Shown here: piece after piece, positions 1 through 40,202 of the stretch
How positions within the stretch are numbered: position 1 is the stretch's first letter
How the letters are laid out: every line of letters begins with the position of its first letter
From: a virus
Taxonomy: Duplodnaviria; Heunggongvirae; Uroviricota; Caudoviricetes
Strand: one strand, 5' to 3'
Virus record (IMG/VR): IMGVR_UViG_3300013121_000035
Location: 1-40,202 of that record
DNA length: 40,202 bases
Made by a program: the position numbers and the translations under genes
The notes under the pieces: model-generated
Seen by the model: only the letters and a program-made list of their open reading frames with translations
Told to the model about the DNA's origin: nothing
Databases searched by the model: none

Positions 1-163
1 ATTCGACCGGATCGGTGCAGGGGGGGCGGGTCACCATGCCTGACGGCTGGAGTGCGACCGCGAGACCGGGTGCGTGTGCGCGTGGCTCGCTGCAGTCGAC
101 GTTGCGGTCCGCCGTGACCGCCCCCCCTGCCCTGCGCCCAACCTCGCCTGCGGGCCGCTGCCG

Positions 164-403
164 ATGACCCAGCCAGCGCGCGTTGACGTCGACGTCCGCG
201 TCCACGACATCACCATCCGTGCGGTCGCCGCCGGCGTGCGCGTCACGCTGCACGGCAGCCTGCCCGGCCGCCAAACCCACCTGCTCACCGTCCGCGCCGA
301 CCTGGACCTTGCCGTTGCCGACGAGCTGATCCAAGCCGTCACCGGCGCGGTCGCCCACGCCCGCACCCGGCGGCCACCACCGCCCACACCGCACGCCAGA
401 TAG
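164..403 (+). CDS. hypothetical protein
   Basis: C-ending codon bias from ATG 164 (MTQPARVDVDVRVHDITIRAVAAG); no family recognised. Confidence 0.5.
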   Translation: MTQPARVDVDVRVHDITIRAVAAGVRVTLHGSLPGRQTHLLTVRADLDLAVADELIQAVTGAVAHARTRRPPPPTPHAR

Positions 404-405
404 CC

Positions 406-427
406 GTCACCCACGAGTCACCCACGA
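406..427 (+). repeat. perfect 11-bp tandem duplication GTCACCCACGA x2
   Basis: 406-416 and 417-427 identical, directly before the RBS of ATG 440. Confidence 0.85.
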
Positions 428-439
428 AAGGACCACAAC

Positions 440-747
440 ATGGCCGCAAGCGCGCTTGACCTTCGCCACGACAGCGAATTCCACACCCCGGTGCGAACGC
501 TTTGGCGCTGTTTTCCGCCACCTTGGCAAAGCACGGCCGCGGCCACGCGCCCAACGCGACGCTGGACGACGCGTTCACCCAACTCGCCGCCGAGGTCCTG
601 CGCCACCGCCACGACCACCAGCGCATGGCAAGCGCCGCTGAGGATCGCACCCGCCGCCAGGCGCTACGAGCCGCCGAGCCCCGACCCGCCGCTGCTCGCA
701 CCTGGTCGCCCCGCCAGGTCCCCCAGCCGGCCACCACGCGCTCCTGA
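440..747 (+). CDS. hypothetical protein with apparent frame switch near 500
   Basis: RBS GAAAGGA before ATG 440, but coding-like codon bias continues in the frame of ORF 502-747. Confidence 0.35.
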
Positions 748-770
748 CGCGCGCTCTCCTGACGCGCGCT
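741..770 (+). repeat. perfect 15-bp tandem duplication CTCCTGACGCGCGCT x2
   Basis: 741-755 and 756-770 identical. Confidence 0.85.
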
Positions 771-854
771 GAGACTCAAGCTCGCGTCCACCGCAACGCT
801 CGTTACCACCGCACAGACTGCATCGCACGGACTTCATGCACGGGGGGCTGATTC

Positions 855-1070
855 ATGCTGCGACGACGCTGGACTCTTACCCTCAGCAAGGGTTGCAAGC
901 CCCTGCTGGAACTCCAGTCGCGCAGGTACTGGACGCGTGAAGCCGCTGAGCGCGCCGCCGAAGAACTCAACGCCGAGACGGTTGTCACGTTCGGGTTCTG
1001 CGGGCACGACCTGCCCCACTACGAACCCAGACGACGTGCTGATTTGGAACGAACGAGACGATCGGAGTAG
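855..1070 (+). CDS. hypothetical protein
   Basis: G-rich RBS-like run then ATG; 71 aa. Confidence 0.45.
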   Translation: MLRRRWTLTLSKGCKPLLELQSRRYWTREAAERAAEELNAETVVTFGFCGHDLPHYEPRRRADLERTRRSE

Positions 1071-1123
1071 GCTGCGCAGCCGTTGCGTCATCAGGCAGTC
1101 GTCGCCAGGGGGGGCGAACGCGA

Positions 1124-1483
1124 TTGTCTCTGCCCACCGATACCGCACCGCCCGCTGCGCCAATGCCGGCGCCCGAGTCACCCGAACGCGGCCAGCCCGC
1201 CACGCCCCGGGTGTACTACATCGACGCGCTCGACGACCCGCCAGACACGGTCAAAGACCCGCGGGTCCTGCGCGAGCTGCGCCTGCGCCGCGCACACGCC
1301 CAGCAGCGTGACCGGCACACCGGCGCGTGGACCGTCGCCGCCGAGCTCGGCCGCGGCAGCGCCGCCCTGCTGCTCATCCTCGCCGGGCTCAACGCCAGCT
1401 CCAAGGGCCGCACCACCCTGGCCAGCGTGGAATTCCTCGTCGCGCTCGCCATCGTCGTCGCCAGCCGCCACCTCCTCGACTAG
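1124..1483 (+). CDS. putative membrane protein
   Basis: Two C-terminal hydrophobic segments (SAALLLILAGL, VEFLVALAIVVAS); start uncertain (TTG 1124 or ATG 1163). Confidence 0.55.
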   Translation: MSLPTDTAPPAAPMPAPESPERGQPATPRVYYIDALDDPPDTVKDPRVLRELRLRRAHAQQRDRHTGAWTVAAELGRGSAALLLILAGLNASSKGRTTLASVEFLVALAIVVASRHLLD

Positions 1484-1578
1484 AAAGCCTGCCCATGCTC
1501 ACCCCCCACACCGACCAGCGTGCACCCCCCACCACCCCCGCACCGCTGGACGCCTCACACGAAAGGATCACCCCGTCA

Positions 1579-1800
1579 ATGGCAGTGACGTGGATCACCT
1601 CCATCCTGATCGCCATCTTCGCTGGCTACCTGCTCGGCCATCACCGCGGCAGCCGCTGGATGAAGACCGCCGACGCCGTCGCCGACCTGCTCCGCGAAAT
1701 GGTCTGGCAGCAGCCTGGACGCAAGCGCGCCCGCCGGCTCATCCCCAGAGCCAACGAGGCGCTGCGCCAGTACGAACGCCTGCACGTCGGCGGGGACTGA
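1579..1800 (+). CDS. small membrane protein
   Basis: RBS GAAAGGA at 1561; N-terminal TM segment MAVTWITSILIAIFAGYLLG. Confidence 0.6.
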   Translation: MAVTWITSILIAIFAGYLLGHHRGSRWMKTADAVADLLREMVWQQPGRKRARRLIPRANEALRQYERLHVGGD

Positions 1801-1968
1801 CCCCAGCGCCCGCCACGCGGCCCCGGTGCGTGCCGCCGCCGGGGCTGCCACACCATCGCAGACGATCACACAAAACGGCCGTTGCGCCCGTATCCGCTCG
1901 CGACGCGATCCGCCATTTTCGGTGAAGGCGCCAATTCCCTCCCTCCCCGGAAATGGCAAGGTGGATTC

Positions 1969-2184
1969 GTGGCTCAGCAGACCCCGCCGCCCAACGACCC
2001 CGACGACGACTACACCCTGACCTCCTCAGAGGTCGCCGGCATGTTCCGCGTCAGCCCCAAAACCGTGACCCGCTGGGCCAAGCTCGGCCTGCTGCCCTAC
2101 CGGCGCACCCTCGGCGGGCACCGCCGCTTCTCCGAACGCCGCGTCCGCGAGGAGCTCGACAAGCGGGGGAGCGCCACATGGTGA
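1969..2184 (+). CDS. bldC: BldC-family (MerR-like winged HTH) transcriptional regulator
   Basis: LTSSEVAGMFRVSPKTVTRWAKLGLLPYRRTLGGHRRF closely matches Streptomyces BldC (EVATMFRVDPKTVTRWAKAG...RTLGGHRRY); GTG 1969 with AAGGTGG RBS. Confidence 0.85.
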   Translation: MAQQTPPPNDPDDDYTLTSSEVAGMFRVSPKTVTRWAKLGLLPYRRTLGGHRRFSERRVREELDKRGSATW

Positions 2185-2453
2185 CCCTCGACGACCTCGA
2201 TGTGGCCGGCCCCGAAGCGCCCAGCGTCTTCACCGCGTTCAGCCAGGTCCTGGACGACACCCACCCTGCGCTGGTCACCCCACAGCTCGTCGCCGTCCTC
2301 CAACGCGCACTGGACGGCGTCGGCTACCGCCTGCCGCTGGACATCGTGCTGCGCAGCGTCCCCGCACGCGTGGCCGCCGAGCAGGCCATCAACCGGCTCC
2401 GCGCCCGCCTGGGCTACCAATTGTGGGCTGCTGGTGCCGACACCACCATGTGA
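2178..2453 (+). CDS. hypothetical protein
   Basis: ATG 2178 overlaps bldC stop; good codon bias. Confidence 0.6.
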   Translation: MVTLDDLDVAGPEAPSVFTAFSQVLDDTHPALVTPQLVAVLQRALDGVGYRLPLDIVLRSVPARVAAEQAINRLRARLGYQLWAAGADTTM

Positions 2454-2479
2454 GAACCGCACGCCGAGGAGGAGCTCGC

Positions 2480-2635
2480 ATGGCAGAACACGAGCGGCGT
2501 GGCCGTCGGCGTGACGCCGACCAGCCCGCCAACAGCATGAGCTACTGGGACCAGGTCGCCCGCGACCAGGCCGAGCGTGCCGCCCAGACGGCCGAGCGGA
2601 CCGCCGAGAAGGCCAAGCAGCCCACCGGCGAATAG
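2480..2635 (+). CDS. small hypothetical protein
   Basis: Strong RBS GAGGAGGAG; 51 aa charged helix. Confidence 0.6.
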   Translation: MAEHERRGRRRDADQPANSMSYWDQVARDQAERAAQTAERTAEKAKQPTGE

Positions 2636-2737
2636 CATCCCAGCAGCTCGCGGTGCGCAACTGGCACCACGCCGGATTCGACGCGCCTGCGACGTTCGTG
2701 TAGCGTCGCCGCCGGTCGTCGGTGCTCGGTGACCATC

Positions 2738-2774
2738 GACGCCCCGGTGCCTGGCCCCCCAGCGCCGGGGCGTC
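2738..2774. terminator. hairpin between convergent genes
   Basis: GACGCCCCGGTGC / GCGCCGGGGCGTC 13-bp stem with one G-U pair; no U tract. Confidence 0.55.
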
Positions 2775-2776
2775 AC

Positions 2777-3121
2777 TCATCCCCGCCGCTTCTCCGGTTT
2801 GGCGTCCGGCTTGCCGGCCGAGGACCTGCCCGGCTTGCCCGGCGGCTTGCCCGCCGCGCTCGCCGGCGCCCCGGCAGCGTCCGCGTCGGCCTGTGCGCGT
2901 TTGGCCTCCACCTGCTCCAACCGTGCCGCCACCTGATCCGCCTGCGCCGCCAACCGCGCCAACGCGTCGGTCGCATCGGTCAACCGCCCGGTCGCGGTCG
3001 CCAGCTCCTGCTGCGCCGCGGCCAGCCGCTCACCCGCAGTCGTCAACGCCGCCTGCGCCGCGCGGCTGGGACGCGGGGAACGCCGCCGGTCGAAAAACCA
3101 CGGCCACGCTGCCACCATCAT
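2777..3121 (-). CDS. coiled-coil protein, possible lysis accessory
   Basis: RBS GAAGGGAG; N-terminal WPWFF then Ala-rich heptads; overlaps upstream gene by 4 nt. Confidence 0.65.
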   Translation of the reverse strand: MMVAAWPWFFDRRRSPRPSRAAQAALTTAGERLAAAQQELATATGRLTDATDALARLAAQADQVAARLEQVEAKRAQADADAAGAPASAAGKPPGKPGRSSAGKPDAKPEKRRG

Positions 3122-3429
3122 CGGCTCCCTTCGCGGGTGGCCCGCCGCGCGGCGCGGCGGGCCAACTCCGCATCGGCGCGCTCCAGCAACGCCACCGTCG
3201 TCTTGTGCTGCTCGATCGCCGCGTCCGCCCGCACGGTCTCCTTGCGCAACGCCTCACGGGTTTCCTCGTGGGCGGCCTGCTCCTTCTCAAACGCCTGCTT
3301 CCACCCGTCCACGTCACGGCGCAACTGCTCACCGACCCGCTTGGGGTCAAGGAACCCGGTCATGATCAGCAGCGCCAGCACCCCGCCAGCGCCCCAGGTC
3401 AACACCACCTGCATGATCGAGCCGTCCAC
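3118..3429 (-). CDS. single-TM coiled-coil protein, holin-like or lysis accessory
   Basis: TM segment VLTWGAGGVLALLIMTGFL followed by charged coiled coil; GTG 3429 (or ATG 3414). Confidence 0.6.
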   Translation of the reverse strand: MDGSIMQVVLTWGAGGVLALLIMTGFLDPKRVGEQLRRDVDGWKQAFEKEQAAHEETREALRKETVRADAAIEQHKTTVALLERADAELARRAARRATREGSR

Positions 3430-3490
3430 ACGCACCTGCCGTCGTAGGCCGGCCGGGCATCGCACCAGCCGCACGGTTGCTCTCCAGGTG

Positions 3491-3514
3491 ATCTCGGCGC
3501 GTCCGCCATGCCAA
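3491..3514 (-). promoter_or_regulatory. putative sigma28/WhiG-like promoter TTGG-N12-GCCGAGAT
   Basis: Motif match in divergent intergenic region, upstream of the 3429 gene. Confidence 0.55.
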
Positions 3515-3538
3515 TTCGTCGGACTCCACCGCCGATGA
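3515..3538 (+). promoter_or_regulatory. putative sigma28/WhiG-like promoter TTCG-N12-GCCGATGA
   Basis: Motif match upstream of the 3597 gene. Confidence 0.6.
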
Positions 3539-3541
3539 CCA

Positions 3542-3561
3542 ACAACAACAGACAACAACAG
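3542..3561 (+). repeat. perfect 10-bp tandem repeat ACAACAACAG x2
   Basis: 3542-3551 and 3552-3561 identical, over the predicted transcription start. Confidence 0.8.
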
Positions 3562-3596
3562 AGCGCACCCGCTCGTCGACGATGAAAGGTGGAGAC

Positions 3597-3845
3597 ATGG
3601 CCGAACCCGACACCAACGGCGGCGAGCAGCAAGGGCTGGCCGCCCAGCTCGGCGACCGCCCCATCAGCGGCGTCTCACCATCCCCAGCCGTCGCACGCCC
3701 CGACCAGCCGGTCTTCCCCCCGCCGATCTTCGCGCCCATCGCCGAAGTCGTCGTGGACGAAAGCAAGGCCCCAGCACCCCAGGCGCCGGCCGACCAGCCA
3801 GCCGAGGAGCCACCCGCGCCAGTCCAAGCACGCCGCCGGCGCTGA
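3597..3845 (+). CDS. Pro/Ala-rich hypothetical protein
   Basis: RBS AAAGGTGGAG before ATG 3597. Confidence 0.6.
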   Translation: MAEPDTNGGEQQGLAAQLGDRPISGVSPSPAVARPDQPVFPPPIFAPIAEVVVDESKAPAPQAPADQPAEEPPAPVQARRRR

Positions 3846-3868
3846 ACCGCCCAGAGCGAGGAGGAACC

Positions 3869-4306
3869 ATGACCGACGCCAACATCACCGACAACGAGCC
3901 CACCAAGGGCGGCGACCCGATCCGTGCGCAGTTCGGCGACCTGGACGAGACCATCGAGCTCGTCCGGTTCGTCTTCAGCGACCCCGCCGCCGGCACCGGC
4001 TCCTACCAGAGCCGCGTCAACCACGCGCTCGTCGAGCGGTTCCCCGGCCACGCCGCCAACATCTTCGAGCTGTTCCAGGCCGTGGACAACAACGACGACG
4101 CCGCCAAGCGCCGCGCCGTCGCCCAGGTCGTCAACGCAATGGCCGACGACCCCAGCACCACCGGCGACGACAAGGAACACGACCGCAACTGGGGGCGGCT
4201 GGCCCGCCAGAACCCCTCCGCGGCGATCGCGCTGCTCGGCCTGGGCATCTCAGCGCGCATCAACCACGTCGAAGGCGTCAAGTGGGCGCCCGCTGACGAC
4301 ATCTGA
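3869..4306 (+). CDS. hypothetical protein
   Basis: RBS GAGGAGGA; strong codon bias; 145 aa; no family recognised. Confidence 0.75.
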   Translation: MTDANITDNEPTKGGDPIRAQFGDLDETIELVRFVFSDPAAGTGSYQSRVNHALVERFPGHAANIFELFQAVDNNDDAAKRRAVAQVVNAMADDPSTTGDDKEHDRNWGRLARQNPSAAIALLGLGISARINHVEGVKWAPADDI

Positions 4307-4396
4307 TCTTCGCGGCATCCGCCGCACCACCGCGGCCCTGCCGCACCCACCGCGGCCCCGTCTGCTCGGCGGGGCCGCTCGCATCTGCCTGAAGCG

Positions 4397-6013
4397 ATGA
4401 GCATCCGCCGCGCCCTGCCCCTGCCCCAACCCGGCGACGCCGCCCCGCTCGGCCCGGTCGTCGCCGCGGTCGTGCTGTGCCCACTGCTCGTCCTCGGCGC
4501 GTTCAGCCTGCCGCTCAACACCGCGCTCCAAGCCGCCCTGCCCTACCTGGTCGCGTTCGCCTGCGGCGGGGGCCTGCTGCTCGCCGCCTGCCTGCACTGG
4601 ATCGCGCGCACCATCGACGACGACCAGCTGGACTTCCTCGGCGTCGTCTACCTCCTGGCCGCCCTCGGGGTGCTGCTGCGCGGTGTCGTCCTGCCGCAAA
4701 CCAGCGCCATCGGCAACGCCACCATCATCGGCTCCACTGACGCGTCGGCGCTGCTGACCCTGCTGTGGCACGCGCTGATCCCCATCGGCGCCCTGCTCGT
4801 CCTCGGCCGCCACGCCGCCCGCTACGGCTGGGCGCCAACCCTCACCCTCGGGGTGTTCACCGGCGCGGTCATGATCGCCATGCTCCCCCTGGGCGGCCCC
4901 GACCTCGCCGACCCCAACGGCGTCAAGACCACCCTCGGGGTCACCCTGGCAGTCAGCGTCGGCGCCCTCAGCGCCCTCGCCGCCATCCTGTGGGTCCGCG
5001 CCGGCAACCGCCGCCCCTACGGTCCCGACCCGTGGATCGCCGCCAACCTCATCCTGGTCAGCGCCGGGGTCTTGCTGTGGGCCATCGCCGGCCCCCGCTA
5101 CAGCCCCCTGTGGTGGGCGTCGCAATGCTGCGACGCCCTGGCGTTCATCACCGCCGGCGCCGGCCAGCTCCAAGCCGTCGCCCGCTTCCAGACCGCGATG
5201 AACAACTACGTCGCCAGCCAGCAAGTCCTGCGCCGCGCCCAACCCCGGCCCAGCATCGAACTCAGCGACGCCAGCAGCCAGACCAGCCGCGACGCGATCG
5301 CCGCGCTGATCACCCACCCCGATCAGATCACCATGCTCGTCCAGCCCATCGTCGACCTCACCAGCGGCCGGGTCGCCGGCGCCGAAACCCTCGCCCGCTT
5401 CACCCCCGACCCCACCCAGCCGCCAACCGCCTGGTTCGACGCCGCCCACGCTGCCGGGCTGGCCAGCGACCTGGAACTGCTCTGCGCCCGCGCCGCCCTG
5501 ACCCACCTGGGCGCCCTACCCAACGACCTGTACCTGTCGATCAACCTCAGCCCCACCACCCTGGCCCAGATGCACTCCATCGCCGACACCTTCACCGTCA
5601 CCGGCCGCGACTGGCGCCGCATCGTCGTCGAAGTCACCGAACAGCAGCTCATCGACGACTTCGCCCACCTCGGCGACCTGTTCACCCCCGCCCGCGACCT
5701 CGGCGTCCGCCTGGCCATCGACGACCTCGGCAGCGGCCAAGCCGGCCTGCAGCACGTGCTGTACCTGCGACCCGAAGTCATCAAGATCGACCAGTCCATC
5801 GTCCAAGCGGTCGACACCGACCCCTACTGCCGCGCGCTGATCGCCAGCCTCGTCGCGTTCACCAGCGCGATCGGCGCCAGCCTCGTCGCCGAAGGTGTCG
5901 AGACCGCCGCGCAACACCGCACCCTGGTCAGCCTCGGCGTCAGCTACGGCCAAGGGTTCCGGCTCGGGCGCCCCATGCGCGTCGAAGACCTGCGCGTCCG
6001 CCTGCAACCCTGA
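4397..6013 (+). CDS. membrane-bound EAL-domain c-di-GMP phosphodiesterase (MASE4-like N-terminus)
   Basis: Multi-TM N-terminus (LLWHALIP, RYSPLWWASQ); QPIVDL, GAETLARF, SINLSP, EVTE, DDLGSG, IKID, AEGVET, GQGF: catalytic E/N/E/DD/K/E/Q retained. Confidence 0.92.
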   Translation: MSIRRALPLPQPGDAAPLGPVVAAVVLCPLLVLGAFSLPLNTALQAALPYLVAFACGGGLLLAACLHWIARTIDDDQLDFLGVVYLLAALGVLLRGVVLPQTSAIGNATIIGSTDASALLTLLWHALIPIGALLVLGRHAARYGWAPTLTLGVFTGAVMIAMLPLGGPDLADPNGVKTTLGVTLAVSVGALSALAAILWVRAGNRRPYGPDPWIAANLILVSAGVLLWAIAGPRYSPLWWASQCCDALAFITAGAGQLQAVARFQTAMNNYVASQQVLRRAQPRPSIELSDASSQTSRDAIAALITHPDQITMLVQPIVDLTSGRVAGAETLARFTPDPTQPPTAWFDAAHAAGLASDLELLCARAALTHLGALPNDLYLSINLSPTTLAQMHSIADTFTVTGRDWRRIVVEVTEQQLIDDFAHLGDLFTPARDLGVRLAIDDLGSGQAGLQHVLYLRPEVIKIDQSIVQAVDTDPYCRALIASLVAFTSAIGASLVAEGVETAAQHRTLVSLGVSYGQGFRLGRPMRVEDLRVRLQP

Positions 6014-6029
6014 CCGCCAAGGAGCCCAC

Positions 6030-6371
6030 ATGGCCTACATCGCGCTTGCGCTCATCCAAGTGCTCATCGCCGCCGCCTACGTCGTCATCGGCGTCAGCGT
6101 GCTACCCCGCGTGCGCTTTGGCGCCGTGGCCGCCATGCTCGCGCTCGGCTTCTTCCTGCTGTGCGCCGGCACCCACTTCGACCTCGCACGCCACACCGCC
6201 CAACGCAACGACCCCGACCTCATCGCCCCCCACATGTGGGCGTTGCACGTCAGCCAAGCCGTGATCGACTGGGCGTTCATCTTCGCGGTCCGCCGCTGGA
6301 AGATCGAGATCCGCCGCCGCCCCCCCGACGAGCGGCGCTGGCTGCGGTTCCTCGACGACGACCACGGCTAG
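6030..6371 (+). CDS. stand-alone 3-TM protein resembling the ETR1-type ethylene/copper-binding domain
   Basis: RBS AAGGAG; LIAAAYVVI, GFFLLCAGTH (CxxxH), ALHVSQAVI align with ETR1 FIAIAYFSI, AFIVLCGATH, TAKVLTAVV. Confidence 0.7.
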   Translation: MAYIALALIQVLIAAAYVVIGVSVLPRVRFGAVAAMLALGFFLLCAGTHFDLARHTAQRNDPDLIAPHMWALHVSQAVIDWAFIFAVRRWKIEIRRRPPDERRWLRFLDDDHG

Positions 6372-7381
6372 CTGACCTGCCATCCTGTCCGGCCGCGCTT
6401 GGCCGCGTACATCGCCCGGTCCGCCGCGGCCAGCAGCGCCGCTGGTGTGGCCCGCTGTGCCGAGGACAGCGCGACCCCCACACTCATCGACACCCGCACC
6501 TCCACCCCCGCCCGCACCGGCCGCTCCAACCGGGCCATCAACCGGCGAACCACCACCTGCGCGTGCTCCGGCGAGCTGTTCTCCAGCAGCATCGCGAACT
6601 CGTCGCCCCCCAGCCGCGCGGCCGAGTCCGATTCGCGCAACCCCACCCGCAACCGGCGGGCGACCTCCACCAGCACCCGGTCGCCGACCTGATGGCCGAA
6701 CGTGTCATTGATCCGCTTGAAGTCATCCACGTCGGCGTACAGCAACGCCACCGTCGCCCCGGTCCGCCGCGCGCGTGCCAGCGCGTGCTCCAGCCGGTCC
6801 TCGAACAGCGTGCGGGCCAGCAGCCCCGTCAACTGGTCAGTCAGCAGCGTCTCGTTGAACCGCCACGAGATCAGGTACGGCAAGTTGGTCAACCCCACGA
6901 ACGTCACCTGCGCGATCACCACGATCAGCGGCTGCTGCAACGCCCCATGCGCGTACAGCGTCGCCGGCGCGATGAGCGCCGCGCCGGCCAGGAACACCGC
7001 GTACGCGCCGATCGCCACCAGGCACGGCAGCCACGCCTGATACAACGTGACCATCCCGATCGTGGCGAAGAAGTGCAGATGCCACAGCCCACCACCACCG
7101 AGCACCACCAGCAGCGCGCTGGAGCCCACCAACGCCGTCGAGCCCAACGCCATCCGCGCCCGGCGTGACTGCGCCCAATTCGCGCCCGCCGCGAGCGCCG
7201 CCAGCGCCAACGCCTCAGCCACGCCCAGCCGTGCCCGCCCCGTCACCACCCCGACCGCGATCAGCAGGGCCACGTGCGCCCAGATCACCATCACGATCCC
7301 ACGGTGTCGTGCGAGCAGCGCGCTGGACGGCAACATCTGCCCGCGCGGCACAATCCTGCGCACGCGTGCCCGCCAAGACAC
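6368..7381 (-). CDS. membrane-bound diguanylate cyclase (GGDEF)
   Basis: RBS AGGAG; TM N-terminus; DQLTGL, DVDDFKRINDTFGHQVGD, I-site RESD, RLGGDEF (GGDEF at 6596-6610). Confidence 0.95.
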   Translation of the reverse strand: MSWRARVRRIVPRGQMLPSSALLARHRGIVMVIWAHVALLIAVGVVTGRARLGVAEALALAALAAGANWAQSRRARMALGSTALVGSSALLVVLGGGGLWHLHFFATIGMVTLYQAWLPCLVAIGAYAVFLAGAALIAPATLYAHGALQQPLIVVIAQVTFVGLTNLPYLISWRFNETLLTDQLTGLLARTLFEDRLEHALARARRTGATVALLYADVDDFKRINDTFGHQVGDRVLVEVARRLRVGLRESDSAARLGGDEFAMLLENSSPEHAQVVVRRLMARLERPVRAGVEVRVSMSVGVALSSAQRATPAALLAAADRAMYAAKRGRTGWQVS

Positions 7382-7480
7382 CGATCCGACTCCTCAACAG
7401 TGAGCTGGGAATACTATCGACCTGACACTTTTCGCATTCGATCGGCACAACGGCCACGCGGCACGGCGGGGGAGGGCGCA

Positions 7481-7594
7481 ATGCCAGCAGCGAAATGCCC
7501 ACCACACGCCAAACGGCTGCGTCGCACCGCACGCACCTGGGAATGCCCACGCTGCGGGGAGGTCCTCGCTACCCAGGAACAGCTGCGCATCTGA
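7481..7594 (+). CDS. small Zn-ribbon-like protein
   Basis: RBS GGAGGG; C-x2-H ... WECPRCG; 37 aa. Confidence 0.4.
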   Translation: MPAAKCPPHAKRLRRTARTWECPRCGEVLATQEQLRI

Positions 7595-7653
7595 CCCGCG
7601 CCAGCACTGGCAACGGCCGTTATCATTGCGCTCGGCGACTGGGGGGGAGCCGC

Positions 7654-7854
7654 ATGAACCGCACGCGCCTGCGCGACTACGACCCGCACGTCCACATCGA
7701 CCTGTCCTGCCCGCACTGCGGCGCCAGCGGTGAGCTGTGCGGCTACCTGTCCATCGTCGGGCGGGTCGTCGGCCACGTCAGGCGCATCCTGTGCGCTCAC
7801 CCCGAGGACCTCGACGTGCGCTGCCGATCCGACGAGCCGTTCAGCCTCAACTAA
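7654..7854 (+). CDS. small Cys-rich hypothetical protein
   Basis: GGGGGAG RBS; CPHCG motif. Confidence 0.5.
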   Translation: MNRTRLRDYDPHVHIDLSCPHCGASGELCGYLSIVGRVVGHVRRILCAHPEDLDVRCRSDEPFSLN

Positions 7855-7857
7855 CCA

Positions 7858-7881
7858 CTCGACAACCACCCCGGCCGAGCG
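7858..7881 (+). promoter_or_regulatory. putative sigma28/WhiG-like promoter CTCG-N12-GCCGAGCG
   Basis: Motif match, intergenic, upstream of lexA-like gene. Confidence 0.45.
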
Positions 7882-7914
7882 CTACCCTGACTTAGCTAAT
7901 TTGAGTTCAGACGG

Positions 7915-8196
7915 GTGATGGGAGCGACGATGCCAGCCGGGAGCCGCCAAGCCATGCTCGCGGCCGCCGCCGACCGGCGCGAGCAGATGCTCGACTACAT
8001 CGACACCTACCACCGCCACCACGGCTTCTCCCCATCCATCCCCGAGATCAGCCAGCACTTCAACATCTCCACCGGCGTCACCCGCCACCACCTGCTGCAC
8101 CTCGAACGCGAAGGACGGCTGCGCCGCACCCCCGGCGTCCACCGCTCCTTCCAAGTCATCCACACGCCTGGGGGGGCACATGCACCGCGACGATGA
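7915..8196 (+). CDS. LexA-type N-terminal DNA-binding domain protein without peptidase domain
   Basis: RREQMLDYIDTYHRHHGFSPSIPEISQHF...HHLLHLEREGRLRRTPGVHRSF follows LexA wHTH pattern; start may be 7918 or 7930. Confidence 0.75.
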   Translation: MMGATMPAGSRQAMLAAAADRREQMLDYIDTYHRHHGFSPSIPEISQHFNISTGVTRHHLLHLEREGRLRRTPGVHRSFQVIHTPGGAHAPRR

Positions 8197-8911
8197 CCGG
8201 CCACCACTGCCACCACTCACCGACGCGCAACGCGCCGCCGTCGACCGCAGCATGGCCGTCGCCCTGGTCGAGCAGCTCGCCGCCGCCGAAGCATTCGGCA
8301 ACCAGACCACACCAGCCGACCAGGCCGCATTCGCCGACGCGCGCGCCGCGACCGGCGTCACCGGCCAGGAAATCGTCACCCCCACCGACCGCAACGGCAA
8401 GTACGGCCGCCCCCGCCGCGTGCTCAAAACCATCTTCCGCGACCCACCCATGCGTGTGTTCGCCGAGCAGCCCTCCAACCTCGCCTACGGCGAGATCCGC
8501 CTGCGGCCCGGCCACGTCAAGATGTCGCTGGACACCTGGCAAACCGCCTACGCCGACCAGCACGTCTTCGAGACGCTCAAACGCGAAGTCGAGCAGTACC
8601 GGGGGGGCACCACCGTGCGCAGGCAGATCGTCGACGCGGGCGACTACGGCCGTCAACGCCAAGCAGAACTCGACCGGCTCCGAGCCACCATGCAGGTCCC
8701 ACCCGGCGACCTGGAAGACCTCCGCGCCCAAGTCGACAACCTCATCATCCAGCTCGGCACCGCCGGGGACGTCATGACCGAGCGTCACGTCGCCATGTTC
8801 ACCGAACGCTGGCTGGTCGCCAACCAACGCCTGGACCAGGTCGCCGCCCAACTCGACGAGCTGCGCAGCCACCTGCAGCTCGTCGCCCGCAAGCTCGGCC
8901 CCGGCGCCTGA
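8180..8911 (+). CDS. hypothetical protein with C-terminal coiled coil
   Basis: 243 aa, strong codon bias, overlapping neighbours. Confidence 0.7.
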   Translation: MHRDDDRPPLPPLTDAQRAAVDRSMAVALVEQLAAAEAFGNQTTPADQAAFADARAATGVTGQEIVTPTDRNGKYGRPRRVLKTIFRDPPMRVFAEQPSNLAYGEIRLRPGHVKMSLDTWQTAYADQHVFETLKREVEQYRGGTTVRRQIVDAGDYGRQRQAELDRLRATMQVPPGDLEDLRAQVDNLIIQLGTAGDVMTERHVAMFTERWLVANQRLDQVAAQLDELRSHLQLVARKLGPGA

Positions 8912-9138
8912 TGGCCACCCGCGAGCAGCTCGCCGAGCTCATGGCCAGCCTCCAAGCCGCCCAACGCGCGTTCCGGGCCGCCGAACACGCGCGCACCGTG
9001 ACACTGGCCGCACGCAACGACGCGATCCTGGCTGCCGCCAACGCCGGGTTCGTCTACGACGACCTCGCCGCCCTCACCGGCCTCAGCGAACCTCGCATCG
9101 CGCAGATCGTCACCCGCGGCAGGAGTCTCACCGACTAA
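8911..9138 (+). CDS. small HTH DNA-binding protein
   Basis: RNDAILAAANAGFVYDDLAALTGLSEPRIAQIV. Confidence 0.65.
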   Translation: MATREQLAELMASLQAAQRAFRAAEHARTVTLAARNDAILAAANAGFVYDDLAALTGLSEPRIAQIVTRGRSLTD

Positions 9139-9170
9139 CAAGCCGGCCCCGGAAAGCCGACACAACGGAC

Positions 9171-9530
9171 ATGACCGGCCCCAGCGCTGCGAGCCTGCTG
9201 CGCGCCCACGTGTCCGAGCGAGACTTCCAGCAGCAGGTCACCGACCTCGCCAGCCTCCACGGCTGGCTCATCTACCACACCCACGACTCCCGCCGAAGCC
9301 AACCCGGCTTCCCCGACCTCGTCCTGGTCCGCGAACGGGTCATCTTCGCCGAGCTGAAAACCGAGCGCGGCAAGCTCACCCGCGCCCAGCGCATCTGGCT
9401 CGCCGCCCTCGCCGGCGCCAGCGTCGAAGCCTACTGCTGGCGGCCCAGCGACACCGACACCATCGCGGCCATCCTCGCCCGCAAAACCCCACCGAAATCC
9501 CAGGATGCGTCCACATCTGACATGAGGTAA
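9171..9530 (+). CDS. VRR-Nuc domain nuclease
   Basis: SERDFQQQV, GFPDLVLV, FAELKT, GKLTRAQRIW. Confidence 0.85.
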   Translation: MTGPSAASLLRAHVSERDFQQQVTDLASLHGWLIYHTHDSRRSQPGFPDLVLVRERVIFAELKTERGKLTRAQRIWLAALAGASVEAYCWRPSDTDTIAAILARKTPPKSQDASTSDMR

Positions 9531-9584
9531 AAACAGCGCATCCGTCGAGCGACCCCCCTGCCCGGCGGGTCATCCCCCATGCAC

Positions 9585-9609
9585 CGGCCCCCGACCCGCT
9601 CGGGGGCCG
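9585..9609. terminator. hairpin at early/late boundary
   Basis: CGGCCCCCGA / TCGGGGGCCG 10-bp stem followed by ATGTATTTCT. Confidence 0.5.
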
Positions 9610-9757
9610 ATGTATTTCTGATGCGAAAACACCCGCTCCCGTCCATTTCCTGCGCACCCGTTCTGACCAGTCCAAACGCCAGGTTCCTGGCGCGGATTTG
9701 TCACCACCAGACCTGCTAGCTTCACCCCATGACAAACCGCGAATCGGGGGGGGCGCG

Positions 9758-10405
9758 GTGAGCATCCCCCCACATCTGGCCGCCGCCACGGTCCACAGCC
9801 ACCTGCGCACCGTCACCCTCGTCAGCGGCCGCCCGATGGAAGTCCAAGGCGACGACGAACGCGACTGGTTCAACGCCACCCGCGACAACTACACCAAGCA
9901 GACCGCCTTCAGCCTCCAGACCGACCTGCTCGACCTCGACCGGCTCCTCATCCACGAGCTGATGATCTACCGCTGGACCTGCCAGCTGGCCGCCGGCAAG
10001 GACTACGACGGGGAGTTCATCGACGACCCCGACGGGCTGCGCAAGAACATCCAGTCCTACAGCGCCGAGGTCACCCGCATCAAAGAAGCGATGGGCCTGT
10101 CCAAAAGCGCCCGCGACCGCGCCGGCACCGAATCGGTCAGCGACTACATCAACGAGCTCAAACGCCGCGCCAAAGAGTTCGGCGTCCACCGCGAGACCCA
10201 GCTCACCCGAGCGCTCGTGCTCACCAAGGAGCTGTTCAGCCTCGTCGGCACCTACCAGCGCGCCGACGAGGAGGAGCGACGCAAGCTCGACCTGTCACCC
10301 GAGTCGATCCTCACCTGGATCAGCGACGTCATGAAACCCGAATTCGACAGCGTCGACGCGCACTTCCGCGCCAACCAGCAGCGGTTCTGGGTCCGCCAAC
10401 TGTGA
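9758..10405 (+). CDS. helical phage protein, candidate terminase small subunit
   Basis: First gene of the late block, three genes upstream of terL; function from position only. Confidence 0.45.
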   Translation: MSIPPHLAAATVHSHLRTVTLVSGRPMEVQGDDERDWFNATRDNYTKQTAFSLQTDLLDLDRLLIHELMIYRWTCQLAAGKDYDGEFIDDPDGLRKNIQSYSAEVTRIKEAMGLSKSARDRAGTESVSDYINELKRRAKEFGVHRETQLTRALVLTKELFSLVGTYQRADEEERRKLDLSPESILTWISDVMKPEFDSVDAHFRANQQRFWVRQL

Positions 10406-10415
10406 GGTGCCAGTC

Positions 10416-10520
10416 ATGAACCGCGGCGACTACGAAGGCATCGCACTCATCCTCATCCTGCTCACCGCGTTCATCCTGCTCGTCTGGCTGGTCATCAAGA
10501 TCCCGCTGGTCGGGTGGTAA
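10416..10520 (+). CDS. 34-aa single-TM protein (not in ORF track)
   Basis: GAGGTG RBS; MNRGDYEGIALILILLTAFILLVWLVIKIPLVGW*. Confidence 0.55.
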   Translation: MNRGDYEGIALILILLTAFILLVWLVIKIPLVGW

Positions 10521-10524
10521 CCCG

Positions 10525-11055
10525 GTGGGCCGACAGGCTGATTGGGACGCGGCCAAACGCAAGTACCCGTCCACCGTGGAACTCGACCAGGCCGCCTGGA
10601 TCGCGTTCTTCGATCAGCGGCCAGACGTGATGCACGCGATCATCGGCGACGTCGCCAAAGTCGTCCAAGCCACCGAACGCGACCACAAACGCGCCGGGCG
10701 GCGCCCCGCCGTGCGCGGCGGCACGATGGACGACCTGGACCGGCTCATCCGCCCCCGCTTCTCCCTGCTCCCCTTCGACCAGGCCGTCCAAGAGCTCATC
10801 GGCACCCGCAGCGTCCGCGCGTTCGCAGCCAAAGTCCCCATCCACCACACCACCTTGGTCCGCATGATGAGCGGCGACCGCCAGCTCAACATGCCCGTCC
10901 TGGAAGCCATCGCCACCGCCGGCAACGTCACCCCCTTCTACTTCGCCGAATACCGCACCCTGTGGGTCGCCGACGCGTTCACCAAGGTGTTCGCCTCCAA
11001 GCCCAACCTGTCCATCCGCGCCATCAAGCAGCTGTCCGCAGCCCGGCCCGCATGA
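10525..11055 (+). CDS. XRE-like HTH domain protein
   Basis: SVRAFAAKVPIHHTTLVRMMSGDRQLNMPVLEAIATAGNVTPFYF. Confidence 0.65.
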   Translation: MGRQADWDAAKRKYPSTVELDQAAWIAFFDQRPDVMHAIIGDVAKVVQATERDHKRAGRRPAVRGGTMDDLDRLIRPRFSLLPFDQAVQELIGTRSVRAFAAKVPIHHTTLVRMMSGDRQLNMPVLEAIATAGNVTPFYFAEYRTLWVADAFTKVFASKPNLSIRAIKQLSAARPA

Positions 11056-11462
11056 ACGCCCTCATCGAACCGGCCGTAGCGATCGCCCTGCTCGCCTGCG
11101 TCGTCGGTGCGCTGTGCGCCGCGTTCATCCTCCACGTCGCCATCCTCCACAACCACCCCCCCTCGCCGCTGGCAACGGCCGTCAGCAGAGTCGCGCGCAC
11201 CGTCGCCCGCCAGGTCGCCGGCGACACCAGCGAGATCCCCGTCGCCGAGGCCGACACCATCGAACAGCCCTCGGTCAAAGGCGAGCTCGTCGCCGACACC
11301 GAAGGGCGCTGGTTCACCATCCACGAAGCCGACCTGCGCCACGCGCTGGCTGCTACGTTCGAGGAGCACCTGCATCCCGACAACGCGCTGCGCCAACTCA
11401 CCAAGCACGCCCTCATCCACCACCAGCGCCCCGCCAAGCGCCGGAAAGGAGGCACCCGATGA
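11052..11462 (+). CDS. hypothetical membrane-anchored protein
   Basis: N-terminal hydrophobic helix; overlaps neighbours by 4 nt. Confidence 0.6.
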   Translation: MNALIEPAVAIALLACVVGALCAAFILHVAILHNHPPSPLATAVSRVARTVARQVAGDTSEIPVAEADTIEQPSVKGELVADTEGRWFTIHEADLRHALAATFEEHLHPDNALRQLTKHALIHHQRPAKRRKGGTR

Positions 11463-14056
11463 GCGTCACCGTCACCCTGGAGGAGGAGGAGCTGTACCTC
11501 GCCGCCCTCTTGGACGACCCCAGCGGCCTGGACCTCGCCGAGTTCTGCTGGCTGGACGAAGAAGCCGACGACGGGTGCTTTCGCGCCTGGGACTACCAGT
11601 GGGCCTGGTGGCGCAACGACGACCCCTACCAGATCGACCAGGCCGGCCGGTCACTGGGCAAGAGCGTGGGCATTACCATGCGCGCGTTCGCCTTCCCCTT
11701 CAAAGCGCCCGGCCAGGAGATGCTCGTCACCGCGCCGGAGCTCAACCACCTGCGCCCCCTCACCGACCAGATCGAACACCGGCTCACCACCACCCGCCTC
11801 ACTCGCGAGCTGCTCCCCGCCGTCAAAGGCATGGGCATCGCCAGGCAGCCGCACTTCCAGGTCCGTTTCACGAACAATGCTCGCATCATTACCAGACTTC
11901 CCAATAAGGACGGTAAGGGAGTCAAGGGGTCGATGGCCGCCGGGGCCATCGTGCTCACTCGGAACGGCCTGAAACCGATTGAGGATGTCGTACCTGGTGA
12001 CGAGGTTCTCACCCACATGAACCGCTGGCGGCGGGTACTGGACAACATCCGCTCCGACGCTGATGTCGACCTCATCGACGTCGCTGGCGGCGGCAACCGC
12101 AGCCTAGTCATGTCCTGGAACCACCGGATGTTCGGTCGACGCAACCGCAACCCGCAGCGCACCCGGCGGCTTTCGCCGATCAACTGGGTCATTGCCGACG
12201 ACCCAGAACTGGGCGACCGCTGGTACTTCGGCTCGCCGACCACCTTCCCCAGCGAGCCGCTGCCAGCAACGCCCGTCGCCGACATCGAGGCGCTGCTTGC
12301 ACTCGCTGGCGCCTATGTCGCCGACGGCAACCAGGGCGTCAACCGGATCGCGCTCACCGACGACGTCGATGAGGTACCACGTCTGCTTGCCCTCGCTGAA
12401 GCGGTGGGTTGCACCGCGCACGCCTACGACAAGGCCGTGGGTTCCCGGGCGCGCACAGTCGAGATCTACGGCAAGGCTGTCGCCAACTGGTTGTTGGAGC
12501 ACTTCGGCCAGTACGCCGCGGGTAAGCGGCTGCCGGTCTGGCTGCTCGGTGCGGAGGAGCGCTACCGCAAGGCGTTCTTATACACCTATCTCGCAGGGGA
12601 CGGTCACTGGAGTCCAGTCAAGCGGCGCTGGGAACTGTCGACCGCCTCCAAGCCACTCGCCGTTGGTCTCCGCCTGCTCGGCCAGAGCCTCGGTTACCAG
12701 GGCAGTCTCTCGTGGACTGACCCGAAGCCCAACCAGGTGAGCCCCGCACCGCAACGTTCCTGGCGCGTACAACTCACCGATCACGGCCACGCCCAACTGC
12801 TCGATGGCATCTTGTGGACTAAGGTCCGTGCAGCCACCGAGAGCGGTCGCGGTGTGGTCTACAGCATGGTTGTTGAAGGTGACGAGTCCTACATCGCGGA
12901 CGGACTGATCAGCCATAACCAACACCCCATTCATCTCGAAATGGACGAAGCCCAGGACTACCCTCTCGCTGGCTGGGTGGAGCTGATCGAAACGCTCAAG
13001 CGCGGCAGCAAAGGGTTCACGTGGCGCTGCCACGGCGTCTCCCGCGGGGTGCGCGACAAGTTCTACGAGCTCACCCAGGAATCCTCCGGGTGGACCGTCC
13101 ACCGGCTCACCGCCGTGCACCGGCCGACCTGGGACGACGCGGAGCGCCAAGCCAAGATCCGCGAGTACGGCGGCAGTCGCGACAACCCCGACTACAAGCG
13201 CAACATCTTCGGCGAGCACGGTGATGCGACCAACCCGCTGTTCGTTCTTGCCCGCCTGATGGCGATCGTGCGCCAGGACGCCGAGTACAACGACGACATC
13301 TACGCCTGCCGCAAGATCAGCTACGAGCTGGTCGCCAACGCCGGCACCCCCATCCAGACGTTCCTGGACCTGCCCGGCAGCCATCTCGCCGGCTACAGCG
13401 GCTACTACGGCGGGATGGACGTCGGGTTCACCGCCGACCCCTCCGAGATCCTGGTGTTCGGCGAGCAGGTGAAGACCGGCAAGCTGCGGCTGCTGACCCG
13501 CATCCAGCTCGCCCGCGTCCACGCCGCCGACCAGCGGCGCGTCATCACCGCCCTGTTCGACTTCTACGGCGCCAAGCTGCGCCGGTTCGCGATGGACAAG
13601 ACCGGGCTGGGCCTGCCGATCTGGCAGGACATGCTCACCGAGCCGATCAGCGGCGCCAACGACCGGGTCATCGGCTACAACTTCTCCGGCCTGTATCCCG
13701 TCGAGGTCGAAGACCGCCCGCTGAAACCCGGCGAGAAGCCCGCGGACCTGGTCATCAAGAAGAACATCAAGGACTGGTCGTCTGACCAGCTGCGCCACTG
13801 GGTTGACCAGCGTGTCCTGGAGCTCCCGTTCGACCGGGAGCTGCTCAGCGAATGGCAGGGGCAGAGCTACTCGGTCGCCCCGCAGGCCGGCAACCCGTAT
13901 GGGCGGCGCAGCTACTCCGCCGGCTCCTACCACACCCTGGACGCGGGACGGATGTTCGCCGCCGCCAAGGGCTTGGAAGCGATCGAGGCGATGCTCGCCA
14001 AGCCGGTGGCCACCGAAGGCCCCGTCCTGGACGTGTTCGTCGGCGCCGGGTACTGA
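11459..14056 (+). CDS. terL: terminase large subunit, intein-containing
   Basis: RBS AAAGGAGG; Walker A QAGRSLGKS, Walker B IHLEMDE, nuclease motifs GGMDVG, MDKTGLG, HTLDA; 865 aa, 535 aa without intein. Confidence 0.92.
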   Translation: MSVTVTLEEEELYLAALLDDPSGLDLAEFCWLDEEADDGCFRAWDYQWAWWRNDDPYQIDQAGRSLGKSVGITMRAFAFPFKAPGQEMLVTAPELNHLRPLTDQIEHRLTTTRLTRELLPAVKGMGIARQPHFQVRFTNNARIITRLPNKDGKGVKGSMAAGAIVLTRNGLKPIEDVVPGDEVLTHMNRWRRVLDNIRSDADVDLIDVAGGGNRSLVMSWNHRMFGRRNRNPQRTRRLSPINWVIADDPELGDRWYFGSPTTFPSEPLPATPVADIEALLALAGAYVADGNQGVNRIALTDDVDEVPRLLALAEAVGCTAHAYDKAVGSRARTVEIYGKAVANWLLEHFGQYAAGKRLPVWLLGAEERYRKAFLYTYLAGDGHWSPVKRRWELSTASKPLAVGLRLLGQSLGYQGSLSWTDPKPNQVSPAPQRSWRVQLTDHGHAQLLDGILWTKVRAATESGRGVVYSMVVEGDESYIADGLISHNQHPIHLEMDEAQDYPLAGWVELIETLKRGSKGFTWRCHGVSRGVRDKFYELTQESSGWTVHRLTAVHRPTWDDAERQAKIREYGGSRDNPDYKRNIFGEHGDATNPLFVLARLMAIVRQDAEYNDDIYACRKISYELVANAGTPIQTFLDLPGSHLAGYSGYYGGMDVGFTADPSEILVFGEQVKTGKLRLLTRIQLARVHAADQRRVITALFDFYGAKLRRFAMDKTGLGLPIWQDMLTEPISGANDRVIGYNFSGLYPVEVEDRPLKPGEKPADLVIKKNIKDWSSDQLRHWVDQRVLELPFDRELLSEWQGQSYSVAPQAGNPYGRRSYSAGSYHTLDAGRMFAAAKGLEAIEAMLAKPVATEGPVLDVFVGAGY
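11930..12919 (+). mobile_element. intein with LAGLIDADG homing endonuclease (330 aa)
   Basis: SMAAGAIVLTRNGLKPIEDVVPGDEVLTH, block B SWNH, AGAYVADG, YLAGDG, VYSMVVEGDESYIADGLISHN; codon usage differs from flanks. Confidence 0.92.
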
Positions 14057-14076
14057 CCCAACCTCCGGACACCAAA

Positions 14077-14102
14077 CGACCCGGGCCAACCGGCCCGGGT
14101 CG
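14077..14102 (+). terminator. hairpin after terL
   Basis: CGACCCGGGCC / GGCCCGGGTCG 11-bp stem, AACC loop. Confidence 0.55.
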
Positions 14103-14198
14103 ATGGTGGCAAAGCACGCACTCCCAGCGAAGCCCCCACTCCGCGTCACACAAGCTGAAGCGTACTAAACCGCGCGAGCCAGGCGCAACTCGTCGGGC

Positions 14199-14750
14199 AT
14201 GGCTGGTCGCCGCAACCCGAATCTGCCCCGCAGGAACTTTGAGCAACTCGATTCTGCGCCGGCCAACGCCGATCAGGTGGTCATGCGCGCCATCGTCCAA
14301 GGCTCCCAAGCCGGCGGGTTCATCCCGCGAGCCGACATCCCCACCACGACCGGCACGCCCGCACCAGCCAGTGCACCAGCAACGGGCGTTGCCATGCGCA
14401 GCGTCGACATGGGCCTGGGCTTGGCACCGCTGGGGTTTGGGCCGCTGGGCACCCGCAGCGACATCGAAGACGAACTGGACGGCGTCATGGTCGCCGTCCG
14501 CGGGTTCCACACCAGAGAACCCGACCAGGTCATGCGTGAGATCGCCGCGTACTCCGCCCGCCTGACCGAGCTCGCCAACCTCTTGGTGCGTGTGGAAGGC
14601 ACCCGACGCGAGTACCGCCAGCTGCGCACCTTGCAGATCGAACGGCTCCTCAACGAGCTGGACCGCCAGTTCAAGATCGCCTCGCGCCTGGTCGAGATGC
14701 GCCGCCAAGATCTCGCCTTGCTCGAACCCACCAGAGGGAGCGGCCCGTGA
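14199..14750 (+). CDS. hypothetical protein with C-terminal helical bundle
   Basis: 183 aa between terL and portal. Confidence 0.7.
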   Translation: MAGRRNPNLPRRNFEQLDSAPANADQVVMRAIVQGSQAGGFIPRADIPTTTGTPAPASAPATGVAMRSVDMGLGLAPLGFGPLGTRSDIEDELDGVMVAVRGFHTREPDQVMREIAAYSARLTELANLLVRVEGTRREYRQLRTLQIERLLNELDRQFKIASRLVEMRRQDLALLEPTRGSGP

Positions 14751-16426
14751 CCACCCGGCCGGCGCACAGCGTCCTGATCGAAACCGACGGGTGGCTGCGT
14801 CCCCTGGAAGTCTGGAACGAATCCGGGCTGGACGACTCCACCGTCATGCGCCACCTGCCGGTGGAGCAGGCCGCCGCGGAGATCATGCGCTGGACCAGCG
14901 AGCAGCGCAGCACCCGCGGCGGTGGGTCCATGTTCGCCCGCAACACCTTCGTGGCCAGCGACAACCCGTATGAGCAGATGCGCATCGCCCGCGACGCGAT
15001 GCGTGACGACGTCGTCGGCGGCGTCGCGGACATCACCGAGGCGTTGGCGTTCCAGCGGGTCGGCTGGGAAGCCGGCGAAGAAGACGAAGTCGACGTGTTC
15101 AACCAGCTTGCCCGCGACCTGAACCTCGACGACTTCGTCCGCAAGGTCTGGCGGGAGCTGTACACCTACTCCCAGACGGTCGTGGCGACCTGGTGGGCGG
15201 TGCGCACCTACCGGGTCCGCGGCGAAAGCGACACCGGCGTCAAGCGCAAGAAGGAGTACACGCTGCTCGCGCCGACCGCGGTCAGCGTCCTTGACCCCAC
15301 CAAGATCGTCCCGGTCGGCAACCCGCTGTTCGGCCAGGAACGGCTGTGCTGGATCGGCACCGAAGAAGAACTCCGCGCCTTCCGCGGGGTGGGCGCCAAC
15401 GGCACCGCCGACCCCACGCTCGCGCCGGACGCGCTCATGGACCGGCTGCTGCTCGGCCAGTACACCCCGTCGCGCAGCGAAGCCGAATGGCTCACCGATC
15501 TGGGGGTCGACCCTGACCGGCTGTTGGAGTTCGACCCGCGTTACACCTGGCGGCACACCCTGACCCGCCCGGACTACCAGCGGTTCCCTGATGTGCGCCT
15601 GGCCGACACGTTTCGCCATCTGGACCTCAAACGCCAGCTCATGGACGCCGACCGGGTCCAGCTCGTCGGCGCCGCCAACTACATCCTGCTCATCAAGAAA
15701 GGCACCGACGCCCACCCCGGCCAGCCAGTGGAGATCGAGAACCTGCGGGAGAACTACTCGGTGCTGGCCAAGCTCCCGGTGATCATCGGCGACCACCGGC
15801 TGTCGATCGAGATCATCACCCCCAAGCTGGACACCACCCTGCAAAGCGGCCGCTACGACCTGCTCGACCGGCGCATCCGCGAACGCTGCATCGGCACGTT
15901 CACCCTCACCGACCGTGCCGACAAGAGCCTGCTGCAAGGCCGGGTGATCGCCCGGCTGATCGAATCGCGCCGCTGGATGATCAAGCGCACCGTCGAGGCG
16001 CGCATCGGACGGATGATCACCGAAGCCAACCCTGACCAGCTCACCAGCGAACCCAACCTGATCTACCGGCCCCGCAACGTCGCGCTCGAAGTCGACCCGG
16101 CTGTCATCGAAGCGCTGCTCAAGCTGCGCACGATGGGGGAGCTGTCGCGCGAAACCGAGCTGGAGGAGCTCGGCTTCGACCAGGACGTCGAAGCCCAACG
16201 GCGCAAGATCGAGGAGCGCCGCTACGACGCCACGTTCCGCTCCGCCGTGCCGCACTCCAGCCCCGCGACCAACCCGATCGGCCCGCCCGCCCAAGGCCAA
16301 CAAGGCCAACAAGGGCAAGGCCAGCAGGGCCAGCAGCAGGGCGCTGATCCCAACCCGCAGGTCGAACCGCGACCCAACGTCAACCGCGGCCGCCCGCGCA
16401 TCAACCCCAAGCCTGAGCAGCCATGA
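14747..16426 (+). CDS. portal protein
   Basis: 559 aa, position after terL; Gln/Gly-rich tail near 16292-16342; function mainly from synteny and size. Confidence 0.7.
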   Translation: MTTRPAHSVLIETDGWLRPLEVWNESGLDDSTVMRHLPVEQAAAEIMRWTSEQRSTRGGGSMFARNTFVASDNPYEQMRIARDAMRDDVVGGVADITEALAFQRVGWEAGEEDEVDVFNQLARDLNLDDFVRKVWRELYTYSQTVVATWWAVRTYRVRGESDTGVKRKKEYTLLAPTAVSVLDPTKIVPVGNPLFGQERLCWIGTEEELRAFRGVGANGTADPTLAPDALMDRLLLGQYTPSRSEAEWLTDLGVDPDRLLEFDPRYTWRHTLTRPDYQRFPDVRLADTFRHLDLKRQLMDADRVQLVGAANYILLIKKGTDAHPGQPVEIENLRENYSVLAKLPVIIGDHRLSIEIITPKLDTTLQSGRYDLLDRRIRERCIGTFTLTDRADKSLLQGRVIARLIESRRWMIKRTVEARIGRMITEANPDQLTSEPNLIYRPRNVALEVDPAVIEALLKLRTMGELSRETELEELGFDQDVEAQRRKIEERRYDATFRSAVPHSSPATNPIGPPAQGQQGQQGQGQQGQQQGADPNPQVEPRPNVNRGRPRINPKPEQP

Positions 16427-16695
16427 CGCCCGTTCCCAGCGACCCAGGCGGCAGCGACCACGGGTTCAGCGGCAAGACCCTGGCCGAGATCGACCCTGAG
16501 CAGCTCGCCCGGCTGTTCCACGAAACCTACGAGCGGCTCGCCCCAGCCCACGGCTACCAGACCCGCCTGGACTCCCGCCAACGCTGGGAGCACGTCCCCG
16601 CCAACAACCGGGCGCTCATGACCGCCACCGCCGCCGAAATCCTGCGCACTCTGCAGGCAGCCTGCGTGTGGCGCGAACCGCGCGGCCGGCGATGA
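16423..16695 (+). CDS. hypothetical phage protein
   Basis: LARLFHETYERLAP...WEHVP; overlapping neighbours. Confidence 0.65.
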   Translation: MTPVPSDPGGSDHGFSGKTLAEIDPEQLARLFHETYERLAPAHGYQTRLDSRQRWEHVPANNRALMTATAAEILRTLQAACVWREPRGRR

Positions 16696-17474
16696 GCGCC
16701 AGCAGCCCCGGCCGCGGCACCTGGACCACCCGTGGCGGCACCGTCACCGCTGACGGCACCCAACCCGGCGTGTACTACGCGCTCGCCGCCGGCCGCCCCC
16801 TGGTCGGCCAGGCCAGCGGCAGTGTTGACCTGTGGGCCGTCAACCGTGGCGTGCGCGCCATCCAGACCGCCCTGGCACGCACCGGCCAGACCCTGACCAT
16901 CGACGGGATCTTCGGCCCGCGGACCAAAACGGCGGTCGTCGCGTTCCAGCAAACCCAAGGCGCCGTCCGCGTCGGCGCCGCCGACGGGGTCGTCGGCCCC
17001 CGCACCGCCACCTGGCTGTTCCTGGCCCACGTCAAGCTCATCCAGCAGCTGCTGGCGATCCCCAGCAACCTGCTGTACGGCCTGCTCGCCCACGAGAGCA
17101 GCTTCGACCCTGGCGCGGTCGGCGCCAACGTCGTCGCCCCCGCCGACCGGCTCCTGCCAGAAAACGACCTGTTGCGCGCCGGGGAACCAGCCGATCTGGG
17201 CATCGGCCAGCTCAACCTGTACTGGAATCCGGTGTGCACTCGCGACCAGGCGATGCAGCCGTTCCCGACCGGCGAGTGGCCCGGCACGATCCGCTTCGCC
17301 GGCAACCACCTCGCCGACGCGCTGGTGCACTACAAGCTGGTCGACGCCGCGATCTGCTCCTACAACAGCCCCGTCCGCGCCCAAGCGTGGGACACCACTG
17401 GCGCCGCCCCCGACGAGCGGGCCGCCAGCTACGTCGCGGCCGTGTGGACCCAAGCCAAGGCGTGCCCGCTATGA
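16692..17474 (+). CDS. endolysin-like protein: peptidoglycan-binding domain plus lytic transglycosylase
   Basis: VRAIQTAL...IDGIFGPRTKTAVVAFQ...DGVVGPRT, then HESSFDPGA, GIGQL, AICSYN. Confidence 0.85.
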   Translation: MSASSPGRGTWTTRGGTVTADGTQPGVYYALAAGRPLVGQASGSVDLWAVNRGVRAIQTALARTGQTLTIDGIFGPRTKTAVVAFQQTQGAVRVGAADGVVGPRTATWLFLAHVKLIQQLLAIPSNLLYGLLAHESSFDPGAVGANVVAPADRLLPENDLLRAGEPADLGIGQLNLYWNPVCTRDQAMQPFPTGEWPGTIRFAGNHLADALVHYKLVDAAICSYNSPVRAQAWDTTGAAPDERAASYVAAVWTQAKACPL

Positions 17475-18016
17475 GCGTCTTCGAGCACATCCAACGCCGC
17501 GCCCACCCCAACGCCTGGGACCACATCGCCCCAGGTGACATCGGCTATGACCGCGGAGGCGGCTTCGTTGGCTGGGCAATCGGCGTGTTCACCCGCACCG
17601 CCCAATCCCACTGCTACATCTACGTCGAACCCGGCGACGGCAGCTACTGGTGGACCCACGAGGCCCGCGGCGGCGGCCCACTCACCAAGTGCCGGCGCAC
17701 CCAGCCACCCAACAAGGTCCACCGCATCTGGCGCAACCGCGCCGAAGCCCAAGCCATCATCGCCGCCTCTGGGGACCTGCTGGGCCGCGGCTACGACTAC
17801 CGCGAGATCGTGCGGATCTGCCTGACCATGCTCGGCCTGCCCGTGCTTCGCGCCAAGGACAACGCCGGCAAGGTCATCTGCTCCAACCACGTCGCCCAGT
17901 GCGTCCAAGCCGCCCGGCCCGACATCCCGCTCAGCTACGAGCCCCACTCGATCTGGCCCGGCCGCCTGGCCGAAGACCTCGACGAGGCGACCTGGACCGA
18001 CGCTACGGCCCGTTGA
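17471..18016 (+). CDS. permuted papain-like NlpC/P60 peptidase (YiiX/YebB-like)
   Basis: PGD, SH, GRGYD, ICS with His preceding Cys. Confidence 0.75.
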   Translation: MSVFEHIQRRAHPNAWDHIAPGDIGYDRGGGFVGWAIGVFTRTAQSHCYIYVEPGDGSYWWTHEARGGGPLTKCRRTQPPNKVHRIWRNRAEAQAIIAASGDLLGRGYDYREIVRICLTMLGLPVLRAKDNAGKVICSNHVAQCVQAARPDIPLSYEPHSIWPGRLAEDLDEATWTDATAR

Positions 18017-18040
18017 TTCACCCTCGCGCCTGGCCGACAG
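18017..18040 (+). promoter_or_regulatory. putative sigma28/WhiG-like promoter TTCA-N12-GCCGACAG
   Basis: Motif match in the 58-nt gap before 18075. Confidence 0.6.
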
Positions 18041-18074
18041 AACCCGCAGAACCCCGATTGCCAGTGAGGTCTGC

Positions 18075-18419
18075 GTGCCCAAGCCAGCCACGCTCAACTT
18101 GGAGCTCTACCAGGGCGACTACTTCGAGCTGGCCGTCACGCTCTACGAGGTCGACGGGACCACCCCCAGGAACCTGACGGGCATGACGCCACGCGCCCAG
18201 GTTCGCACCACCGCGGAGGACTCCACCGTCCTGTTGGAGTTCGATATCACCATCGACGACGACCCCACCACCGGCCAGCTCACCCTCAGCGCCGCGTCCG
18301 CGCAGACCGCGCTGCTGCCCAAGAAGGCCGTGTGGGACTTCCAGCTCACCGACGCCGGCGACCGCACCCGCACCTACCTGCGCGGCAGTGTGGTGGCCAC
18401 CCGCGAGGTCACCCGCTGA
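18075..18419 (+). CDS. virion structural adaptor (LtfC/BppU-N-like), paralogue 1
   Basis: [25 protein letters not shown]; paralogous to 25502-25867. Confidence 0.7.
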
Positions 18420-19453
18420 TGGCCGACCCTGACGTCGTCGTCAACGTCACCCAAGCTGGTGACAACGTGCTGTCGGCCGTCGCCGACGGTGACGTTGTCA
18501 TCCTCGTTGAGGAGGTCAGCGCCGGCCCGCCAGGGGCGCAAGGTGACCCGGGACCACCCGGGGAGCAGGGCGAACCTGGCCCGCCCGGCGAGCCTGGGGA
18601 GCAGGGCGAACCCGGTCCGCCTGGTGAGCCCGGCGAGCCCGGTGAGCCCGGCGCCCCCGGCGACAAGGGCGACAAGGGCGATCAGGGTGACCCTGGTCCG
18701 CAAGGCGACCCTGGTCCGCAAGGTGATCCCGGCCCAGAAGGCACGTTCTCGATGGTCAGCCTCGACGCCGACTTCGACGTCGACGCCGCACCCGCCGCCG
18801 ACTACGAGCTGCGACCCGAGATCGACTACGCGAGCGCCACCACCGCCGACGTCGGCTACGCGCTCAACCTCGCCAAGAAGAACATCAGCGCGGTGGTCGA
18901 CGTGCTGCACCGCGCGGTCAACGCCGCGCAAGGCCCCCAAGGTGACCCGGGGCCTCCTGGCGCGGCGGTCGACCCTGACGACTACATCTACGCCTGGCGC
19001 GAGGCCCCCTACACCCTGAGCGTCGTCGGCCAGACCTACCCGATGACCTGGGACACCGTCAACGACGACTACCTGGGCGCCTCCTTCGACGTCCCCGGCG
19101 TCGGCGACGGCTCCATCGTCGTGCGCGTCATCCAGCCAGGCTGGTTCGTCGTCGCCGGCCTGGTCAAGTTCGCCGCGACCAACAGCGACGACGACCAGGT
19201 CGGCGGCACCCGCGAGATCCTCATCTCCGGCAGCGGCGTGAGCGGCTGGAACGCCATCACCGTCCTGCCGAGCTCCCAGAGTCCCGTGCTCAGTGCCCAG
19301 GTCATCACCGAGGTCACCCAGGCAGACATCGACGCGTGGGATTCCAACAACCCCACGGCCGGCGCCAGTGTCGTACAGGTCAACGCCCGGCAGGTTACCG
19401 GCGGACCCCTGGACGTCATCAGCGCCGAGGTCATGGTCAAGAGGCTGACATGA
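18419..19453 (+). CDS. collagen-like fibre protein with C-terminal beta-sandwich head
   Basis: 24 uninterrupted Gly-X-Y triplets at 18524-18742 plus a short second run. Confidence 0.8.
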
Positions 19454-20145
19454 GCACCGACGAGTACCTCCACCGCAGCGTCGACCCCGAGACCGGCGAC
19501 GAGCAGGTCACCTGGACCGAGGTCGCCTCCGGCCCCCAAGGCGACCCCGGCCCCCAAGGCGACCCCGGCCCCCAAGGCGACCCCGGCCCGCCGGGGTCGG
19601 ATGCCACCAGCGCGTGGGTGCCACTGGGGGAGATCCTGCTGACCAGCAACGCCCAGCACACCGACTGGATCACCATCGACCCAGGCGGTGGCGGCACCGA
19701 CACCTACGAGGAGTTCCTGGTCTTTTGCGACTACACCGTCGGCTCCGGTGATCGCATGATGCTGCAGTTCAACGGGGACGTCGGCCAGAACTACTACGTG
19801 CGGTTCTTGTCCTCAGTCGCCGGCAGCGGCGGCAGCAGCACCACCCAGATCGGCCCCGAGTCCGGCATCCACCTGGCGCCCTGGTTCATCGCGCTGCGCC
19901 AGTCGTGCCTGCTGCACATCTCCAACACCAGCTTGCGGCAGAAGAAGGTCGCGTTCCTGGCGTGCAACCAGGAAACCGCGACCGACGCCACCTTCCCGAC
20001 GCTGGTCACCGCCGGCGAAGGCCACTGGCCCAATGCCAGCCGCATCTACCAGATGCGCCTGCAGACGTTCAACAACCAGTACGCGACCGCGCCGATCCGC
20101 ATCGTCGTCTCCGGCCGCAGCCGGATCAGCCGCACCGCCCCATGA
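19450..20145 (+). CDS. short collagen-like fibre/receptor-binding protein
   Basis: GPQGDP x3 then beta-rich domain. Confidence 0.7.
19531..19584 (+). repeat. perfect 18-bp tandem repeat GGCCCCCAAGGCGACCCC x3
   Basis: Three identical copies encoding GPQGDP. Confidence 0.9.
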
Positions 20146-21662
20146 GCAGCCCACTCAAAATGGGTTCGGGTCTGGCCGAGATCAACGCCATGAGCGAACA
20201 GGCCGCGATGCACGCCCCCTACAAGATCGTCAAGGACGGCGACCAGTGGTGCGTGCTGAACAACCTCGGCGAGGTCAAAGCCCGGTTCAAGACCCACGCG
20301 AAGGCGATGGCGTACATGGCTGCCCTGTACCGCAACGTCCCCGGCGCCGCCGCCAAGGCTGCTCGGACACCCTGGACCGGCCGCGCCGGCAAGAGCGGCA
20401 AGAGCGAAGCTGCCGCGCGTGACCCCAAGAAGCCCTACGGTGACGTGACCTACGCCGACCCCGGCTACCAGGACGACGGCAAGAAGCGCTACCCGCTGGA
20501 CACCGCCGACCACGTTCGCGCAGCCTGGTCCTACATCAACCAGCCGGGCAACGCCGCCAAGTACACCGGCACCCAGCTCGCGCTCATCAAGGGTCGCATC
20601 CGCGCCGCCGCCCGCCGTTTCAATGTCGCCATCAGCAGCGGCAAGGAAGCGGCGGGGCTCGGGTCCCCGGCGCCGGCGGCCCGCGGCGCCCCGCCGGCGC
20701 CGGGCACCACGCCCGCACCCGTCATCACGCTCCCGGCGGTGCCGGTCGGCACGACCAGCAGCTCGGCCAACCACACCTTCAGTGGTGTGACCACCACCGG
20801 GCAGCCAGTGATCGTCACCGTCAGCGGCACGACACCAGCAACGCCCGTTGCCAGCGTCGAGACGGCCGACAGTCACGCACCGTCGGCGATCCTGACCGAG
20901 ATCGGCGGACGCACCCTGCTGACCACCTCGGCCCGCGTCGTCACCGACCCGGCCCAGGTTCCCCGGGAACTCGCCGCTGCCTACGAGCAGGCCGCCAAGG
21001 CCAACCCCGAGCTGGTCTGGCTCACCGGCCGGTTCGTGGAAGCCGAACGCGCCAACCGCAACGGCGCCTACTGGACCACCCAGGACCTCGAATTCGGCGA
21101 GACGTCCGTACGCAATGGCCCGCTCAACTGGCTGCACGATGCCACCCGTGTCATCGGCACCCTCACCGACGCCAAGCTGTTCTACCCAGAAGTCGCCGGC
21201 GATCGCGCTCATATCGTCGCCCAAGCCGCCATCTGGCCGTGGCTATATCCCGGCGAAACCGATCTGATCCGCACCTGCAGTGACGCCGGCAAGCTGTGGT
21301 TCAGCATGGAATGCCGCGCGCAGACCGTGCGCTGCGAAACCTCCGGTGACGGCGAGCGGGTCGGCTGCGGGCGGGAGTTCACCAGCGCCGACGTCTACGA
21401 CCACCCCGAGCGGTCCTGCCAACATCTGCGCGAGCGCAGCAGCCAGCGGCGCATGGTCAACCCGACCTTCTACGGCGGCGCGGTCATCCTGCCGCCCGCC
21501 CAGCCGGGTTGGGCCGGCGCCGACGTCCGCCTGGCCAGCGAAGCCGCCAGCCTTGCCGAAGCCACCGCCGCGTCCGCGTTGCGCGAAGGGCTTGGTGACG
21601 CCGAATGGGAAGGCGTCATGGGCCAAGTCGTCCGGTTCGCCCACGCCCGCGAGGCCCGCTGA
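20142..21662 (+). CDS. multi-domain capsid maturation protease candidate
   Basis: DUF6582-like segment (KPYGDVTYADPG...RYPLDTADHVRAAWSYIN), Pro/Thr linker, then ANRNG...PLNWLH...FSMEC domain; position before scaffold and capsid. Confidence 0.6.
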   Translation: MSSPLKMGSGLAEINAMSEQAAMHAPYKIVKDGDQWCVLNNLGEVKARFKTHAKAMAYMAALYRNVPGAAAKAARTPWTGRAGKSGKSEAAARDPKKPYGDVTYADPGYQDDGKKRYPLDTADHVRAAWSYINQPGNAAKYTGTQLALIKGRIRAAARRFNVAISSGKEAAGLGSPAPAARGAPPAPGTTPAPVITLPAVPVGTTSSSANHTFSGVTTTGQPVIVTVSGTTPATPVASVETADSHAPSAILTEIGGRTLLTTSARVVTDPAQVPRELAAAYEQAAKANPELVWLTGRFVEAERANRNGAYWTTQDLEFGETSVRNGPLNWLHDATRVIGTLTDAKLFYPEVAGDRAHIVAQAAIWPWLYPGETDLIRTCSDAGKLWFSMECRAQTVRCETSGDGERVGCGREFTSADVYDHPERSCQHLRERSSQRRMVNPTFYGGAVILPPAQPGWAGADVRLASEAASLAEATAASALREGLGDAEWEGVMGQVVRFAHAREAR

Positions 21663-21688
21663 CCACCCCCCGCGGCCTCGCAGCTCAA

Positions 21689-21712
21689 TTCCTCAGCCCC
21701 GCCTGGCGAGAC
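21689..21712 (+). promoter_or_regulatory. degenerate copy of promoter motif TTCC-N12-GGCGAGAC
   Basis: One mismatch per box, same spacing, upstream of scaffold-capsid genes. Confidence 0.35.
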
Positions 21713-21805
21713 ACCGGCCAGAGCGCACTGCCGTGCGCTTAGCCGTCAGCCCACCAGCTGGCGGCGCCAGCCCCAGCTCGAAAGACGCCGGCAGAGGGAG
21801 GACCA

Positions 21806-22390
21806 GTGGCCGAGCGCACCTTCACGGAGGAGCAGTTCAACACGCTGCTCGAAGCGACGGTCGAGCGCGAGGTGGCGGCGGCCAACGAGAAGATCGCCGC
21901 GTTGGAGCAGGCGAATGCTGACCTGCAGGAGAAGGTGGCCACCACGGTCACCGACACCGACAAGGTCAAGCAGGACCTGACCCAGCGGGTCGACACCCTC
22001 GAAGCCGAGAAGCTCGCCGCCCAAGCCGACCGCGACCGCATCCAGGCCGAATTCGACCAGTTCAAGGCGGACGCAACCGCCAAGGAGCAGGCCGCAGCCC
22101 GCCGCGACGCCCGCGTCGCCGAGATGCGCGAGGCCGCCAAGGGCCTCAAGGACGACTATTTCACCGCCGAGCGGGCCGACCGCTGGGCGCAGCTGGACGA
22201 CGAGGCGTTCTCCGCCCACAAGGCCGAGCTCGCCGCGATCGCCGGCGCGCTCACCCCGGCCGGAGACGACACCAAGCCACCGCGGGAGACCGCGATGGCC
22301 GGTCAGACCCCCAAGCCCAAGGACTCCGAGCAGCCAAGCGCCCTGTCGCGGCTGCTGTTCGGCGCCCCGACCCCCGCGCGGGAGGTGTAA
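21806..22390 (+). CDS. scaffolding-like coiled-coil protein
   Basis: RBS GGGAGGA; long charged coiled coil; position. Confidence 0.6.
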   Translation: MAERTFTEEQFNTLLEATVEREVAAANEKIAALEQANADLQEKVATTVTDTDKVKQDLTQRVDTLEAEKLAAQADRDRIQAEFDQFKADATAKEQAAARRDARVAEMREAAKGLKDDYFTAERADRWAQLDDEAFSAHKAELAAIAGALTPAGDDTKPPRETAMAGQTPKPKDSEQPSALSRLLFGAPTPAREV

Positions 22391-22396
22391 CGACAA

Positions 22397-22954
22397 GTGG
22401 CGAGCAACTACGGTCCCAACTTCGGGATTCGCAGAGCCGACGAGCACAACGCCATCCGCGAGGGCCGATTCAAGACCCCCGTGGGCGGCACCCCGCTCCT
22501 CCTCGGCACCTGCGTCGAGATCGACCCGGACAACCCGGGCTTCCTGCGCCAGGGCGCCAGCGATGGCGGCACCGAAGCGCGGTCGGGAGCGTCCGGCCTG
22601 CTCGTGTCCGAAGACCAGTTCCTGCAGTCGGTGTTCTCCACCGGCGCCGGCCAGGTCTCCGGCTACGACTTCTACGCGCTCGGCCGGGCACCGCTCGGCA
22701 AGTACGCCGTGATCCTCAGCGGCACCGGCGCCAAGGTCTGGCTGCGCAACACCGCAACCAAGACCATCGGCGGCCGCACGATCACCGGCGTGACCATGTT
22801 CGCCGGCACACCCGACGTCGGCGACCGGCTCGGCTGGAACGGCAGCGCGTGGGCGGTCAACGCCACCGCCGCACAGCAGTTCATGGAAGTCGTGCTCGTC
22901 AAGCGCGACCCGGCCTACGACCTCGACCACATCGAGGCCGTTCTTCTCGTCTGA
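22397..22954 (+). CDS. capsid decoration/minor head protein
   Basis: RBS GGAGGTG; directly before major capsid gene. Confidence 0.55.
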   Translation: MASNYGPNFGIRRADEHNAIREGRFKTPVGGTPLLLGTCVEIDPDNPGFLRQGASDGGTEARSGASGLLVSEDQFLQSVFSTGAGQVSGYDFYALGRAPLGKYAVILSGTGAKVWLRNTATKTIGGRTITGVTMFAGTPDVGDRLGWNGSAWAVNATAAQQFMEVVLVKRDPAYDLDHIEAVLLV

Positions 22955-22973
22955 AAAGGGGGTGCGAACACCA

Positions 22974-23930
22974 ATGACCACGGCAACTCACCAGCTCATC
23001 CACACGCCGCGCGTCGACGCCTTCGGCCGCACTCCCGCAGAGCGCGCCGAACACCAGCGGCTGTGCGACGAGGTCAACGCCGAGGCTGCCAAGAACTGGC
23101 ACGACCCCGCATGGCGGCGCGAGATGGCCGCACAGCTCACGACCTCGATCCAGTACGGCTTCGAGTTCGAGTCGCTGTTCCAGACCTACCTGGACGTGCG
23201 CAACGTCGGCTTCAACGACCAGGTCATCATCCGCGAGACCCGCGGCCTCCAGGCGTTCTGGACCGCGCGGGGCGGCTACATCGAGGAAAGCCAGCTCCGG
23301 CACGACGTCTTCGAGATCCCCAGGGACATGCTCGGCTTCCACGTCAGCGAGCACGAAGACAAGCTGCAGGTCAACTTCGCGGAGTCCATCGCGGAGCTTC
23401 GCCGCCTGGCGATCATCCGCATGGACGCCGAGATCAACCGGCGGATGGTCGACTTGCTGCGCGCCTCCATCGGCGTGGGCAGCCCGTACTACTCCTCGGC
23501 CAGCAGCGTCGGCAAGACCGCCGTGGACGCCGCAGTCCGGGCCGTACGCGACGCCGAACCAGGCGGCGCGCCGGTCACGATCATCGGCCGCTCCACGATG
23601 GTGGACCAGATCTCCGACTTCGAGGGCTTCGGTCCCGAAGCGCAGGAGGAGATCCGCCAGCGCGGACGCCTCGGCGTGTACCGCGGTGCCAACATCGTCG
23701 CGCTCAACAACTACCTCGACGAGGACGGCATCCCCTACCTTCCGGCCAACGAGATGTGGGTCATCTCCGGGTCGGTCGGCACGTTCGCCTTCTACGGGCC
23801 GCTGCAGAACAAGCAGGGCGCCGAGGCGTTCAACTGGTACTACCACTACCTCGGCCGGCGTGACGTCGGCGGCGCGATCCTGCACCCTGAGAGGGCGCGC
23901 CGGGTGATTGACACGTCGATCACCCCGTAA
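22974..23930 (+). CDS. major capsid protein
   Basis: About 318 aa, very strong codon bias, followed by twin hairpins; position after scaffold and decoration genes. Confidence 0.75.
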   Translation: MTTATHQLIHTPRVDAFGRTPAERAEHQRLCDEVNAEAAKNWHDPAWRREMAAQLTTSIQYGFEFESLFQTYLDVRNVGFNDQVIIRETRGLQAFWTARGGYIEESQLRHDVFEIPRDMLGFHVSEHEDKLQVNFAESIAELRRLAIIRMDAEINRRMVDLLRASIGVGSPYYSSASSVGKTAVDAAVRAVRDAEPGGAPVTIIGRSTMVDQISDFEGFGPEAQEEIRQRGRLGVYRGANIVALNNYLDEDGIPYLPANEMWVISGSVGTFAFYGPLQNKQGAEAFNWYYHYLGRRDVGGAILHPERARRVIDTSITP

Positions 23931-23933
23931 TAA

Positions 23934-24022
23934 TCCCTGCGGCGATCTCCGCATGAAGGATCGCCGCAGGGAGGGAAGTCGAACAGACCCGGGACGTCAC
24001 TCGCTCCGTCCCGGGTCTGTTC
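23934..24022. terminator. two tandem hairpins, likely bidirectional terminator
   Basis: 14-bp stem 23934-23947/23959-23972 and 16-bp stem 23981-23996/24007-24022. Confidence 0.75.
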
Positions 24023-24026
24023 ACGT

Positions 24027-24170
24027 TCACGGATCGTCGCGTTGGATCTCGACGTCTCGCGGCGCGGTGATCCCCACTCGGACCTGCCCGCCGCGCACCT
24101 CCAGCACGGTCACGACCACATCCGGCCCGATCGTCAGGCTCTCGCCGACCCGGCGGGTGAGGACAAGCAC
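24027..24170 (-). CDS. csrA: CsrA/RsmA RNA-binding translational regulator, 47 aa (not in ORF track)
   Basis: RBS GGGAGG, GTG; [47 protein letters not shown] aligns without gaps to E. coli CsrA 1-47 including R44. Confidence 0.9.
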
Positions 24171-24183
24171 GGCAACCTCCCTG

Positions 24184-24573
24184 CTAGGACGGTGTCGTGG
24201 GCTCCACCGCGGTCGTCTCCGGGTGCGCGTGGCGGATCGCCCACAGCTCCGGCGGCGGGGGAGTGTGCAGCGAGCCGACCGGCTCGCCGCGCTGCGCGTA
24301 GCCGACCCACGCCAGCAGCAGCTGCTTGGTGAGCCGGTTCACCCGCAGATCCGGCAGGACCCGATGGTGGCGGGTGGCGTTGATCAGCCGGTGGGTCTCC
24401 GAATGGGTCGTCGGGCACACCAGCACCGTGTTCTCCCGCACATCCGGCCCGCCCATCCCCAACGGCCACACATGGTGGAACTCCACCAGATGCACCGGCG
24501 GCGCGTGGTTGGTCACACACGCGCACCGTGCCAGCGGGTGCACCAACGCCCAACGACTAGTCATACCCCACAT
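24184..24573 (-). CDS. HNH endonuclease
   Basis: CACVTNH...[31 protein letters not shown]; start 24573 or 24564. Confidence 0.75.
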
Positions 24574-24595
24574 ATCGGTCGCGGCGTCGACTGCA

Positions 24596-24619
24596 TTCAG
24601 TCCTCGCGGCTGCCGAGGG
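24596..24619 (+). promoter_or_regulatory. putative sigma28/WhiG-like promoter TTCA-N12-GCCGAGGG
   Basis: Motif match upstream of 24661. Confidence 0.6.
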
Positions 24620-24660
24620 ACCAGCAGGTAGGAACAGGACCTGAGCGAGTAGGAGCACCA

Positions 24661-25164
24661 ATGGAACGGATGCCACTGGAAGTGTGGGAGACCGCCACTG
24701 ACAGCACCGTGTTCGTGGCACGCACCGACCAGTTCGGCCGCGAAACCCTCCAAGGCGTCGGTGGGCGCGTCGGCGCCAAGCTGCAGATCACCGTCGAAGA
24801 CCGCGAGTACAACCAGCAGAAAGCCGCCGACCCCTCCCTGGACCCGTTCCTCAACGGGCTGCTCAGCCCCGTCAAGGTCCACGGCGCCCCCGAGCAGATC
24901 GCCAGCCCCAACGCGCTGTCGCGCGCGGAGATGGTCGCCGTTTTTGCCAAGACCGGCCGCGCGTTCCACGCCGCGCTGGACCGCATCACCAGCGAAGTCA
25001 CCCTGCGGACCCTGCGCCGCGTCGCCAGCGAAGTCGACGCCAAGCAATCCCAGATCGCCGAGCTCGACCGCCGCCTGGAACCGTTCACCGTCGTCGGCAA
25101 GCAGCAGAGCGTCTACAAGGAACTGCAACCCGAAGGGCCACGCCCGCACGCCACCGTCGAATAG
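24661..25164 (+). CDS. hypothetical protein
   Basis: RBS TAGGAG; 167 aa; strong codon bias. Confidence 0.75.
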   Translation: MERMPLEVWETATDSTVFVARTDQFGRETLQGVGGRVGAKLQITVEDREYNQQKAADPSLDPFLNGLLSPVKVHGAPEQIASPNALSRAEMVAVFAKTGRAFHAALDRITSEVTLRTLRRVASEVDAKQSQIAELDRRLEPFTVVGKQQSVYKELQPEGPRPHATVE

Positions 25165-25182
25165 CCCAAGGAGGAGGGTGTC

Positions 25183-25407
25183 CTGGCCGCCAAGTTCAGC
25201 GACGCCCGCTTCCTTCGCGCCTTCCACGGCTGGGCGACCATCACCTGGGCGGTGCTGATCGTCCCGTCAGTGCTGTGGTGGCGTTCCTCCCTGCCGTGGA
25301 TCGTGCTCATGAGCGTGTGGGCCAACCTGGCCGGCCACTGGTCCAGCTGGCAGGCCAGCCGCGTCGAAGTCAAAGAAGACGAGCGCGACGCAGGCTCCCA
25401 ACCCTGA
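25183..25407 (+). CDS. Trp-rich small membrane protein, probable CTG start (not in ORF track)
   Basis: RBS AAGGAGGAGG; LAAKFSDARFLRAFHGWATITWAVLIVPSVLWWRSSLPWIVLMSVWANLAGHWSSWQASR. Confidence 0.6.
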   Translation: MAAKFSDARFLRAFHGWATITWAVLIVPSVLWWRSSLPWIVLMSVWANLAGHWSSWQASRVEVKEDERDAGSQP

Positions 25408-25438
25408 GCTTCGCGCCACACCGCTGCTCCCGGTCGAT

Positions 25439-25461
25439 TTCGACCCTCCCGCCGCCGACCT
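25439..25461 (+). promoter_or_regulatory. putative promoter TTCG-N11-GCCGACCT
   Basis: Near match, spacer 1 nt shorter, upstream of 25502. Confidence 0.45.
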
Positions 25462-25501
25462 CCAGTGAGGAGAGCGACAGCGGCGGGAGGCGGAGCGGCG
25501 C

Positions 25502-25867
25502 GTGGCAGCACCACCTGTGAGCAGCGACCTGGAAATCATGCAGGGCGCTGACCTGTCGTTGCTGGTCACCTACACCGACGACGACGGTGAGCCGTTCGAC
25601 CTGACCGGCTGGACCGCGCGGATGCAGGTGCGCGGCAGCTACAACGACACCAGCGCCGCGATCGACATCTCCACCACCCCCAACGACCAGGGCCGCATCG
25701 ACATCGACCTGCCCACCGGCACCCTGGCCGTGGCGATCGTCGCGGCCGCGACCGCGACCGTCACCCGCGAACGCAACGTGTGGGACCTGTTCGTCTACGG
25801 CCCCGCCGGCCAGGTCGAAACGCTGGTTCGCGGTGAGGCCACGCTGCTGCGGCGGGTGACCCGATGA
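25502..25867 (+). CDS. virion structural adaptor (LtfC/BppU-N-like), paralogue 2
   Basis: IMQGAD, DLTGWTARMQVR, VWD, RRVTR. Confidence 0.7.
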   Translation: MAAPPVSSDLEIMQGADLSLLVTYTDDDGEPFDLTGWTARMQVRGSYNDTSAAIDISTTPNDQGRIDIDLPTGTLAVAIVAAATATVTRERNVWDLFVYGPAGQVETLVRGEATLLRRVTR

Positions 25868-26160
25868 CGCAGATCACCATCCGGCGCGAGACCGGCCAGG
25901 CCCAGGTCGCCCGACGTCAAGGCGGCCAGGTCCAGGTCGTCGCCAGCCAGTTCTCACCGGCCCCACCGACCGTCGCCGTCCACGACCAGCCAGTCGCGGC
26001 GGCCGTGTGGAACATCGTCCACAACCTCGGCTATTTCCCCAGCGTCACGGTGGTCGACTCCGCCGACGCTGTCTGCTTCGGCGAGGTCCGCTACCTCGAC
26101 GAGAACCGGGTCCAGGTCACATTCTCGTCCGCCTTCGCTGGCCGGGCGTATCTCAGCTGA
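25864..26160 (+). CDS. small virion structural protein
   Basis: WNIVHNLGYFPSVTVVD...GEVRYLDENRVQVTF...GRAYLS, similar to C-terminus of the next gene. Confidence 0.7.
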   Translation: MTQITIRRETGQAQVARRQGGQVQVVASQFSPAPPTVAVHDQPVAAAVWNIVHNLGYFPSVTVVDSADAVCFGEVRYLDENRVQVTFSSAFAGRAYLS

Positions 26161-26170
26161 AGGAGGCGAT

Positions 26171-27373
26171 ATGCCAAAGTTCCTCTACCCGGTCGACCTG
26201 GCCCGCAACGAGCTCCGCAACGTCGCGCTGCAGAACCTCGCCAGCGCCCCGAGCACCCCCGCCGTCGGCCAAGCCTACTTCGACACCACCCTGCAACTAC
26301 CCAGGGTGTGGACCGGCAGCGTCTGGATCGACATCGGCAACATCGTCTTCGGCACCCCCGGCGACTCCGCCGTCGGCGACACCGCCACCCAAGGTGTCAG
26401 CCCTGACTCCGCCCGCGCCGACCACACCCACGGCCGTGAAGACTTCGGGCCGGTCTCCACCACCTTGGACTTCGCGTGGGACCCCACCAACGGCACCGCT
26501 GATACCGTCGCGCGCAGCGACCACAACCACGGCAGTGCCCTGCACGACGACGCCGCCCACAACTGGCTGCGGCTCAACGTCCTGCAAGCCCCAGACGCCG
26601 ACGTCAGCTTCGGCGGCTACAAGCTCACCGACGTCGCCAGCCCCACCACCGACACCGACGGGGTCAACAAGGCGTACGCCGACGCGCTGCGCGCCGGGCT
26701 GGACGTCAAACAGTCCGTCCGTTACGCCACCACCGGGCCGATCACCTTGTCCGGCAACCAGAGCGTCGACGGCGCCACGACCGCCGCCGGGATGCGCGTG
26801 CTGGTCAAGGACCAAGTCGACGCTACCGAGAACGGCATCTACCTGACCGCCGCGGGTGCCTGGGCGCGCGCCAGCGACGCCGACGCCGCCGGGGAGTTCA
26901 CCGCCGGGCTGTTCGTGTTCGTCACCGAAGGCGCGGTCAACAGCGACTCCGGCTGGGTGCTGACCACCAACGACCCGGTCACGCTTGGCTCCACGCCCCT
27001 GGCGTTCGCCCAGTTCTCTGGCGCTGGGCAGATCATCGCCGGCACCGGGATCACCAAGAGCGGCAACACCCTGTCGCTGACAACACCCGTCGACATCGCC
27101 AACGGCGGGACCGGCGCGGCAACCGCCGCCGCGGCCCGCGCCGCGCTGGGCGTGCCGGGCGTCTACTCCACCACGATCGGCGACAACAGCTCCACCGCGA
27201 TCACCGTCACCCACAGCCTCGGCACCCGCGACGTCCAAGTCAGCCTCTACTCCGCCGGCAGCCCCTACGCCGAGGTCGACACCGAAGTCGAACACACCGA
27301 CGCCAACTCGGTGCTGCTGCGCTTCTCCGTCGCCCCGGCAACCAACGCCTACCGCTGCGTGGTGATCGGGTGA
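26171..27373 (+). CDS. virion fibre/decoration protein
   Basis: RBS AAGGAGG; VNKAYAD, LDVKQSVRYAT, RVLVKDQ, ENGIY, WARASDAD, FAQFSGAG. Confidence 0.75.
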   Translation: MPKFLYPVDLARNELRNVALQNLASAPSTPAVGQAYFDTTLQLPRVWTGSVWIDIGNIVFGTPGDSAVGDTATQGVSPDSARADHTHGREDFGPVSTTLDFAWDPTNGTADTVARSDHNHGSALHDDAAHNWLRLNVLQAPDADVSFGGYKLTDVASPTTDTDGVNKAYADALRAGLDVKQSVRYATTGPITLSGNQSVDGATTAAGMRVLVKDQVDATENGIYLTAAGAWARASDADAAGEFTAGLFVFVTEGAVNSDSGWVLTTNDPVTLGSTPLAFAQFSGAGQIIAGTGITKSGNTLSLTTPVDIANGGTGAATAAAARAALGVPGVYSTTIGDNSSTAITVTHSLGTRDVQVSLYSAGSPYAEVDTEVEHTDANSVLLRFSVAPATNAYRCVVIG

Positions 27374-29841
27374 GCCGCAAGTTCCTGTCCGTCCTCGAAG
27401 CGCCCGGCTACCCCGGCGTCGCCCAAGACGTCCTCGCGCAGTCCTACCACCACCACAACGACAACCTGGTCTACAACTCCAGCTTCGAGATCCCCGACCC
27501 CGCTGATGTCACCAAACCGCACGGGTGGAAGTGCTACAGCGTCGCCGGGCCGATCACCTGGGGCTTGCAGACCACCGCCGCCAACCTTCGCTCAGGGTTC
27601 CGCTCGGCCTACATGACCATCGGTGACGGCACCGGGTCGCTGCGGATCTCCAGCGAAGGCGCCAAGTTCCCCGTCGCCACCGGCGAGCAGCTGTGGGCAT
27701 CCGTCTGGTACCAGACCTCCAGCTCCTTCACCGGCAACGCCGTGCTGCCAAGCGTGCTGTGGTGGGACAGCGTCGGGGCTTTCCTGTCTTCTAATGGTCT
27801 TGGCAGCTACAGCGCGAGCACCACCGGCGCCCGCGCCGCCGCGCTCGTCACCCCACCCGCAGGCGCGGTCAACGCGTCCATTCAGGTGCAGTTCCACGGC
27901 CCCGACATCTCCGGCGGCAGCCCCACCTACCCGCTCACCATCTACATCGACGACGCCATCCTGGTCCGCGCGGACGGGCCGACCAGCTACGCGACGGCGC
28001 GCACCCTCGGCACCGGGTCCACCCAGGCCGCCGCCGGTGACCACGGTCACAGTCAGCTGGTCGCCCCGCTGCTGGTGGTCAACAACGGTGCCATCAGCGT
28101 CGTCCCCGTCGCCGTCAAGGGTGTCTCCGGGCAGACCGGGGACCTCCAACAGTGGCAGGACTCCACCGGCGCGGTCCGAGCCCGCATCAGCAACCTCGGC
28201 TCCCTCGCCGTCACCAACGGCACCAGCGACACGGCCAGCATCGACGGGTCGGTGGGCTACTTCCGCGGCGCTGGCATCACCAAGGCTGACAACACCGGCG
28301 GGTATGTGACCCTGGACGGGGCAGGTGCCGCCGGCCACGGTGTGGTCGTGCGCGGTCGCACGACCAACCAGACCACGCTCGTGGTTCGTCCCGTGGCCGC
28401 CCAGAGCGCGGACCTGCAGCAGTGGGTGAACGACACTGCCGGGTCGGTTCTGGCCAAGGTGACCAAGGACGGCATCGCGGATGTCGCTGGCCTGCTGATC
28501 GGCGGCCAGGCCCTGCTCGGCCAGGCCGCCACGCAAGCGGCGCCCGGCAACCACCCCCACAACTTCGACGACAACCTCGTCATGAACGGCGGGTTCGAGG
28601 TTGCCAGCCCCACCGACGCGACCAAGCCGTTCGCGTGGATCGGGACTGTCGGCGCCGGCTCACCCACCTGGGGCCTGAACACCGCCGCCGCGAACCTGCT
28701 CAGTGGCACCAAGTCCTGTTACATCACTATCACCGCCGGCACCGACCACCTGAAGATCACCAGCGACTCAGCCAAGTTCCCCTGCACCACCGGGGAGATT
28801 CTGTGGGCGCAGCTGCGCGTGAAGACCTCCGCGGTCTACACCGGCAACGGCGTGCGCAGCTACATCGACTGGGAAGACGCCAGCGGCGCGTACCTGTCGT
28901 CCACGGTCATTGGGCAGATCCCCGGTGACACCAACTGGGGGCAGATGCAGGCGCTGGTCACCCCGCCCGCCAACGCCACCCAGGGCAGCTTCATGGTCCA
29001 GCACTACGGGCCGAACATCACCGGCAGCCCGACCTATCCGCTGACGCTGTACATCGACGCGTGCACCGTCACTCGTGCGATCACCGACCAGCGGGTCGCT
29101 GCCGCGAACAAGGACGGCGTCGCCGGCACCGCGTCCATGCGCACCATCGGGACCGGCGCGACTCAGGCCGCCGCCGGGAACCACACGCACACCGCGGCTG
29201 CGGGCTCGATGAACTTCGATTCAGCGCAGGAGACCACCTACCAGGTCCAGCAGGAATTCGACGTTGCGACCAGCTTCGGCAGCCCCGCCAACGGGATGGG
29301 CACCGGCTGGACCTCGGTCGGGTCGCTCGCCAGCGCGTACCGCGAAACGTCCGTTGGCCAGTTCGAGAACGGCTCCGCGCAGTCAACGACCGCGATTCTC
29401 GGCTACATCTACACACTCACCACCAGCCAGGACTTCGCCGCCTACTTGAAGATCCCCCGCTACGGCCCCGCCGCCGCCGGGCTGTGCTACGGGGTGCTGG
29501 TCCGCGACTCCACCAAGTACTACGCGTTCGTCTACGACGACGCCGACCAGACCATCAAGGTCAAATACTTCACCAACGCCACCACCTTCTCCACCAACAA
29601 GTTCACGTCCGCGGCGCTGACGATCAGCCGCCCGGACATGTTCAAGATCACCCGCGCGACCAGCGTGTGGACCTGCTGGGTCGGGATCGAAGGCATGTGG
29701 GTGAAGGTCTGCGACGCCCAGACGTTCAGCGACCTCAACAACAGCCCCGGCTCGATCGGGTTCGGGTTCACCTTCCAGTCGGGCACCAACCTGGTCGCCA
29801 ACGCCCACCGGGTCGGCTGCGACTACGTGCGGGTGATGTGA
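27370..29841 (+). CDS. fibre/receptor-binding protein with two carbohydrate-binding-like repeats
   Basis: Internal repeats NLVxNxxFE...GSPTYPLTxYID; three TQAAxGxHxH motifs; beta-rich C-terminus. Confidence 0.75.
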   Translation: MSRKFLSVLEAPGYPGVAQDVLAQSYHHHNDNLVYNSSFEIPDPADVTKPHGWKCYSVAGPITWGLQTTAANLRSGFRSAYMTIGDGTGSLRISSEGAKFPVATGEQLWASVWYQTSSSFTGNAVLPSVLWWDSVGAFLSSNGLGSYSASTTGARAAALVTPPAGAVNASIQVQFHGPDISGGSPTYPLTIYIDDAILVRADGPTSYATARTLGTGSTQAAAGDHGHSQLVAPLLVVNNGAISVVPVAVKGVSGQTGDLQQWQDSTGAVRARISNLGSLAVTNGTSDTASIDGSVGYFRGAGITKADNTGGYVTLDGAGAAGHGVVVRGRTTNQTTLVVRPVAAQSADLQQWVNDTAGSVLAKVTKDGIADVAGLLIGGQALLGQAATQAAPGNHPHNFDDNLVMNGGFEVASPTDATKPFAWIGTVGAGSPTWGLNTAAANLLSGTKSCYITITAGTDHLKITSDSAKFPCTTGEILWAQLRVKTSAVYTGNGVRSYIDWEDASGAYLSSTVIGQIPGDTNWGQMQALVTPPANATQGSFMVQHYGPNITGSPTYPLTLYIDACTVTRAITDQRVAAANKDGVAGTASMRTIGTGATQAAAGNHTHTAAAGSMNFDSAQETTYQVQQEFDVATSFGSPANGMGTGWTSVGSLASAYRETSVGQFENGSAQSTTAILGYIYTLTTSQDFAAYLKIPRYGPAAAGLCYGVLVRDSTKYYAFVYDDADQTIKVKYFTNATTFSTNKFTSAALTISRPDMFKITRATSVWTCWVGIEGMWVKVCDAQTFSDLNNSPGSIGFGFTFQSGTNLVANAHRVGCDYVRVM

Positions 29842-30329
29842 TGAACGAAAGCACCGTCCAGCTCGAAGCCTACAAAGCAGACGTCAACAAGCACGGCGGG
29901 TTCTGCGTCAACAAGGCGGCCAACGACCAGACCGGCATCGTCGCCAACACCTGGACCCAGGTCACCTGGTCCCAGGAGGAGTTCGACACCAACGGCAGCT
30001 TCGACCTGCCCAACAACCGGATGCTGGTCCCCACCGGCCAGGGCGGCTTGTGGCTGGTCGGCGCCCACGGCTATGTCGCCGGCCAGCCAACCTCGGGCAC
30101 CTGGGACGCCAACATGGCCCTGTACAAGAACGGGTCCATCTACCACCGGCTCGCCCTGCCCAACTTCAACATCAACAGCTCCGAGGGCCTGGGCGGCAGC
30201 GTCTTGCTCAACACCGTCGCCGGTGACTACTACGAGCTGTACATCCACATGAACCCCGTCAACAGCTCCGGCACCCTGCGCGGCAACACCGACTGGACCT
30301 ACTTCTGGGGCGTGCGGCTTGGGCCGTGA
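29841..30329 (+). CDS. C1q/TNF-like domain protein
   Basis: WTQVTWSQEEFDTNGSFD, GLWLV, LYKNG, AGDYYELY. Confidence 0.65.
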   Translation: MNESTVQLEAYKADVNKHGGFCVNKAANDQTGIVANTWTQVTWSQEEFDTNGSFDLPNNRMLVPTGQGGLWLVGAHGYVAGQPTSGTWDANMALYKNGSIYHRLALPNFNINSSEGLGGSVLLNTVAGDYYELYIHMNPVNSSGTLRGNTDWTYFWGVRLGP

Positions 30330-30330
30330 G

Positions 30331-30354
30331 TTGAGCCGCGCCGCCTGCCGATAG
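30331..30354 (+). promoter_or_regulatory. putative sigma28/WhiG-like promoter TTGA-N12-GCCGATAG
   Basis: Best match to sigma28 -10 GCCGATAA; 7 nt before a GTG lacking an RBS. Confidence 0.65.
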
Positions 30355-30361
30355 CTTCAGC

Positions 30362-30847
30362 GTGGAAACCCTCGACGAGCTCGTCCCAGTCCTCAAGCGG
30401 GAGGTCGCCGTCCCCGGCGCCTTCGATTCGCTGTTTCCCGACACCAGCGATGCCGACCTGACTGCCGCGCTCGCCGACGCGTTCTGGGAAGCCCGGCTGG
30501 ACGGCTACTTCCCCGACGTCACGCTCGACCCCGACGACGGCAGCCTCACCCCGGAACTGGACCGCGTCTACGGCGCCCTGATCGTCATCTACGCCGGCAT
30601 CCGCATCCTGCTCAACGAGATCCGCAATCGCGCCACCCACTACCGCGCCGAGGCCAGCGGGGCGGTCTACGAACGCGACCAGAGCGCCCAGATGCTGTCG
30701 GAGCTGCTCAAGAGCCTGCAGGCCCGCAAGAAGCAGCTGCTGGAGATCCTGATCGGCACCCCGACCACCACAACGGGCGTCATCACCGTCGACGCGTACC
30801 TGGCCCGCACGATGCCTGCCTACTACGGCCTGCAGCTGGAGCCGTAG
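30362..30847 (+). CDS. head-tail adaptor candidate
   Basis: Helical 161 aa; position at start of the head-tail block. Confidence 0.55.
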   Translation: METLDELVPVLKREVAVPGAFDSLFPDTSDADLTAALADAFWEARLDGYFPDVTLDPDDGSLTPELDRVYGALIVIYAGIRILLNEIRNRATHYRAEASGAVYERDQSAQMLSELLKSLQARKKQLLEILIGTPTTTTGVITVDAYLARTMPAYYGLQLEP

Positions 30848-30851
30848 TGCG

Positions 30852-31295
30852 ATGGCCGGCCGCGACCCGACCTTCGACGCGCGGGAGTTCCGGCAGGCCA
30901 TTCGCGGTGTCTACCGCATGGCCCTGGCTCCCGACGAGGAACGCCAACCCATCTTCCATTTCCCCAAGATGGTCACCTCCACCAACGCGCTGGACTCCGA
31001 CGATGTCCCCTTCGACCCCACCCAGACCCCACCCGCAGCCCCCGCCAAGTCACCCGTCAAGGTCCCCTGCGCGATCCGCTACGTCGACGACCAGGGCGAC
31101 CCCACCGGCCTTGGCGTCATCACCCCCAGCAGGGTCGAGCTCACCTTCCTGGACACCGACTACGCCCAGGTGGAGGGGTTCAGCCACGTCGTCATCGACG
31201 GGGACGTCTACCGCTACCGGCGCACCCAGCCACCGACCGGGCTGTTCGACGTCGGGATGTTCGCCGTGATCTGCGTCGCGGAGGACGAAAGTTGA
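30852..31295 (+). CDS. head-tail joining/stopper candidate
   Basis: 147 aa, beta-rich C-terminal half; synteny. Confidence 0.5.
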   Translation: MAGRDPTFDAREFRQAIRGVYRMALAPDEERQPIFHFPKMVTSTNALDSDDVPFDPTQTPPAAPAKSPVKVPCAIRYVDDQGDPTGLGVITPSRVELTFLDTDYAQVEGFSHVVIDGDVYRYRRTQPPTGLFDVGMFAVICVAEDES

Positions 31296-31756
31296 ACGCT
31301 TCCGATGTGTTTCACTCCTCGTGTCGACTTGAGCGCAAGGAGTGGCAGTTGCATGACGAGTTGAGCGAGTTCATCAAGCGTGTCGCTGTTCTTCACGCCG
31401 GATGCTGGATGTGGACCGGCCGGATGAATGTTCAGGGGTATGGGGAGTTTGGTCGCTCAGAGCTTGCACATCGTGCTGCCTATCGACTGTTCCGCGGTCC
31501 CGTGCCAGAAGGCCGTGAGCTCGATCATCTGTGTCGGAATCGCTGGTGCTGTCATCCGTTTCACACGGAAGCTGTCACTCATCTTGAGAACGTGCTCCGA
31601 GGAGAGTCGCCAGCGGCCCTTCACGCTCGCAAGGCCACATGCCCTTTGGGTCATCCTTTTGACTACACGCGACCTAATGGACGTCGTGCCTGCAAGCGAT
31701 GCGCTGCGGAAGCTGCACGCCGGTTCCGGAGTCGCCAGCGAGAGGATGAAACCTGA
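31292..31756 (+). CDS. HNH homing endonuclease
   Basis: CWMWTG, GYGEF, AHRAAY, LDHLCRNRWCCHPFH, ENV, CPLGH, CKRC; lower-GC codons; start may be TTG 31349 (AAGGAG RBS). Confidence 0.85.
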   Translation: MNASDVFHSSCRLERKEWQLHDELSEFIKRVAVLHAGCWMWTGRMNVQGYGEFGRSELAHRAAYRLFRGPVPEGRELDHLCRNRWCCHPFHTEAVTHLENVLRGESPAALHARKATCPLGHPFDYTRPNGRRACKRCAAEAARRFRSRQREDET

Positions 31757-32256
31757 TGGGCGTGCGATTTCGACCACGGCAGGTGCAGCGCACCATGACC
31801 GAGCACCTGCGCGACGAGCTCGACGCGCGCGGCTGGTTCACTCCCGGCGGGTTCAAGGAGTACACCCTCACCCTCATCGAGTACGTCCCCGAACGTGAGC
31901 TCCACGGTCCGATCGTGCCCAACACCGTCGGGGTCACCATCGGTGAGGAAGGTGAGGAGCGGCTGGAGGAGATGGGCGGGCTGCTGACCAGCGCCCCCAT
32001 CGCCCTGTTCGTCGACGTCTACGGCGAGAACCAGGCGATCAGCCTGTCGATCGCCAGCGACATCATGGACATCCTGCGCTGGCAACGGACGTTGGTGTTG
32101 CAGGACTTCACCACTGGCAGCGCGGTGGCCAGCAACGAGCTGATCGAGCTGGACGACATCGTCCGTGAGCGGCCCACCGACCCCGGCGACTACCGCAAGA
32201 ACTGGAACGTGGTCAAAGCCACCTGCCGGGTCTTCTACGACGGAGCCCCAGCATGA
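31756..32256 (+). CDS. tail terminator/completion candidate
   Basis: Acidic 166 aa; synteny. Confidence 0.5.
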   Translation: MGVRFRPRQVQRTMTEHLRDELDARGWFTPGGFKEYTLTLIEYVPERELHGPIVPNTVGVTIGEEGEERLEEMGGLLTSAPIALFVDVYGENQAISLSIASDIMDILRWQRTLVLQDFTTGSAVASNELIELDDIVRERPTDPGDYRKNWNVVKATCRVFYDGAPA

Positions 32257-32543
32257 GCGACCAGTTCATGCGCGCCCTGGCCAGCGAGCAACGCCGGCGC
32301 GCAGTTGGCACCATCCTCGGCTACGCCGAAACCCACATCTACCCGCGCCTGGCCGAACCTGAGCGCAAAGCGTTCCGCGAGAAGGTTCTGGGTGCGATCG
32401 ACACCTACCACGACCTCACCCTGGACATGCTCAAGGCCAGCGCTAACGACTCGATCATCGTCAACGAGCGCGCCCTGGAGCTGCTGGAGGCGATCCACAC
32501 CAACACTCGGCCGGTGCGCGTGCGAGCCGTCCACGATGGCTAG
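32253..32543 (+). CDS. hypothetical protein
   Basis: 96 aa, overlapping neighbours. Confidence 0.65.
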   Translation: MSDQFMRALASEQRRRAVGTILGYAETHIYPRLAEPERKAFREKVLGAIDTYHDLTLDMLKASANDSIIVNERALELLEAIHTNTRPVRVRAVHDG

Positions 32544-33309
32544 CCCCTGGCCGCGTACCAGGTACAAGCCCAGCGGCGGGTGGCGGCCGCTGGTCAGCGT
32601 CGAGATGCGCAACGAAGGGTTGATGCGCCTGTCGCGTGACCTGCTCGGCCGCCTGGAGCACGCCCAAGGCGGGGTGCGTCGCGCCAACGAGAAGCTCGCC
32701 GGACGCCTGGCCGAGTACGCCGCGGACTTCGTCGAACGCGACCTGGAACGCCCCGGCGCCTCCAGTGGCCGGCTCGCCGCGGCGATGCGCGACCCCCGCA
32801 ACCGCTACGCCAGCCCCGACGGGTTCGGCGTCGGCCGCTACGACTTCCTGGACTCGATGGCCAACCGCGCCCGCTACTGGCGCCAGATCGAAGAAGGTTC
32901 CGCCGTCCACCGCGGCCAGCTGCTCATCGGCCTGTGGGCCACTGAGGCCGGCCGCTCAGGTTCAGGGCGGATGAAAGGGCTGAACGCCGCTGGCGGGCTC
33001 ACCCCGTTCGGGGAGGGCCGCAAGCAGCAGTTCGTGCGGATGCGCTACCACGACGCCCTGGCCTACCTGCGCCGCCAAGGCCGCGAAGCCGCCCCCGGCA
33101 TGGTGCTGGGCCGCATCCGCCGGGGCATCCAACCCCACCGCTACCTCGCCCGCGCGTGGGCCAGGCTCGCCATCTCCGGTGATATCGAAGCTGTCTACAC
33201 CGAGGTGTTCCGCGAAGCCGGCGTCCCGATCAACTTCCAGGCCGGCCTCACCCCACGGCGGGCGCGGGCGATCAACCGCCTGCTGCGCATCAAGGCCCGC
33301 AGCCGCTGA
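32536..33309 (+). CDS. HK97 gp10-like neck/tail protein candidate
   Basis: Basic helical protein with YWRQIEEGS and PHRYL motifs; directly before tail tube. Confidence 0.5.
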   Translation: MASPWPRTRYKPSGGWRPLVSVEMRNEGLMRLSRDLLGRLEHAQGGVRRANEKLAGRLAEYAADFVERDLERPGASSGRLAAAMRDPRNRYASPDGFGVGRYDFLDSMANRARYWRQIEEGSAVHRGQLLIGLWATEAGRSGSGRMKGLNAAGGLTPFGEGRKQQFVRMRYHDALAYLRRQGREAAPGMVLGRIRRGIQPHRYLARAWARLAISGDIEAVYTEVFREAGVPINFQAGLTPRRARAINRLLRIKARSR

Positions 33310-33442
33310 GGCCAGCTCACCAGCCTGTTGGTGATCGGATCGTTGAAATCCGCCGGGCCGGCTGCCGAAGGGCTCCAAGAGGTCGCACGTGCGCGGCCTC
33401 GTCCTTCGAGGGAACTGGCGGCACGTGTAGGAGGCGATCCCC

Positions 33443-34852
33443 ATCGCAATCAAGGCGGGCCAGCTCATCCACACGAGCGGCCAGGTCGTGATCGACCGTA
33501 TCCAGACGGGCGGTCCCGGCCAACTCAACATCCCAACGGAGAAAGTGTACGAACTAGGCAACTACAACTCGGTTGCCACCATCCGCGACATCCCCGACCT
33601 GACCTTCACGCTGGAGAGCTTCGACGTCTCCACCGAGATCGAACAGCTCATGGTCGGCGGGTCCAGCCCCTTCAACATGAGCCGGATGCGCGTCCGTGAC
33701 TTCGCCAGCCACTTCAAGGCTGGCCAGACCGCATCCGACCCGTTCGACGTCATCGCCTCGGTCGCGTTGCCCCAGCTCAACCCCGAGAGCGTGTCCTACC
33801 GCTTCGGCCTGCGCGACAACGCCCGTCAGACCTTCACCCTGCGGGGCGACTCGATCTACTACAACCCGGGCACCACCTGGATCGAGGAGCACAACGACGG
33901 CGTCGACCAGGGCGACACCATCACCTTCGCCTACGGCCCGGCGCTGGCCTACAACGGCGAAGGCACCACCCGCTACGCCCTCAACGTCTCCGTCGACGGG
34001 CTGCGGCTGTACCCAGGCTCGGACTACACCGAAGACGCCGACGGCGTCACGTTCCTCGCTGCGGTCACCGCCGGGTCGGTCATCCGCATCGTCTACAGCT
34101 CCGCGGCGCCGACCCGGTTCCCCGGCGAATCCGACGCGGTCATCAGCGCGTGGGTCGACAGCGGTGAGTACACCGCTGGGCAGCTCGTGCGCCCAACCGG
34201 CGACAACGCCCACTACTACCGGGTCGTCACCGGCGGCACCGCCACCTCCACCGAGCCGACCTGGCCCACCGACGCTGGTGACACCGTCACCCAGGACGGC
34301 GTGGTCTACCGCGAGGCCGGCGCGTACCCGATCCTCACCGTCCACGAAGGCGCCACCGTCAAGCCCGCCGCGATCCGCGGGCGCGACATCGACATCTACG
34401 TCGGTGGGACCGCGGCCTCCAACCGCTGGGGCAGCGTCCAGTCCGCCAACGTCGACTACCGTGCGACGCTTGACCGGGATGAGGAGTTCGGGAACTATCA
34501 CGCGGTCAGCCAGGACTACGACGTCCCGGAGGTCTCGGGTTCCGTGGAGATCCGGCCGCGCAACCCCGCCGAGCTGTTCACCCGCGTGCGCCAGGCAACC
34601 GGCGTCACAGCCACCGACGAAGCGCTCGGCCCCTACAGCTCCCAGCCGCTGCCGCTGTGGATCGTGCTCAAGCGCCCCACCGCCGACGCAGGCGGCGCGC
34701 TCGGCAGCCCAATCAAGACGCTGTACGTCCCCGACGCGCGGTTCACGGTGCCGGGCTACAGCGGCCAGGTGCAGCAGAAGTTGAACGTGACCATCAACTT
34801 CGAGTCCGACGGCGGCCAGCTGCTCATCTACGAGGGTGGCCCGCCAGCCTGA
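33443..34852 (+). CDS. major tail tube protein, probable ATC start
   Basis: AGGAGG at 33429-33434, 8 nt, then ATC GCA ATC AAG GCG GGC; IDRIQT, VYELGN, DIPDLTFTLESFDVS; strong codon bias; 469 aa. Confidence 0.75.
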   Translation: MAIKAGQLIHTSGQVVIDRIQTGGPGQLNIPTEKVYELGNYNSVATIRDIPDLTFTLESFDVSTEIEQLMVGGSSPFNMSRMRVRDFASHFKAGQTASDPFDVIASVALPQLNPESVSYRFGLRDNARQTFTLRGDSIYYNPGTTWIEEHNDGVDQGDTITFAYGPALAYNGEGTTRYALNVSVDGLRLYPGSDYTEDADGVTFLAAVTAGSVIRIVYSSAAPTRFPGESDAVISAWVDSGEYTAGQLVRPTGDNAHYYRVVTGGTATSTEPTWPTDAGDTVTQDGVVYREAGAYPILTVHEGATVKPAAIRGRDIDIYVGGTAASNRWGSVQSANVDYRATLDRDEEFGNYHAVSQDYDVPEVSGSVEIRPRNPAELFTRVRQATGVTATDEALGPYSSQPLPLWIVLKRPTADAGGALGSPIKTLYVPDARFTVPGYSGQVQQKLNVTINFESDGGQLLIYEGGPPA

Positions 34853-34860
34853 GCATTGCC

Positions 34861-34898
34861 GACGGCGCGTCGGAGGCTGGTCACCCCGACGCGCCGTC
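34861..34898 (+). terminator. hairpin after tail tube gene
   Basis: GACGGCGCGTCGG / CCGACGCGCCGTC 13-bp stem; second small hairpin at 34917-34934. Confidence 0.65.
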
Positions 34899-34985
34899 AC
34901 CCCGTGGAAATGGACGACCCGCACTCGTGCGGGTTGGTCGTGCGCGCGCACACCAGGAACAGGCACAGGACCAGGAGGCCCATCC

Positions 34986-35897
34986 GTGAAGGACCGCTAC
35001 AAGCGGGTCACCGATCTGTTCGTCGAGGGCACCGAAGTGGTCCTCGACGACAGCCCCGAGGACCCGCTGATCATCTGGGTGCAAAAGCCCAACCCGTTCG
35101 AGCGTGAAGAAGCCCGCCGCGACGCCCAAGTCGCCGGCGCCAGGTTCACGCTCACGCTACAAGACGACAGTAGCGATGAGATTGCCGTCTTCCGTGCCGG
35201 GTTGGTCCGGCTGGATCGCCAAGACCTGGTCGATGCCATCGTCGATCTGAAATTTTCCGAGGACCTCGTCCTGGCCCAAAACGAGCTGCGCGATGACAAG
35301 GACTGGACTGAGAAGCTTGCCATCGTTGACCGTTCCGGCGGGCAGCTCGAAGGCCGCGGACAAGACGATCCAGAAGTCCTCAAGGTCGCTGAGATCAACC
35401 GCGAGTACTTGACTGAGACCAACGATCGTGTCGACGCCCGCCGCGCTGCCCGCCGTGACGAACTGGAGCGATTCACCGAACTCGAACTGCGCGACGAATA
35501 CGAGCGTGCCTACATCGAAGCGCTCGCGACCGCGAACAGCCTGCGCGAATTCCGCACGACCGAGATCTTCTTCGCTGCCCGTGTGTGCTCAGCGGTCCCA
35601 AACGACGATGCCACCGCCGGGTGGGACCACTCAGGCTGCGCCGGCCACCGAGCCCGCATCTTCGACGACCGTCAAGAAGTCCGAGAGATCGACGACGAAC
35701 TTCACCAGCGGATCTCCGCGGCAATCAGCAGGGTCACGATGAGCCCACGAGAAGCAAAAAACTCGGCCAGGCGGGGGAGTTCATCCGAGTCGTCTCCACC
35801 GCCAAGCGAACCGGGGGAATCGACAGCCTCTACCCCAGAGGAGACATCCAACGAGCCGGCTGGGACCTCTGCACCGCCATCAGCCATTGCCTCATGA
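34986..35897 (+). CDS. tail assembly chaperone (gpG-like)
   Basis: RBS AGGAGG, GTG; 303 aa; between tail tube and tape measure; slippery site present. Confidence 0.7.
   Translation: MKDRYKRVTDLFVEGTEVVLDDSPEDPLIIWVQKPNPFEREEARRDAQVAGARFTLTLQDDSSDEIAVFRAGLVRLDRQDLVDAIVDLKFSEDLVLAQNELRDDKDWTEKLAIVDRSGGQLEGRGQDDPEVLKVAEINREYLTETNDRVDARRAARRDELERFTELELRDEYERAYIEALATANSLREFRTTEIFFAARVCSAVPNDDATAGWDHSGCAGHRARIFDDRQEVREIDDELHQRISAAISRVTMSPREAKNSARRGSSSESSPPPSEPGESTASTPEETSNEPAGTSAPPSAIAS
35756..35762 (+). other. -1 ribosomal frameshift heptamer A AAA AAC
   Basis: In-frame GCA AAA AAC; -1 frame open to 36079. Confidence 0.75.
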
Positions 35898-36079
35898 TCC
35901 TCGGCTTCTTCGAGCTGCCCAAAGATGAGCAACCACCCGATGAAATCTGGCTCAACGACGAAGAAATCGCCGCCCACTTCGAGCGCATTGATGAGGCCCG
36001 TGACGCACGCGTTCAGGGCATGGAACCCATCGACGAGACCCCACTGGTCCAAAACGAACTGACACGCACACTGCGGTGA
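35762..36079 (+). CDS. frameshift extension of tail chaperone (gpGT-like)
   Basis: -1 frame LGQAGEFIRVVSTAKRTGG...PKDEQPPDEIW...RTLR*; fusion would be 364 aa. Confidence 0.65.
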   Translation, partial: LGQAGEFIRVVSTAKRTGGIDSLYPRGDIQRAGWDLCTAISHCLMILGFFELPKDEQPPDEIWLNDEEIAAHFERIDEARDARVQGMEPIDETPLVQNELTRTLR

Positions 36080-36083
36080 GCTC

Positions 36084-39000
36084 ATGCCAGAAGCGGAACA
36101 GAGCGCATTTCTAGGATTCGGCACCAACCTCCAAGAGGTTGTCGCTGAAGTTCGCCGGCTCCTCGGCGAACTGCCAGGTGTCCTCTCCCACGCCGGACAA
36201 GAGCTGTCCAACGCCGACATCGGCGACCCGGCCCGCCTGTACCGCCGCTTCCAGCAACTCGGCGAGTCCGCCAGCGAGGGCCTGGTCGACGGTACCCGTC
36301 AGGGTGTTGTCGAGGCTTCCCGAAACCTCAACCGCCTCGAAGCTGAGGCTCGGGAAGCCGCAGCGCGCATCAACCAGCAGGTACGCGCCGCGGCCCAAGC
36401 CGGCCGGGTCCCTCCAGGCGCGAGGCGCGGTCAGACCCGCGACGTCGCCTTGGTCGAAGCGACCGGCGCGCTCAGCGGCACTGGCCCTCAAGGTGCTCGT
36501 GCCGCGACGACCTGGATCGAGGCGAGCACTGCCCGCACCCGCCGATGGGGCGGCGAGCTGGCCACCATCCAGCGCTACCTGGACGCCATCAACACCGTCG
36601 GCGTCGACAACCTCAACAACGGCCTGTCGATCGCCTCCCGCGAGCTCGGCGAACTCATCCGCCGAGCCCGTCAGCTCGACCTCGGCGGCGAAGCCGAAGC
36701 GCAGCTCGCTGGGCTCATCCGCGGCCTGGAGCGCATGGAGCGCACGCTCGGCGGCGCTACCACCGCCGGCAACGCTCGCTTCGAGCGCCTCCAAGCCGAG
36801 ATCTTCCAGACCGACCGGGCACTTCGCCAAGCCACCGAAGACGCCCAACGGCTGGAACGCACGTTGGAGCGGCGCACCAACACCCGCGGTCGGGAGTACT
36901 TCGTCGGCGCGCAAGGCGAAGGCCAGATCAGCGCCGAGGAAGCCCGCCGTCGCCAAGGCGACATCCAAGCGGCACAGGGCCGCGTCACCGAGCTGAGCGC
37001 CCGCCGCGAAGCACTCGCCGTCACCAAGGAACACCTCGCCGCCGACCAGCAGCTCACCGAGCAGGGCGAGAAGCGTGCCCGCACGACCGAGTACGGCAGT
37101 AAGCGCGAGCAGGACGCGACCAGGGCCAGCCAGCGTGACCAGTCCACCATCCTCCGTGGCGAACAAGCCCGCCAAACTGTCACGCAAAAGGGCGAATCCG
37201 CGCTCACCCAGATCCGCACGCGTGGTGAGGAGCAACGCTCCAACATCACCGCACGTGGTGAGCAGACCCGCGAGAACATCACCACTCGTGGCGCGGACAC
37301 CCGGCGCACCAACGAACAGCGTCACGGGCAGCGTCTGGAGCAGGACGCTCAGCACACCGAAAACGCCATCACCAGGACAGCCCAAACCGAAGGTGAGCGT
37401 CGCCAGACCATCCGCGAGCGGATGTTCGGCCGCATGGCGGTCATGGAGCGTCAAGACCAGCTCATCCGCAACCGTCGCGCTGACGATGATGCTCGCCGGG
37501 AGGAGCGCCGCCAGCAGCGTGACGCCGAACGCGCCGAACCAGGCGGCGCCGGCGGGACGCTGCTCCAGCGCCTGCGGCGCGGGCAGTTCCAAGCCGGACC
37601 CGGTGCGTTCGCCGGCTTCGGCCGCGACGTCCTTGCCATCGCCGGCGGCGCCAGCATCTACGACCTGCTCAACAACCTCCAACAGGTCATGGCGCTCGGC
37701 GCCAAGACCGTCTACGACTACGTCACCGCACTCAACGACTTCCAGATCGCCCTCCAAGGCACAGGTCAAGACGCCGGCGGTCTTGTCACCGACCTCGGCC
37801 GCCTTGCCGCTGCCGCCGGTCAGGCGCCCGCCGAAGGGCTCGACGCCGCCGCCCGCGGTGTGCGGCTGTACAGCGAGCAGATCCAGCGTGGTGTCGTCAG
37901 CGCGCGCGACGCCGCCAAGATCTCCGCCGACATCGCCCTGCAAGGCCAGGTCCTCACCGGCGAAGACTTCGACTCGGTCCAGCGCGATCTGGTCGCCGTC
38001 ACCCAAGCATTCAACCTGTCGTTGGGCGACCAGGCCCGCGTCCTGGACGCTGCCACCGTCGCCCACCAAGAGTTCGCTGTCAGCCAAAAAGACGTCCTGG
38101 ACGGCATGGCCGAACTCGCCGGTGAAGCCCAAGGCTCCGGCTACAGCCTGGAGGAACTGGCCGCCACCGTCGGCCACCTCGCCCAAATCACCGGCCAGTC
38201 CGGCACCCAGGTTGCTGAGGAATTCAAGCGCATCATCGCCGGGCTCGGCTCCACCCAGGCCCGCACCGCGCTGCGGCAGTTCGGCGTCGACACCACCCAG
38301 ACAGTCGAGGCGCAGATCCAGCAACTACGCCGCGTCTACCCGCAGCTCGCGCAAAGCCAGCAGCGCGAGCTGATCAACATCGTCGGCCAACGCCGATCCG
38401 GCGTCATCGCCCAGGCGCTGCTGACCGGCGGTGACGACATCGGCGGCGCCACCACTCAGATGTTCCGCCAGGTCGGCCGTGGCGCTGAGGAGTTCAACCG
38501 GCGCATGAACAGCTGGTCGGGCACCATCCGCAAGATCGGCGCCGATCTGCAGCTGCTGGCCACCAACGTCGCCAACTCCGGCCTGCTGGACCTGTTCGGC
38601 TCGTTGATCCGCATCACCGAACCCCTCTTGTCCGCGCTCAACCGGATGCTCGAAGCGTGGAACCAGCTACCCCGTCCGTTGCGCTCCGTCGCCGTCCAAC
38701 TTGCCGAGATCTACGGCCTGCTGCGCCTGCTGCGCGCCTTCACCGGCTGGGACATCGCCAAGGTCCTTGGCGGCCGCCTCGTCGCCCCGCTGTTCGGTGC
38801 GCAAGCTGGCATGGCCGCCGCAGGTTGGCTGTCGCGGCCCAGCAACCTCGGCGGCCGACTGGGCGCCATCCCGGCTGAGATCACTGGCGCTGGCCGGCTC
38901 GGCACGTTCCTGGCCGGCGCCGGTGCCGGCACGGTCCGCGGCGCGGCAGGGCAACGGCTCCTGCGTCTGGCCGGCACTGACCTGCGCGAATCAATGCTCA

Positions 39001-40202
39001 CCCCGCAGGGCATGGCTGCCGGCGCCCGTCGACTGTTCGGCGAAGCCGCTTCGTTCGCTGCGCTGGAGCGGCTCATGGGTCGCGGGGCCACCGCAGGCGT
39101 CGCCGCGCAAGCGCTCGGCGCTCTCGACGCGCGCACGCTGGAACGCGCGGTCGACGTTGCCACTGAACGCGGCGTCGGAAGGGCCTTCCAGCGCTACCTC
39201 GGCCGGGCGCTCGCCGCCGAGAGCGTTGGCGGGGTCGCCAACGCTCTCACCGGCAGCCTGTTCACTCGGCTCCTTGGCACCAGCCGTGGCGGCAATGCCG
39301 GCATGTGGGCTTCCGACGCACTCATGGCCATGTCGTTCCTGCCCACCCGAGGTCTGGGCGCACGGCTCGGTACTGCGACCCGCCGCGCCCAAGGCGTCCG
39401 CGCCGTCGGAGCCTGGGACGAAGCCCTCGCCGGCGTCAACGCCTCCATCGCCGCCGGCGACACCGCCGCCGCAATGGCCCGCCTGCGTGGCATGGGCGGC
39501 GCCCTGCAGGCAGGGACCGAAACAACTGCCATGACCCGCTTGGCACGTGTCGGTGGCTGGACCGGGCTGACCGGCGGTGGAGGCTTGCGAGGGCTGCTGG
39601 CCGGCACGGGGCTGCGCACCGCTGGCAGCGCCATCCTCTCCGGCCTCGGTGTCGGTGGCGCTGGCACGCTCGCCTCAACGGGCGTTGGCGCGATCGCCGT
39701 CGCAGGGGTCGCCGCCACCGTCGCCGCGTTCGTCGCCCTGCGCCACGCCACCAAGGAGCTGGAGGACGCCGAACGCAATGCCGCGCTCGCCTACGGCACC
39801 AGCGTTCCCACCAACCTCGCTGAAGCAGAACGCCAGGCCGAAGCGCTCCGCCGCGCCGCCCAGCAGACCGCGCAGGCGTCCAGCGGCATCATCGGCGGCA
39901 TCGCTGAAGGTGGCCGCGGGCTCGCCGAGGCACTCCACAAGGCCGGTGACTGGTTCACCCACGCGTTCGGCTGGTTCCAGGAGACCTGGACCGAAGGCAT
40001 CAGAGCCCTCAGCACCATCATCGGACGTCATCTGCCTGGCCCAATCCGCGACCAGATGAACAGCCAGCAGGGACGCTACCTTGCGGCCATCCCCTTCGGG
40101 CCAGCCGGCGCACTGTGGGCGTGGGGGCGCAACCGGGCAGACCAGCGGCAACAAGAACTCGAAGGCGCCGCCAGGGCCGCCGAGGACCACGCAAAGGCCC
40201 TG
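36084..40202 (+). CDS. tape measure protein (3-prime truncated by window)
   Basis: ATG 36084; Ala/Gly/Arg-rich helical reading frame, consistent at both ends checked, at least 1373 codons; absent from ORF track, consistent with no stop in window. Confidence 0.88.
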   Translation, partial: MPEAEQSAFLGFGTNLQEVVAEVRRLLGELPGVLSHAGQELSNADIGDPARLYRRFQQLGESASEGLVDGTRQGVVEASRNLNRLEAEAREAAARINQQVRAAAQAGRVPPGARRGQTRDVALVEATGALSGTGPQGARAATTWIEASTARTRRWGGELATIQRYLDAINTVGVDNLNNGLSIASRELGELIRRARQLDLGGEAEAQLAGLIRGLERMERTLGGATTAGNARFERLQAEIFQTDRALRQATEDAQRLERTLERRTNTRGREYFVGAQGEGQISAEEARRRQGDIQAAQGRVTELSARREALAVTKEHLAADQQLTEQGEKRARTTEYGSKREQDATRASQRDQSTILRGEQARQTVTQKGESALTQIRTRGEEQRSNITARGEQTRENITTRGADTRRTNEQRHGQRLEQDAQHTENAITRTAQTEGERRQTIRERMFGRMAVMERQDQLIRNRRADDDARREERRQQRDAERAEPGGAGGTLLQRLRRGQFQAGPGAFAGFGRDVLAIAGGASIYDLLNNLQQVMALGAKTVYDYVTALNDFQIALQGTGQDAGGLVTDLGRLAAAAGQAPAEGLDAAARGVRLYSEQIQRGVVSARDAAKISADIALQGQVLTGEDFDSVQRDLVAVTQAFNLSLGDQARVLDAATVAHQEFAVSQKDVLDGMAELAGEAQGSGYSLEELAATVGHLAQITGQSGTQVAEEFKRIIAGLGSTQARTALRQFGVDTTQTVEAQIQQLRRVYPQLAQSQQRELINIVGQRRSGVIAQALLTGGDDIGGATTQMFRQVGRGAEEFNRRMNSWSGTIRKIGADLQLLATNVANSGLLDLFGSLIRITEPLLSALNRMLEAWNQLPRPLRSVAVQLAEIYGLLRLLRAFTGWDIAKVLGGRLVAPLFGAQAGMAAAGWLSRPSNLGGRLGAIPAEITGAGRLGTFLAGAGAGTVRGAAGQRLLRLAGTDLRESMLTPQGMAAGARRLFGEAASFAALERLMGRGATAGVAAQALGALDARTLERAVDVATERGVGRAFQRYLGRALAAESVGGVANALTGSLFTRLLGTSRGGNAGMWASDALMAMSFLPTRGLGARLGTATRRAQGVRAVGAWDEALAGVNASIAAGDTAAAMARLRGMGGALQAGTETTAMTRLARVGGWTGLTGGGGLRGLLAGTGLRTAGSAILSGLGVGGAGTLASTGVGAIAVAGVAATVAAFVALRHATKELEDAERNAALAYGTSVPTNLAEAERQAEALRRAAQQTAQASSGIIGGIAEGGRGLAEALHKAGDWFTHAFGWFQETWTEGIRALSTIIGRHLPGPIRDQMNSQQGRYLAAIPFGPAGALWAWGRNRADQRQQELEGAARAAEDHAKAL

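Follow-up and report, generated by a model that had tools for sequence, protein, structure and literature searches.

The window analysed here, a stretch of 40,202 nt, covers the left 40 kb of a tailed-phage genome whose full record (IMGVR_UViG_3300013121_000035) comprises 104,202 nt. It carries the following regulatory and neighbouring genes.

1969–2184, + strand: BldC-family small MerR-type helix-turn-helix protein, 71 aa (Pfam MerR 41.7 bits, HTH_17 41.7 bits)
3597–4306, + strand: two small ORFs of 82 and 145 aa, between the motif site at 3514 and the EAL gene
4307–4396, + strand: structured stretch between genes, an 11-bp G+C hairpin standing directly 5' of the EAL start
4397–6013, + strand: membrane-anchored EAL-domain c-di-GMP phosphodiesterase, 538 aa (Pfam EAL 153.8 bits)
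6030–6371, + strand: stand-alone 3-TM module, 113 aa (36 homologous clusters)
6368–7381, − strand: membrane-anchored GGDEF diguanylate cyclase (Pfam GGDEF 154.2 bits)
7930–8196, + strand: LexA-type winged-helix DNA-binding domain (LexA-DBD) protein, 88 aa (Pfam LexA_DNA_bind 38.5 bits)
24027–24170, − strand: minimal CsrA, 47 aa (Pfam CsrA 65.4 bits)
24183–24561, − strand: gene for an HNH endonuclease, immediately 5' of the CsrA gene (Pfam HNH 18.9 bits, under the 21.4 cut-off)

The phage is temperate, its source is activated sludge and its host is an uncultured actinobacterium (Actinomycetota); lifestyle and host are deduced from a serine recombinase (serine integrase) and a WhiB gene (83.7 bits) encoded in the record and from the names borne by the homologues of EAL and CsrA. 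The cassette genes stand in the same order in an independent Logan contig that is 98.8% identical, and four metagenome runs, each from a separate study, also yield short contigs that cover them; the cassette is a stable phage component across independent assemblies. A further 1583 nt of the Logan contig have no counterpart in the record, which is thus truncated at both ends.

The two enzymes of the c-di-GMP cassette are convergent, the GGDEF gene running towards the EAL operon with stop codons that overlap at 6368–6371. The EAL protein starts with a hydrophobic region of ~290 aa without known family, and its catalytic domain keeps E(TL)xR, N, E(VTE), DD, K, E and Q in an alignment to TBD1265 (2r6o); the closest cellular EAL domains are 45–51% identical and carry actinobacterial names. 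The GGDEF protein, preceded by a GAGGAG ribosome site 5' of its GTG start at 7381, keeps GGDEF, DxD..FKxIND and an RxxD I-site (RESD, five residues upstream of GGDEF) when aligned to 3icl and TpbB. With these signatures intact in alignments to solved structures, both enzymes look catalytically competent, and the inactivity that would have undermined the original prediction is not what their sequences suggest. The protein encoded between them had been described as ETR1-like, an identity that could not be established: the 113-aa sequence matches no Pfam or NCBIfam family, and its Foldseek match to the rice ethylene receptor is non-significant (rank 14, E 3.5). Members of its family occur alone or fused to histidine kinases or GGDEF proteins, and in some of the homologous clusters the module is the N-terminal domain of a HisKA-HATPase kinase, a PAS-SpoIIE phosphatase or, in one case, a PAS-GAF-GGDEF-HD protein. 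With its conserved Cys45-x3-His49, His55, His68 and His73, and three long helices in an AF2 model (pLDDT 90.4), the module is a candidate metal or small-ligand sensor.

Upstream of the EAL gene, the codon-bias gene calls for the two small ORFs agree with those made independently for the Logan contig, and a Pfam search of both returned no family. The intergenic region that follows folds at −53.4 kcal/mol (z −5.05), a stability reached by 0 of 200 shuffles; an Rfam search gave no family, so no known c-di-GMP riboswitch is located there. The hairpin is possibly a terminator or attenuator and, as it stands between the promoter-like site at 3514 and the EAL gene, their co-transcription is uncertain.

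Pfam and NCBIfam searches bore out the prediction of EAL, GGDEF, BldC, CsrA and LexA-type domains. The BldC-family protein, whose gene is one of a series of small genes on the + strand, scores 76.4 bits against NF033787 (HTH_BldC), just under the cut-off of 77, and 26.8 bits against an excisionase model. CsrA, whose start, ribosome-binding site and downstream hairpin were identified by reading the sequence, scores 72.5 bits against NF002469 (cut-off 73); it is 70–82% identical to CsrA proteins of 60–83 aa, several of them named Acidimicrobiia or Actinomycetota, and stops three residues past the conserved Arg44, so that the C-terminal helix is missing. Together with the HNH gene it makes up an insertion of two antisense genes that separates the major capsid gene from the gene at 24661, and neither gene was found in the flanks of any relative. 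The LexA-type protein matches TIGR00498 in the N-terminal positions 6–70 only and is without peptidase domain; its orthologues lie at the loci of 13 relatives, upstream of the terminase genes, and the gene is evidently part of the backbone of the phage family and not cargo.

The motif was first written as YTSR-N12-GCCGA, and in this form it is near chance (12 matches against 6.28 ± 2.31 expected, with 2 of 100 shuffles reaching 12); GCCGA alone shows no enrichment upstream of genes either (33 against 42 expected). What stands is the form (A/G)TT-N14-GCCGA: in an unbiased scan of 66 upstream regions, ATT-N14-GCCGA is the top dyad, seen 6 times where 0.15 would be expected (p 1.4e-8, beyond the best of all 30 shuffles at 1.4e-7). 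The boxes of the phage motif sites are denoted GCCGANNN, and the sites, with the −10-like hexamer of the GGDEF gene, are as follows.

3494–3535, both strands: back-to-back motif pair with the central AATT in common (regex and dyad scan)
7411–7416, − strand: TAGTAT, the sole hexamer resembling a −10 box 5' of the GGDEF gene (reading of the minus strand at 7271–7660)
7857–7878, + strand: variant site ACT-N14-GCCGA upstream of the LexA-DBD gene
14251–14272, + strand: motif site GCCGATCA, then 7 nt and the ATG at 14283, the geometry of a leaderless transcript
18016–18037, + strand: motif site 5' of the gene at 18075–18419
24595–24616, + strand: motif site 5' of the gene at 24661–25164
25437–25458, + strand: motif site 5' of the gene at 25517–25867
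30330–30351, + strand: variant site GTT-N14-GCCGATAG, then 7 nt and the GTG at 30362

Within the back-to-back pair, the member at 3514–3535 on the + strand faces the gene at 3597 and that at 3515–3494 on the − strand faces the minus-strand genes at 3471–2786. The spacer peaks sharply at N14 in the phage's own genome (6 on the + strand and 2 on the −, other spacers giving 0–2) and in 44 distant, non-redundant relatives (20 on + and 1 on −, against 2–9 on + and 1–10 on − for other spacers). The relatives' −10 boxes read GCCGAAC(A), whereas in the focal phage the bases following GCCGA vary. The LexA-DBD orthologues of relatives have ATTT[CG]-N12-[GA]CCGAAC at the position equivalent to the 7857 site, the motif also precedes the orthologue of the 30362 gene in the relatives L037, L050 and G001, in the last with the same geometry, and at four sites the 8-nt −10 box ends 6–7 nt from the start codon. 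With GCCGA as its −10 core, a constant spacer and a preference for the coding strand, the refined motif is real, promoter-like and of the sigma-28 (FliA/WhiG) kind, in line with the original prediction and with the FliA/WhiG-family sigmas of relatives; it is apparently a promoter class of the whole phage family, with a sigma-28 −10 core and a −35 region of its own. No ATT-N14-GCCGA site occurs upstream of the GGDEF gene (7271–7660, minus strand), whose promoter would thus differ in class from that of the EAL side.

The original prediction joined promoters and cassette into one system in which a host sigma reads the motif, to be judged by their co-occurrence in related phages and to be doubted if relatives kept the motif without the cassette or a phage sigma were at hand. 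Both of these situations are found in relatives. The motif is kept, including that of the 30362 orthologue in G001, and the cargo is lacking: none of 16 long relative records has an EAL, GGDEF, CsrA or BldC-family gene, and a search of the TerL flanks of 55 relatives with the focal phage's own cargo copies found none. Sigma70_r2 is present in 7 of 15 long relative records, among them both that are at least 90% complete, with scores of 226–230 bits against the NCBIfam FliA_WhiG model (cut-off 189.6); G016 is an eighth record with such a sigma (8 of 16). Neither the link between cassette and promoters nor reliance on a host sigma is therefore supported. FliA/WhiG-like phage sigmas occur in 6 of 50,697 GenBank phage records, none from an actinophage isolate; EAL occurs in 64 of these records and GGDEF in 100, and the tally of their organisms and hosts includes no actinophage. 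The BldC-like gene, the EAL/GGDEF genes and the HNH-CsrA pair look like three separate lineage-specific insertions, not one system, and their products most likely act on the host.

As a whole, the locus is best explained, with a probability somewhat above even, by family promoters, a phage-type sigma and three host-directed cargo insertions. The better-assembled relatives have a FliA/WhiG-family sigma of their own available to read the motif, and in the focal phage a sigma of this type is most likely the reader as well, its gene probably lying in sequence that the record lacks, although the CheckV completeness of 100% counts against this. From what is known of their families, the EAL and GGDEF enzymes would decrease or increase the c-di-GMP of the host, the BldC-like protein would interfere with host developmental transcription and CsrA with mRNA translation. 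Since the EAL side lies downstream of a family-type promoter, with a strong hairpin between, and GGDEF would be under a different, −10-only promoter, the two enzymes would probably be expressed at different stages, the cyclase perhaps in the lysogen and the phosphodiesterase with the late genes.

Alternatively, a host WhiG/FliA could read the motif promoters while the phage EAL and GGDEF enzymes tune c-di-GMP, so that an RsiG-type anti-sigma releases or holds the sigma and times the virion genes, which we consider unlikely. A sigma-70-family gene was found neither in the 104,202-nt record nor in its 1.6-kb extension, and both syntenic sigma slots (4–6 kb upstream of the LexA-DBD gene in G003 and G007, and just past the HNH orthologue of 62906–63214 in G001 and G016) are taken by other genes in the focal phage. 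Among the records examined the distribution is complementary, relatives having the sigma without the cassette and the focal phage the cassette without the sigma; the GCCGA −10 core is common to the motif and to WhiG/FliA promoters, and the RsiG-(c-di-GMP)-WhiG switch is known in Actinomycetota (PMC7005675, PMC8325347). The lack of a sigma gene leaves some probability to dependence on a host sigma, but with the record truncated at both ends such a gene may lie outside it. No motif site matches the published host consensus, the patterns T(A/C)AA-N16-GCCGA and CTCA-N16/17-GCCGA having no intergenic match and all strict matches lying in coding sequence; with TTCA as the −35 element, the spacing is 3–4 nt below that of host promoters. 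Relatives, moreover, use the motif with their own sigma and without c-di-GMP genes, and the model presupposes whiG and rsiG in a host known only as an uncultured actinobacterium.

It is rather improbable that the cargo genes are role-less passengers, recently captured from a host and heading for decay: although they are missing from all relatives, CsrA is cut to 47 aa and the HNH gene beside it suggests selfish mobility, the long ORFs are intact with every catalytic residue kept, their codon bias is like that of the phage (GC3 0.91–0.93), the distance to cellular EAL domains indicates that capture was not recent, and the cassette is retained in the 98.8% identical strain and in several metagenomes. 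Very unlikely is a motif that serves as operator of a phage DNA-binding protein such as the LexA-DBD upstream of several operons; that gene is family-conserved and has the motif upstream in many relatives, but the motif, a bipartite and asymmetric element of constant spacing, prefers the coding strand 20:1, lies 6–7 nt from start codons at four sites and has a sigma-28 −10 core as its 3' half in a family that encodes sigma-28-type factors. Host DNA fused to the phage by misassembly or wrong provirus boundaries is highly improbable. In its favour, the G+C of 0.70–0.72 at 1–6 kb is slightly above that of the remainder of the window, and EAL and GGDEF are typically cellular genes; against it, the independent assembly has the same order, flanked on either side by small genes of phage type, promoter sites of the family type occur at 3514 and 7857, the LexA-DBD and terminase genes of the backbone come immediately after, and the integrase, 65 kb away, is still within the record.

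Among the closest known systems is the RsiG-(c-di-GMP)2-sigma WhiG switch, described in Streptomyces venezuelae and Rubrobacter radiotolerans, with five WhiG-type promoters ahead of DGC/PDE genes in Rubrobacter (PMC7005675, PMC8325347). Here too, sigma-28-family promoters with a GCCGA core and c-di-GMP enzymes share one genetic unit, and the 3514 site upstream of the EAL operon resembles the Rubrobacter arrangement; however, the unit is a phage whose record has no RsiG, WhiG, PilZ or FlgM gene, its −35 region differs from T(A/C)AA-N16, and its relatives use the promoters without c-di-GMP genes. The WhiG1/FliA-type promoters of Actinoplanes missouriensis read CTCA-N16-17-GCCGAACT (bioRxiv 10.64898/2026.01.14.699351). 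The relatives' GCCGAAC(A) fits 7 of 8 positions of that −10 consensus and the sigmas of the phage family score above the cut-off of the FliA_WhiG subfamily model, but the upstream element is ATT 14 nt before GCCGA instead of CTCA at 16–17 nt, the bases after GCCGA vary in the focal phage, and the sigma is phage-borne in relatives. Phage sigmas with cognate promoters include gp28 and gp33/34 of Bacillus phage SPO1 and the sporulation-type sigmas of Bacillus phages; like these systems, the present family has its own alternative sigma and a matching motif before virion-gene operons, the differences being that the sigma is of the FliA/WhiG clade and that its gene is lacking in the focal phage's record. 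Virus-borne c-di-GMP genes have been reported as auxiliary genes from a Mu-like virus carrying a DGC (PMC7785012) and from sargassum viruses with mucR and yhjH (PMC11295528). The phage shares with them c-di-GMP turnover genes of presumed effect on host biofilm or motility, but here the carrier is an actinophage that encodes both activities, each in a membrane-anchored protein of its own from convergent genes, alongside a third membrane module that resembles a sensor. CsrA/Rsm homologues are carried by phages and plasmids of Pseudomonas and Vibrio (PMC7366521), and GenBank phage records include genes annotated 'carbon storage regulator'. The CsrA of the present phage is likewise small RNA-binding cargo, 61–63% identical to those phage copies; unlike them, it has only 47 aa without the C-terminal helix, its nearest relatives are actinobacterial, and it is paired with an HNH gene in an antisense insertion in the head module.

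A widespread family of uncultured phages, represented by 55 contigs, appears to use sigma-28-type promoters for its virion genes and to supply a FliA/WhiG-family sigma factor of its own; one member of this family, from activated-sludge and aquatic metagenomes, carries in addition an unusual load of host-signalling genes. These comprise a phosphodiesterase and a cyclase for c-di-GMP, a membrane module of the Cys/His sensor type, and two regulators, one of the BldC family and one a minimal CsrA. These genes, hereafter the cargo, are listed below; the three between 4397 and 7381 form the cassette.

1969-2184 (+), BldC-like gene, 71 aa
4397-6013 (+), membrane EAL protein, 538 aa, with a hydrophobic N-terminal half
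6030-6371 (+), membrane protein with three transmembrane helices (3-TM), 113 aa
6368-7381 (-), membrane GGDEF protein, 337 aa, with a hydrophobic N-terminus; its stop codon and that of the + strand operon overlap
24561-24183 (-), HNH endonuclease gene, followed by a GGAGG site
24170 (GTG) to 24027 (stop) (-), CsrA gene, second of the two-gene unit, followed by a strong hairpin

The IMG/VR record of this phage is linear and 104,202 nt long, with a G+C content of about 69% and a CheckV completeness estimate of 100%; the window is its first 40,202 nt. Genes, called by codon-position bias, lie on the + strand up to about 68 kb and on the - strand thereafter, and no tRNA genes were found. The intein-containing terminase gene and the genes for portal, capsid, tail and tape measure are in the window, and the following lie outside it:

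59317-59625, WhiB gene (83.7 bits)
64041-65105, amidase_2 endolysin
66491-67153, papain-like cysteine peptidase
70629-72065, large serine recombinase (integrase)

Lysis genes are present in this outer part, and together with the serine recombinase and WhiB they mark the record as that of a temperate phage of an Actinomycetota host. Within the window, the large terminase gene (11459-14056) contains an intein-like insert of the Hint type (about 11930-12922, ending in SHN followed by Q), on either side of which the terminases of relatives align, and two adjacent genes at 18419-20145 encode collagen-like Gly-X-Y repeats (GDPGPQ, GEPGPP) and are probably those of fibre or decoration proteins.

An independent assembly, the Logan contig L059, is 98.8% identical to the window over 8.7 kb and adds 1583 nt to the left of position 1. 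This extension (L059:1-1583) contains two small ORFs and the gene for a protein of 110 aa, Cys-rich at its N-terminus and with an HTH of the LuxR/GerE type; the added sequence matches nothing in the record, the other end included, and the record is therefore not closed. The leftmost complete gene of the contig is located solely there and gave distant matches only in a metagenome scan; a viral scan with a right-end protein of the record returned a single distant match, and an exact-protein look-up with the EAL protein of the window returned nothing. Cassette-region sequence occurs in one aquatic and several activated-sludge metagenomes from different studies, and short contigs from four runs, near-identical to the window, span the cassette. 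Read joints gave no evidence of cassette-less variants, all having short sides of 20-26 letters, and no RNA dataset was found among the sequencing runs with cassette sequence.

The original prediction described a repeated YTSR-N12-GCCGA motif at the starts of transcription units. As written, this motif is near chance (12 sites, 6.3 ± 2.3 expected), and GCCGA alone shows no enrichment upstream of genes; what stands is the same motif with one base more, ATT-N14-GCCGA, which ranks first in an unbiased scan of all spaced dyads over the 66 upstream regions of the whole record (6 observed, 0.15 expected, p 1.4e-8), the best of 30 dinucleotide shuffles reaching only 1.4e-7. The spacer optimum in this genome is sharp, N14 giving six sites on the + strand and two on the - strand and the other spacings from 6 to 23 giving none to two. 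The sites are intergenic and lie upstream of genes on the same strand:

3514 (+), 3515 (-), 14251, 18016, 24595 and 25437, ATT-N14-GCCGA sites
7857 (ACT) and 30330 (GTT), variant sites
3535, 14272, 18037, 24616, 25458 and 30351, GCCGANNN boxes

At the 14251 and 30330 sites the box reads GCCGATNN and is followed by exactly 7 nt and the start codon (ATG 14283 and GTG 30362, respectively), an arrangement that, judged from the sequence, has the geometry of leaderless transcripts. Between 3494 and 3535 two sites stand back to back round a central AATT (TCGGC-N14-AATT-N14-GCCGA) and look like a divergent promoter pair, which would face the minus-strand genes at 2786-3471 on one side and the EAL-side operon on the other. 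A sigma-70 consensus scan of the window gave no sites. CTG(G)CCGA was also considered as a signal and rejected, being mostly coding (Leu-Ala-Asp/Glu).

The relatives comprise 55 loci with 42-61% protein identity, recovered by an IMG/VR scan with the C-terminal part of the terminase. The backbone is kept among them: 50 loci have the portal gene, 49 a small-terminase-like gene, 33 the capsid gene and 13 the gene for a LexA-type DNA-binding domain (LexA-DBD). None of the 55 terminase flanks carries an EAL, GGDEF, 3-TM, BldC-like or CsrA gene, and none of 16 long records (1.3 Mb in total) has a match to EAL, GGDEF, CsrA or the BldC family. The motif is nevertheless kept in these relatives without cargo: across 44 non-redundant loci, 20 copies of ATT-N14-GCCGA lie on the gene strand and one on the opposite strand, compared with 2-9 and 1-10 at other spacings. 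Of the 20, three correspond to a single coding site conserved in the terminase and about a dozen are unambiguously intergenic. Upstream of LexA-DBD orthologues the sequence reads ATTT[CG]-N12-[GA]CCGAAC, and the motif precedes orthologues of the gene that starts at 30362 in the loci L037 and L050. In G001, the closest long relative, four GTTC-N13-GCCGA sites stand before genes, one of which is the 30362 orthologue with the same 7 nt to its ATG. Counts of CCGAAC in relatives, mostly coding, were dropped as a measure.

Several of these relatives encode a sigma factor. Sigma70_r2 exceeds the Pfam cut-off in seven of 15 long relative records, including both that are at least 90% complete, and a scan with a sigma alignment adds an eighth record (8 of 16). 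The carriers, with G+C contents of 51-68% and sigmas of 250-270 aa, are:

G001, G003, G004, G007, G009, G011, G013 and G016 (loci L060-L063 and L087-L096), sigma-encoding relatives

Three of the sigmas score 226-230 bits against the FliA_WhiG subfamily model (cut-off 189.6), and the best single model for the same three is WhiG, at 253-274 bits and under its equivalog cut-off of 343. In G003 and G007 the gene precedes the LexA-DBD and terminase genes by 4-6 kb; in G001 and G016 it is found at the end of the + strand arm, after the HNH orthologue of 62906-63214 and before the minus-strand arm; in other relatives it precedes the terminase by about 13 kb or has another location. The family thus combines a sigma-28-type factor of its own with a promoter class to match.

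The -10 box of sigma-28 (FliA/SigD/WhiG) promoters has GCCGA as its conserved core, and the general consensus of these promoters is TAAA...GCCGATAA (PMC8325347); for Actinomycetota, consensus sequences of T(A/C)AA-N16-GCCGATAA for WhiG2 and CTCA-N16-17-GCCGAACT for WhiG1 are described (bioRxiv 10.64898/2026.01.14.699351). The phage sites share the -10 side of this promoter type, with a GCCGA core at a fixed distance, on the coding strand and upstream of genes, and the GCCGAAC(A) of the relatives is close to the WhiG1 box. They differ from host sigma-28 promoters at the -35 side: none of TAAA, T(A/C)AA or CTCA stands 15-17 nt before GCCGA at the motif sites, strict matches in this genome being confined to coding sequence, whereas the phage sites read TnnA at the TAAA/CTCA position, followed by a conserved TT. 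Such a private -35 would keep the phage promoters separate from the host regulon, and we infer that a phage-type sigma-28-like factor recognises the motif sites as promoters.

The rival reading goes back to the original prediction, in which the host WhiG/FliA reads the promoters and is freed or locked through c-di-GMP by the EAL and GGDEF enzymes; on this view the lineage of this phage would have lost the FliA/WhiG-type sigma known from its relatives. Two findings go against the proposed link between cassette and motif and the reliance on a host sigma: relatives without cargo keep the motif, and a phage sigma is available in the family. Despite the relatives, the model stays alive because no sigma gene is seen in the record of this phage: neither the Pfam r2, r4 and r4_2 models nor tblastn with the sigmas of four relatives detected a sigma-70-family gene there, and tblastn with the same four sigmas found none in the Logan extension contig. 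The place of the sigma slot of G003 and G007 is taken by the BldC-like gene and the c-di-GMP cassette, and that of the G001 and G016 slot by the amidase, the cysteine peptidase and small unknown genes. A true absence is nonetheless doubtful, since the record is cut at both ends, as the Logan contig illustrates, and the location of the sigma varies among relatives. PilZ and FlgM models had no match in the record, nor does the record contain an anti-sigma gene. On balance, we regard reading by the host sigma as improbable. If it were true, the phage would time its virion genes through a second-messenger/anti-sigma switch of the host, of the RsiG-(c-di-GMP)-WhiG kind; and if the genome is truly without a sigma gene, the model becomes directly testable.

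The two predicted c-di-GMP enzymes are borne out by the domain models, the putative EAL phosphodiesterase scoring 153.8 bits against Pfam PF00563 (cut-off 31.3) and the putative GGDEF cyclase 154.2 bits against PF00990. Alignment of the former to TBD1265 (2r6o) and PA3825 shows that all catalytic and metal-binding residues of the EAL family are kept (E of EAL(x)R, N, E of E(L/V)TE, DD, K of KID, E of EGVE and Q of GQG), the EAL signature reading ETLAR; alignment of the latter to 3icl and TpbB shows that the GGDEF active site and the Mg/GTP residues D..D..FKxIND are kept. With these residues intact, both proteins look catalytically competent. The translated cyclase also has, five residues before GGDEF, an RxxD I-site (RESD-SAARL-GGDEF), an allosteric site that is present in many GGDEF cyclases and is not required. 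A search of species genomes for a donor of the EAL gene gave one distant match only.

The EAL operon lies downstream of the 3514 motif site. However, the intergenic stretch just before the EAL gene (4307-4396), which separates it from two small upstream ORFs, is predicted to fold very stably (-53.4 kcal/mol, z -5.05) and includes a G+C hairpin of 11 bp, and the coupling of the EAL gene to the 3514 site is therefore uncertain. Rfam found no family in the window, hence no known c-di-GMP riboswitch, and none for 4307-4396. Upstream of the GGDEF gene there is a TAGTAT -10-like hexamer alone, plus a GAGGAG ribosome site. The different promoter classes and the convergent overlap hint that cyclase and phosphodiesterase may be made at different stages; the cyclase might, for example, be made in the lysogen and the phosphodiesterase late.

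Between the two enzymes, the 3-TM protein had been described as an ETR1-like membrane protein. It belongs to no Pfam or NCBIfam family (best weak match HupE_UreJ, 16.9 bits), and an ESM Atlas look-up gave no informative family; an exhaustive HMMER search nevertheless finds 36 related clusters, in several of which the homologue is the N-terminal domain of a larger protein (histidine kinases, PAS-SpoIIE phosphatases, a PAS-GAF-GGDEF-HD protein and a GAF-PAS-kinase). In the family alignment Y17, P26, F41, T48, H49, H68, Q76 and F83 are invariant and C45, H55, H73 and W81 nearly so, and the AlphaFold (AF2) model (pLDDT 90.4) has three long helices at residues 2-27, 32-59 and 67-90. Fusions, conserved residues and a confident three-helix model therefore identify this protein as a membrane input module with Cys-x3-His that occurs here on its own. 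Model and alignment together bear out the ETR1-type feature of three transmembrane helices with Cys-x3-His in the second, and the GAF-PAS-kinase fusions of homologues resemble the architecture of ETR1. Kinship with ethylene receptors finds no clear support: a Foldseek comparison with Swiss-Prot models yielded no significant match, and rice ethylene receptor 4 (residues 44-158) appeared at rank 14 with E 3.5 and TM 0.37. By hhalign, the module shows no relation to the membrane regions of its EAL and GGDEF neighbours.

The predicted LexA-type DNA-binding domain, CsrA and MerR-type HTH genes are all present according to Pfam and NCBIfam. The BldC-like protein scores 76.4 bits against NCBIfam NF033787 (cut-off 77, E 1.1e-21) and only 26.8 bits against a generic excisionase model; it consists of a MerR-type HTH alone, without an effector domain, the MerR/HTH_17 match covering residues 46-90 of a longer reading. 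CsrA scores 65.4 bits against PF02599 (cut-off 27) and 72.5 against the NCBIfam equivalog (cut-off 73), keeps the strand-1 RNA-contact residues, LTRR near the N-terminus and R44, and ends at residue 47 without the C-terminal helix, the model being matched only to position 45 of 53. The HNH-CsrA pair is inserted in antisense orientation between the capsid gene and gene 24661; it has ribosome sites and a terminator hairpin of its own and looks like a cargo gene borne by a homing endonuclease. The LexA-DBD gene (7930-8196, + strand) encodes 88 aa comprising the LexA winged-helix domain only; a full LexA repressor with an S24 self-cleaving peptidase (TIGR00498) was rejected, since the match covers no more than model positions 6-70 of 203 and scores 34.8 bits against a cut-off of 110.95.

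Taken together, the cargo genes would have entered by three independent insertions and would act on the host; one insertion would have placed the BldC-like gene in the left small-gene operon, a second is the EAL/3-TM/GGDEF cassette, and the third would have brought HNH-CsrA into the head module. Development in Actinomycetota is under the control of c-di-GMP, BldC and WhiG. The cargo-bearing phage would be a natural tool for studying viral control over dormancy and over the formation of biofilms or filaments in sludge actinobacteria. The sigma and promoters of its family illustrate the takeover of an alternative host sigma lineage by phages.

Virus-borne cyclases and phosphodiesterases are known from viromes (PMC7785012, PMC11295528), and CsrA genes from Pseudomonas and Vibrio phages (PMC7366521), for which such annotations are also seen in GenBank phage records. 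Among 50,697 of the latter, EAL is found in 64, GGDEF in 100, CsrA in 83, a BldC-like protein in one and a similar sigma in six; no actinophage is among the organisms and hosts tallied for these records, the sigma carriers including no actinophage isolate, and literature searches for GGDEF/EAL encoded by phages, or for BldC in actinophages, brought up nothing specific. As an example, the combination in one actinophage is new; host-signalling cargo, and a phage sigma with cognate promoters, are known principles.

Follow-up and report, generated by a model that had tools for sequence, protein, structure and literature searches.

Phage late promoters may be read by phage sigma factors, as they are by gp33/34 of SPO1, gp55 of T4, and gp36 of phiEco32; little is understood of how actinobacterial phages control their late genes. 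Leaderless mRNAs beginning A/GTG are common in Mycobacterium and Streptomyces. The promoters read by sigma factors of the sigma-28 class (FliA, SigD, and WhiG) have more than one consensus form. The actinobacterial WhiG (WhiG2) consensus is T(A/C)AA-N16-GCCGATAA, in which the central CGA is the best conserved part of the -10 element and the last three bases are variable (bioRxiv 10.64898/2026.01.14.699351). Other forms are TAAAGTTT-n11-GCCGATAA in E. coli and CTCA-N16-17-GCCGAACT for the Actinoplanes-type WhiG1. In the sigma-28 open complex, the -10 element is (-15)GCCGATAA(-8), with -11A the sole flipped base (PMC12784957). Actinobacterial sigma-28 promoters often precede genes for c-di-GMP enzymes, and the RsiG-(c-di-GMP)-WhiG anti-sigma switch of Actinomycetota ties the c-di-GMP level to WhiG availability (PMC7005675, PMC8325347). 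A literature search returned no paper on WhiG/FliA sigma factors encoded by phages, nor any on phage late promoters of the sigma-28 type.

The window analyzed here (40 kb; 40,202 nucleotides) is the left-most part of a 104-kb IMG/VR record, at 68.5% GC, from an uncultivated temperate actinobacterial phage, denoted G000. The phage carries a serine integrase gene and a WhiB gene (59359-59562 of the record), and the WhiB gene together with an EAL domain whose closest named homologs are mostly from Actinomycetota points to Actinomycetota as the probable host phylum. An 8-kb portion of the window had no Megablast match among isolated phages, a search of bacterial genomes with TerL found no prophage relatives, and the EAL protein had a single match in bacterial genomes that was uninformative as to host genus. 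The portal protein matched one item in the phage collection, a mangrove-soil metagenome contig, and the lineage is without a cultured member. Two relatives, G001 and G002, are syntenic with G000, and the proteins of the three genomes are 30-55% identical.

The original prediction listed six exact matches to YTSR-N12-GCCGA, at 3515, 7858, 18017, 24596, and 30331 on the plus strand and at 3514 on the minus strand, all of which were recovered at the same coordinates and strands. Its two near matches were also verified: the spacer is one base shorter at 25439, and 21689 has GGCGA. By our own gene calls, all eight sites are fully intergenic and face a gene, with a start codon 11-97 nt downstream. 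Counting matches over the whole window is a weak test, with 12 found against 6.3 expected and at least 12 reached in 2 of 100 shuffles; the six window matches absent from the earlier list are all genic and all start with CT. The expected enrichment of intergenic DNA over genes was evident genome-wide, where 7 of 17 matches lie in the 10.4% of the sequence that is intergenic, and all five matches beginning with TT are intergenic. Gene-facing upstream DNA holds seven matches against 0.76 expected, and none of 1,000 dinucleotide shuffles of these regions reached seven. A blind Gibbs sampler found the same alignment.

It had been argued that the informative feature is the T-containing box at a fixed distance and not GCCGA alone. 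This is so: T is over-represented at -15 from the G only for gene-facing intergenic GCCGA (13 of 29 in G000, p 3e-5), and no such enrichment was seen for GCCGA inside genes or pointing away from genes. The same test in 44 relatives, which are independent, found T at -15 in 51 of 133 instances, with the enrichment covering both -16 and -15 (p 8e-5 and 5e-7, respectively). The repeated motif is confirmed as real. Other searches were set aside: exact spaced-dyad counts over all upstream regions yielded GC-rich noise only, k-mer enrichment in the relatives' upstream DNA was swamped by stop-codon words and tRNA fragments, and some regular-expression matches in relatives were discounted because they fell in the T-loop of tRNAs (GGTTCGA...) or overlapped Shine-Dalgarno sequences (GCCGAGGAGG).

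Alignment of 19 sites from G000, G001, and G002 produced the consensus tcA(g/a)TTc, N13, GCCGAT. CGA is found in all 19 sites, GCCGA in 16, and the following T in 12; in the N16 register upstream of GCCGA, the successive bases are T in 9 of 19, C in 10, A in 13, and A or G in 18. In this alignment, the YTSR box first proposed forms the 3′ flank of an extended -35 region that reads T-C-A-R-T-T-S. The first four bases of this region coincide with the -35 position in the actinobacterial WhiG consensus T(A/C)AA-N16-GCCGA, with T-C-A-R falling exactly at the N16 register. The earlier observation that the upstream box is not TAAA-N15 is right. Aligning AGTT to the register of E. coli TAAAGTTT was also tried and rejected: TAAAGTTT-n11 sets AGTT two bases nearer the -10 box than the motif does, and because of this 2-bp offset the T(A/C)AA-N16 register was preferred. 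At -16/-15, the TT that is the best-conserved upstream element falls outside the published -35 box, and no published sigma-28 consensus has it at that register. Only 21689 in G000, plus a few G002 sites, fits the exact published -35 criteria. The alignment supports a promoter model for the lineage, T-C-A-R-T-T-S, N13, GCCGA(T), that would correspond to the actinobacterial WhiG form plus TT. Like promoters of the FliA/SigD/WhiG class, the sites have a -10 element whose CGA is invariant and whose last bases vary; they differ from them in their phage setting ahead of virion genes, in the additional, strongly conserved TT, and in a fourth -35 base that is often G. The G000 copies are more degenerate than those of the relatives, with T after GCCGA in two of seven sites.

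A scoring matrix was built from 10 sites in G001 and G002 only and applied to ~208,000 G000 positions. The two best matches were 30331 and 3515 (22.3 and 20.6 bits, respectively, where the next match scored 14.0), and 21689, 18017, 3514(-), and 24596 were inside the top 43. Six of the eight sites in the original prediction are well ranked; of the other two, 25439 is a weak site and 7858 probably arose by chance. The motif recurs in the relatives upstream of orthologs of genes 30362, 33488, 21806, and 25517.

The strongest predicted promoter, which ranks first (30327..30354, plus strand; TGAGTTG, N13, GCCGATAG), has its predicted start, G0+15, at 30362, the first base of a GTG codon, and would give a leaderless mRNA. 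The earlier placement of starts 6-8 nt after the 8-nt box coincides with this GTG. Orthologs of the 30362 gene in G001 and G002 are preceded by the motif in the same 15-nt geometry, and the alignment of the G000 protein with that of G001 begins at N-terminal residue 1. The second-ranked predicted promoter, at 3511..3538 (plus strand; CCAATTC, N13, GCCGATGA), is intergenic and gene-facing, with a predicted start at ~3546, and stands at the head of a unit (3597-6371) that includes the EAL phosphodiesterase gene (4397-6013). A predicted divergent promoter of exact spacing at 3491..3518 (minus strand; CGAATTG, N13, GCCGAGAT; rank 30) faces the gene at 3429-3118 and has in common with the plus-strand site the palindromic AATT core of the -35 region.

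A predicted promoter at 18013..18040 (plus strand; TTGATTC, N13, GCCGACAG; rank 14), with a predicted start at ~18048, precedes the tail-fiber module starting at 18075; the downstream gene is a phrog_1084 paralog of gene 25517. Upstream of gene 21806, the predicted promoter at 21685..21712 (plus strand; (C)TCAATTC, N13, GGCGAGAC; rank 8), with a predicted start at ~21720, fits exactly both published search patterns, T(A/C)AA-N16 and CTCA-N17, in which one mismatch is tolerated within the first two -10 bases. The motif is also present upstream of the G002 ortholog of 21806 (36448) and of its positional ortholog in G001 (19972). The intergenic, gene-facing predicted promoter at 24592..24619 (plus strand; TGCATTC, N13, GCCGAGGG; rank 43), with a predicted start at ~24627, precedes gene 24661, and the G001 site at 22127 lies one small gene upstream of the 24661 ortholog.

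Weaker candidates include the variant at 25434..25461 (plus strand; TCGATTT, N12, GCCGACCT; rank 420), which precedes gene 25517 and overlaps an 11-bp inverted repeat; the G002 ortholog of 25517 (42633) has CAGTTC, N13, GTCGAT, N9, GTG, a leaderless geometry. The doubtful site at 7854..7881 (plus strand; CTCG-N12-GCCGAGCG) precedes a LexA-like helix-turn-helix gene at 7930 and was rejected as a family member: it ranks 1999 (top 1% only), and its G001 ortholog, 9783, has no motif upstream. Two candidates were added. A tentative one at 9136..9163 (plus strand; TAAC, N16, GCCGACAC) has the ATG at 9171 exactly 15 nt past the G, with no TT box and a low score with the relatives' matrix. A variant at 33344..33371 (plus strand; TGAAATC, N13, GCCGAAGG), upstream of gene 33488, was picked out by the Gibbs sampler; it lacks the TT and hence has a low score with the matrix from the relatives. 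Clear sites lie upstream of the ortholog of gene 33488 in both relatives (G001 32535 and G002 50885). Several unit starts of the structural module, 14057-14198, 9531-9757, and 34853-34985 among them, lack a site.

The distance from motif to start codon was tabulated for 1259 genes across the lineage. Start codons lie 14 and 15 nt past [GT]CCGA in 11 and 18 cases, respectively, against ~5 per other offset, and the CCGAT subset gives 6 and 14 against ~1.5. The spike includes the start codons of several TerL genes of relatives, and the codons at the fixed 15-nt distance have no ribosome-binding site or Shine-Dalgarno sequence. The exact 15-nt geometry is found at G000 30362, G001 29861, and G002 48158; in G000 it may also hold at 9171, and beyond the window it recurs at 46786. 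The remaining sites have predicted leaders of 27-100 nt. The spike equals the published sigma-28 geometry and implies leaderless mRNAs, as predicted at 30362. Start codon at the predicted +1 and absence of a Shine-Dalgarno sequence are features of actinobacterial leaderless mRNAs, although the element upstream in these phages is a -10 of sigma-28 type and not TANNNT. The motif, with its enrichment, conservation, and geometry, and the distribution of sigma genes among the genomes are observations; the transcription start positions, the binding sigma factor, and the late timing are inferred. The outcome is a promoter model for a whole uncultivated lineage, with predicted starts 15 nt past the G and often leaderless mRNAs, and the motif helps to identify transcription units and correct start codons when related metagenomic phages are annotated.

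A sigma gene of the FliA/WhiG family is present in seven relative records; in six the product is above the TIGR02479 FliA_WhiG cut-off (G001, G006, G007, G008, and G011/G012), whereas the copy in G014 is split and falls just under it. Both relatives rated near-complete by CheckV, G007 and G008, are included. The nearest named cellular homologs of the G001 sigma are WhiG/FliA proteins of Actinomycetota, and in the phage collection it matched no isolated actinophage. The original likening of the -10 box to that of sigma28/FliA/WhiG promoters gains from these genes, from conservation of the motif at orthologous positions, and from the 14-15-nt start-codon spike. The flagellar and sporulation sigma class WhiG/FliA appears to be used here for phage virion genes. 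Like the late promoters of SPO1, T4, and phiEco32, the sites form a distinct class confined to the late/structural module, and the location of the relatives' sigma gene in the replication/middle block fits a temporal cascade. Unlike the sigma factors of those phages, that of the relatives is a bona fide FliA/WhiG member closest to host WhiG, and G000 encodes no sigma gene: Pfam r2, r4, and r4_2, tblastn with three phage sigmas, and a profile of these three were all negative in G000. The G000 region syntenic with the G001 sigma gene (~62-65 kb) holds HNH-domain and amidase genes and no sigma, and Pfam scans covering 62-74 kb, in the syntenic region, likewise found none. Since relatives carry their own WhiG-like sigma and G000 has none, G000 probably depends on a host factor.

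We consider it probable that the motif represents sigma-28-class late promoters of the virion units and the EAL unit, read in G000 by host WhiG/FliA. RNA polymerase with a sigma-28-family factor would recognize GCCGA(T) as an extended -10/-10 element, GC being the extended -10 and A the flipped -11 base, with T-C-A-R-T-T-S, 16 bases upstream, serving as the -35 region. Transcription would begin ~15 nt past the G of GCCGA, as in the solved open complex, and at 30362 on the first base of the GTG. Many relatives would provide the sigma factor from their own phage gene, and G000 would rely on that of its host. Against this reading stand the absence of a sigma gene from G000, the greater degeneracy of the G000 sites, the TT foreign to the published consensus forms, and the structural-module unit starts that have no site. 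The promoter class might also be real and its reader in G000 be supplied by the phage, as a sigma diverged beyond recognition, a protein that retargets sigma, or a WhiG-like sigma whose gene is missing from the record. The sigma genes of the seven relative records, including near-complete G007 and G008, speak for such a reader, as does the majority of phage proteins in the record without a family assignment; moreover, the linear record has no end repeats, and an open frame may be cut at its right end, so that a small piece may be missing. We nevertheless regard a phage-supplied reader as unlikely, given the CheckV completeness of 100%, the presence in G000 of the sigma-free region syntenic with the G001 sigma gene, and sensitive searches that yielded no sigma remnant.

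That the sites are promoters of the principal sigma (HrdB/SigA type) with an unusual -10, their sigma-28 likeness being coincidental, seems very improbable. Weak -35 elements are usual for actinobacterial housekeeping promoters, and GATAGC at 30331 keeps the conserved A at hexamer position 2, but the T at position 6 (-7) that defines TANNNT is not conserved, and the spacer between TTS and the hexamer is 13 nt and not 16-18. A sigma-70-type consensus scan found no promoter in the 40-kb window, and the clear sigma-70-like promoters elsewhere in the genome, which are few and lie in early/immunity regions at 72 kb and 98 kb, look different from the motif; the relatives, furthermore, encode sigma-28-type factors. 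We give equally little credence to the motif being an operator of a phage DNA-binding regulator or another nonpromoter intergenic element. A separate palindrome, AACGGCCGTT, recurs beside some G001 sites, and the inverted repeat at 25439 would suit an operator, yet the motif is asymmetric, always co-oriented with the downstream gene, and bipartite with a spacer varying by one base, and it keeps a constant 15 nt to start codons that have no ribosome-binding site. Least credible is a chance product of GC-rich composition, in which GCCGA is common and T-containing words gather in intergenic DNA. The whole-window count, only about twice expectation, and the random appearance of 7858 and the six genic matches are as chance would have them; against this, shuffled intergenic DNA never reached the observed count, an independent matrix from the relatives picked 30331 and 3515 as its top two, and the position of the motif is kept across diverged genomes.

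G000 carries an EAL gene, encoding a membrane phosphodiesterase whose domain was confirmed, and a GGDEF gene (6368-7291). Both are absent from four sigma-bearing relatives and from G002, whose record stops short of the stretch in which a sigma gene might be looked for. Most relatives bring a phage-borne sigma, and G000 has c-di-GMP enzymes and no sigma, a contrast through which a connection of phage development to the host c-di-GMP-WhiG circuit becomes testable. G000 resembles the RsiG-WhiG switch in having promoters of that sigma class, one of them ahead of the EAL unit, together with EAL and GGDEF genes; it differs in that host RsiG and WhiG, the activity of the phage enzymes, and any effect of theirs on WhiG availability are putative. 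It is conceivable, though unlikely, that G000 swapped the lineage's WhiG-like sigma gene for c-di-GMP control of the host factor. In that event, 3515, one of the two best sigma-28-type promoters, would drive the EAL unit, and the EAL enzyme would lower c-di-GMP and so release host WhiG from an RsiG-type anti-sigma. Freed WhiG would fire the EAL unit more, in a positive feedback, along with all the virion promoters. The GGDEF cyclase, whose gene lies on the opposite strand and converges on the EAL-containing unit, would keep the circuit silent during lysogeny or at earlier stages of infection.

The phage record, of which the window covers bases 1-40202, is a single linear IMG/VR sequence of 104,202 bp without end repeats and with 68.5% GC, rated 100% complete by CheckV, in which ~173 genes were called by a codon-bias gene caller written for the analysis. 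Virion protein genes, including those for collagen-like tail fibers, decoration-like proteins, and a 2096-residue tape-measure-like protein, occupy 1-50 kb and are nearly all on the + strand; the large terminase (TerL) gene is found at 11459-14056 (+). Genes for a WhiB protein (59359-59562), a large serine recombinase (70629-72092, -), and an amidase lysin argue that this is a temperate phage and that its host almost certainly belongs to the Actinomycetota. We did not detect by megablast, using 8 kb of the window, any DNA-level relative among isolated phages, and the portal protein matches just one entry of the phage collection, a contig from a mangrove-soil metagenome.

The six exact YTSR-N12-GCCGA sites of the original prediction (3515, 3514(-), 7858, 18017, 24596, and 30331, named by the first base of the YTSR box) and its two near matches (21689 and 25439) are present at those positions, and gene calls confirm that all eight are intergenic with a start codon ahead of each. 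Over the whole window, the loose pattern is in weak excess (12 matches versus 6.3 expected). The intergenic enrichment proposed as a check was found: intergenic DNA, 10.4% of the genome, holds 7 of the 17 genome-wide matches, including all five that begin with TT, and gene-facing upstream regions contain 7 versus 0.76 expected, with at least 7 in 0 of 1000 dinucleotide shuffles of the same regions. A blind Gibbs sampler applied to 29 upstream regions of the phage agreed, finding the YTSR/GCCGA alignment again, and also gave variant sites near 33364 and 46771.

TerL-based retrieval identified 55 IMG/VR loci with TerL identity of 37-59% and GC content of 50-71%. T enrichment was tested in 44 nonredundant relatives, conditioned on GCCGA in gene-facing intergenic DNA alone, with offsets counted from the G of GCCGA. 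T was enriched at -16 (45/133, p = 8e-5) and -15 (51/133, p = 5e-7) and more weakly at -20, and the -16/-15 peak was not seen for GCCGA within genes or pointing away from genes. The full sequences of the two closest large relatives, G001 (86 kb) and G002 (70 kb), are both syntenic with this phage at 30-55% protein identity, and the sites in their gene-facing intergenic DNA have the form (g)TCAGTT(C/G), N12-13, GCCGAT, with seven such sites in G001 versus 0.27 expected. A two-block matrix trained on ten G001/G002 sites only, when scored over ~208,000 positions of this phage, ranked 30331 first (22.3 bits) and 3515 second (20.6 bits), the next match scoring 14.0 bits; 21689, 18017, 3514(-), and 24596 ranked 8, 14, 30, and 43, and 25439 and 7858 ranked low, at 420 and 1999. 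The motif precedes orthologs of genes 30362, 33488, 21806, and 25517 (named by start coordinate) across the three genomes, whose intergenic DNA is otherwise unalignable given their protein divergence.

The consensus of a 19-site alignment is t-c-A-(g/a)-T-T-c, N13, GCCGA-T. [quoted passage not shown] Consensus, conservation, and start-codon geometry support the sigma-28/FliA/WhiG-type promoter originally proposed, refined in one respect: the phage consensus has T, C, A, A/G at -20 to -17, a spacing of N16, so that the YTSR box (-16 to -13) does not form the -35 element but borders it on the 3' side. The E. coli sigma-28 consensus, TAAAGTTT-n11-GCCGATAA (PMC2859248), also has a T-rich extension, but it is two bases offset from that of the phage motif. 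Published criteria applied as exact matches select 21689 alone among the sites of this phage, and the -35 likeness is therefore a consensus-level match. A promoter scan found no sigma-70-type consensus promoter in the 40-kb window; the small number present elsewhere in the genome map to 72 kb and 98 kb. From the sequence, the motif is best read as sigma-28-class late promoters.

Among 1259 called genes from this phage and its relatives, start codons lie 14 and 15 nt after the first base of [GT]CCGA in 11 and 18 cases versus ~5 at other offsets, and after CCGAT in 6 and 14 cases versus ~1.5. Shine-Dalgarno overlaps (GCCGAGGAGG) account for some of the cases at offset 14; the others, among them the TerL genes of several relatives, have no ribosome-binding site. 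In the window, seven bases separate GCCGATAG (30347-30354) from GTG 30362. The G001 ortholog has the identical 15-nt arrangement, and the start codons are supported by an alignment of the two proteins that begins at residue 1. In the cryo-EM structure of Pseudomonas sigma-28, the fliC box is (-15)GCCGATAA(-8), the sole flipped base of the open complex is -11A, and -7 is not read (PMC12784957), so that poor conservation after GCCGA is expected. A box at -15 to -8 places the predicted +1 on the first base of the start codon, and genes of the 30362 type are predicted to have leaderless mRNAs. Outside the window, the 15-nt geometry recurs at 46771 (GTG 46786) and 68395 (-); inside the window, 9156 with ATG 9171 is possibly a further case.

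G001 encodes a 248-residue sigma protein (62712-63458) that matches TIGR02479 FliA_WhiG with 229.6 bits (cut-off 189.6) and the WhiG model at 1e-81. FliA_WhiG-family sigmas above the cut-off are also encoded by relatives G006, G007, G008 (a complete record with terminal repeats), and G011/G012, and a split copy in G014 scores just below it. The nearest named cellular homologs of the G001 sigma are WhiG/FliA of Acidimicrobiia and other Actinomycetota (50-55% identity), and no homolog was found in isolated actinophages of the phage collection. No sigma gene was detected in the phage studied here with three Pfam models, with tblastn, or with a profile built from three phage sigmas, and other genes occupy the segment of its genome that is syntenic with the G001 sigma gene; the G002 record stops short of this region and so is not counted as sigma-less. 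Absence of a sigma gene from this phage though relatives carry one makes host WhiG/FliA the factor most likely used; alternatively, the phage may encode a factor that escaped recognition, or its sigma gene may lie in a small portion of the genome absent from the record. Across this lineage of uncultivated actinophages, late genes appear to be served by a known promoter class and a known sigma family, and this phage is a sigma-less member of the lineage.

An EAL-domain gene (4397-6013, +; Pfam 6.6e-45) lies in the unit headed by the predicted promoter 3515, a GGDEF-domain gene (6368-7291, -; 2.7e-45) converges on that unit, and a small membrane-like ORF (6030-6371, +) lies between them. This cassette is absent from the five relatives checked, the sigma-bearing G001, G006, G007, and G008, and the sequenced part of the partial record G002. 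In actinobacteria, c-di-GMP arms the anti-sigma RsiG to sequester WhiG (PMC7005675, PMC8325347), and WhiG-type promoters are often upstream of c-di-GMP enzyme genes (actinobacterial WhiG literature). In one possible model, the phage would free host WhiG by lowering c-di-GMP, and the presence of EAL/GGDEF together with the absence of a sigma gene fits such a release in this tiny sample. Upstream of the GGDEF gene, GTCGATAGTAT (7411-7420, -) combines a sigma-28-like -10 variant, GTCGATAG, preceded 13 nt 5' by TCGAATG, with an overlapping housekeeping-type TAGTAT, and may serve the cyclase gene as a dual promoter.

Several other features were observed. At site 25439, an 11-bp inverted repeat, CCTCCCGCCGC ... 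GCGGCGGGAGG (25446-25490), covers the -10 box and predicted start. At 33364-33430, GCCGAAGG is followed by CCAAGAGG and GTG, arranged as in the promoter and ribosome-binding site of G001; the frame from this GTG ends after 13 codons, and the called gene begins at 33488 in a different frame, which may reflect an upstream mini-ORF, a frameshift, or an error in the sequence. The TerL of this phage has 865 residues, versus 887 in G002, 543 in G001, and ~530 codons (tblastn match span) in most other relatives, and its ~320 extra residues resemble an insertion of the intein type. In G001 (~14900-14960, locus L056) and G002 (~31430-31470, locus L062), a 10-nt unit (AATCGAGCAG-like) is repeated three times in tandem directly 5' of the gene 14199 orthologs; these repeats are absent from this phage. 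Midway through the tail module, no gene was called over the long stretch 31296-31782, parts of which resemble coding DNA and which may be a small gene, either free-standing or degraded.

Two small helix-turn-helix regulators are encoded at 1969-2184 (+) and 7930-8196 (+), one MerR/HTH_17-like, a fold common to BldC and excisionases, and the other with a LexA-type DNA-binding domain. On the strand opposite the structural genes, an ORF of 47 codons (24027-24170, -) encodes a clear member of the CsrA family (Pfam 1.1e-20); CsrA is linked to flagellar regulation in Gram-positive bacteria. The paralogous, tail-fiber-assembly-like phrog_1084 genes at 18075-18419 and 25517-25867 (+) are each first in a tail-fiber-like module with a motif site upstream, which suggests that the module was duplicated. 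The palindrome AACGGCCGTT is repeated in intergenic DNA close to gene starts, at 1875 and 7613 in the window, at 67473, 76933, and 82492 elsewhere in the genome, and at 14889, 19852, 19881, and 84594 in G001; an identical 18-mer, CACTGGCAACGGCCGTTA, is found at 7613 and 67473, two G001 copies lie directly 5' of the promoter site at 19900, and the palindrome may be an operator to which a phage regulator binds.

Follow-up and report, generated by a model that had tools for sequence, protein, structure and literature searches.

A predicted membrane-bound c-di-GMP synthesis and degradation cassette with a sensor-type protein in a phage genome

DgcK and DgcL of the SXT/R391 conjugative elements are single soluble cyclases by which a mobile element changes host c-di-GMP. 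Phages are also known to encode peptides that bind the host cyclase YfiN (PMC8085984). Phage c-di-GMP cargo genes are seen in sequence catalogues, and no tested case of them was found in the literature searched. The window analysed here, a stretch of 40,202 nucleotides at the start of a 104-kb IMG/VR record (IMGVR_UViG_3300013121_000035), carries three such genes side by side, which the initial annotation had described as a membrane c-di-GMP cassette in phage DNA. All three were present at the predicted positions, and Pfam searches identified the EAL and GGDEF domains. A gene for a transmembrane EAL protein (4397-6013, + strand, 538 aa) and a gene for a three-helix predicted membrane protein (3-TM protein; 6030-6371, + strand, 113 aa) converge on a gene for a transmembrane GGDEF protein (6368-7381, − strand, 337 aa).

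The convergent genes have no intergenic space between them. The stop codons of the 3-TM gene (TAG at 6369-6371, + strand) and the GGDEF gene (TAG at 6368-6370, − strand) both lie within a shared CTAG palindrome at 6368-6371, the overlap that had been reported, and a terminator scan at this position found none between the two genes. The 3-TM gene starts 17 nt after the EAL stop codon and has a strong Shine-Dalgarno sequence (AAGGAG at 6019-6024, + strand, 5 nt before the ATG), so that it appears to be coupled to the EAL gene. Third-position GC is 0.89-0.94 in all three frames, which argues that all of them are coding. Directly upstream of the EAL gene lies a 145-aa ORF (3869-4306, + strand, GC3 0.95) without assigned function, for which no Pfam or PHROG match and no relative in IMG/VR were found; its copy in an independent assembly (L002, see below) shows one non-synonymous and two synonymous differences, and it possibly forms one transcription unit with the EAL gene. 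The start of the cyclase gene is separated from the next rightward ORF by an intergenic region (7382-7494). Judging solely from gene layout, the cyclase would have its own leftward promoter in this region, where a scan for the sigma-70 consensus found nothing.

The EAL protein is predicted to be a membrane-anchored c-di-GMP phosphodiesterase. Pfam EAL (PF00563) matched residues 307-526 with 153.8 bits (E 6.6e-45; gathering threshold 31.3 bits), and a genome profile search placed the catalytic domain at 5315-5974 (+ strand, 156.2 bits). The translation contains the signature ETLAR and the loop 6 sequence DDLGSGQAG, which include the previously noted ETL and DDLGSGQA. Residues E330, R334, N383, E412, E415, D442, D443, K463, E499 and Q519 are all kept, and each recurs in 2r6o, which we take to be the active EAL protein TBD1265, and in 119 or more of the 121 homologues aligned; as reference residues we assumed RocR E175, R179, N233, E265, E268, D295, D296, K316, E352 and Q372. 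Compared with the canonical loop 6 (D-F-G-T/A-G-Y-S-S), the phage sequence D-L-G-S-G-Q-A-G retains the Gly residues and the Asp, and its Leu, Ser, Ala and final Gly are also present in actinobacterial relatives. The Gln of this loop, Q448, occupies a position that is Tyr or Phe in 115 of the 121 homologues; it was found only in the phage protein and in the near-identical copy (99%) on an independent contig, and it could weaken catalysis. The catalytic domain is preceded by an N-terminal membrane domain (4397-5290, + strand) with about 7-8 hydrophobic helices between residues 18 and 260 according to hydropathy. Residues 1-301 gave no Pfam match at E ≤ 10, MASE4 (PF17158) included. We describe this domain as MASE4-like from two comparisons that are leads only, hhalign against five MASE4-annotated homologues (96.4%, E 1.4e-9, 252 columns) and an Atlas comparison with MASE4 clusters (features 0.88, structure TM 0.67/0.86).

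For the GGDEF protein, a membrane-anchored diguanylate cyclase with an I-site is predicted. Pfam GGDEF (PF00990) matched with 154.2 bits (E 3.2e-45; gathering threshold 23.8 bits), and the genome search located the domain at 6392-6841 (− strand, 156.5 bits). The motifs DVDDFKRIND, RESD and GGDEF correspond to the DxDxFKxxND, RxxD and GGDEF motifs of the initial annotation. Comparison with 120 homologues and with the TpbB and 3icl structures showed that D217, D219, K222, N225, D226, D234, R249-x-x-D252, G258-G-D-E-F262 and K328 are kept, and that G258-G-D-E-F262, D217/D219, N225 and D234 vary little or not at all among the 121 sequences; PleD D327, N335 and D344 were presumed to mark the positions of the metal Asp and the guanine-binding Asn and Asp. 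The I-site R249-E-S-D252 is followed by S-A-A-R-L and then by GGDEF, which places RxxD five residues upstream. The turn D-x-L-T-G-L-x-N-R reads D-Q-L-T-G-L-L-A-R in the phage protein; A189, where 113 of 121 homologues have Asn, could weaken catalysis. The initial description of both enzymes as apparently active, a reading from sequence, agrees with the conservation of every catalytic residue checked and has to be qualified by one rare substitution in each, Q448 and A189.

The cyclase has about 5-6 hydrophobic helices before the GGDEF domain (hydropathy and Pfam). This N-terminal membrane domain (6860-7381, − strand) matched no Pfam family and contains a conserved in-membrane motif, H-x-H-F-F...T-L-Y-Q-x-W-L-P, which is invariant between the cyclase and its nearest relative, P0158, and is carried by 273 soil-metagenome relatives. 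P0158 is homologous from residue 5 onward, which favours the GTG start at 7381 over that of a 307-aa gene-caller version at 7291. Among full-length metagenome relatives, 43 of 68 are TM-GGDEF-EAL composites; the phage copy ends right after GGDEF. In the tree of its family, no other branch is as long as that of the phage copy (2.44 substitutions per site).

The predicted structure of the 3-TM protein (pLDDT 92) consists of helices at residues 2-27, 32-58 and 67-90. Its family is rare, with 36 relatives among 1.8 billion representatives, some of which stand alone and others of which are fused to HisKA/HATPase, PAS-SpoIIE or PAS-GAF-GGDEF-HD. Fusion partners include kinases, PP2C phosphatases and GGDEF-EAL proteins, the last in 2 of 401 Actinomycetota genomes (G195 and G398), and the closest relative is the N-terminus of a histidine kinase (47% identity). 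This use as an input domain fits the earlier suggestion that the small protein is a possible sensor. Y17, F41, T48, H49, H68, Q76 and F83 are invariant in the family, and C45, H55 and H73 nearly so.

By its sequence profile we consider the 3-TM protein a putative sensor-type domain and a remote relative within the ETR1_N superfamily. The protein itself gave no match to Pfam ETR1_N (PF25487, threshold 27 bits) at E ≤ 10, and 4 of 17 family members matched weakly (best E 0.048). Hhalign against two roughly 100-bit ETR1_N proteins gave 88% (E 3e-6), and 96.9% (E 1.9e-10) with intermediates added, scores of a kind that is inflated by TM-helix composition. Two further genomes, G073 and G299, contain ORFs that both profiles match, with E 1e-5 and 3e-7 for the 3-TM family and 27.2 and 25.5 bits for PF25487. 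In the hhalign alignment, C45 and H49 on helix 2 correspond to the Cys and His of the ETR1_N motif CGGTH; the Cu(I) ligands of ETR1 are Cys65 and His69 on helix 2 (PMC10266040). The 3-TM protein departs from ETR1_N at Asp25 of helix 1, which is paired with Lys91 on helix 3; 93.6% of 1221 domains have Asp at this site and 3.7% have Asn. The aligned residue of the phage protein is Gln10, and the consensus of the 3-TM family is Asn. We assume that the near-invariant His73 on helix 3 takes the position of Lys91, the alignment to bona fide ETR1_N covering helices 1-2 only. In ETR1, the D25Q variant loses saturable ethylene binding, retains minimal residual copper binding and confers ethylene insensitivity (PMC10266040).

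The record probably represents a temperate siphovirus-like phage of an uncultured high-GC soil actinobacterium. It has PHROG matches to terminase, tail-fibre-like and tape-measure genes, and 55 IMG/VR relatives share winged-helix, o9698, o10525, terminase and portal genes; the portal candidate is conserved in 50 of these 55, and portal and small upstream genes are common to 49-50. That the left 7.9 kb are instead bacterial DNA, joined to the phage through a chimeric assembly or a misplaced prophage boundary, is highly unlikely. Such an origin would agree with the position of the cassette 4.4 kb from the contig end, with the fact that the first gene common to related phages lies to its right (a LexA-type winged-helix gene at 7915-8196, + strand; Pfam LexA_DNA_bind E 1e-9; phrog_3502 and phrog_362; homologues about 3 kb upstream of terminase in 14/55 relatives), and with the 50 of 80 GGDEF-bearing IMG/VR loci that have a contig end no more than 5 kb away, as host flanks would give. 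However, the arrangement is the same in two public Logan assemblies built independently from other runs. L002 (10.3 kb) is 98.8% identical over window positions 1-8703 and spans both cassette junctions, and positions 5444-6494 are covered by L003 at 99.5% identity, which largely closes the misassembly objection. In favour of a bacterial origin, on the other hand, L002 reaches 1583 bp further left, and since this extra sequence has no match elsewhere in the record, the record is not closed. The flanks of the cassette had been described as phage-type small ORFs without host genes, and the Pfam search agrees: the only matches were MerR/HTH_17, LexA-wHTH and VRR-NUC, and no housekeeping gene was found. 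The 9.4 kb to the left, including the L002 extension, are packed with ORFs of 51-145 aa whose only Pfam matches are GerE and MerR/HTH_17. A large serine recombinase is encoded in mid-contig (genome positions 70629-72173), which means that no prophage/host junction lies at the left end and that the record is not in prophage order. There was no tyrosine integrase, and an unsystematic look near 7.4-7.9 kb revealed no att-type boundary.

If the cassette belongs to the phage, it could still be passenger DNA, recently captured, without a role and being lost. It was found in none of the 55 related viral contigs, which makes it lineage-specific cargo; the 8 kb that hold it have the highest GC of the record, with a slight excess, in tetranucleotide distance it exceeds 31 of 34 windows, and its parts, to judge by their sequences, have separate origins in different families. 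Against this, three intact frames are preserved in two diverged copies, whose differences are mostly synonymous and change no catalytic residue (pooled pN/pS about 0.21, estimated from 28 differences only; GGDEF 0.16, EAL 0.44, 3-TM 0 non-synonymous and 3 synonymous), and the strong ribosome binding site and the tight packing, including the overlapping stops, are retained. We therefore think passenger DNA quite improbable. Loss of turnover is another, still unlikely, explanation: EAL and GGDEF proteins that lack catalytic activity are well known, and one or both domains might bind c-di-GMP or GTP and thereby serve as a receptor or inhibit host signalling proteins, with the 3-TM protein as a possible decoy pairing with host sensors that have this domain at their N-terminus. 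The two rare substitutions, the very long branch of the cyclase and the 47% identity of the 3-TM protein to a kinase N-terminus, which makes heteromerisation with a host sensor conceivable, would fit this. Yet all residues with an established catalytic, metal-binding or substrate-binding role are kept in both domains, the I-site, relevant solely for an active cyclase, is kept as well, and stand-alone 3-TM forms also exist on contigs that are not phage-like. Least probable, to a degree that we give it very little weight, is an anti-defence device in which the EAL protein destroys a cyclic-dinucleotide immune alarm or the cyclase makes a decoy: the cassette encodes polytopic membrane proteins with sensor domains, whereas known anti-CBASS proteins are small and soluble, and EAL domains are specific for c-di-GMP, chiefly a lifestyle signal. 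Precedent for such a device comes from phages that degrade or sequester immune cyclic nucleotides, as two reports describe (PMC12657218, PMC13640721).

We rather favour, with somewhat better than even confidence, a role as accessory cargo for signal-gated resetting of host c-di-GMP, in which an EAL phosphodiesterase with a MASE4-like membrane domain would oppose an I-site cyclase. Residing in the host membrane, the two enzymes would give the phage a controlled source and sink for the host c-di-GMP pool, each gated by its own membrane domain. Because its family forms the N-terminal input of kinases, phosphatases and GGDEF-EAL proteins, the 3-TM protein would most likely modulate either the cyclase or the phosphodiesterase, acting in trans inside the membrane. 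The EAL/3-TM unit and the cyclase are probably expressed at different stages, since they are transcribed in opposite directions without spacer or terminator. The genes had been called a complete signalling unit and proposed for a search as a triad in IMG/VR. The synthase/degrader pair and the sensor-type protein stand, but completeness was overstated: a search of the 104-kb record found no PilZ receptor, and the 40-kb window gave no Rfam match of any kind, hence no c-di-GMP riboswitch, so that the output must run via host effectors. Nor did the triad recur, as the arrangement was absent from 80 GGDEF-bearing viral contigs, from 80 metagenome relatives of the cyclase and from cellular relatives of the TM-EAL protein, which leaves joint working of the three genes without comparative support; what appears to link them is their local layout and domain fusions in other genomes.

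Resetting of the pool could shift c-di-GMP-responsive programmes of the host, for example those for surface polymers, motility or development, to the benefit of the phage or lysogen. In actinomycetes, development is under c-di-GMP control via BldD and RsiG/sigma-WhiG (PMC4151990; PMC7005675). A more specific version, for which the chances seem slim, is a toggle coupled to the phage life cycle and gated by Cys/His residues. In the lysogen, for instance, the cyclase would then be read leftward from a promoter of its own, and rightward reading together with neighbouring phage genes would serve the phosphodiesterase and sensor; head-on units with overlapping stops would allow effectively one to be expressed at a time. 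High c-di-GMP in one state would keep the host vegetative with BldD and RsiG engaged and would drop in the other, and gating by copper, redox state or a small gas would come from the ETR1_N-like Cys/His protein. If true, this would be a phage-encoded second-messenger switch linking an environmental cue to host development.

The favoured reading, resetting of host c-di-GMP, draws on components that resemble described systems in part. The EAL domain is similar to those of canonical phosphodiesterases (2r6o, phmmer E 4.6e-24; PA3825-EAL, 4y9o; RocR) with complete catalytic, metal-binding and general-base residues. The phage-encoded protein differs from them in being EAL-only on a 300-aa MASE4-like membrane domain, and in the loop 6 Gln where Tyr or Phe is usual. 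Likewise, the GGDEF domain resembles PleD (1w25), WspR (3bre) and TpbB/YfiN (7a7e; E 1.7e-30 to TpbB), and its A-site, metal Asp, guanine-contacting Asn and Asp and RxxD I-site are intact; unlike these cyclases it has Ala for the Asn of LTGLxNR and a membrane domain with the H-x-H-F-F / T-L-Y-Q-x-W-L-P motif that falls in no Pfam family. The 3-TM protein shares with ETR1, SynEtr1 and AzoEtr1 three transmembrane helices, and its helix 2 Cys-x3-His and helix 1 Tyr align with Cys65, His69 and what we take to be Tyr32 of ETR1, the register being that of the hhalign alignment to the two roughly 100-bit ETR1_N proteins. Unlike ETR1, it stands alone without an output domain. Its family provides N-terminal input domains for kinases, as does AzoEtr1 (PMC11819568). 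The same three modules occur in the cellular 3TM-GGDEF-EAL fusions of G195 and G398, whose 3-TM part keeps Y, FF, C-x3-H, H and Q. These fusions are single polypeptides without extra membrane domains, whereas the phage has three genes, and the low identities (3-TM 30-35%, GGDEF 45-47%, EAL 28-31%) indicate that they are not the direct source of the cassette. As with the YfiN-binding peptides and DgcK/DgcL, a mobile element would here alter the c-di-GMP of its host, but unlike either of these the cassette is predicted to do so through two antagonistic enzymes that are encoded by the phage and have membrane sensor domains.

The window covers the opening 40.2 kb of an IMG/VR virus record of 104,202 bp. 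The span 4397-7381 is fully occupied by three neighbouring genes, in DNA with an overall GC content of ~68-69% and a third-position GC of 0.8-0.95 in real genes. The EAL gene (4397-6013, + strand) encodes a protein of 538 amino acids, in which 7-8 hydrophobic helices precede an EAL domain recognised by Pfam (E 6.6e-45). After a gap of 17 nt from its stop codon, and preceded by an AAGGAG ribosome-binding site, the 3-TM gene (6030-6371, + strand) encodes a 113-aa protein, for which the AlphaFold model consists of three long helices (pLDDT 92). The GGDEF gene lies on the opposite strand (7381-6368, - strand) and encodes 337 amino acids; here 5-6 hydrophobic helices come first and a GGDEF domain (Pfam, E 3.2e-45) after them. 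The GTG at 7381 is the better start for this cyclase, because the likeness to its nearest relative starts at residue 5. A CTAG at 6368-6371 is common to both inner stop codons. Re-reading of the gene positions, the Pfam domains and this overlap showed that the coordinates and motifs in the initial annotation were correct.

The best cellular homologues belong to Kineosporiales, Mycobacteriales, Nocardioidaceae and Solirubrobacterales, and the host is probably an actinobacterium. In many bacteria c-di-GMP sets motile versus sessile life, and in actinomycetes vegetative growth versus sporulation. The control of actinomycete development by c-di-GMP is reported to act via BldD and RsiG/sigma-WhiG (PMC4151990, PMC7005675). 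We lean towards the reading that the cassette re-sets host c-di-GMP. The phage would put a cyclase and a phosphodiesterase in the host membrane and shift host c-di-GMP, with each enzyme gated by its own membrane domain, and the 3-TM protein, co-translated with the phosphodiesterase, would modulate one of the two enzymes in trans. The cyclase and phosphodiesterase activities would be expressed at different times, because the head-on genes have neither spacer nor terminator. A PilZ search of the 104-kb record found none and an Rfam search of the 40-kb window gave no match, hence no c-di-GMP riboswitch there; since no c-di-GMP receptor was found in the phage, the read-out would have to be made by host machinery. 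A WhiG/FliA-type -10 box in phage promoters, which c-di-GMP could control, was also considered, but the window contains a single GCCGATA where 1.78 would be expected, and the idea was dropped.

To assess the catalytic residues, the EAL domain was aligned with 120 homologues and the EAL-domain structure 2r6o, which we take to be the active TBD1265. It has kept E330, R334, N383, E412, E415, D442, D443, K463, E499 and Q519, none of which is identical in fewer than 119 of the 121 sequences. The cyclase retains the metal-binding D217 and D219, K222, N225 and D234 (presumably the equivalents of PleD N335 and D344) and K328, as well as an I-site R249-x-x-D252 five residues ahead of G258-G-D-E-F262. 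By these alignments both enzymes look catalytically competent. Two positions deviate: loop 6 of the EAL domain has Q448 at a position taken by Tyr or Phe in 115 of 121 homologues, and the LTGLxNR turn of the cyclase has A189 in place of the Asn found in 113 of 121. Both lie outside the set of residues with an established catalytic role; on sequence grounds they are nevertheless reasons against assuming enzyme activity. Proteins of this kind could serve as non-catalytic receptors or decoys, which we consider unlikely with the catalytic residues retained in both domains, and an anti-defence role seems the least probable explanation of all. The initial annotation held that both enzymes are apparently active: the intact catalytic residues stand, and activity itself is predicted from them. 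Its wider interpretation is largely right as regards a membrane enzyme pair in phage DNA, whereas 'complete signalling unit' is a reading of the three genes rather than an observation.

The cassette falls within the most GC-rich 8 kb of the record and its tetranucleotide usage is somewhat atypical, a caveat to its phage origin. However, an independent 10.3-kb contig from another sequencing run (L002) is 98.8% identical over window positions 1-8703 and spans both cassette junctions, and a third run yielded a 1-kb contig over the EAL/3-TM/GGDEF joints with 99.5% identity, so that we regard host DNA or a chimera as very improbable. L002 continues 1583 bp to the left of window position 1 with sequence (its positions 1-1583) that has no match to the rest of the 104-kb record and codes for a GerE/LuxR-type HTH protein and small ORFs. 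CheckV puts the 104-kb record at 100%, but this extension shows that it is neither complete nor closed. The two long copies differ in the three genes by 18 synonymous and 10 non-synonymous changes (pooled pN/pS ~0.21), with no non-synonymous difference in the 3-TM gene or at catalytic residues. These mostly synonymous differences are consistent with purifying selection, and that the cassette is a neutral passenger appears distinctly unlikely.

The genes around the cassette are those of a phage. To its right, the window encodes a LexA-type winged-helix gene, a VRR-NUC nuclease, a large terminase, a portal candidate, a tape-measure protein of 2096 aa and tail-fibre-like genes. Among 55 related IMG/VR contigs collected by a terminase search, the winged-helix gene is common to 14 loci and the portal to 50, and two small upstream genes to 49 and 22. 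The EAL, GGDEF and 3-TM genes were found in none of the 55 within 10 kb of the terminase gene, and the cassette is therefore lineage-specific cargo. The LexA-DNA-binding-type winged-helix protein (7915-8196) and the VRR-NUC nuclease (9171-9530) are both encoded upstream of the terminase gene, and the former, whose position is kept in the 14 related contigs, may be a conserved late-operon regulator. The terminase ORF (11114-14056) encodes 980 aa and seems to carry an insertion of ~330 aa, in line with an intein suggested in the initial annotation, because most of the 55 relatives match residues ~116-979 within only ~1.6 kb; longer spans of 2.6-3.6 kb occur in a few of the related loci (L007, L008, L010, L028, L057). 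To the left of the cassette the window contains only small ORFs, with a MerR/HTH_17 protein as sole Pfam match (1882-2184, 100 aa, E 1e-10). It had been called BldC-like, and Pfam alone cannot separate it from excisionase-type HTH proteins. A large serine recombinase is encoded mid-record, outside the window (genome 70629-72173, - strand; PF00239, 77.6 bits; frame of 514-523 aa). Therefore, the genes do not follow a prophage order and the left end of the record does not represent an attachment-site junction. A search for a tyrosine integrase gave none. With the serine recombinase as the one integrase-type gene detected, the evidence points to a temperate phage that integrates in the manner of phiC31/Bxb1.

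The 3-TM protein belongs to a small family. When 1.8 billion representatives were searched exhaustively with HMMER, only 36 relatives came up. Some are stand-alone (105-160 aa), and others make up the N-terminal part of kinases (HisKA/HATPase), of phosphatases (PAS-SpoIIE) and of one PAS-GAF-GGDEF-HD protein. A pattern scan of GTDB genomes for the family found nothing, and a profile search gave a match in 5 of 401 sampled Actinomycetota genomes. Two of these five matches are N-terminal domains of GGDEF-EAL proteins, a domain-fusion link of the 3-TM module to c-di-GMP enzymes; two others of the five are ORFs scored 27.2 and 25.5 bits by the Pfam ethylene-receptor domain ETR1_N (cut-off 27). By its sequence relationships, the 3-TM protein has the nature of a sensor domain. 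Fold searches with its model against AFDB clusters and Atlas gave nothing telling, and in AFDB Swiss-Prot the rice ethylene receptor 4 ranked first, but with E 1.8. A complex prediction of the EAL membrane domain (residues 1-300) with the 3-TM protein scored 0.00 against a mark of 0.32, which is uninformative either way. The closest relatives of the 3-TM protein and of the cyclase lie on contigs of insufficient length for a neighbourhood reading.

Y17, F41, T48, H49, H68, Q76 and F83 are invariant in the 3-TM family and C45, H55 and H73 near-invariant. ETR1_N weakly matches 4 of 17 family members. In hhalign, the family matched two actinobacterial ETR1_N proteins (~100 bits each) with 88% (E 3e-6), and with 96.9% (E 1.9e-10) when intermediates were added. 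The alignment to these bona fide ETR1_N proteins spans helices 1-2 only; in it, Y17, C45 and H49 fall opposite the ethylene-binding-site residues Tyr, Cys and His, respectively. Judging from these profiles, the 3-TM family is a remote relative of the ethylene-receptor domain. His73 is in helix 3, outside the alignment, and may take the position of ETR1 Lys91, a correspondence given in the initial annotation. Unlike ETR1, which has Asp25, the phage protein has Gln10 at the aligned position, and the D25Q variant of Arabidopsis ETR1 loses saturable ethylene binding, with minimal residual copper binding left (PMC10266040). We therefore class the 3-TM protein with the sensor-type domains of the ETR1_N superfamily and not with the ethylene receptors. 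Actinomycetota also encode ~205-aa proteins with an ETR1_N-like three-helix domain (C-A-V-x-H) and a C-terminal coiled-coil region (loci L152:1111-1725 and L153:1207-1827, both - strand; also L240-L247). Their scores lie at or just under the ETR1_N cut-off, and they form a link between the classic ethylene-binding domain and the family of the phage protein.

No Pfam family matches the membrane domain of the EAL protein; Atlas features and predicted fold mark it as MASE4-like, and hhalign against five homologues annotated MASE4 gave 96.4%, both of which we treat as leads. The membrane domain of the cyclase (6860-7381, - strand) contains an in-membrane motif H-x-H-F-F...T-L-Y-Q-x-W-L-P, whose histidine pair is suggestive of a site for a metal or haem. 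It defines a widespread soil-bacterial family without a Pfam model, with 273 confirmed relatives in soil metagenomes (including loci L248-L327) that are mostly TM-GGDEF-EAL proteins. An EAL domain follows in the same frame in 43 of 68 full-length cyclase relatives, and ~18 of the 68 form a GGEEF-only clade. The family tree places the phage cyclase on the longest branch, in a polytomy, and so supports no particular origin for it, including descent from a composite ancestor that lost its EAL domain. Kinship between the membrane domains of the two enzymes was considered as well, but on comparison they proved unrelated. Cellular relatives of the TM-EAL protein (P0005, P0042) have ordinary chromosomal neighbourhoods without partner genes. 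Since the membrane domains are unrelated and these relatives partnerless, the triad was apparently put together from parts of different origin, or else derives from a source not yet sampled.

Among viruses, PHROGs lists several families of GGDEF and EAL proteins under 'unknown function', and in IMG/VR a pattern scan gave at least 186 confirmed GGDEF stretches. Ordinary GGDEF-EAL fusions make up 38 of the best 80 IMG/VR GGDEF contigs, none of which has the membrane domains or the 3-TM protein of this phage. In 50 of these 80 (L157-L236) the gene lies <5 kb from a contig end, as host flanks would, and a sizeable part of the 'viral' GGDEF genes may be host flank and not phage cargo. Many of the 80 derive from isolate-genome prophage calls. 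In IMG/VR, no relatives were found of the EAL protein, of the 3-TM family or of the ORF upstream of the EAL gene. GenBank phages contain no close EAL match, the weak ones being mostly fragmentary or bacterial records, and yielded only one distant match to the portal. The cassette combines both c-di-GMP enzymes in one phage, on opposite strands and with membrane sensor domains, adjoining a stand-alone ETR1_N relative. It offers a compact, clonable system for asking whether a phage is able to re-set the second-messenger levels of its host in response to a cue, which signal the Cys/His membrane domain reads, and whether that domain can act in trans. The open literature searched holds no experimental study of a phage with its own cyclase and phosphodiesterase. 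In the searchable literature on phage-encoded diguanylate cyclase or EAL proteins, the only studied interference found is indirect, by phage peptides binding to YfiN, a cyclase of the host (PMC8085984). Phage accessory genes of c-di-GMP families are already catalogued; we found no description of an opposing membrane pair that is accompanied by a stand-alone sensor of ETR1_N-like type and whose phage context is well supported.

Follow-up and report, generated by a model that had tools for sequence, protein, structure and literature searches.

The question raised by this locus is whether a small membrane protein encoded between two c-di-GMP genes of a phage is a detached relative of the transmembrane domain of the ethylene receptor ETR1, and what such a protein might do for the phage. 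The window, i.e., the whole stretch of 40,202 nucleotides that we analyzed, comprises the first 40 kb of an IMG/VR record that is 104,202 bp long, is rated complete and has a GC content of ~69%. A preliminary description made from the sequence had read the open reading frame at 6030-6371 (+) as a stand-alone ETR1-type domain acting in trans, plausibly on the neighboring EAL or GGDEF protein. Our analysis confirms the observation behind this proposal and partly supports its interpretation. We label the 113-aa product of this frame P0001. The relevant genes and signals are the following.

4397..6013, + strand: EAL gene encoding a 538-aa protein with a multi-helix membrane domain of ~290 aa and an EAL domain (Pfam EAL, 6.6e-45)
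6019..6024, + strand: ribosome-binding site AAGGAG, read from the sequence, with the ATG 5 nt downstream
6030..6371, + strand: P0001 gene, from its translation, with stop codon TAG at 6369-6371 and 36 homologues at E<1e-3
6368..7381, - strand: GGDEF gene encoding a 337-aa protein with a membrane domain and a GGDEF domain (Pfam, 3.2e-45), convergent with the P0001 gene

The frame at 6030-6371 is a genuine gene. Its GC content at the three codon positions is 0.70, 0.43 and 0.94, a coding signature for a genome of about 70% GC, and this signature together with the ribosome-binding site establishes that the gene is real. The EAL gene lies upstream on the same strand, with a gap of 16 nt to the P0001 start, and the TAG of the P0001 gene overlaps the stop of the convergent GGDEF gene. 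P0001 thus ends without an output domain, as had been described, and the EAL and GGDEF assignments of the two neighbors also held up in Pfam.

Three hydrophobic helices had been noticed in the translation, and the same three appear in an AlphaFold2 model made with the family alignment (pLDDT 92, pTM 0.78). The segments of the protein are as follows, with residues numbered in P0001.

6033..6110, + strand: helix 1, residues 2-27 (AlphaFold2 pLDDT>90), with Q10 at the position of ETR1 Asp25, Y17 at Tyr32 and I20 at Ile35 in the hhalign register
6123..6203, + strand: helix 2, residues 32-58 (AlphaFold2 pLDDT>90), with F41-F42, C45, T48, H49 and the family-specific H55
6162..6176, + strand: codons of C45-A-G-T48-H49, the counterpart of the copper(I) site C65-x-x-T68-H69 of ETR1
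6228..6299, + strand: helix 3, residues 67-90 (AlphaFold2 pLDDT>90), with the family-specific residues H68-M69, H73, Q76, D80-W81 and F83
6324..6365, + strand: Arg-rich, predicted cytoplasmic tail with a short helix at residues 99-112 (AlphaFold2 pLDDT 66-81), variable among relatives in alignment A1

P0001 is richest in Arg and Lys in loop 1 and in the tail, from which the positive-inside rule predicts an N-out/C-in orientation of the three transmembrane helices. Searches with the model were not informative about its identity: Foldseek against the PDB gave no match at E<=0.001, a wide VIA-align search gave only generic helical bundles with Z<8, a shape search of the ESM Atlas returned generic hairpins, and a fold search of BFVD yielded only non-significant rows. 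A sequence search of the PDB with the family profile matched nothing, and neither the fold nor the sequence searches of the PDB returned a solved structure of the ETR1 membrane domain.

Word-index protein searches with P0001 found only P0001 itself. When 1.84 billion representatives were searched exhaustively with phmmer at a threshold of E<1e-3, a family of 36 members emerged, whose alignment we call A1. Three residues (F41, T48 and Q76) are invariant across the 36 members and eight further positions are kept in at least 90% of them, so that 11 polar or aromatic residues within the membrane vary little or not at all. In helix 1, Y17 is found in 35/36 members, I20 is Ile in 19/36 and mostly Leu, Val or Met in the remainder, and the G21 column holds Gly or Ala. 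Position 10 is Asn in 29 members, Gln in 3 (P0001 among these), Ser in 2, Cys in 1 and Ala in 1, and never Asp or Glu. In helix 2, the copper-site counterpart has C45 in 35/36, T48 in 36/36 and H49 in 35/36, and H55 is present in 33/36. Helix 3 has the family motif H-M-x-x-I-H-x-x-Q-A-x-x-x-W-x-F (H68 in 34/36, H73 in 34/36, Q76 in 36/36, W81 in 28/36 and F83 in 35/36) and no conserved Lys or Arg.

Eight members of the family are longer, and in each the module is located at the N-terminus. It precedes HisKA/HATPase domains in P0002, P0010, P0013 and P0030, with a receiver as well in one kinase; it precedes PAS-SpoIIE in P0005 and P0006, one of which also has an anti-sigma-type ATPase; and in P0007 it is followed by PAS-PAS-GAF-GAF-GGDEF-HD-GYP. 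These N-terminal fusions to kinases, phosphatases and a GGDEF/HD-GYP protein indicate that the module behaves as a membrane input domain. Among the genomes sampled, the module is infrequent and occurs only in fused form, in 4/401 genomes of a phylum-level sample and 2/401 of a class-level sample. The genomic fused forms are open frames of 630-830 aa in Thermoleophilia-type genomes, two of them metagenome-assembled genomes of Miltoncostaeaceae and Solirubrobacteraceae. NCBIfam, PADLOC and PHROGs contain no family for P0001 or its relatives (nine relatives in the case of PHROGs). A similarity to HupE/UreJ scored 16.9 bits, below the cut-off, in 1/36 members, and we discarded it as a chance resemblance between transmembrane segments.

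We then considered the relationship to the Pfam family ETR1_N (PF25487), whose curated cut-off is 27 bits. P0001 itself does not match ETR1_N at E<=1, and a search of the whole record with PF25487 gave no candidate at E<=10. Among the 36 family members, PF25487 is matched by 9 at E<=1, with a best value of 1.2e-4, and no other family recurs. For a more sensitive comparison, we used as seed a bona fide genome protein that scores 98.8 bits to PF25487 and has the layout ETR1_N-PAS-GGDEF-EAL. A precomputed PF25487 assignment is carried by 31/32 of the seed's relatives, and 17 of these domains were aligned as a reference. Aligning A1 to the 17 PF25487 domains with hhalign gave a probability of 93.1% and an E-value of 3.3e-7 over 59 columns covering helices 1-2. 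The 23 controls gave 0.3% for reversed profiles, 0.2% for the unrelated EAL membrane domain and at most 5% for 20 column shuffles. In addition, each of the 17 true ETR1_N domains was matched by the A1 profile, with scores of 11-24 bits, over helices 1-2 and in the same register, while P0001 alone scored 5.8 bits against a profile built from the 17 true members. The similarity is thus seen at the family level, where it is far above chance, and the single P0001 sequence is insufficient to reveal it.

In the register of this alignment, Q10 shares a column with Asp/Asn, Y17 and I20 coincide with Tyr and Ile, G21 is on the column that in plants is Pro36, and C45-x-x-T48-H49 is aligned column for column with C-G-x-T-H of the 17 ETR1_N domains. 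It is the same register that had been given in the preliminary description, which had paired Y32 with Y17, I35 with I20, C65xxxH69 with C45xxxH49, D25 with Q10 and P36 with G21. The Pro36 column is Ser in the 17 bacterial PF25487 members, so Pro36 is not universal in that family either. The hhalign match ends after helix 2, and helix 3 cannot be aligned to helix 3 of ETR1_N, so that the pairing of K91 with H73 in the preliminary description falls outside the match. Judged from these profiles, homology of P0001 to the ETR1-type transmembrane domain is supported over helices 1-2. The claim that this is an ETR1-type domain consequently stands for the first two helices, the copper motif and the Tyr, but not for the Pfam threshold, helix 3 or Lys91; similarly, the suggested check against profiles and folds of the ETR1 family succeeded with profiles and gave nothing in the PDB.

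The features that P0001 and its relatives share with ETR1_N extend beyond the profile match. Both would have three transmembrane helices in an N-out/C-in orientation, as in ETR1, SynEtr1 of Synechocystis and AzoEtr1 of Azospirillum; helix 1 follows the pattern (D/N)-x-x-I-A/G-x-A-Y-x-x-I and helix 2 the pattern F-F/I-x-x-C-x-x-T-H, in register; and both serve as the N-terminal input of signaling proteins, GGDEF/EAL enzymes included. Counterparts of Tyr32, Ile35, Cys65, Thr68 and His69 are present. However, P0001 scores below the cut-off, the Asp25 column of its family never holds Asp, and Pro36 is replaced. Its helix 3 has no Lys91 and instead presents H68-M69, H73 and Q76, to which the extra H55 is added. 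P0001 also lacks the N-terminal dimerizing cysteines and an attached output domain. We conclude that the P0001 family is probably an unnamed, divergent branch of the ETR1_N superfamily, with a ligand that is probably other than ethylene.

A set of cellular three-helix proteins is matched by both the PF25487 and the A1 profiles, and these proteins bridge the two groups. The bridge proteins (loci L007-L010 and L013) have ~170-190 aa and, like P0001, consist of the same three-helix module without an enzymatic output. They differ from P0001 in being cellular, in having a C-A-V-G/H-H motif, and in carrying a DHp-like stalk (EINDNIVQGL) that lacks both the His and an ATPase; by comparison with this kinase-type stalk, the tail of P0001 is only 25 residues long. 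A more distant analogy is the MHYT domain (PF03707), a proposed copper-dependent gas sensor of GGDEF/EAL proteins that has six helices, three Met-His-Tyr-Thr repeats, and conserved His and Met residues near the outer face of the membrane. MHYT domains thus resemble P0001 in being integral-membrane input modules with outer-face His/Met residues that are coupled to c-di-GMP enzymes; a Pfam search found no MHYT match for P0001 or its relatives.

Given this relationship, we considered what P0001 might bind. In the current model of ETR1, C65, H69 and T68 contact the copper, and Asp25 polarizes His69 and bridges to Lys91 (PMC10266040, PMC11971883). Because two elements of the ETR1 copper(I) site, the Cys-x-x-Thr-His motif of helix 2 and the Tyr of helix 1, are retained in P0001, we infer that the protein has a buried metal site, with copper as the most likely metal. 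In the helix positions of the model, Q10, H49 and H73/Q76 would lie at a similar depth in the outer leaflet, and H55 and H68-M69 would lie at the outer face, forming a His/His/Met trio that would be well placed for copper capture, metal entry or a second metal site. It is important to consider, though, that ETR1 with D25N or D25Q shows minimal copper binding in vitro and ethylene binding that is undetectable in yeast (PMC10266040), so a copper site in P0001 is not assured. The extra His residues of the family could equally bind another metal or haem.

The Asp25 position deserves particular attention, since it is occupied by Asp in 93.55% and by Asn in 3.67% of 1,221 domains (PMC10266040). In ETR1, the Asp25 carboxylate and the Lys91 bridge account for the nanomolar affinity for ethylene and for relay of the signal. 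In the P0001 family these elements are replaced, by Asn/Gln at the Asp25 position and by the set H55, H68-M69, H73 and Q76. Since the Asp25 and Lys91 elements are replaced, high-affinity sensing of ethylene seems unlikely, and the cue is more likely to be the copper or redox state, or a small gas that is bound weakly. The earlier suggestion that the Asp-to-Gln change implies a different ligand or geometry is in agreement with the behavior of ETR1 D25Q. The bacterial receptor AzoEtr1 has been studied with a 14C-ethylene binding assay after expression in yeast or Pichia (PMC11819568).

Most of the stand-alone copies that we examined are located in phage contigs, and P0004 alone is in a setting that does not look like a phage. 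P0016 (locus L021) belongs to a series of membrane-protein genes that starts immediately behind a pair of peptidoglycan hydrolase genes and is followed by Lsr2 and an integrase. P0015 is found among DUF932 and SSB genes, P0023 near head-tail connector genes, and P0020 next to a class II ribonucleotide reductase. P0027 has PHROG endonuclease and peptidase genes around it, and P0032 adjoins a tail-spike-like gene. Four IMG/VR contigs contain members: in two, the member is located downstream of the gene for the major capsid protein, which it follows directly in L029; in the third, it is near a capsid gene on the opposite strand; and in the fourth (L027), it follows tail-collar/CBM genes and lies among membrane and coiled-coil genes. 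These other stand-alone copies occupy head, tail or lysis-side positions, and they are not beside c-di-GMP genes. The membrane and coiled-coil proteins that neighbor different stand-alone copies have no sequence similarity to one another.

In a maximum-likelihood tree, two large clades consist entirely of stand-alone proteins. P0001 belongs to neither, but is in a mixed clade that is made up mostly of fused cellular sensors. Its neighbor there is P0002 (SH-aLRT 88), a cellular histidine kinase whose N-terminal module is also the closest relative of P0001 (47% identity, E 1e-16). Assigning fused or loose states to the tree requires at least 4 changes, as against 11.4 when the labels are shuffled. 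Because P0001 is placed among fused cellular sensors, it looks as though it was excised from a cellular sensor protein in a separate event, and fairly recently.

The surroundings of the cassette are those of a phage. To its left, there is an excisionase/HTH-like gene at 1882. To its right are genes for a phrog_3502 protein, a VRR-NUC-type endonuclease, the large terminase and a head decoration protein, together with a frame of 2,096 aa, the size of a tape measure; beyond this frame there is a DnaB-primase gene, and the right end has a PAPS-reductase-like gene. Because genes of phage type flank the cassette on both sides, we take P0001 to be encoded by the phage. A frame at 3118-3417 (-), 2.6 kb from P0001, encodes a transmembrane segment and a coiled coil. 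The whole record contains no predicted tRNA. When positions 3400-8000 were scanned, neither a sigma-70-like promoter nor a terminator separating the convergent genes was found, although such a scan is uninformative for an actinophage.

Searches of IMG/VR and of GenBank phages found the three-gene arrangement of EAL, P0001 and GGDEF in no other phage. IMG/VR contains no close relative of P0001 or of the EAL protein, tblastn against GenBank phages gave no match to P0001 or P0016, a DNA search of GenBank phages with the cassette region gave a single weak and unrelated match, and a first scan of GTDB found no close relative of P0001 or of the cassette. Cellular relatives of the EAL protein's membrane domain, themselves attached to EAL, were found in 8/401 searched genomes, at 11 loci. 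The flanks of ~1.5 kb of these 11 loci in 8 genomes contain no P0001-like frame, and we therefore regard the pairing of P0001 with the EAL gene as not conserved. A complex prediction for the EAL membrane domain (alignment A7) with P0001 (A1) had a score of 0.00, which is evidence neither for nor against an interaction.

How, then, might P0001 act? The reading that we prefer, tentatively and with somewhat less than even confidence, is that P0001 is a detachable input module with an intramembrane metal site, which would modulate, within the membrane, the EAL enzyme that is co-transcribed with it and possibly also the GGDEF enzyme. The phage would have in P0001 a working, stand-alone version of an intramembrane sensor module with three helices; in cells, this module forms the N-terminal input of kinases, of PP2C phosphatases and of a GGDEF/HD-GYP enzyme. 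Having been cut loose, the module would be co-transcribed with a membrane-anchored EAL phosphodiesterase and would face a membrane-bound GGDEF cyclase. Acting on these two enzymes as an input or modulator subunit in its own right, it could tie c-di-GMP turnover driven by the phage to a sensed signal, presumably in an actinobacterial host.

This reading is based on three observations: the layout of the operon, the GGDEF, EAL and HD-GYP fusions found elsewhere, and the fact that Pfam recognizes no sensor domain in the EAL or GGDEF neighbor. The link to c-di-GMP by fusion is provided within the family by P0007 and among bona fide ETR1_N proteins by the ETR1_N-PAS-GGDEF-EAL proteins P0041-P0043. 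In the 337-aa cyclase, both the GGDEF motif and an RESD I-site (RxxD) can be read in the translation. Action of P0001 on the EAL enzyme is thus plausible. However, the reading is weakened by the cellular relatives of the EAL protein, which occur without the small gene, and by the lack of a second phage cassette. We consider a broader version to be rather doubtful; according to this version, tailed phages of actinobacteria repeatedly excise the copper-site module, and the present phage uses it as the input subunit of its own membrane EAL and GGDEF enzymes.

The location of most examined stand-alone copies in phages raises alternatives that are specific to phages. One of these, to which we assign a low probability, is a function on the side of lysis or membrane permeabilization: P0001 would oligomerize as a holin-like or ion-conducting element, or regulate such an element, and the metal site would be a trigger or incidental. 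P0001 does resemble class I holins, e.g., those of the lambda S type, in being a phage membrane protein of ~100 aa with three helices, an apparent N-out/C-in topology and a highly charged C-terminal tail. The position of P0016 directly after two peptidoglycan hydrolase genes and before an integrase module is what such a function would predict, as is the position of the L027 member after tail-collar/CBM genes and among membrane and coiled-coil genes, and for P0001 itself the frame at 3118-3417 (-) is only 2.6 kb away. Moreover, a preprint reports that ETR1 and ERS1 conduct Ca2+ (10.1101/2025.10.20.683334). However, it is P0016 (L021) and not P0001 that adjoins lysis genes; the peptidoglycan-binding gene nearest to P0001 is at 16668-17471, 10 kb distant, and P0001 is inside a c-di-GMP cassette. 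Its clade is dominated by fused cellular sensors and lies outside the large clades that are entirely stand-alone, and no holin family in Pfam, PHROGs or NCBIfam is matched. The eleven conserved polar residues within the membrane, with Cys, His, Gln and Tyr inside the helices, are atypical of holins, and P0001 further differs from these in having cellular homologues fused to signaling enzymes. Somewhat less probable again is a decoy, in which the loose module would pair in the membrane with host signaling proteins containing the same module (kinases, SpoIIE phosphatases or GGDEF/HD-GYP proteins) and would block their signaling, or bias it, during infection. ETR1-type domains act as homodimers (PMC10266040, PMC11971883), the closest relative of P0001 is the N-terminal module of the cellular kinase P0002, the module has been cut loose at least 4 times on the tree, and the stand-alone copies examined are mostly in phage contigs. 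On the other hand, fused forms occur in just 4/401 and 2/401 sampled genomes, and a decoy leaves the placement between EAL and GGDEF genes unexplained.

The same affinity to a fused kinase on the tree could also mean that P0001 is a remnant, i.e., a 5' fragment of a host sensor-kinase gene that was acquired along with the c-di-GMP genes and is under no selection. P0001 is the sole sequence of its 90% cluster. Yet every residue that is invariant in the family is kept, the ribosome-binding site is strong, the clean start agrees with the N-termini of the family, and third-position GC is 0.94. An ordered C-terminal helix follows helix 3, and stand-alone forms recur across many phage contigs. These properties make a remnant improbable. 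We regard as least likely of all, and very improbable, that P0001 is a true ethylene receptor that binds ethylene via Cu(I) and allows the phage to sense ethylene from plants or microbes. The counterparts of Cys-x-x-Thr-His, Tyr and Ile are conserved in register, and Asn at the Asp25 position is compatible with function, as ETR1 D25N is functional in planta at ~100-fold lower affinity (PMC11971883). P0001, though, has Gln at this position, and ETR1 D25Q has no detectable ethylene binding (PMC10266040). There is also no counterpart of Lys91, the Pfam score is below the cut-off, and both Asp25 and Pro36 are changed among seven residues that are required in ETR1.

To our knowledge, receptor kinases and related enzymes are the only proteins in which ethylene-binding domains occur, always at the input end. 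The literature that we searched includes no paper tying such domains to bacteriophages. If the broader, rather doubtful version of the input-module reading is true, a membrane-soluble cue (copper or redox state, or a gas) would set host c-di-GMP levels, and with them host development, during infection, and the phage would encode a split sensor-enzyme system for a second messenger. The loose copies in phages suggest that viruses exploit the module. The position of P0001 between EAL and GGDEF enzymes that are apparently active makes it a testable case of control of c-di-GMP by a phage. A branch that keeps the copper-site helix pair and has a His/Gln network in place of the Asp25-Lys91 relay would show which cues other than ethylene this ancient metal-site fold is able to sense. 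The branch also offers minimal proteins of 105-160 residues for structural work.

Cellular proteins of about 170-190 aa, encoded at loci L007, L008/L019, L009, L010 and L013, begin with three helices that form an ETR1_N-like module. A helix resembling a kinase stalk (EINDNIVQGL) comes next, with neither a phospho-accepting His nor an ATPase. Because they are matched both by PF25487 (Pfam ETR1_N, the ethylene-binding domain) and by the profile of the P0001 family, to which the phage's 113-aa stand-alone protein belongs, these proteins bridge the two groups.

Residues that link helices 1 and 3 in ETR1 are altered even among bona fide ETR1_N-PAS-GGDEF-EAL proteins (P0041-P0047). In this group, the Asp25 column holds Asn, except for Ser in one protein, and helix 3 has Leu-Trp where most bacterial ETR1_N members have Lys. 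This joint change is consistent with the published Asp25-Lys91 coupling.

Stand-alone family members lie downstream of the major capsid gene in two viral contigs, where late 'moron' genes with high expression are typically located. In three phage contigs, they are adjoined by genes encoding a coiled coil, either alone or with a single helix, and P0001 has an ORF of this kind at a distance of 2.6 kb. These coiled-coil genes have a common architecture, but sequence similarity among those of L021, L027, L029 and the window is not detectable. The features are as follows.

L026, 813-2075: major capsid gene
L026, 2895-3236: stand-alone member, two small genes later
L029, 2981-3994: major capsid gene
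L029, 4079-4384: stand-alone member, directly after it
L029, 4703-5344: coiled-coil-type gene
L021, 4714-5073 and 5220-5744: coiled-coil-type genes
L027, about 7480-7974: coiled-coil-type gene
Window, 3118-3417 (-): similar coiled-coil-type ORF
Window, 4397-5290: membrane domain (~290 aa) of the EAL protein

This last domain, encoded upstream of P0001, matched no Pfam family. Of 401 genomes sampled, 8 encode cellular relatives that share its TM-EAL layout at 23-29% identity, with conserved Trp-rich motifs (W-W-A-S).

Elsewhere in the record, a PG_binding_1 protein (window 16668-17471) is 35% identical to the SLT-like lysin of L021, and its gene is located in the head-side structural region, not after the tail genes. 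The structural module also encodes a protein of 373 aa that contains collagen triple-helix repeats (window 18332-19450; Pfam Collagen, E 9e-17). The phage's right arm carries a phosphoadenosine-phosphosulfate-reductase-like gene (phrog_424, E 8e-25) at 99126-99803 (-) of the full record G000, i.e., L032 19126-19803.

Follow-up and report, generated by a model that had tools for sequence, protein, structure and literature searches.

How small can a CsrA protein be and still do its work? Few post-transcriptional regulators of bacteria have been studied as thoroughly as CsrA. The defining core of the family is given as β1-β5-H1, with helix α-1 counted in (PMC7366521). Laboratory truncations near residue 50 serve as loss-of-function alleles, and a natural form of 47 residues therefore asks what the minimum CsrA is. 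Such a form is encoded by a phage from activated sludge with a high-GC bacterial host. Its IMG/VR record is linear, 104,202 bp long and complete by CheckV; the window, that is, the whole stretch of DNA analysed here, comprises the first 40,202 bases of that record (GC 68.6%). An earlier note, made by reading the letters of this DNA, had described a hidden csrA ORF lying antisense within the head module, with a strong ribosome-binding site and with its β-core and RNA-contact residues kept, lacking the C-terminal helix and extension, and had proposed that its product escapes FliW. As argued below, the most likely reading of the locus (with a probability of about 0.45) is that it is an intact moron gene for an active minimal CsrA that is out of reach of helix-docking antagonists. 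If that is true, no smaller functional CsrA would be known, and the protein has no counterpart in actinobacterial phages among 90 CsrA-positive phage records. What sets this case apart is that the lineage is high-GC, that the helix is lost completely and that the partner gene is of the HNH type.

The csrA gene occupies positions 24027-24170 on the minus strand, exactly where the earlier note had placed a 47-codon ORF: 47 codons and a TGA stop, specifying the β1 to β5 core and ending at P47, with neither helix α-1 nor tail. Its start codon is the GTG at 24170; since no start codon precedes it in the open frame, the N-terminus of the protein corresponds to M1 of the family. The claim of a strong ribosome-binding site holds, in that GGGAGG, read from the sequence as a Shine-Dalgarno element (24176-24181, minus strand), stands 5 bases upstream of the GTG and 2 bases past the stop codon of the preceding HNH-type gene. 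The GC content at codon positions 1/2/3 (0.81/0.44/0.85) is the coding pattern of a 68.6% GC genome. In a simple codon-usage gene map of the window the neighbouring genes lie nearly all on the plus strand, so that csrA is rightly called antisense. Only the word hidden has to be withdrawn: a near-identical contig has a public gene call at this place, with a precomputed CsrA match.

Membership in the CsrA family is secure. The HMM search that had been proposed as a check gives 73.8 bits against Pfam PF02599 (cut-off 27; E 1.1e-20), far over the cut-off, with residues 1-45 of the 47-residue protein aligned to profile positions 1-45 of 53; a profile search of the whole genome returns the same protein (66.3 bits) as the sole CsrA match in the 104,202-bp record. 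The two NCBIfam equivalogs are both just missed (NF002469, 72.5 vs 73 bits; TIGR00202, 65.1 vs 70.1 bits), because the phage protein can be matched only at positions 1-45 of their 65 and 69. All of the columns that are invariant in an alignment of its nearest relatives are kept (M1, L2, L4, R6, G15, T21, R26, G33, A36, P37 and R44), as are RNA-binding region 1 (residues 2-7) and R44, the residues in question being L2, L4, T5, R6, R7, V40, I42 and R44. Residues 1-46 align without a gap to the solved CsrA/RsmE chains 2JPP, 1Y00, 1VPZ and 2BTI. Profile, alignment and solved-chain comparison thus agree with the earlier statement that the β-core and the RNA-contact residues L4, R6, R7 and R44 are retained.

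What is lost lies beyond that core. The barrel/helix border of CsrA is at R44/E45, with the helix running from residue 45 (PMC5864733), and the phage chain ends in D45-D46-P47, with D, D rather than E, E at positions 45/46; the C-terminal helix and extension are indeed missing, as had been claimed. RNA-binding region 2, which is defined as residues 40-47 and includes an isoleucine at 47, is accordingly not complete, position 47 being the terminal proline and not I47. The core fold of β1-β5 plus helix α-1 is likewise not attained. Compared with canonical CsrA/RsmA/RsmE (1Y00, 2JPP), the phage form is alike in residues 1-46, in region 1 and R44, and in its predicted β1-β4' pairing, and differs in its proline end at residue 47, its lack of helix α-1 and its scores under the equivalog cut-offs. 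The ORF therefore encodes a genuine member of the CsrA family that fails one of its defining structural features, the helix.

Is this early end an accident of sequencing or of recent mutation? Of 233 complete CsrA genes, drawn from the 80 best loci of each of three collections (viral, genome and metagenome), the shortest specifies 55 residues and none specifies 50 or fewer. Two database entries were tried as short CsrA proteins and rejected: P0073, the other entry with 47 residues, is a frameshift artefact, and P0064, with 50 residues, is incomplete because its contig ends within it. A complete natural CsrA of 53 residues was found in another contig, of 74% GC, and because it exists, short forms of CsrA are tolerated. 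The earlier note had held that a recent nonsense mutation would undo its case. In the three frames 3' of the csrA stop nothing is CsrA-like and no remnant of a C-terminus is left, and one codon past the stop there is another in the same frame; the early end is thus no recent nonsense or frameshift mutation. A diverged relative with the same 47-residue form was found neither in the IMG/VR scan, in which all 404 CsrA loci are at most 67% identical to the phage CsrA, nor among the metagenome matches listed, of which the best is 72% identical and which do not include the 80-82% identical relatives P0013 and P0102. A megablast search of isolated phages with positions 20000-28000 yielded no match.

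A separate Logan contig (L100), which matches the window at 96.8% identity over 8.9 kb, has an identical csrA with the same 47 codons. Two further studies also have runs with contigs that cover csrA without differences, the allele thus being shared by independent sludge and aquatic studies. Its appearance on separate contigs rules out assembly error. The 4 kb round csrA (22400-26400) is found, whole or in part, in runs of approximately 15 studies, mostly of activated sludge or wastewater, most of these runs holding only a small share of it. The absence of any difference in csrA says nothing about constraint, because the whole of 21801-24500 differs from the near-identical Logan contig at only 3 positions.

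The dimer interface and the two RNA-binding strands are all kept in the phage chain. Structure prediction favours a homodimer (ipSAE 0.50, as against 0.00 for the best control; partner pLDDT of at least 79; at least 94% of contacts shared between runs). Of 30 proteins solved as one-chain pairs, 20 attain the 0.50 mark, as does 1 of 23 that were solved as single chains. The modelled contacts pair β1 with β4' as in the canonical strand-swapped dimer; since CsrA dimers have already been solved, the model shows likeness and not binding. Truncations of V. fischeri CsrA by 12 and 14 residues turned up among suppressor mutants with reduced function. E. coli CsrA cut at residue 50 (csrA51) is a viable hypomorph, with activity "drastically diminished" (PMC4844966), and the activity of the phage protein is uncertain because that truncation is so weak. 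The helix-less moiety of crystal 5Z38 shows order no further than P37 (PMC5864733), so that β5 may need the helix. The engineered CsrA-Cdel (M1-R44, 5Z38) and csrA51 have nearly the same length and cut point as the phage form; they are laboratory constructs of a gammaproteobacterial protein, whereas the phage gene is a natural one that ends at a probable terminator of its own and occurs in several metagenomes.

The proposed escape from FliW had been argued from the premise that FliW antagonises CsrA through its C-terminal extension. That premise needs correction: the decisive contacts are in helix α-1 (V51/N55 in C. jejuni, I52/N56 in G. thermodenitrificans), N55D blocks FliW binding in B. subtilis, and FliW binding by C. 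jejuni CsrA is unaffected when the last 15 residues are removed (PMC7829508). The proposal survives the shift from tail to helix, since the phage protein has neither, and positions 51 and 55 both fall beyond its C-terminus. Another antagonist behaves consistently: binding of CesT to the engineered E. coli CsrA M1-R44 is wholly lost (PMC5864733). It is plausible, on these comparisons, that the phage CsrA would lie beyond FliW's known mode of control.

Escape would presuppose a FliW-bearing host and an ancestral CsrA under the control of FliW. Yet FliW may never have mattered to this lineage, since 7 of the 9 nearest CsrA relatives (those with at least 34 of 46 residues identical) already lack N55, and none of the nearest relatives with readable surroundings has fliW beside csrA. 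The phage record of 104 kb has no match to FliW, even at E values up to 1. Of 5 actinobacterial genomes that were checked, 4 have fliW immediately upstream of csrA (Actinoplanes, Symbioplanes, an Acidimicrobiaceae MAG and an Actinomycetota MAG); these fliW-adjacent CsrA proteins have N55 and are slightly more distant from the phage CsrA. The differences in identity are small (36 vs 33 of 46 residues) and a tree of the 46-residue core is unresolved, with a support of 0.32. Set beside the FliW-partnered proteins (those of B. subtilis, of G. thermodenitrificans (5DMB) and of actinobacteria), the phage protein has the actinobacterial-type core (LEVRGGQ and not LGVKGNQ), and is 63-65% identical to the fliW-csrA copies of Actinoplanes, Symbioplanes and Acidimicrobiaceae; it differs in having no positions 51 and 55, in belonging to a phage with neither fliW nor flagellin, and in having nearest relatives without N55. 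One group of the relatives without N55 (L187, 4752-4985; L274, 3658-3840) comprises actinobacterial-type csrA genes of 60-77 residues in the order lysS, a 183/184-residue gene of the other strand, csrA, a sigma factor and response regulators, with no fliW adjoining.

The surroundings of csrA in the phage are those of accessory cargo. Immediately upstream on the minus strand is an HNH-type gene (24184-24573; its length is 129 residues in the call on the near-identical contig and 110 in a second call, and the simple codon-usage map missed it) whose Pfam HNH match (E 0.002, 18.6 bits) is under the cut-off. It is nearly an orphan, with one other relative among 5.8 billion proteins, apart from 312 distant small relatives; csrA adjoins neither of its two nearest relatives, and the HNH-csrA pair was not found elsewhere. 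The gap between the two genes is only 13 bases, with the Shine-Dalgarno element of csrA 2 bases past the HNH stop, for which reason they are probably co-transcribed. Downstream, the 96 bases that separate csrA from the converging gene are occupied by two hairpins, one at 23975-24028 (minus strand), which has an 18-bp core stem, starts within the stop codon of csrA and probably acts as a terminator, the other at 23934-23972, a probable two-way terminator for the genes that converge on it. Together they reach -67.1 kcal/mol (z -7.6), and 0 of 200 shuffles are as stable. A consensus scan showed no terminator with a U-tail; nor was a promoter seen in 23800-24800, for the minus-strand pair or otherwise, by a scan confined to the sigma-70 consensus and so blind to promoters of actinobacterial type.

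The gene that converges on csrA (22974-23930, plus strand) encodes a capsid-like structural protein of the YonB family (318 residues) that matches PHROG 16565. Assignment of the region to the head module is reasonable rather than demonstrated: the 26171-27373 protein matches a head-decoration PHROG (E 1e-58), and PHROG 16565 has no assigned function. On the other side, divergent from HNH-csrA, lies the conserved structural-module gene 24661-25164 (plus strand; 167 residues, no PHROG match), which is faced by a candidate promoter motif, TTCA-N12-GCCGA, read in the sequence at 24596-24619 (plus strand). These two genes are the left and right borders of a variable slot. The capsid-like protein occurs at 50-55% identity in 18 viral contigs (L082-L099), which share the order g22397, capsid-like gene, gap, g24661 homologue, the last of these following the capsid-like gene in 15 of 18; the gap varies from 266 to 3065 nt and its cargo differs from contig to contig, lysin-like and CHAP-like genes included. 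None of the 18 has csrA. Since the cargo of the slot differs among these relatives and csrA is in none of them, the HNH-csrA pair is lineage-specific cargo in a hot spot, the usual moron picture, with its own ribosome-binding site and hairpins, on the strand opposite its neighbours. Phage and plasmid CsrA/Rsm proteins such as RsmM of the Pseudomonas phages F116, H66 and phi297 are likewise accessory cargo, with a probably temperate phage in common; they differ in being of 55-84 residues with the helix, of proteobacterial type, and at most 67% identical to the phage form.

A single RNA contig touches the locus. It comes from a sludge metatranscriptome, is 244 nt long and corresponds exactly to 23750-23993, that is, to the 3' end of the capsid-like gene and hairpin 2, ending inside hairpin 1. 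This fits transcription of the capsid gene ending at the hairpins, or carry-over of DNA. This sole exact match ends short of csrA, and contigs cannot show absence; that csrA is expressed is inferred.

Where did the gene come from, and what is the host? The nearest proteins to the phage CsrA have an actinobacterial-type core (LEVRGGQ or LEVRGDQ), 60-83 residues and 70-82% identity. That csrA genes occur in phages of other hosts, as the earlier note had stated, is borne out by the present survey, in which 90 phage records match CsrA, none of them from an actinobacterial host, and by the 30 of 2517 phages counted previously (PMC7366521). In samples of 401 + 401 actinobacterial genomes no copy of the capsid-like protein was found. 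A BldC-like MerR/HTH_17 protein of 71 residues (1969-2184; 76.4 bits against NCBIfam HTH_BldC, cut-off 77; 26.8 for excisionase) points, by sequence likeness, to a host with a BldC regulon. BldC, fliW and csrA occur together in the genomes of Actinoplanes and Symbioplanes, and a motile actinomycete would be a host coherent with that set. A temperate lifestyle by way of a large serine integrase is suggested by a serine recombinase (resolvase) domain (E 6.5e-23) encoded in a 523-codon open frame beyond the window (G000:C1:71634-72080); tyrosine-type integrase, FliW, flagellin and Sigma70_r4 have no match in the phage.

The phage also encodes enzymes of c-di-GMP metabolism, an EAL gene at 4397-6013 (plus strand; Pfam E 4e-47) and a GGDEF gene at 6368-7291 (minus strand; E 3e-47), approximately 17 kb from csrA. 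The nearest relatives of the GGDEF protein are taxonomically mixed, the closest one other than itself being only 46% identical; the window has no tRNA. The earlier note had singled out the pairing of csrA with c-di-GMP enzymes and BldC as the unusual part. The GGDEF, EAL and BldC-like proteins are indeed encoded; they are no operon partners of csrA, since 17-22 kb separate them from it. The association gains a little substance from one close CsrA relative (P0067, 64 residues, 34 of 46 identical), another of those without N55, whose gene, on a JGI contig, diverges from an adjoining 766-residue GGDEF-EAL gene. The genes for its two sister proteins, P0013 and P0102, have the same layout, with a long divergent gene upstream. 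Pairing of csrA with c-di-GMP functions may be conserved in the nearest clade.

One candidate target lies next door. The leader of the 24661 gene (24618-24672, plus strand) is rich in GGA, with starts at 24618, 24631, 24637, 24652 (the Shine-Dalgarno element), 24663 and 24668, spanning -43 to +9. Its count of 6 is the highest of 52 leaders in the window (next 4, median 1); when the plus strand of the whole genome is cut into 82-nt windows, only 0.14% reach 6, and the homologous leaders in relatives without csrA have 0-4. The region was found post hoc, and GGA is inherent in a GGAGG Shine-Dalgarno sequence; the six-GGA leader is therefore a lead to a possible target and does not show binding. 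Second in the window by this count is the leader of the 34986 gene (34916-34997), with four GGA motifs (CCAGGAACAGGCACAGGACCAGGAGG). A decoy RNA of the CsrB kind was also sought: Rfam gave no match, and no stretch of 200 nt contains more than 4 ANGGA motifs.

How might a CsrA so reduced operate? Two 47-residue chains would interlock into a strand-swapped β-barrel, each RNA-binding edge of which would be made of β1 of one chain (L2, L4, R6, R7) and β5 of the other (V40, I42, R44). Such a dimer could bind GGA at or near Shine-Dalgarno sequences, so that translation would be blocked or timed. Because the chain ends where helix α-1 should begin, the phage CsrA is without the docking surface for FliW or CesT-like antagonists, and its activity, once it is made, could not be titrated by such docking. 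HNH and csrA would be co-transcribed against the structural genes, up to the two hairpins. The likely targets would be host mRNAs for motility and c-di-GMP lifestyle, possibly also that of the phage gene at 24661. In a fuller version, the phage CsrA and the phage's own c-di-GMP enzymes would lock the motile/sessile switch of the host and time a structural gene through its six-GGA leader. We put forward only tentatively the broader proposition that the helix-less CsrA is a working, antagonist-immune regulator, or else acts by mixing with host CsrA, in a temperate phage of sludge Actinomycetota.

The same facts can be read as decay. An actinobacterial csrA might have lost its 3' end on insertion beside the hairpins and now give a weak or unstable protein, or none, a decaying or inert remnant that would persist only through a young, nearly clonal phage population at this locus. 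The 50-residue E. coli protein, a strong hypomorph (PMC4844966), speaks for this, as do the disordered β5 of the helix-less moiety in 5Z38, a length that is under the 55-residue minimum of the 233 complete genes (best 80 loci per collection), the artefactual nature of the other 47-residue entry, an RNA contig that stops short of csrA, and the lack of sequence variation that could show constraint. A decaying gene is, on the other hand, poorly reconciled with a protein that keeps every family-invariant residue intact at 64-77% identity to its nearest proteins in the alignment, with a strong Shine-Dalgarno element and an exact start, with the lack of a C-terminal trace in any frame and a stop codon placed within a strong hairpin, like a settled gene end, and with the existence of the natural complete 53-residue protein in another high-GC contig. 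We consider decay on the whole doubtful. Were the gene inactive, it would nevertheless provide a dated case of gene decay in phage cargo.

Rather improbable is a role for the short chain as a poison or modifier subunit, forming heterodimers with host CsrA that have one complete and one helix-less site and a single FliW helix; two-site RNA binding would then be weakened, or CsrA control in the host rewired, and the phage protein would be no regulator in its own right. The dimer interface of CsrA lies entirely in the β-core, which the phage protein has kept in full and near the actinobacterial consensus, and the linked helix-less and full-length chains of 5Z38 do form a native-like barrel with one antagonist site (PMC5864733). 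Those chains are covalently linked, however, which makes them no test of free mixing, and the scheme presumes that the host has a CsrA. Least likely of all is that csrA is a passenger of a mobile HNH cassette, a homing-type endonuclease having settled in the slot with csrA carried along and playing no part in infection. The spacing of 13 bases, the strand opposite to that of the neighbours, the variability of the slot among relatives and the near-orphan state of the HNH gene would all fit; the two nearest HNH relatives, however, have no csrA adjoining, no second copy of the pair was found and the Pfam HNH match is under its cut-off, and being a passenger is compatible with having a function.

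An active minimal CsrA, which we prefer, would be a minimal RNA-binding scaffold and at the same time a regulator that its antagonists cannot reach. It raises the question of whether phages deliberately shed the surface that hosts use to control CsrA, and it extends phage-borne csrA to high-GC hosts, in which the biology of CsrA is almost unexplored.

Three minor observations were made along the way. At positions 6001-6546 of viral contig L027 there is a 181-residue protein that joins a complete N-terminal CsrA to an unrelated extension of approximately 120 residues. In the window itself, the gene at 18419-19453, upstream of the structural genes, specifies 344 residues that include collagen triple-helix repeats (Pfam E 6.5e-17). 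Finally, the 823-residue gene at 27370-29841 differs from its counterpart in L100 at 8.45% of positions, while the flanking genes differ at 0-1.7% and the phages are otherwise 98-100% identical; its product is probably a fast-evolving host-recognition protein.
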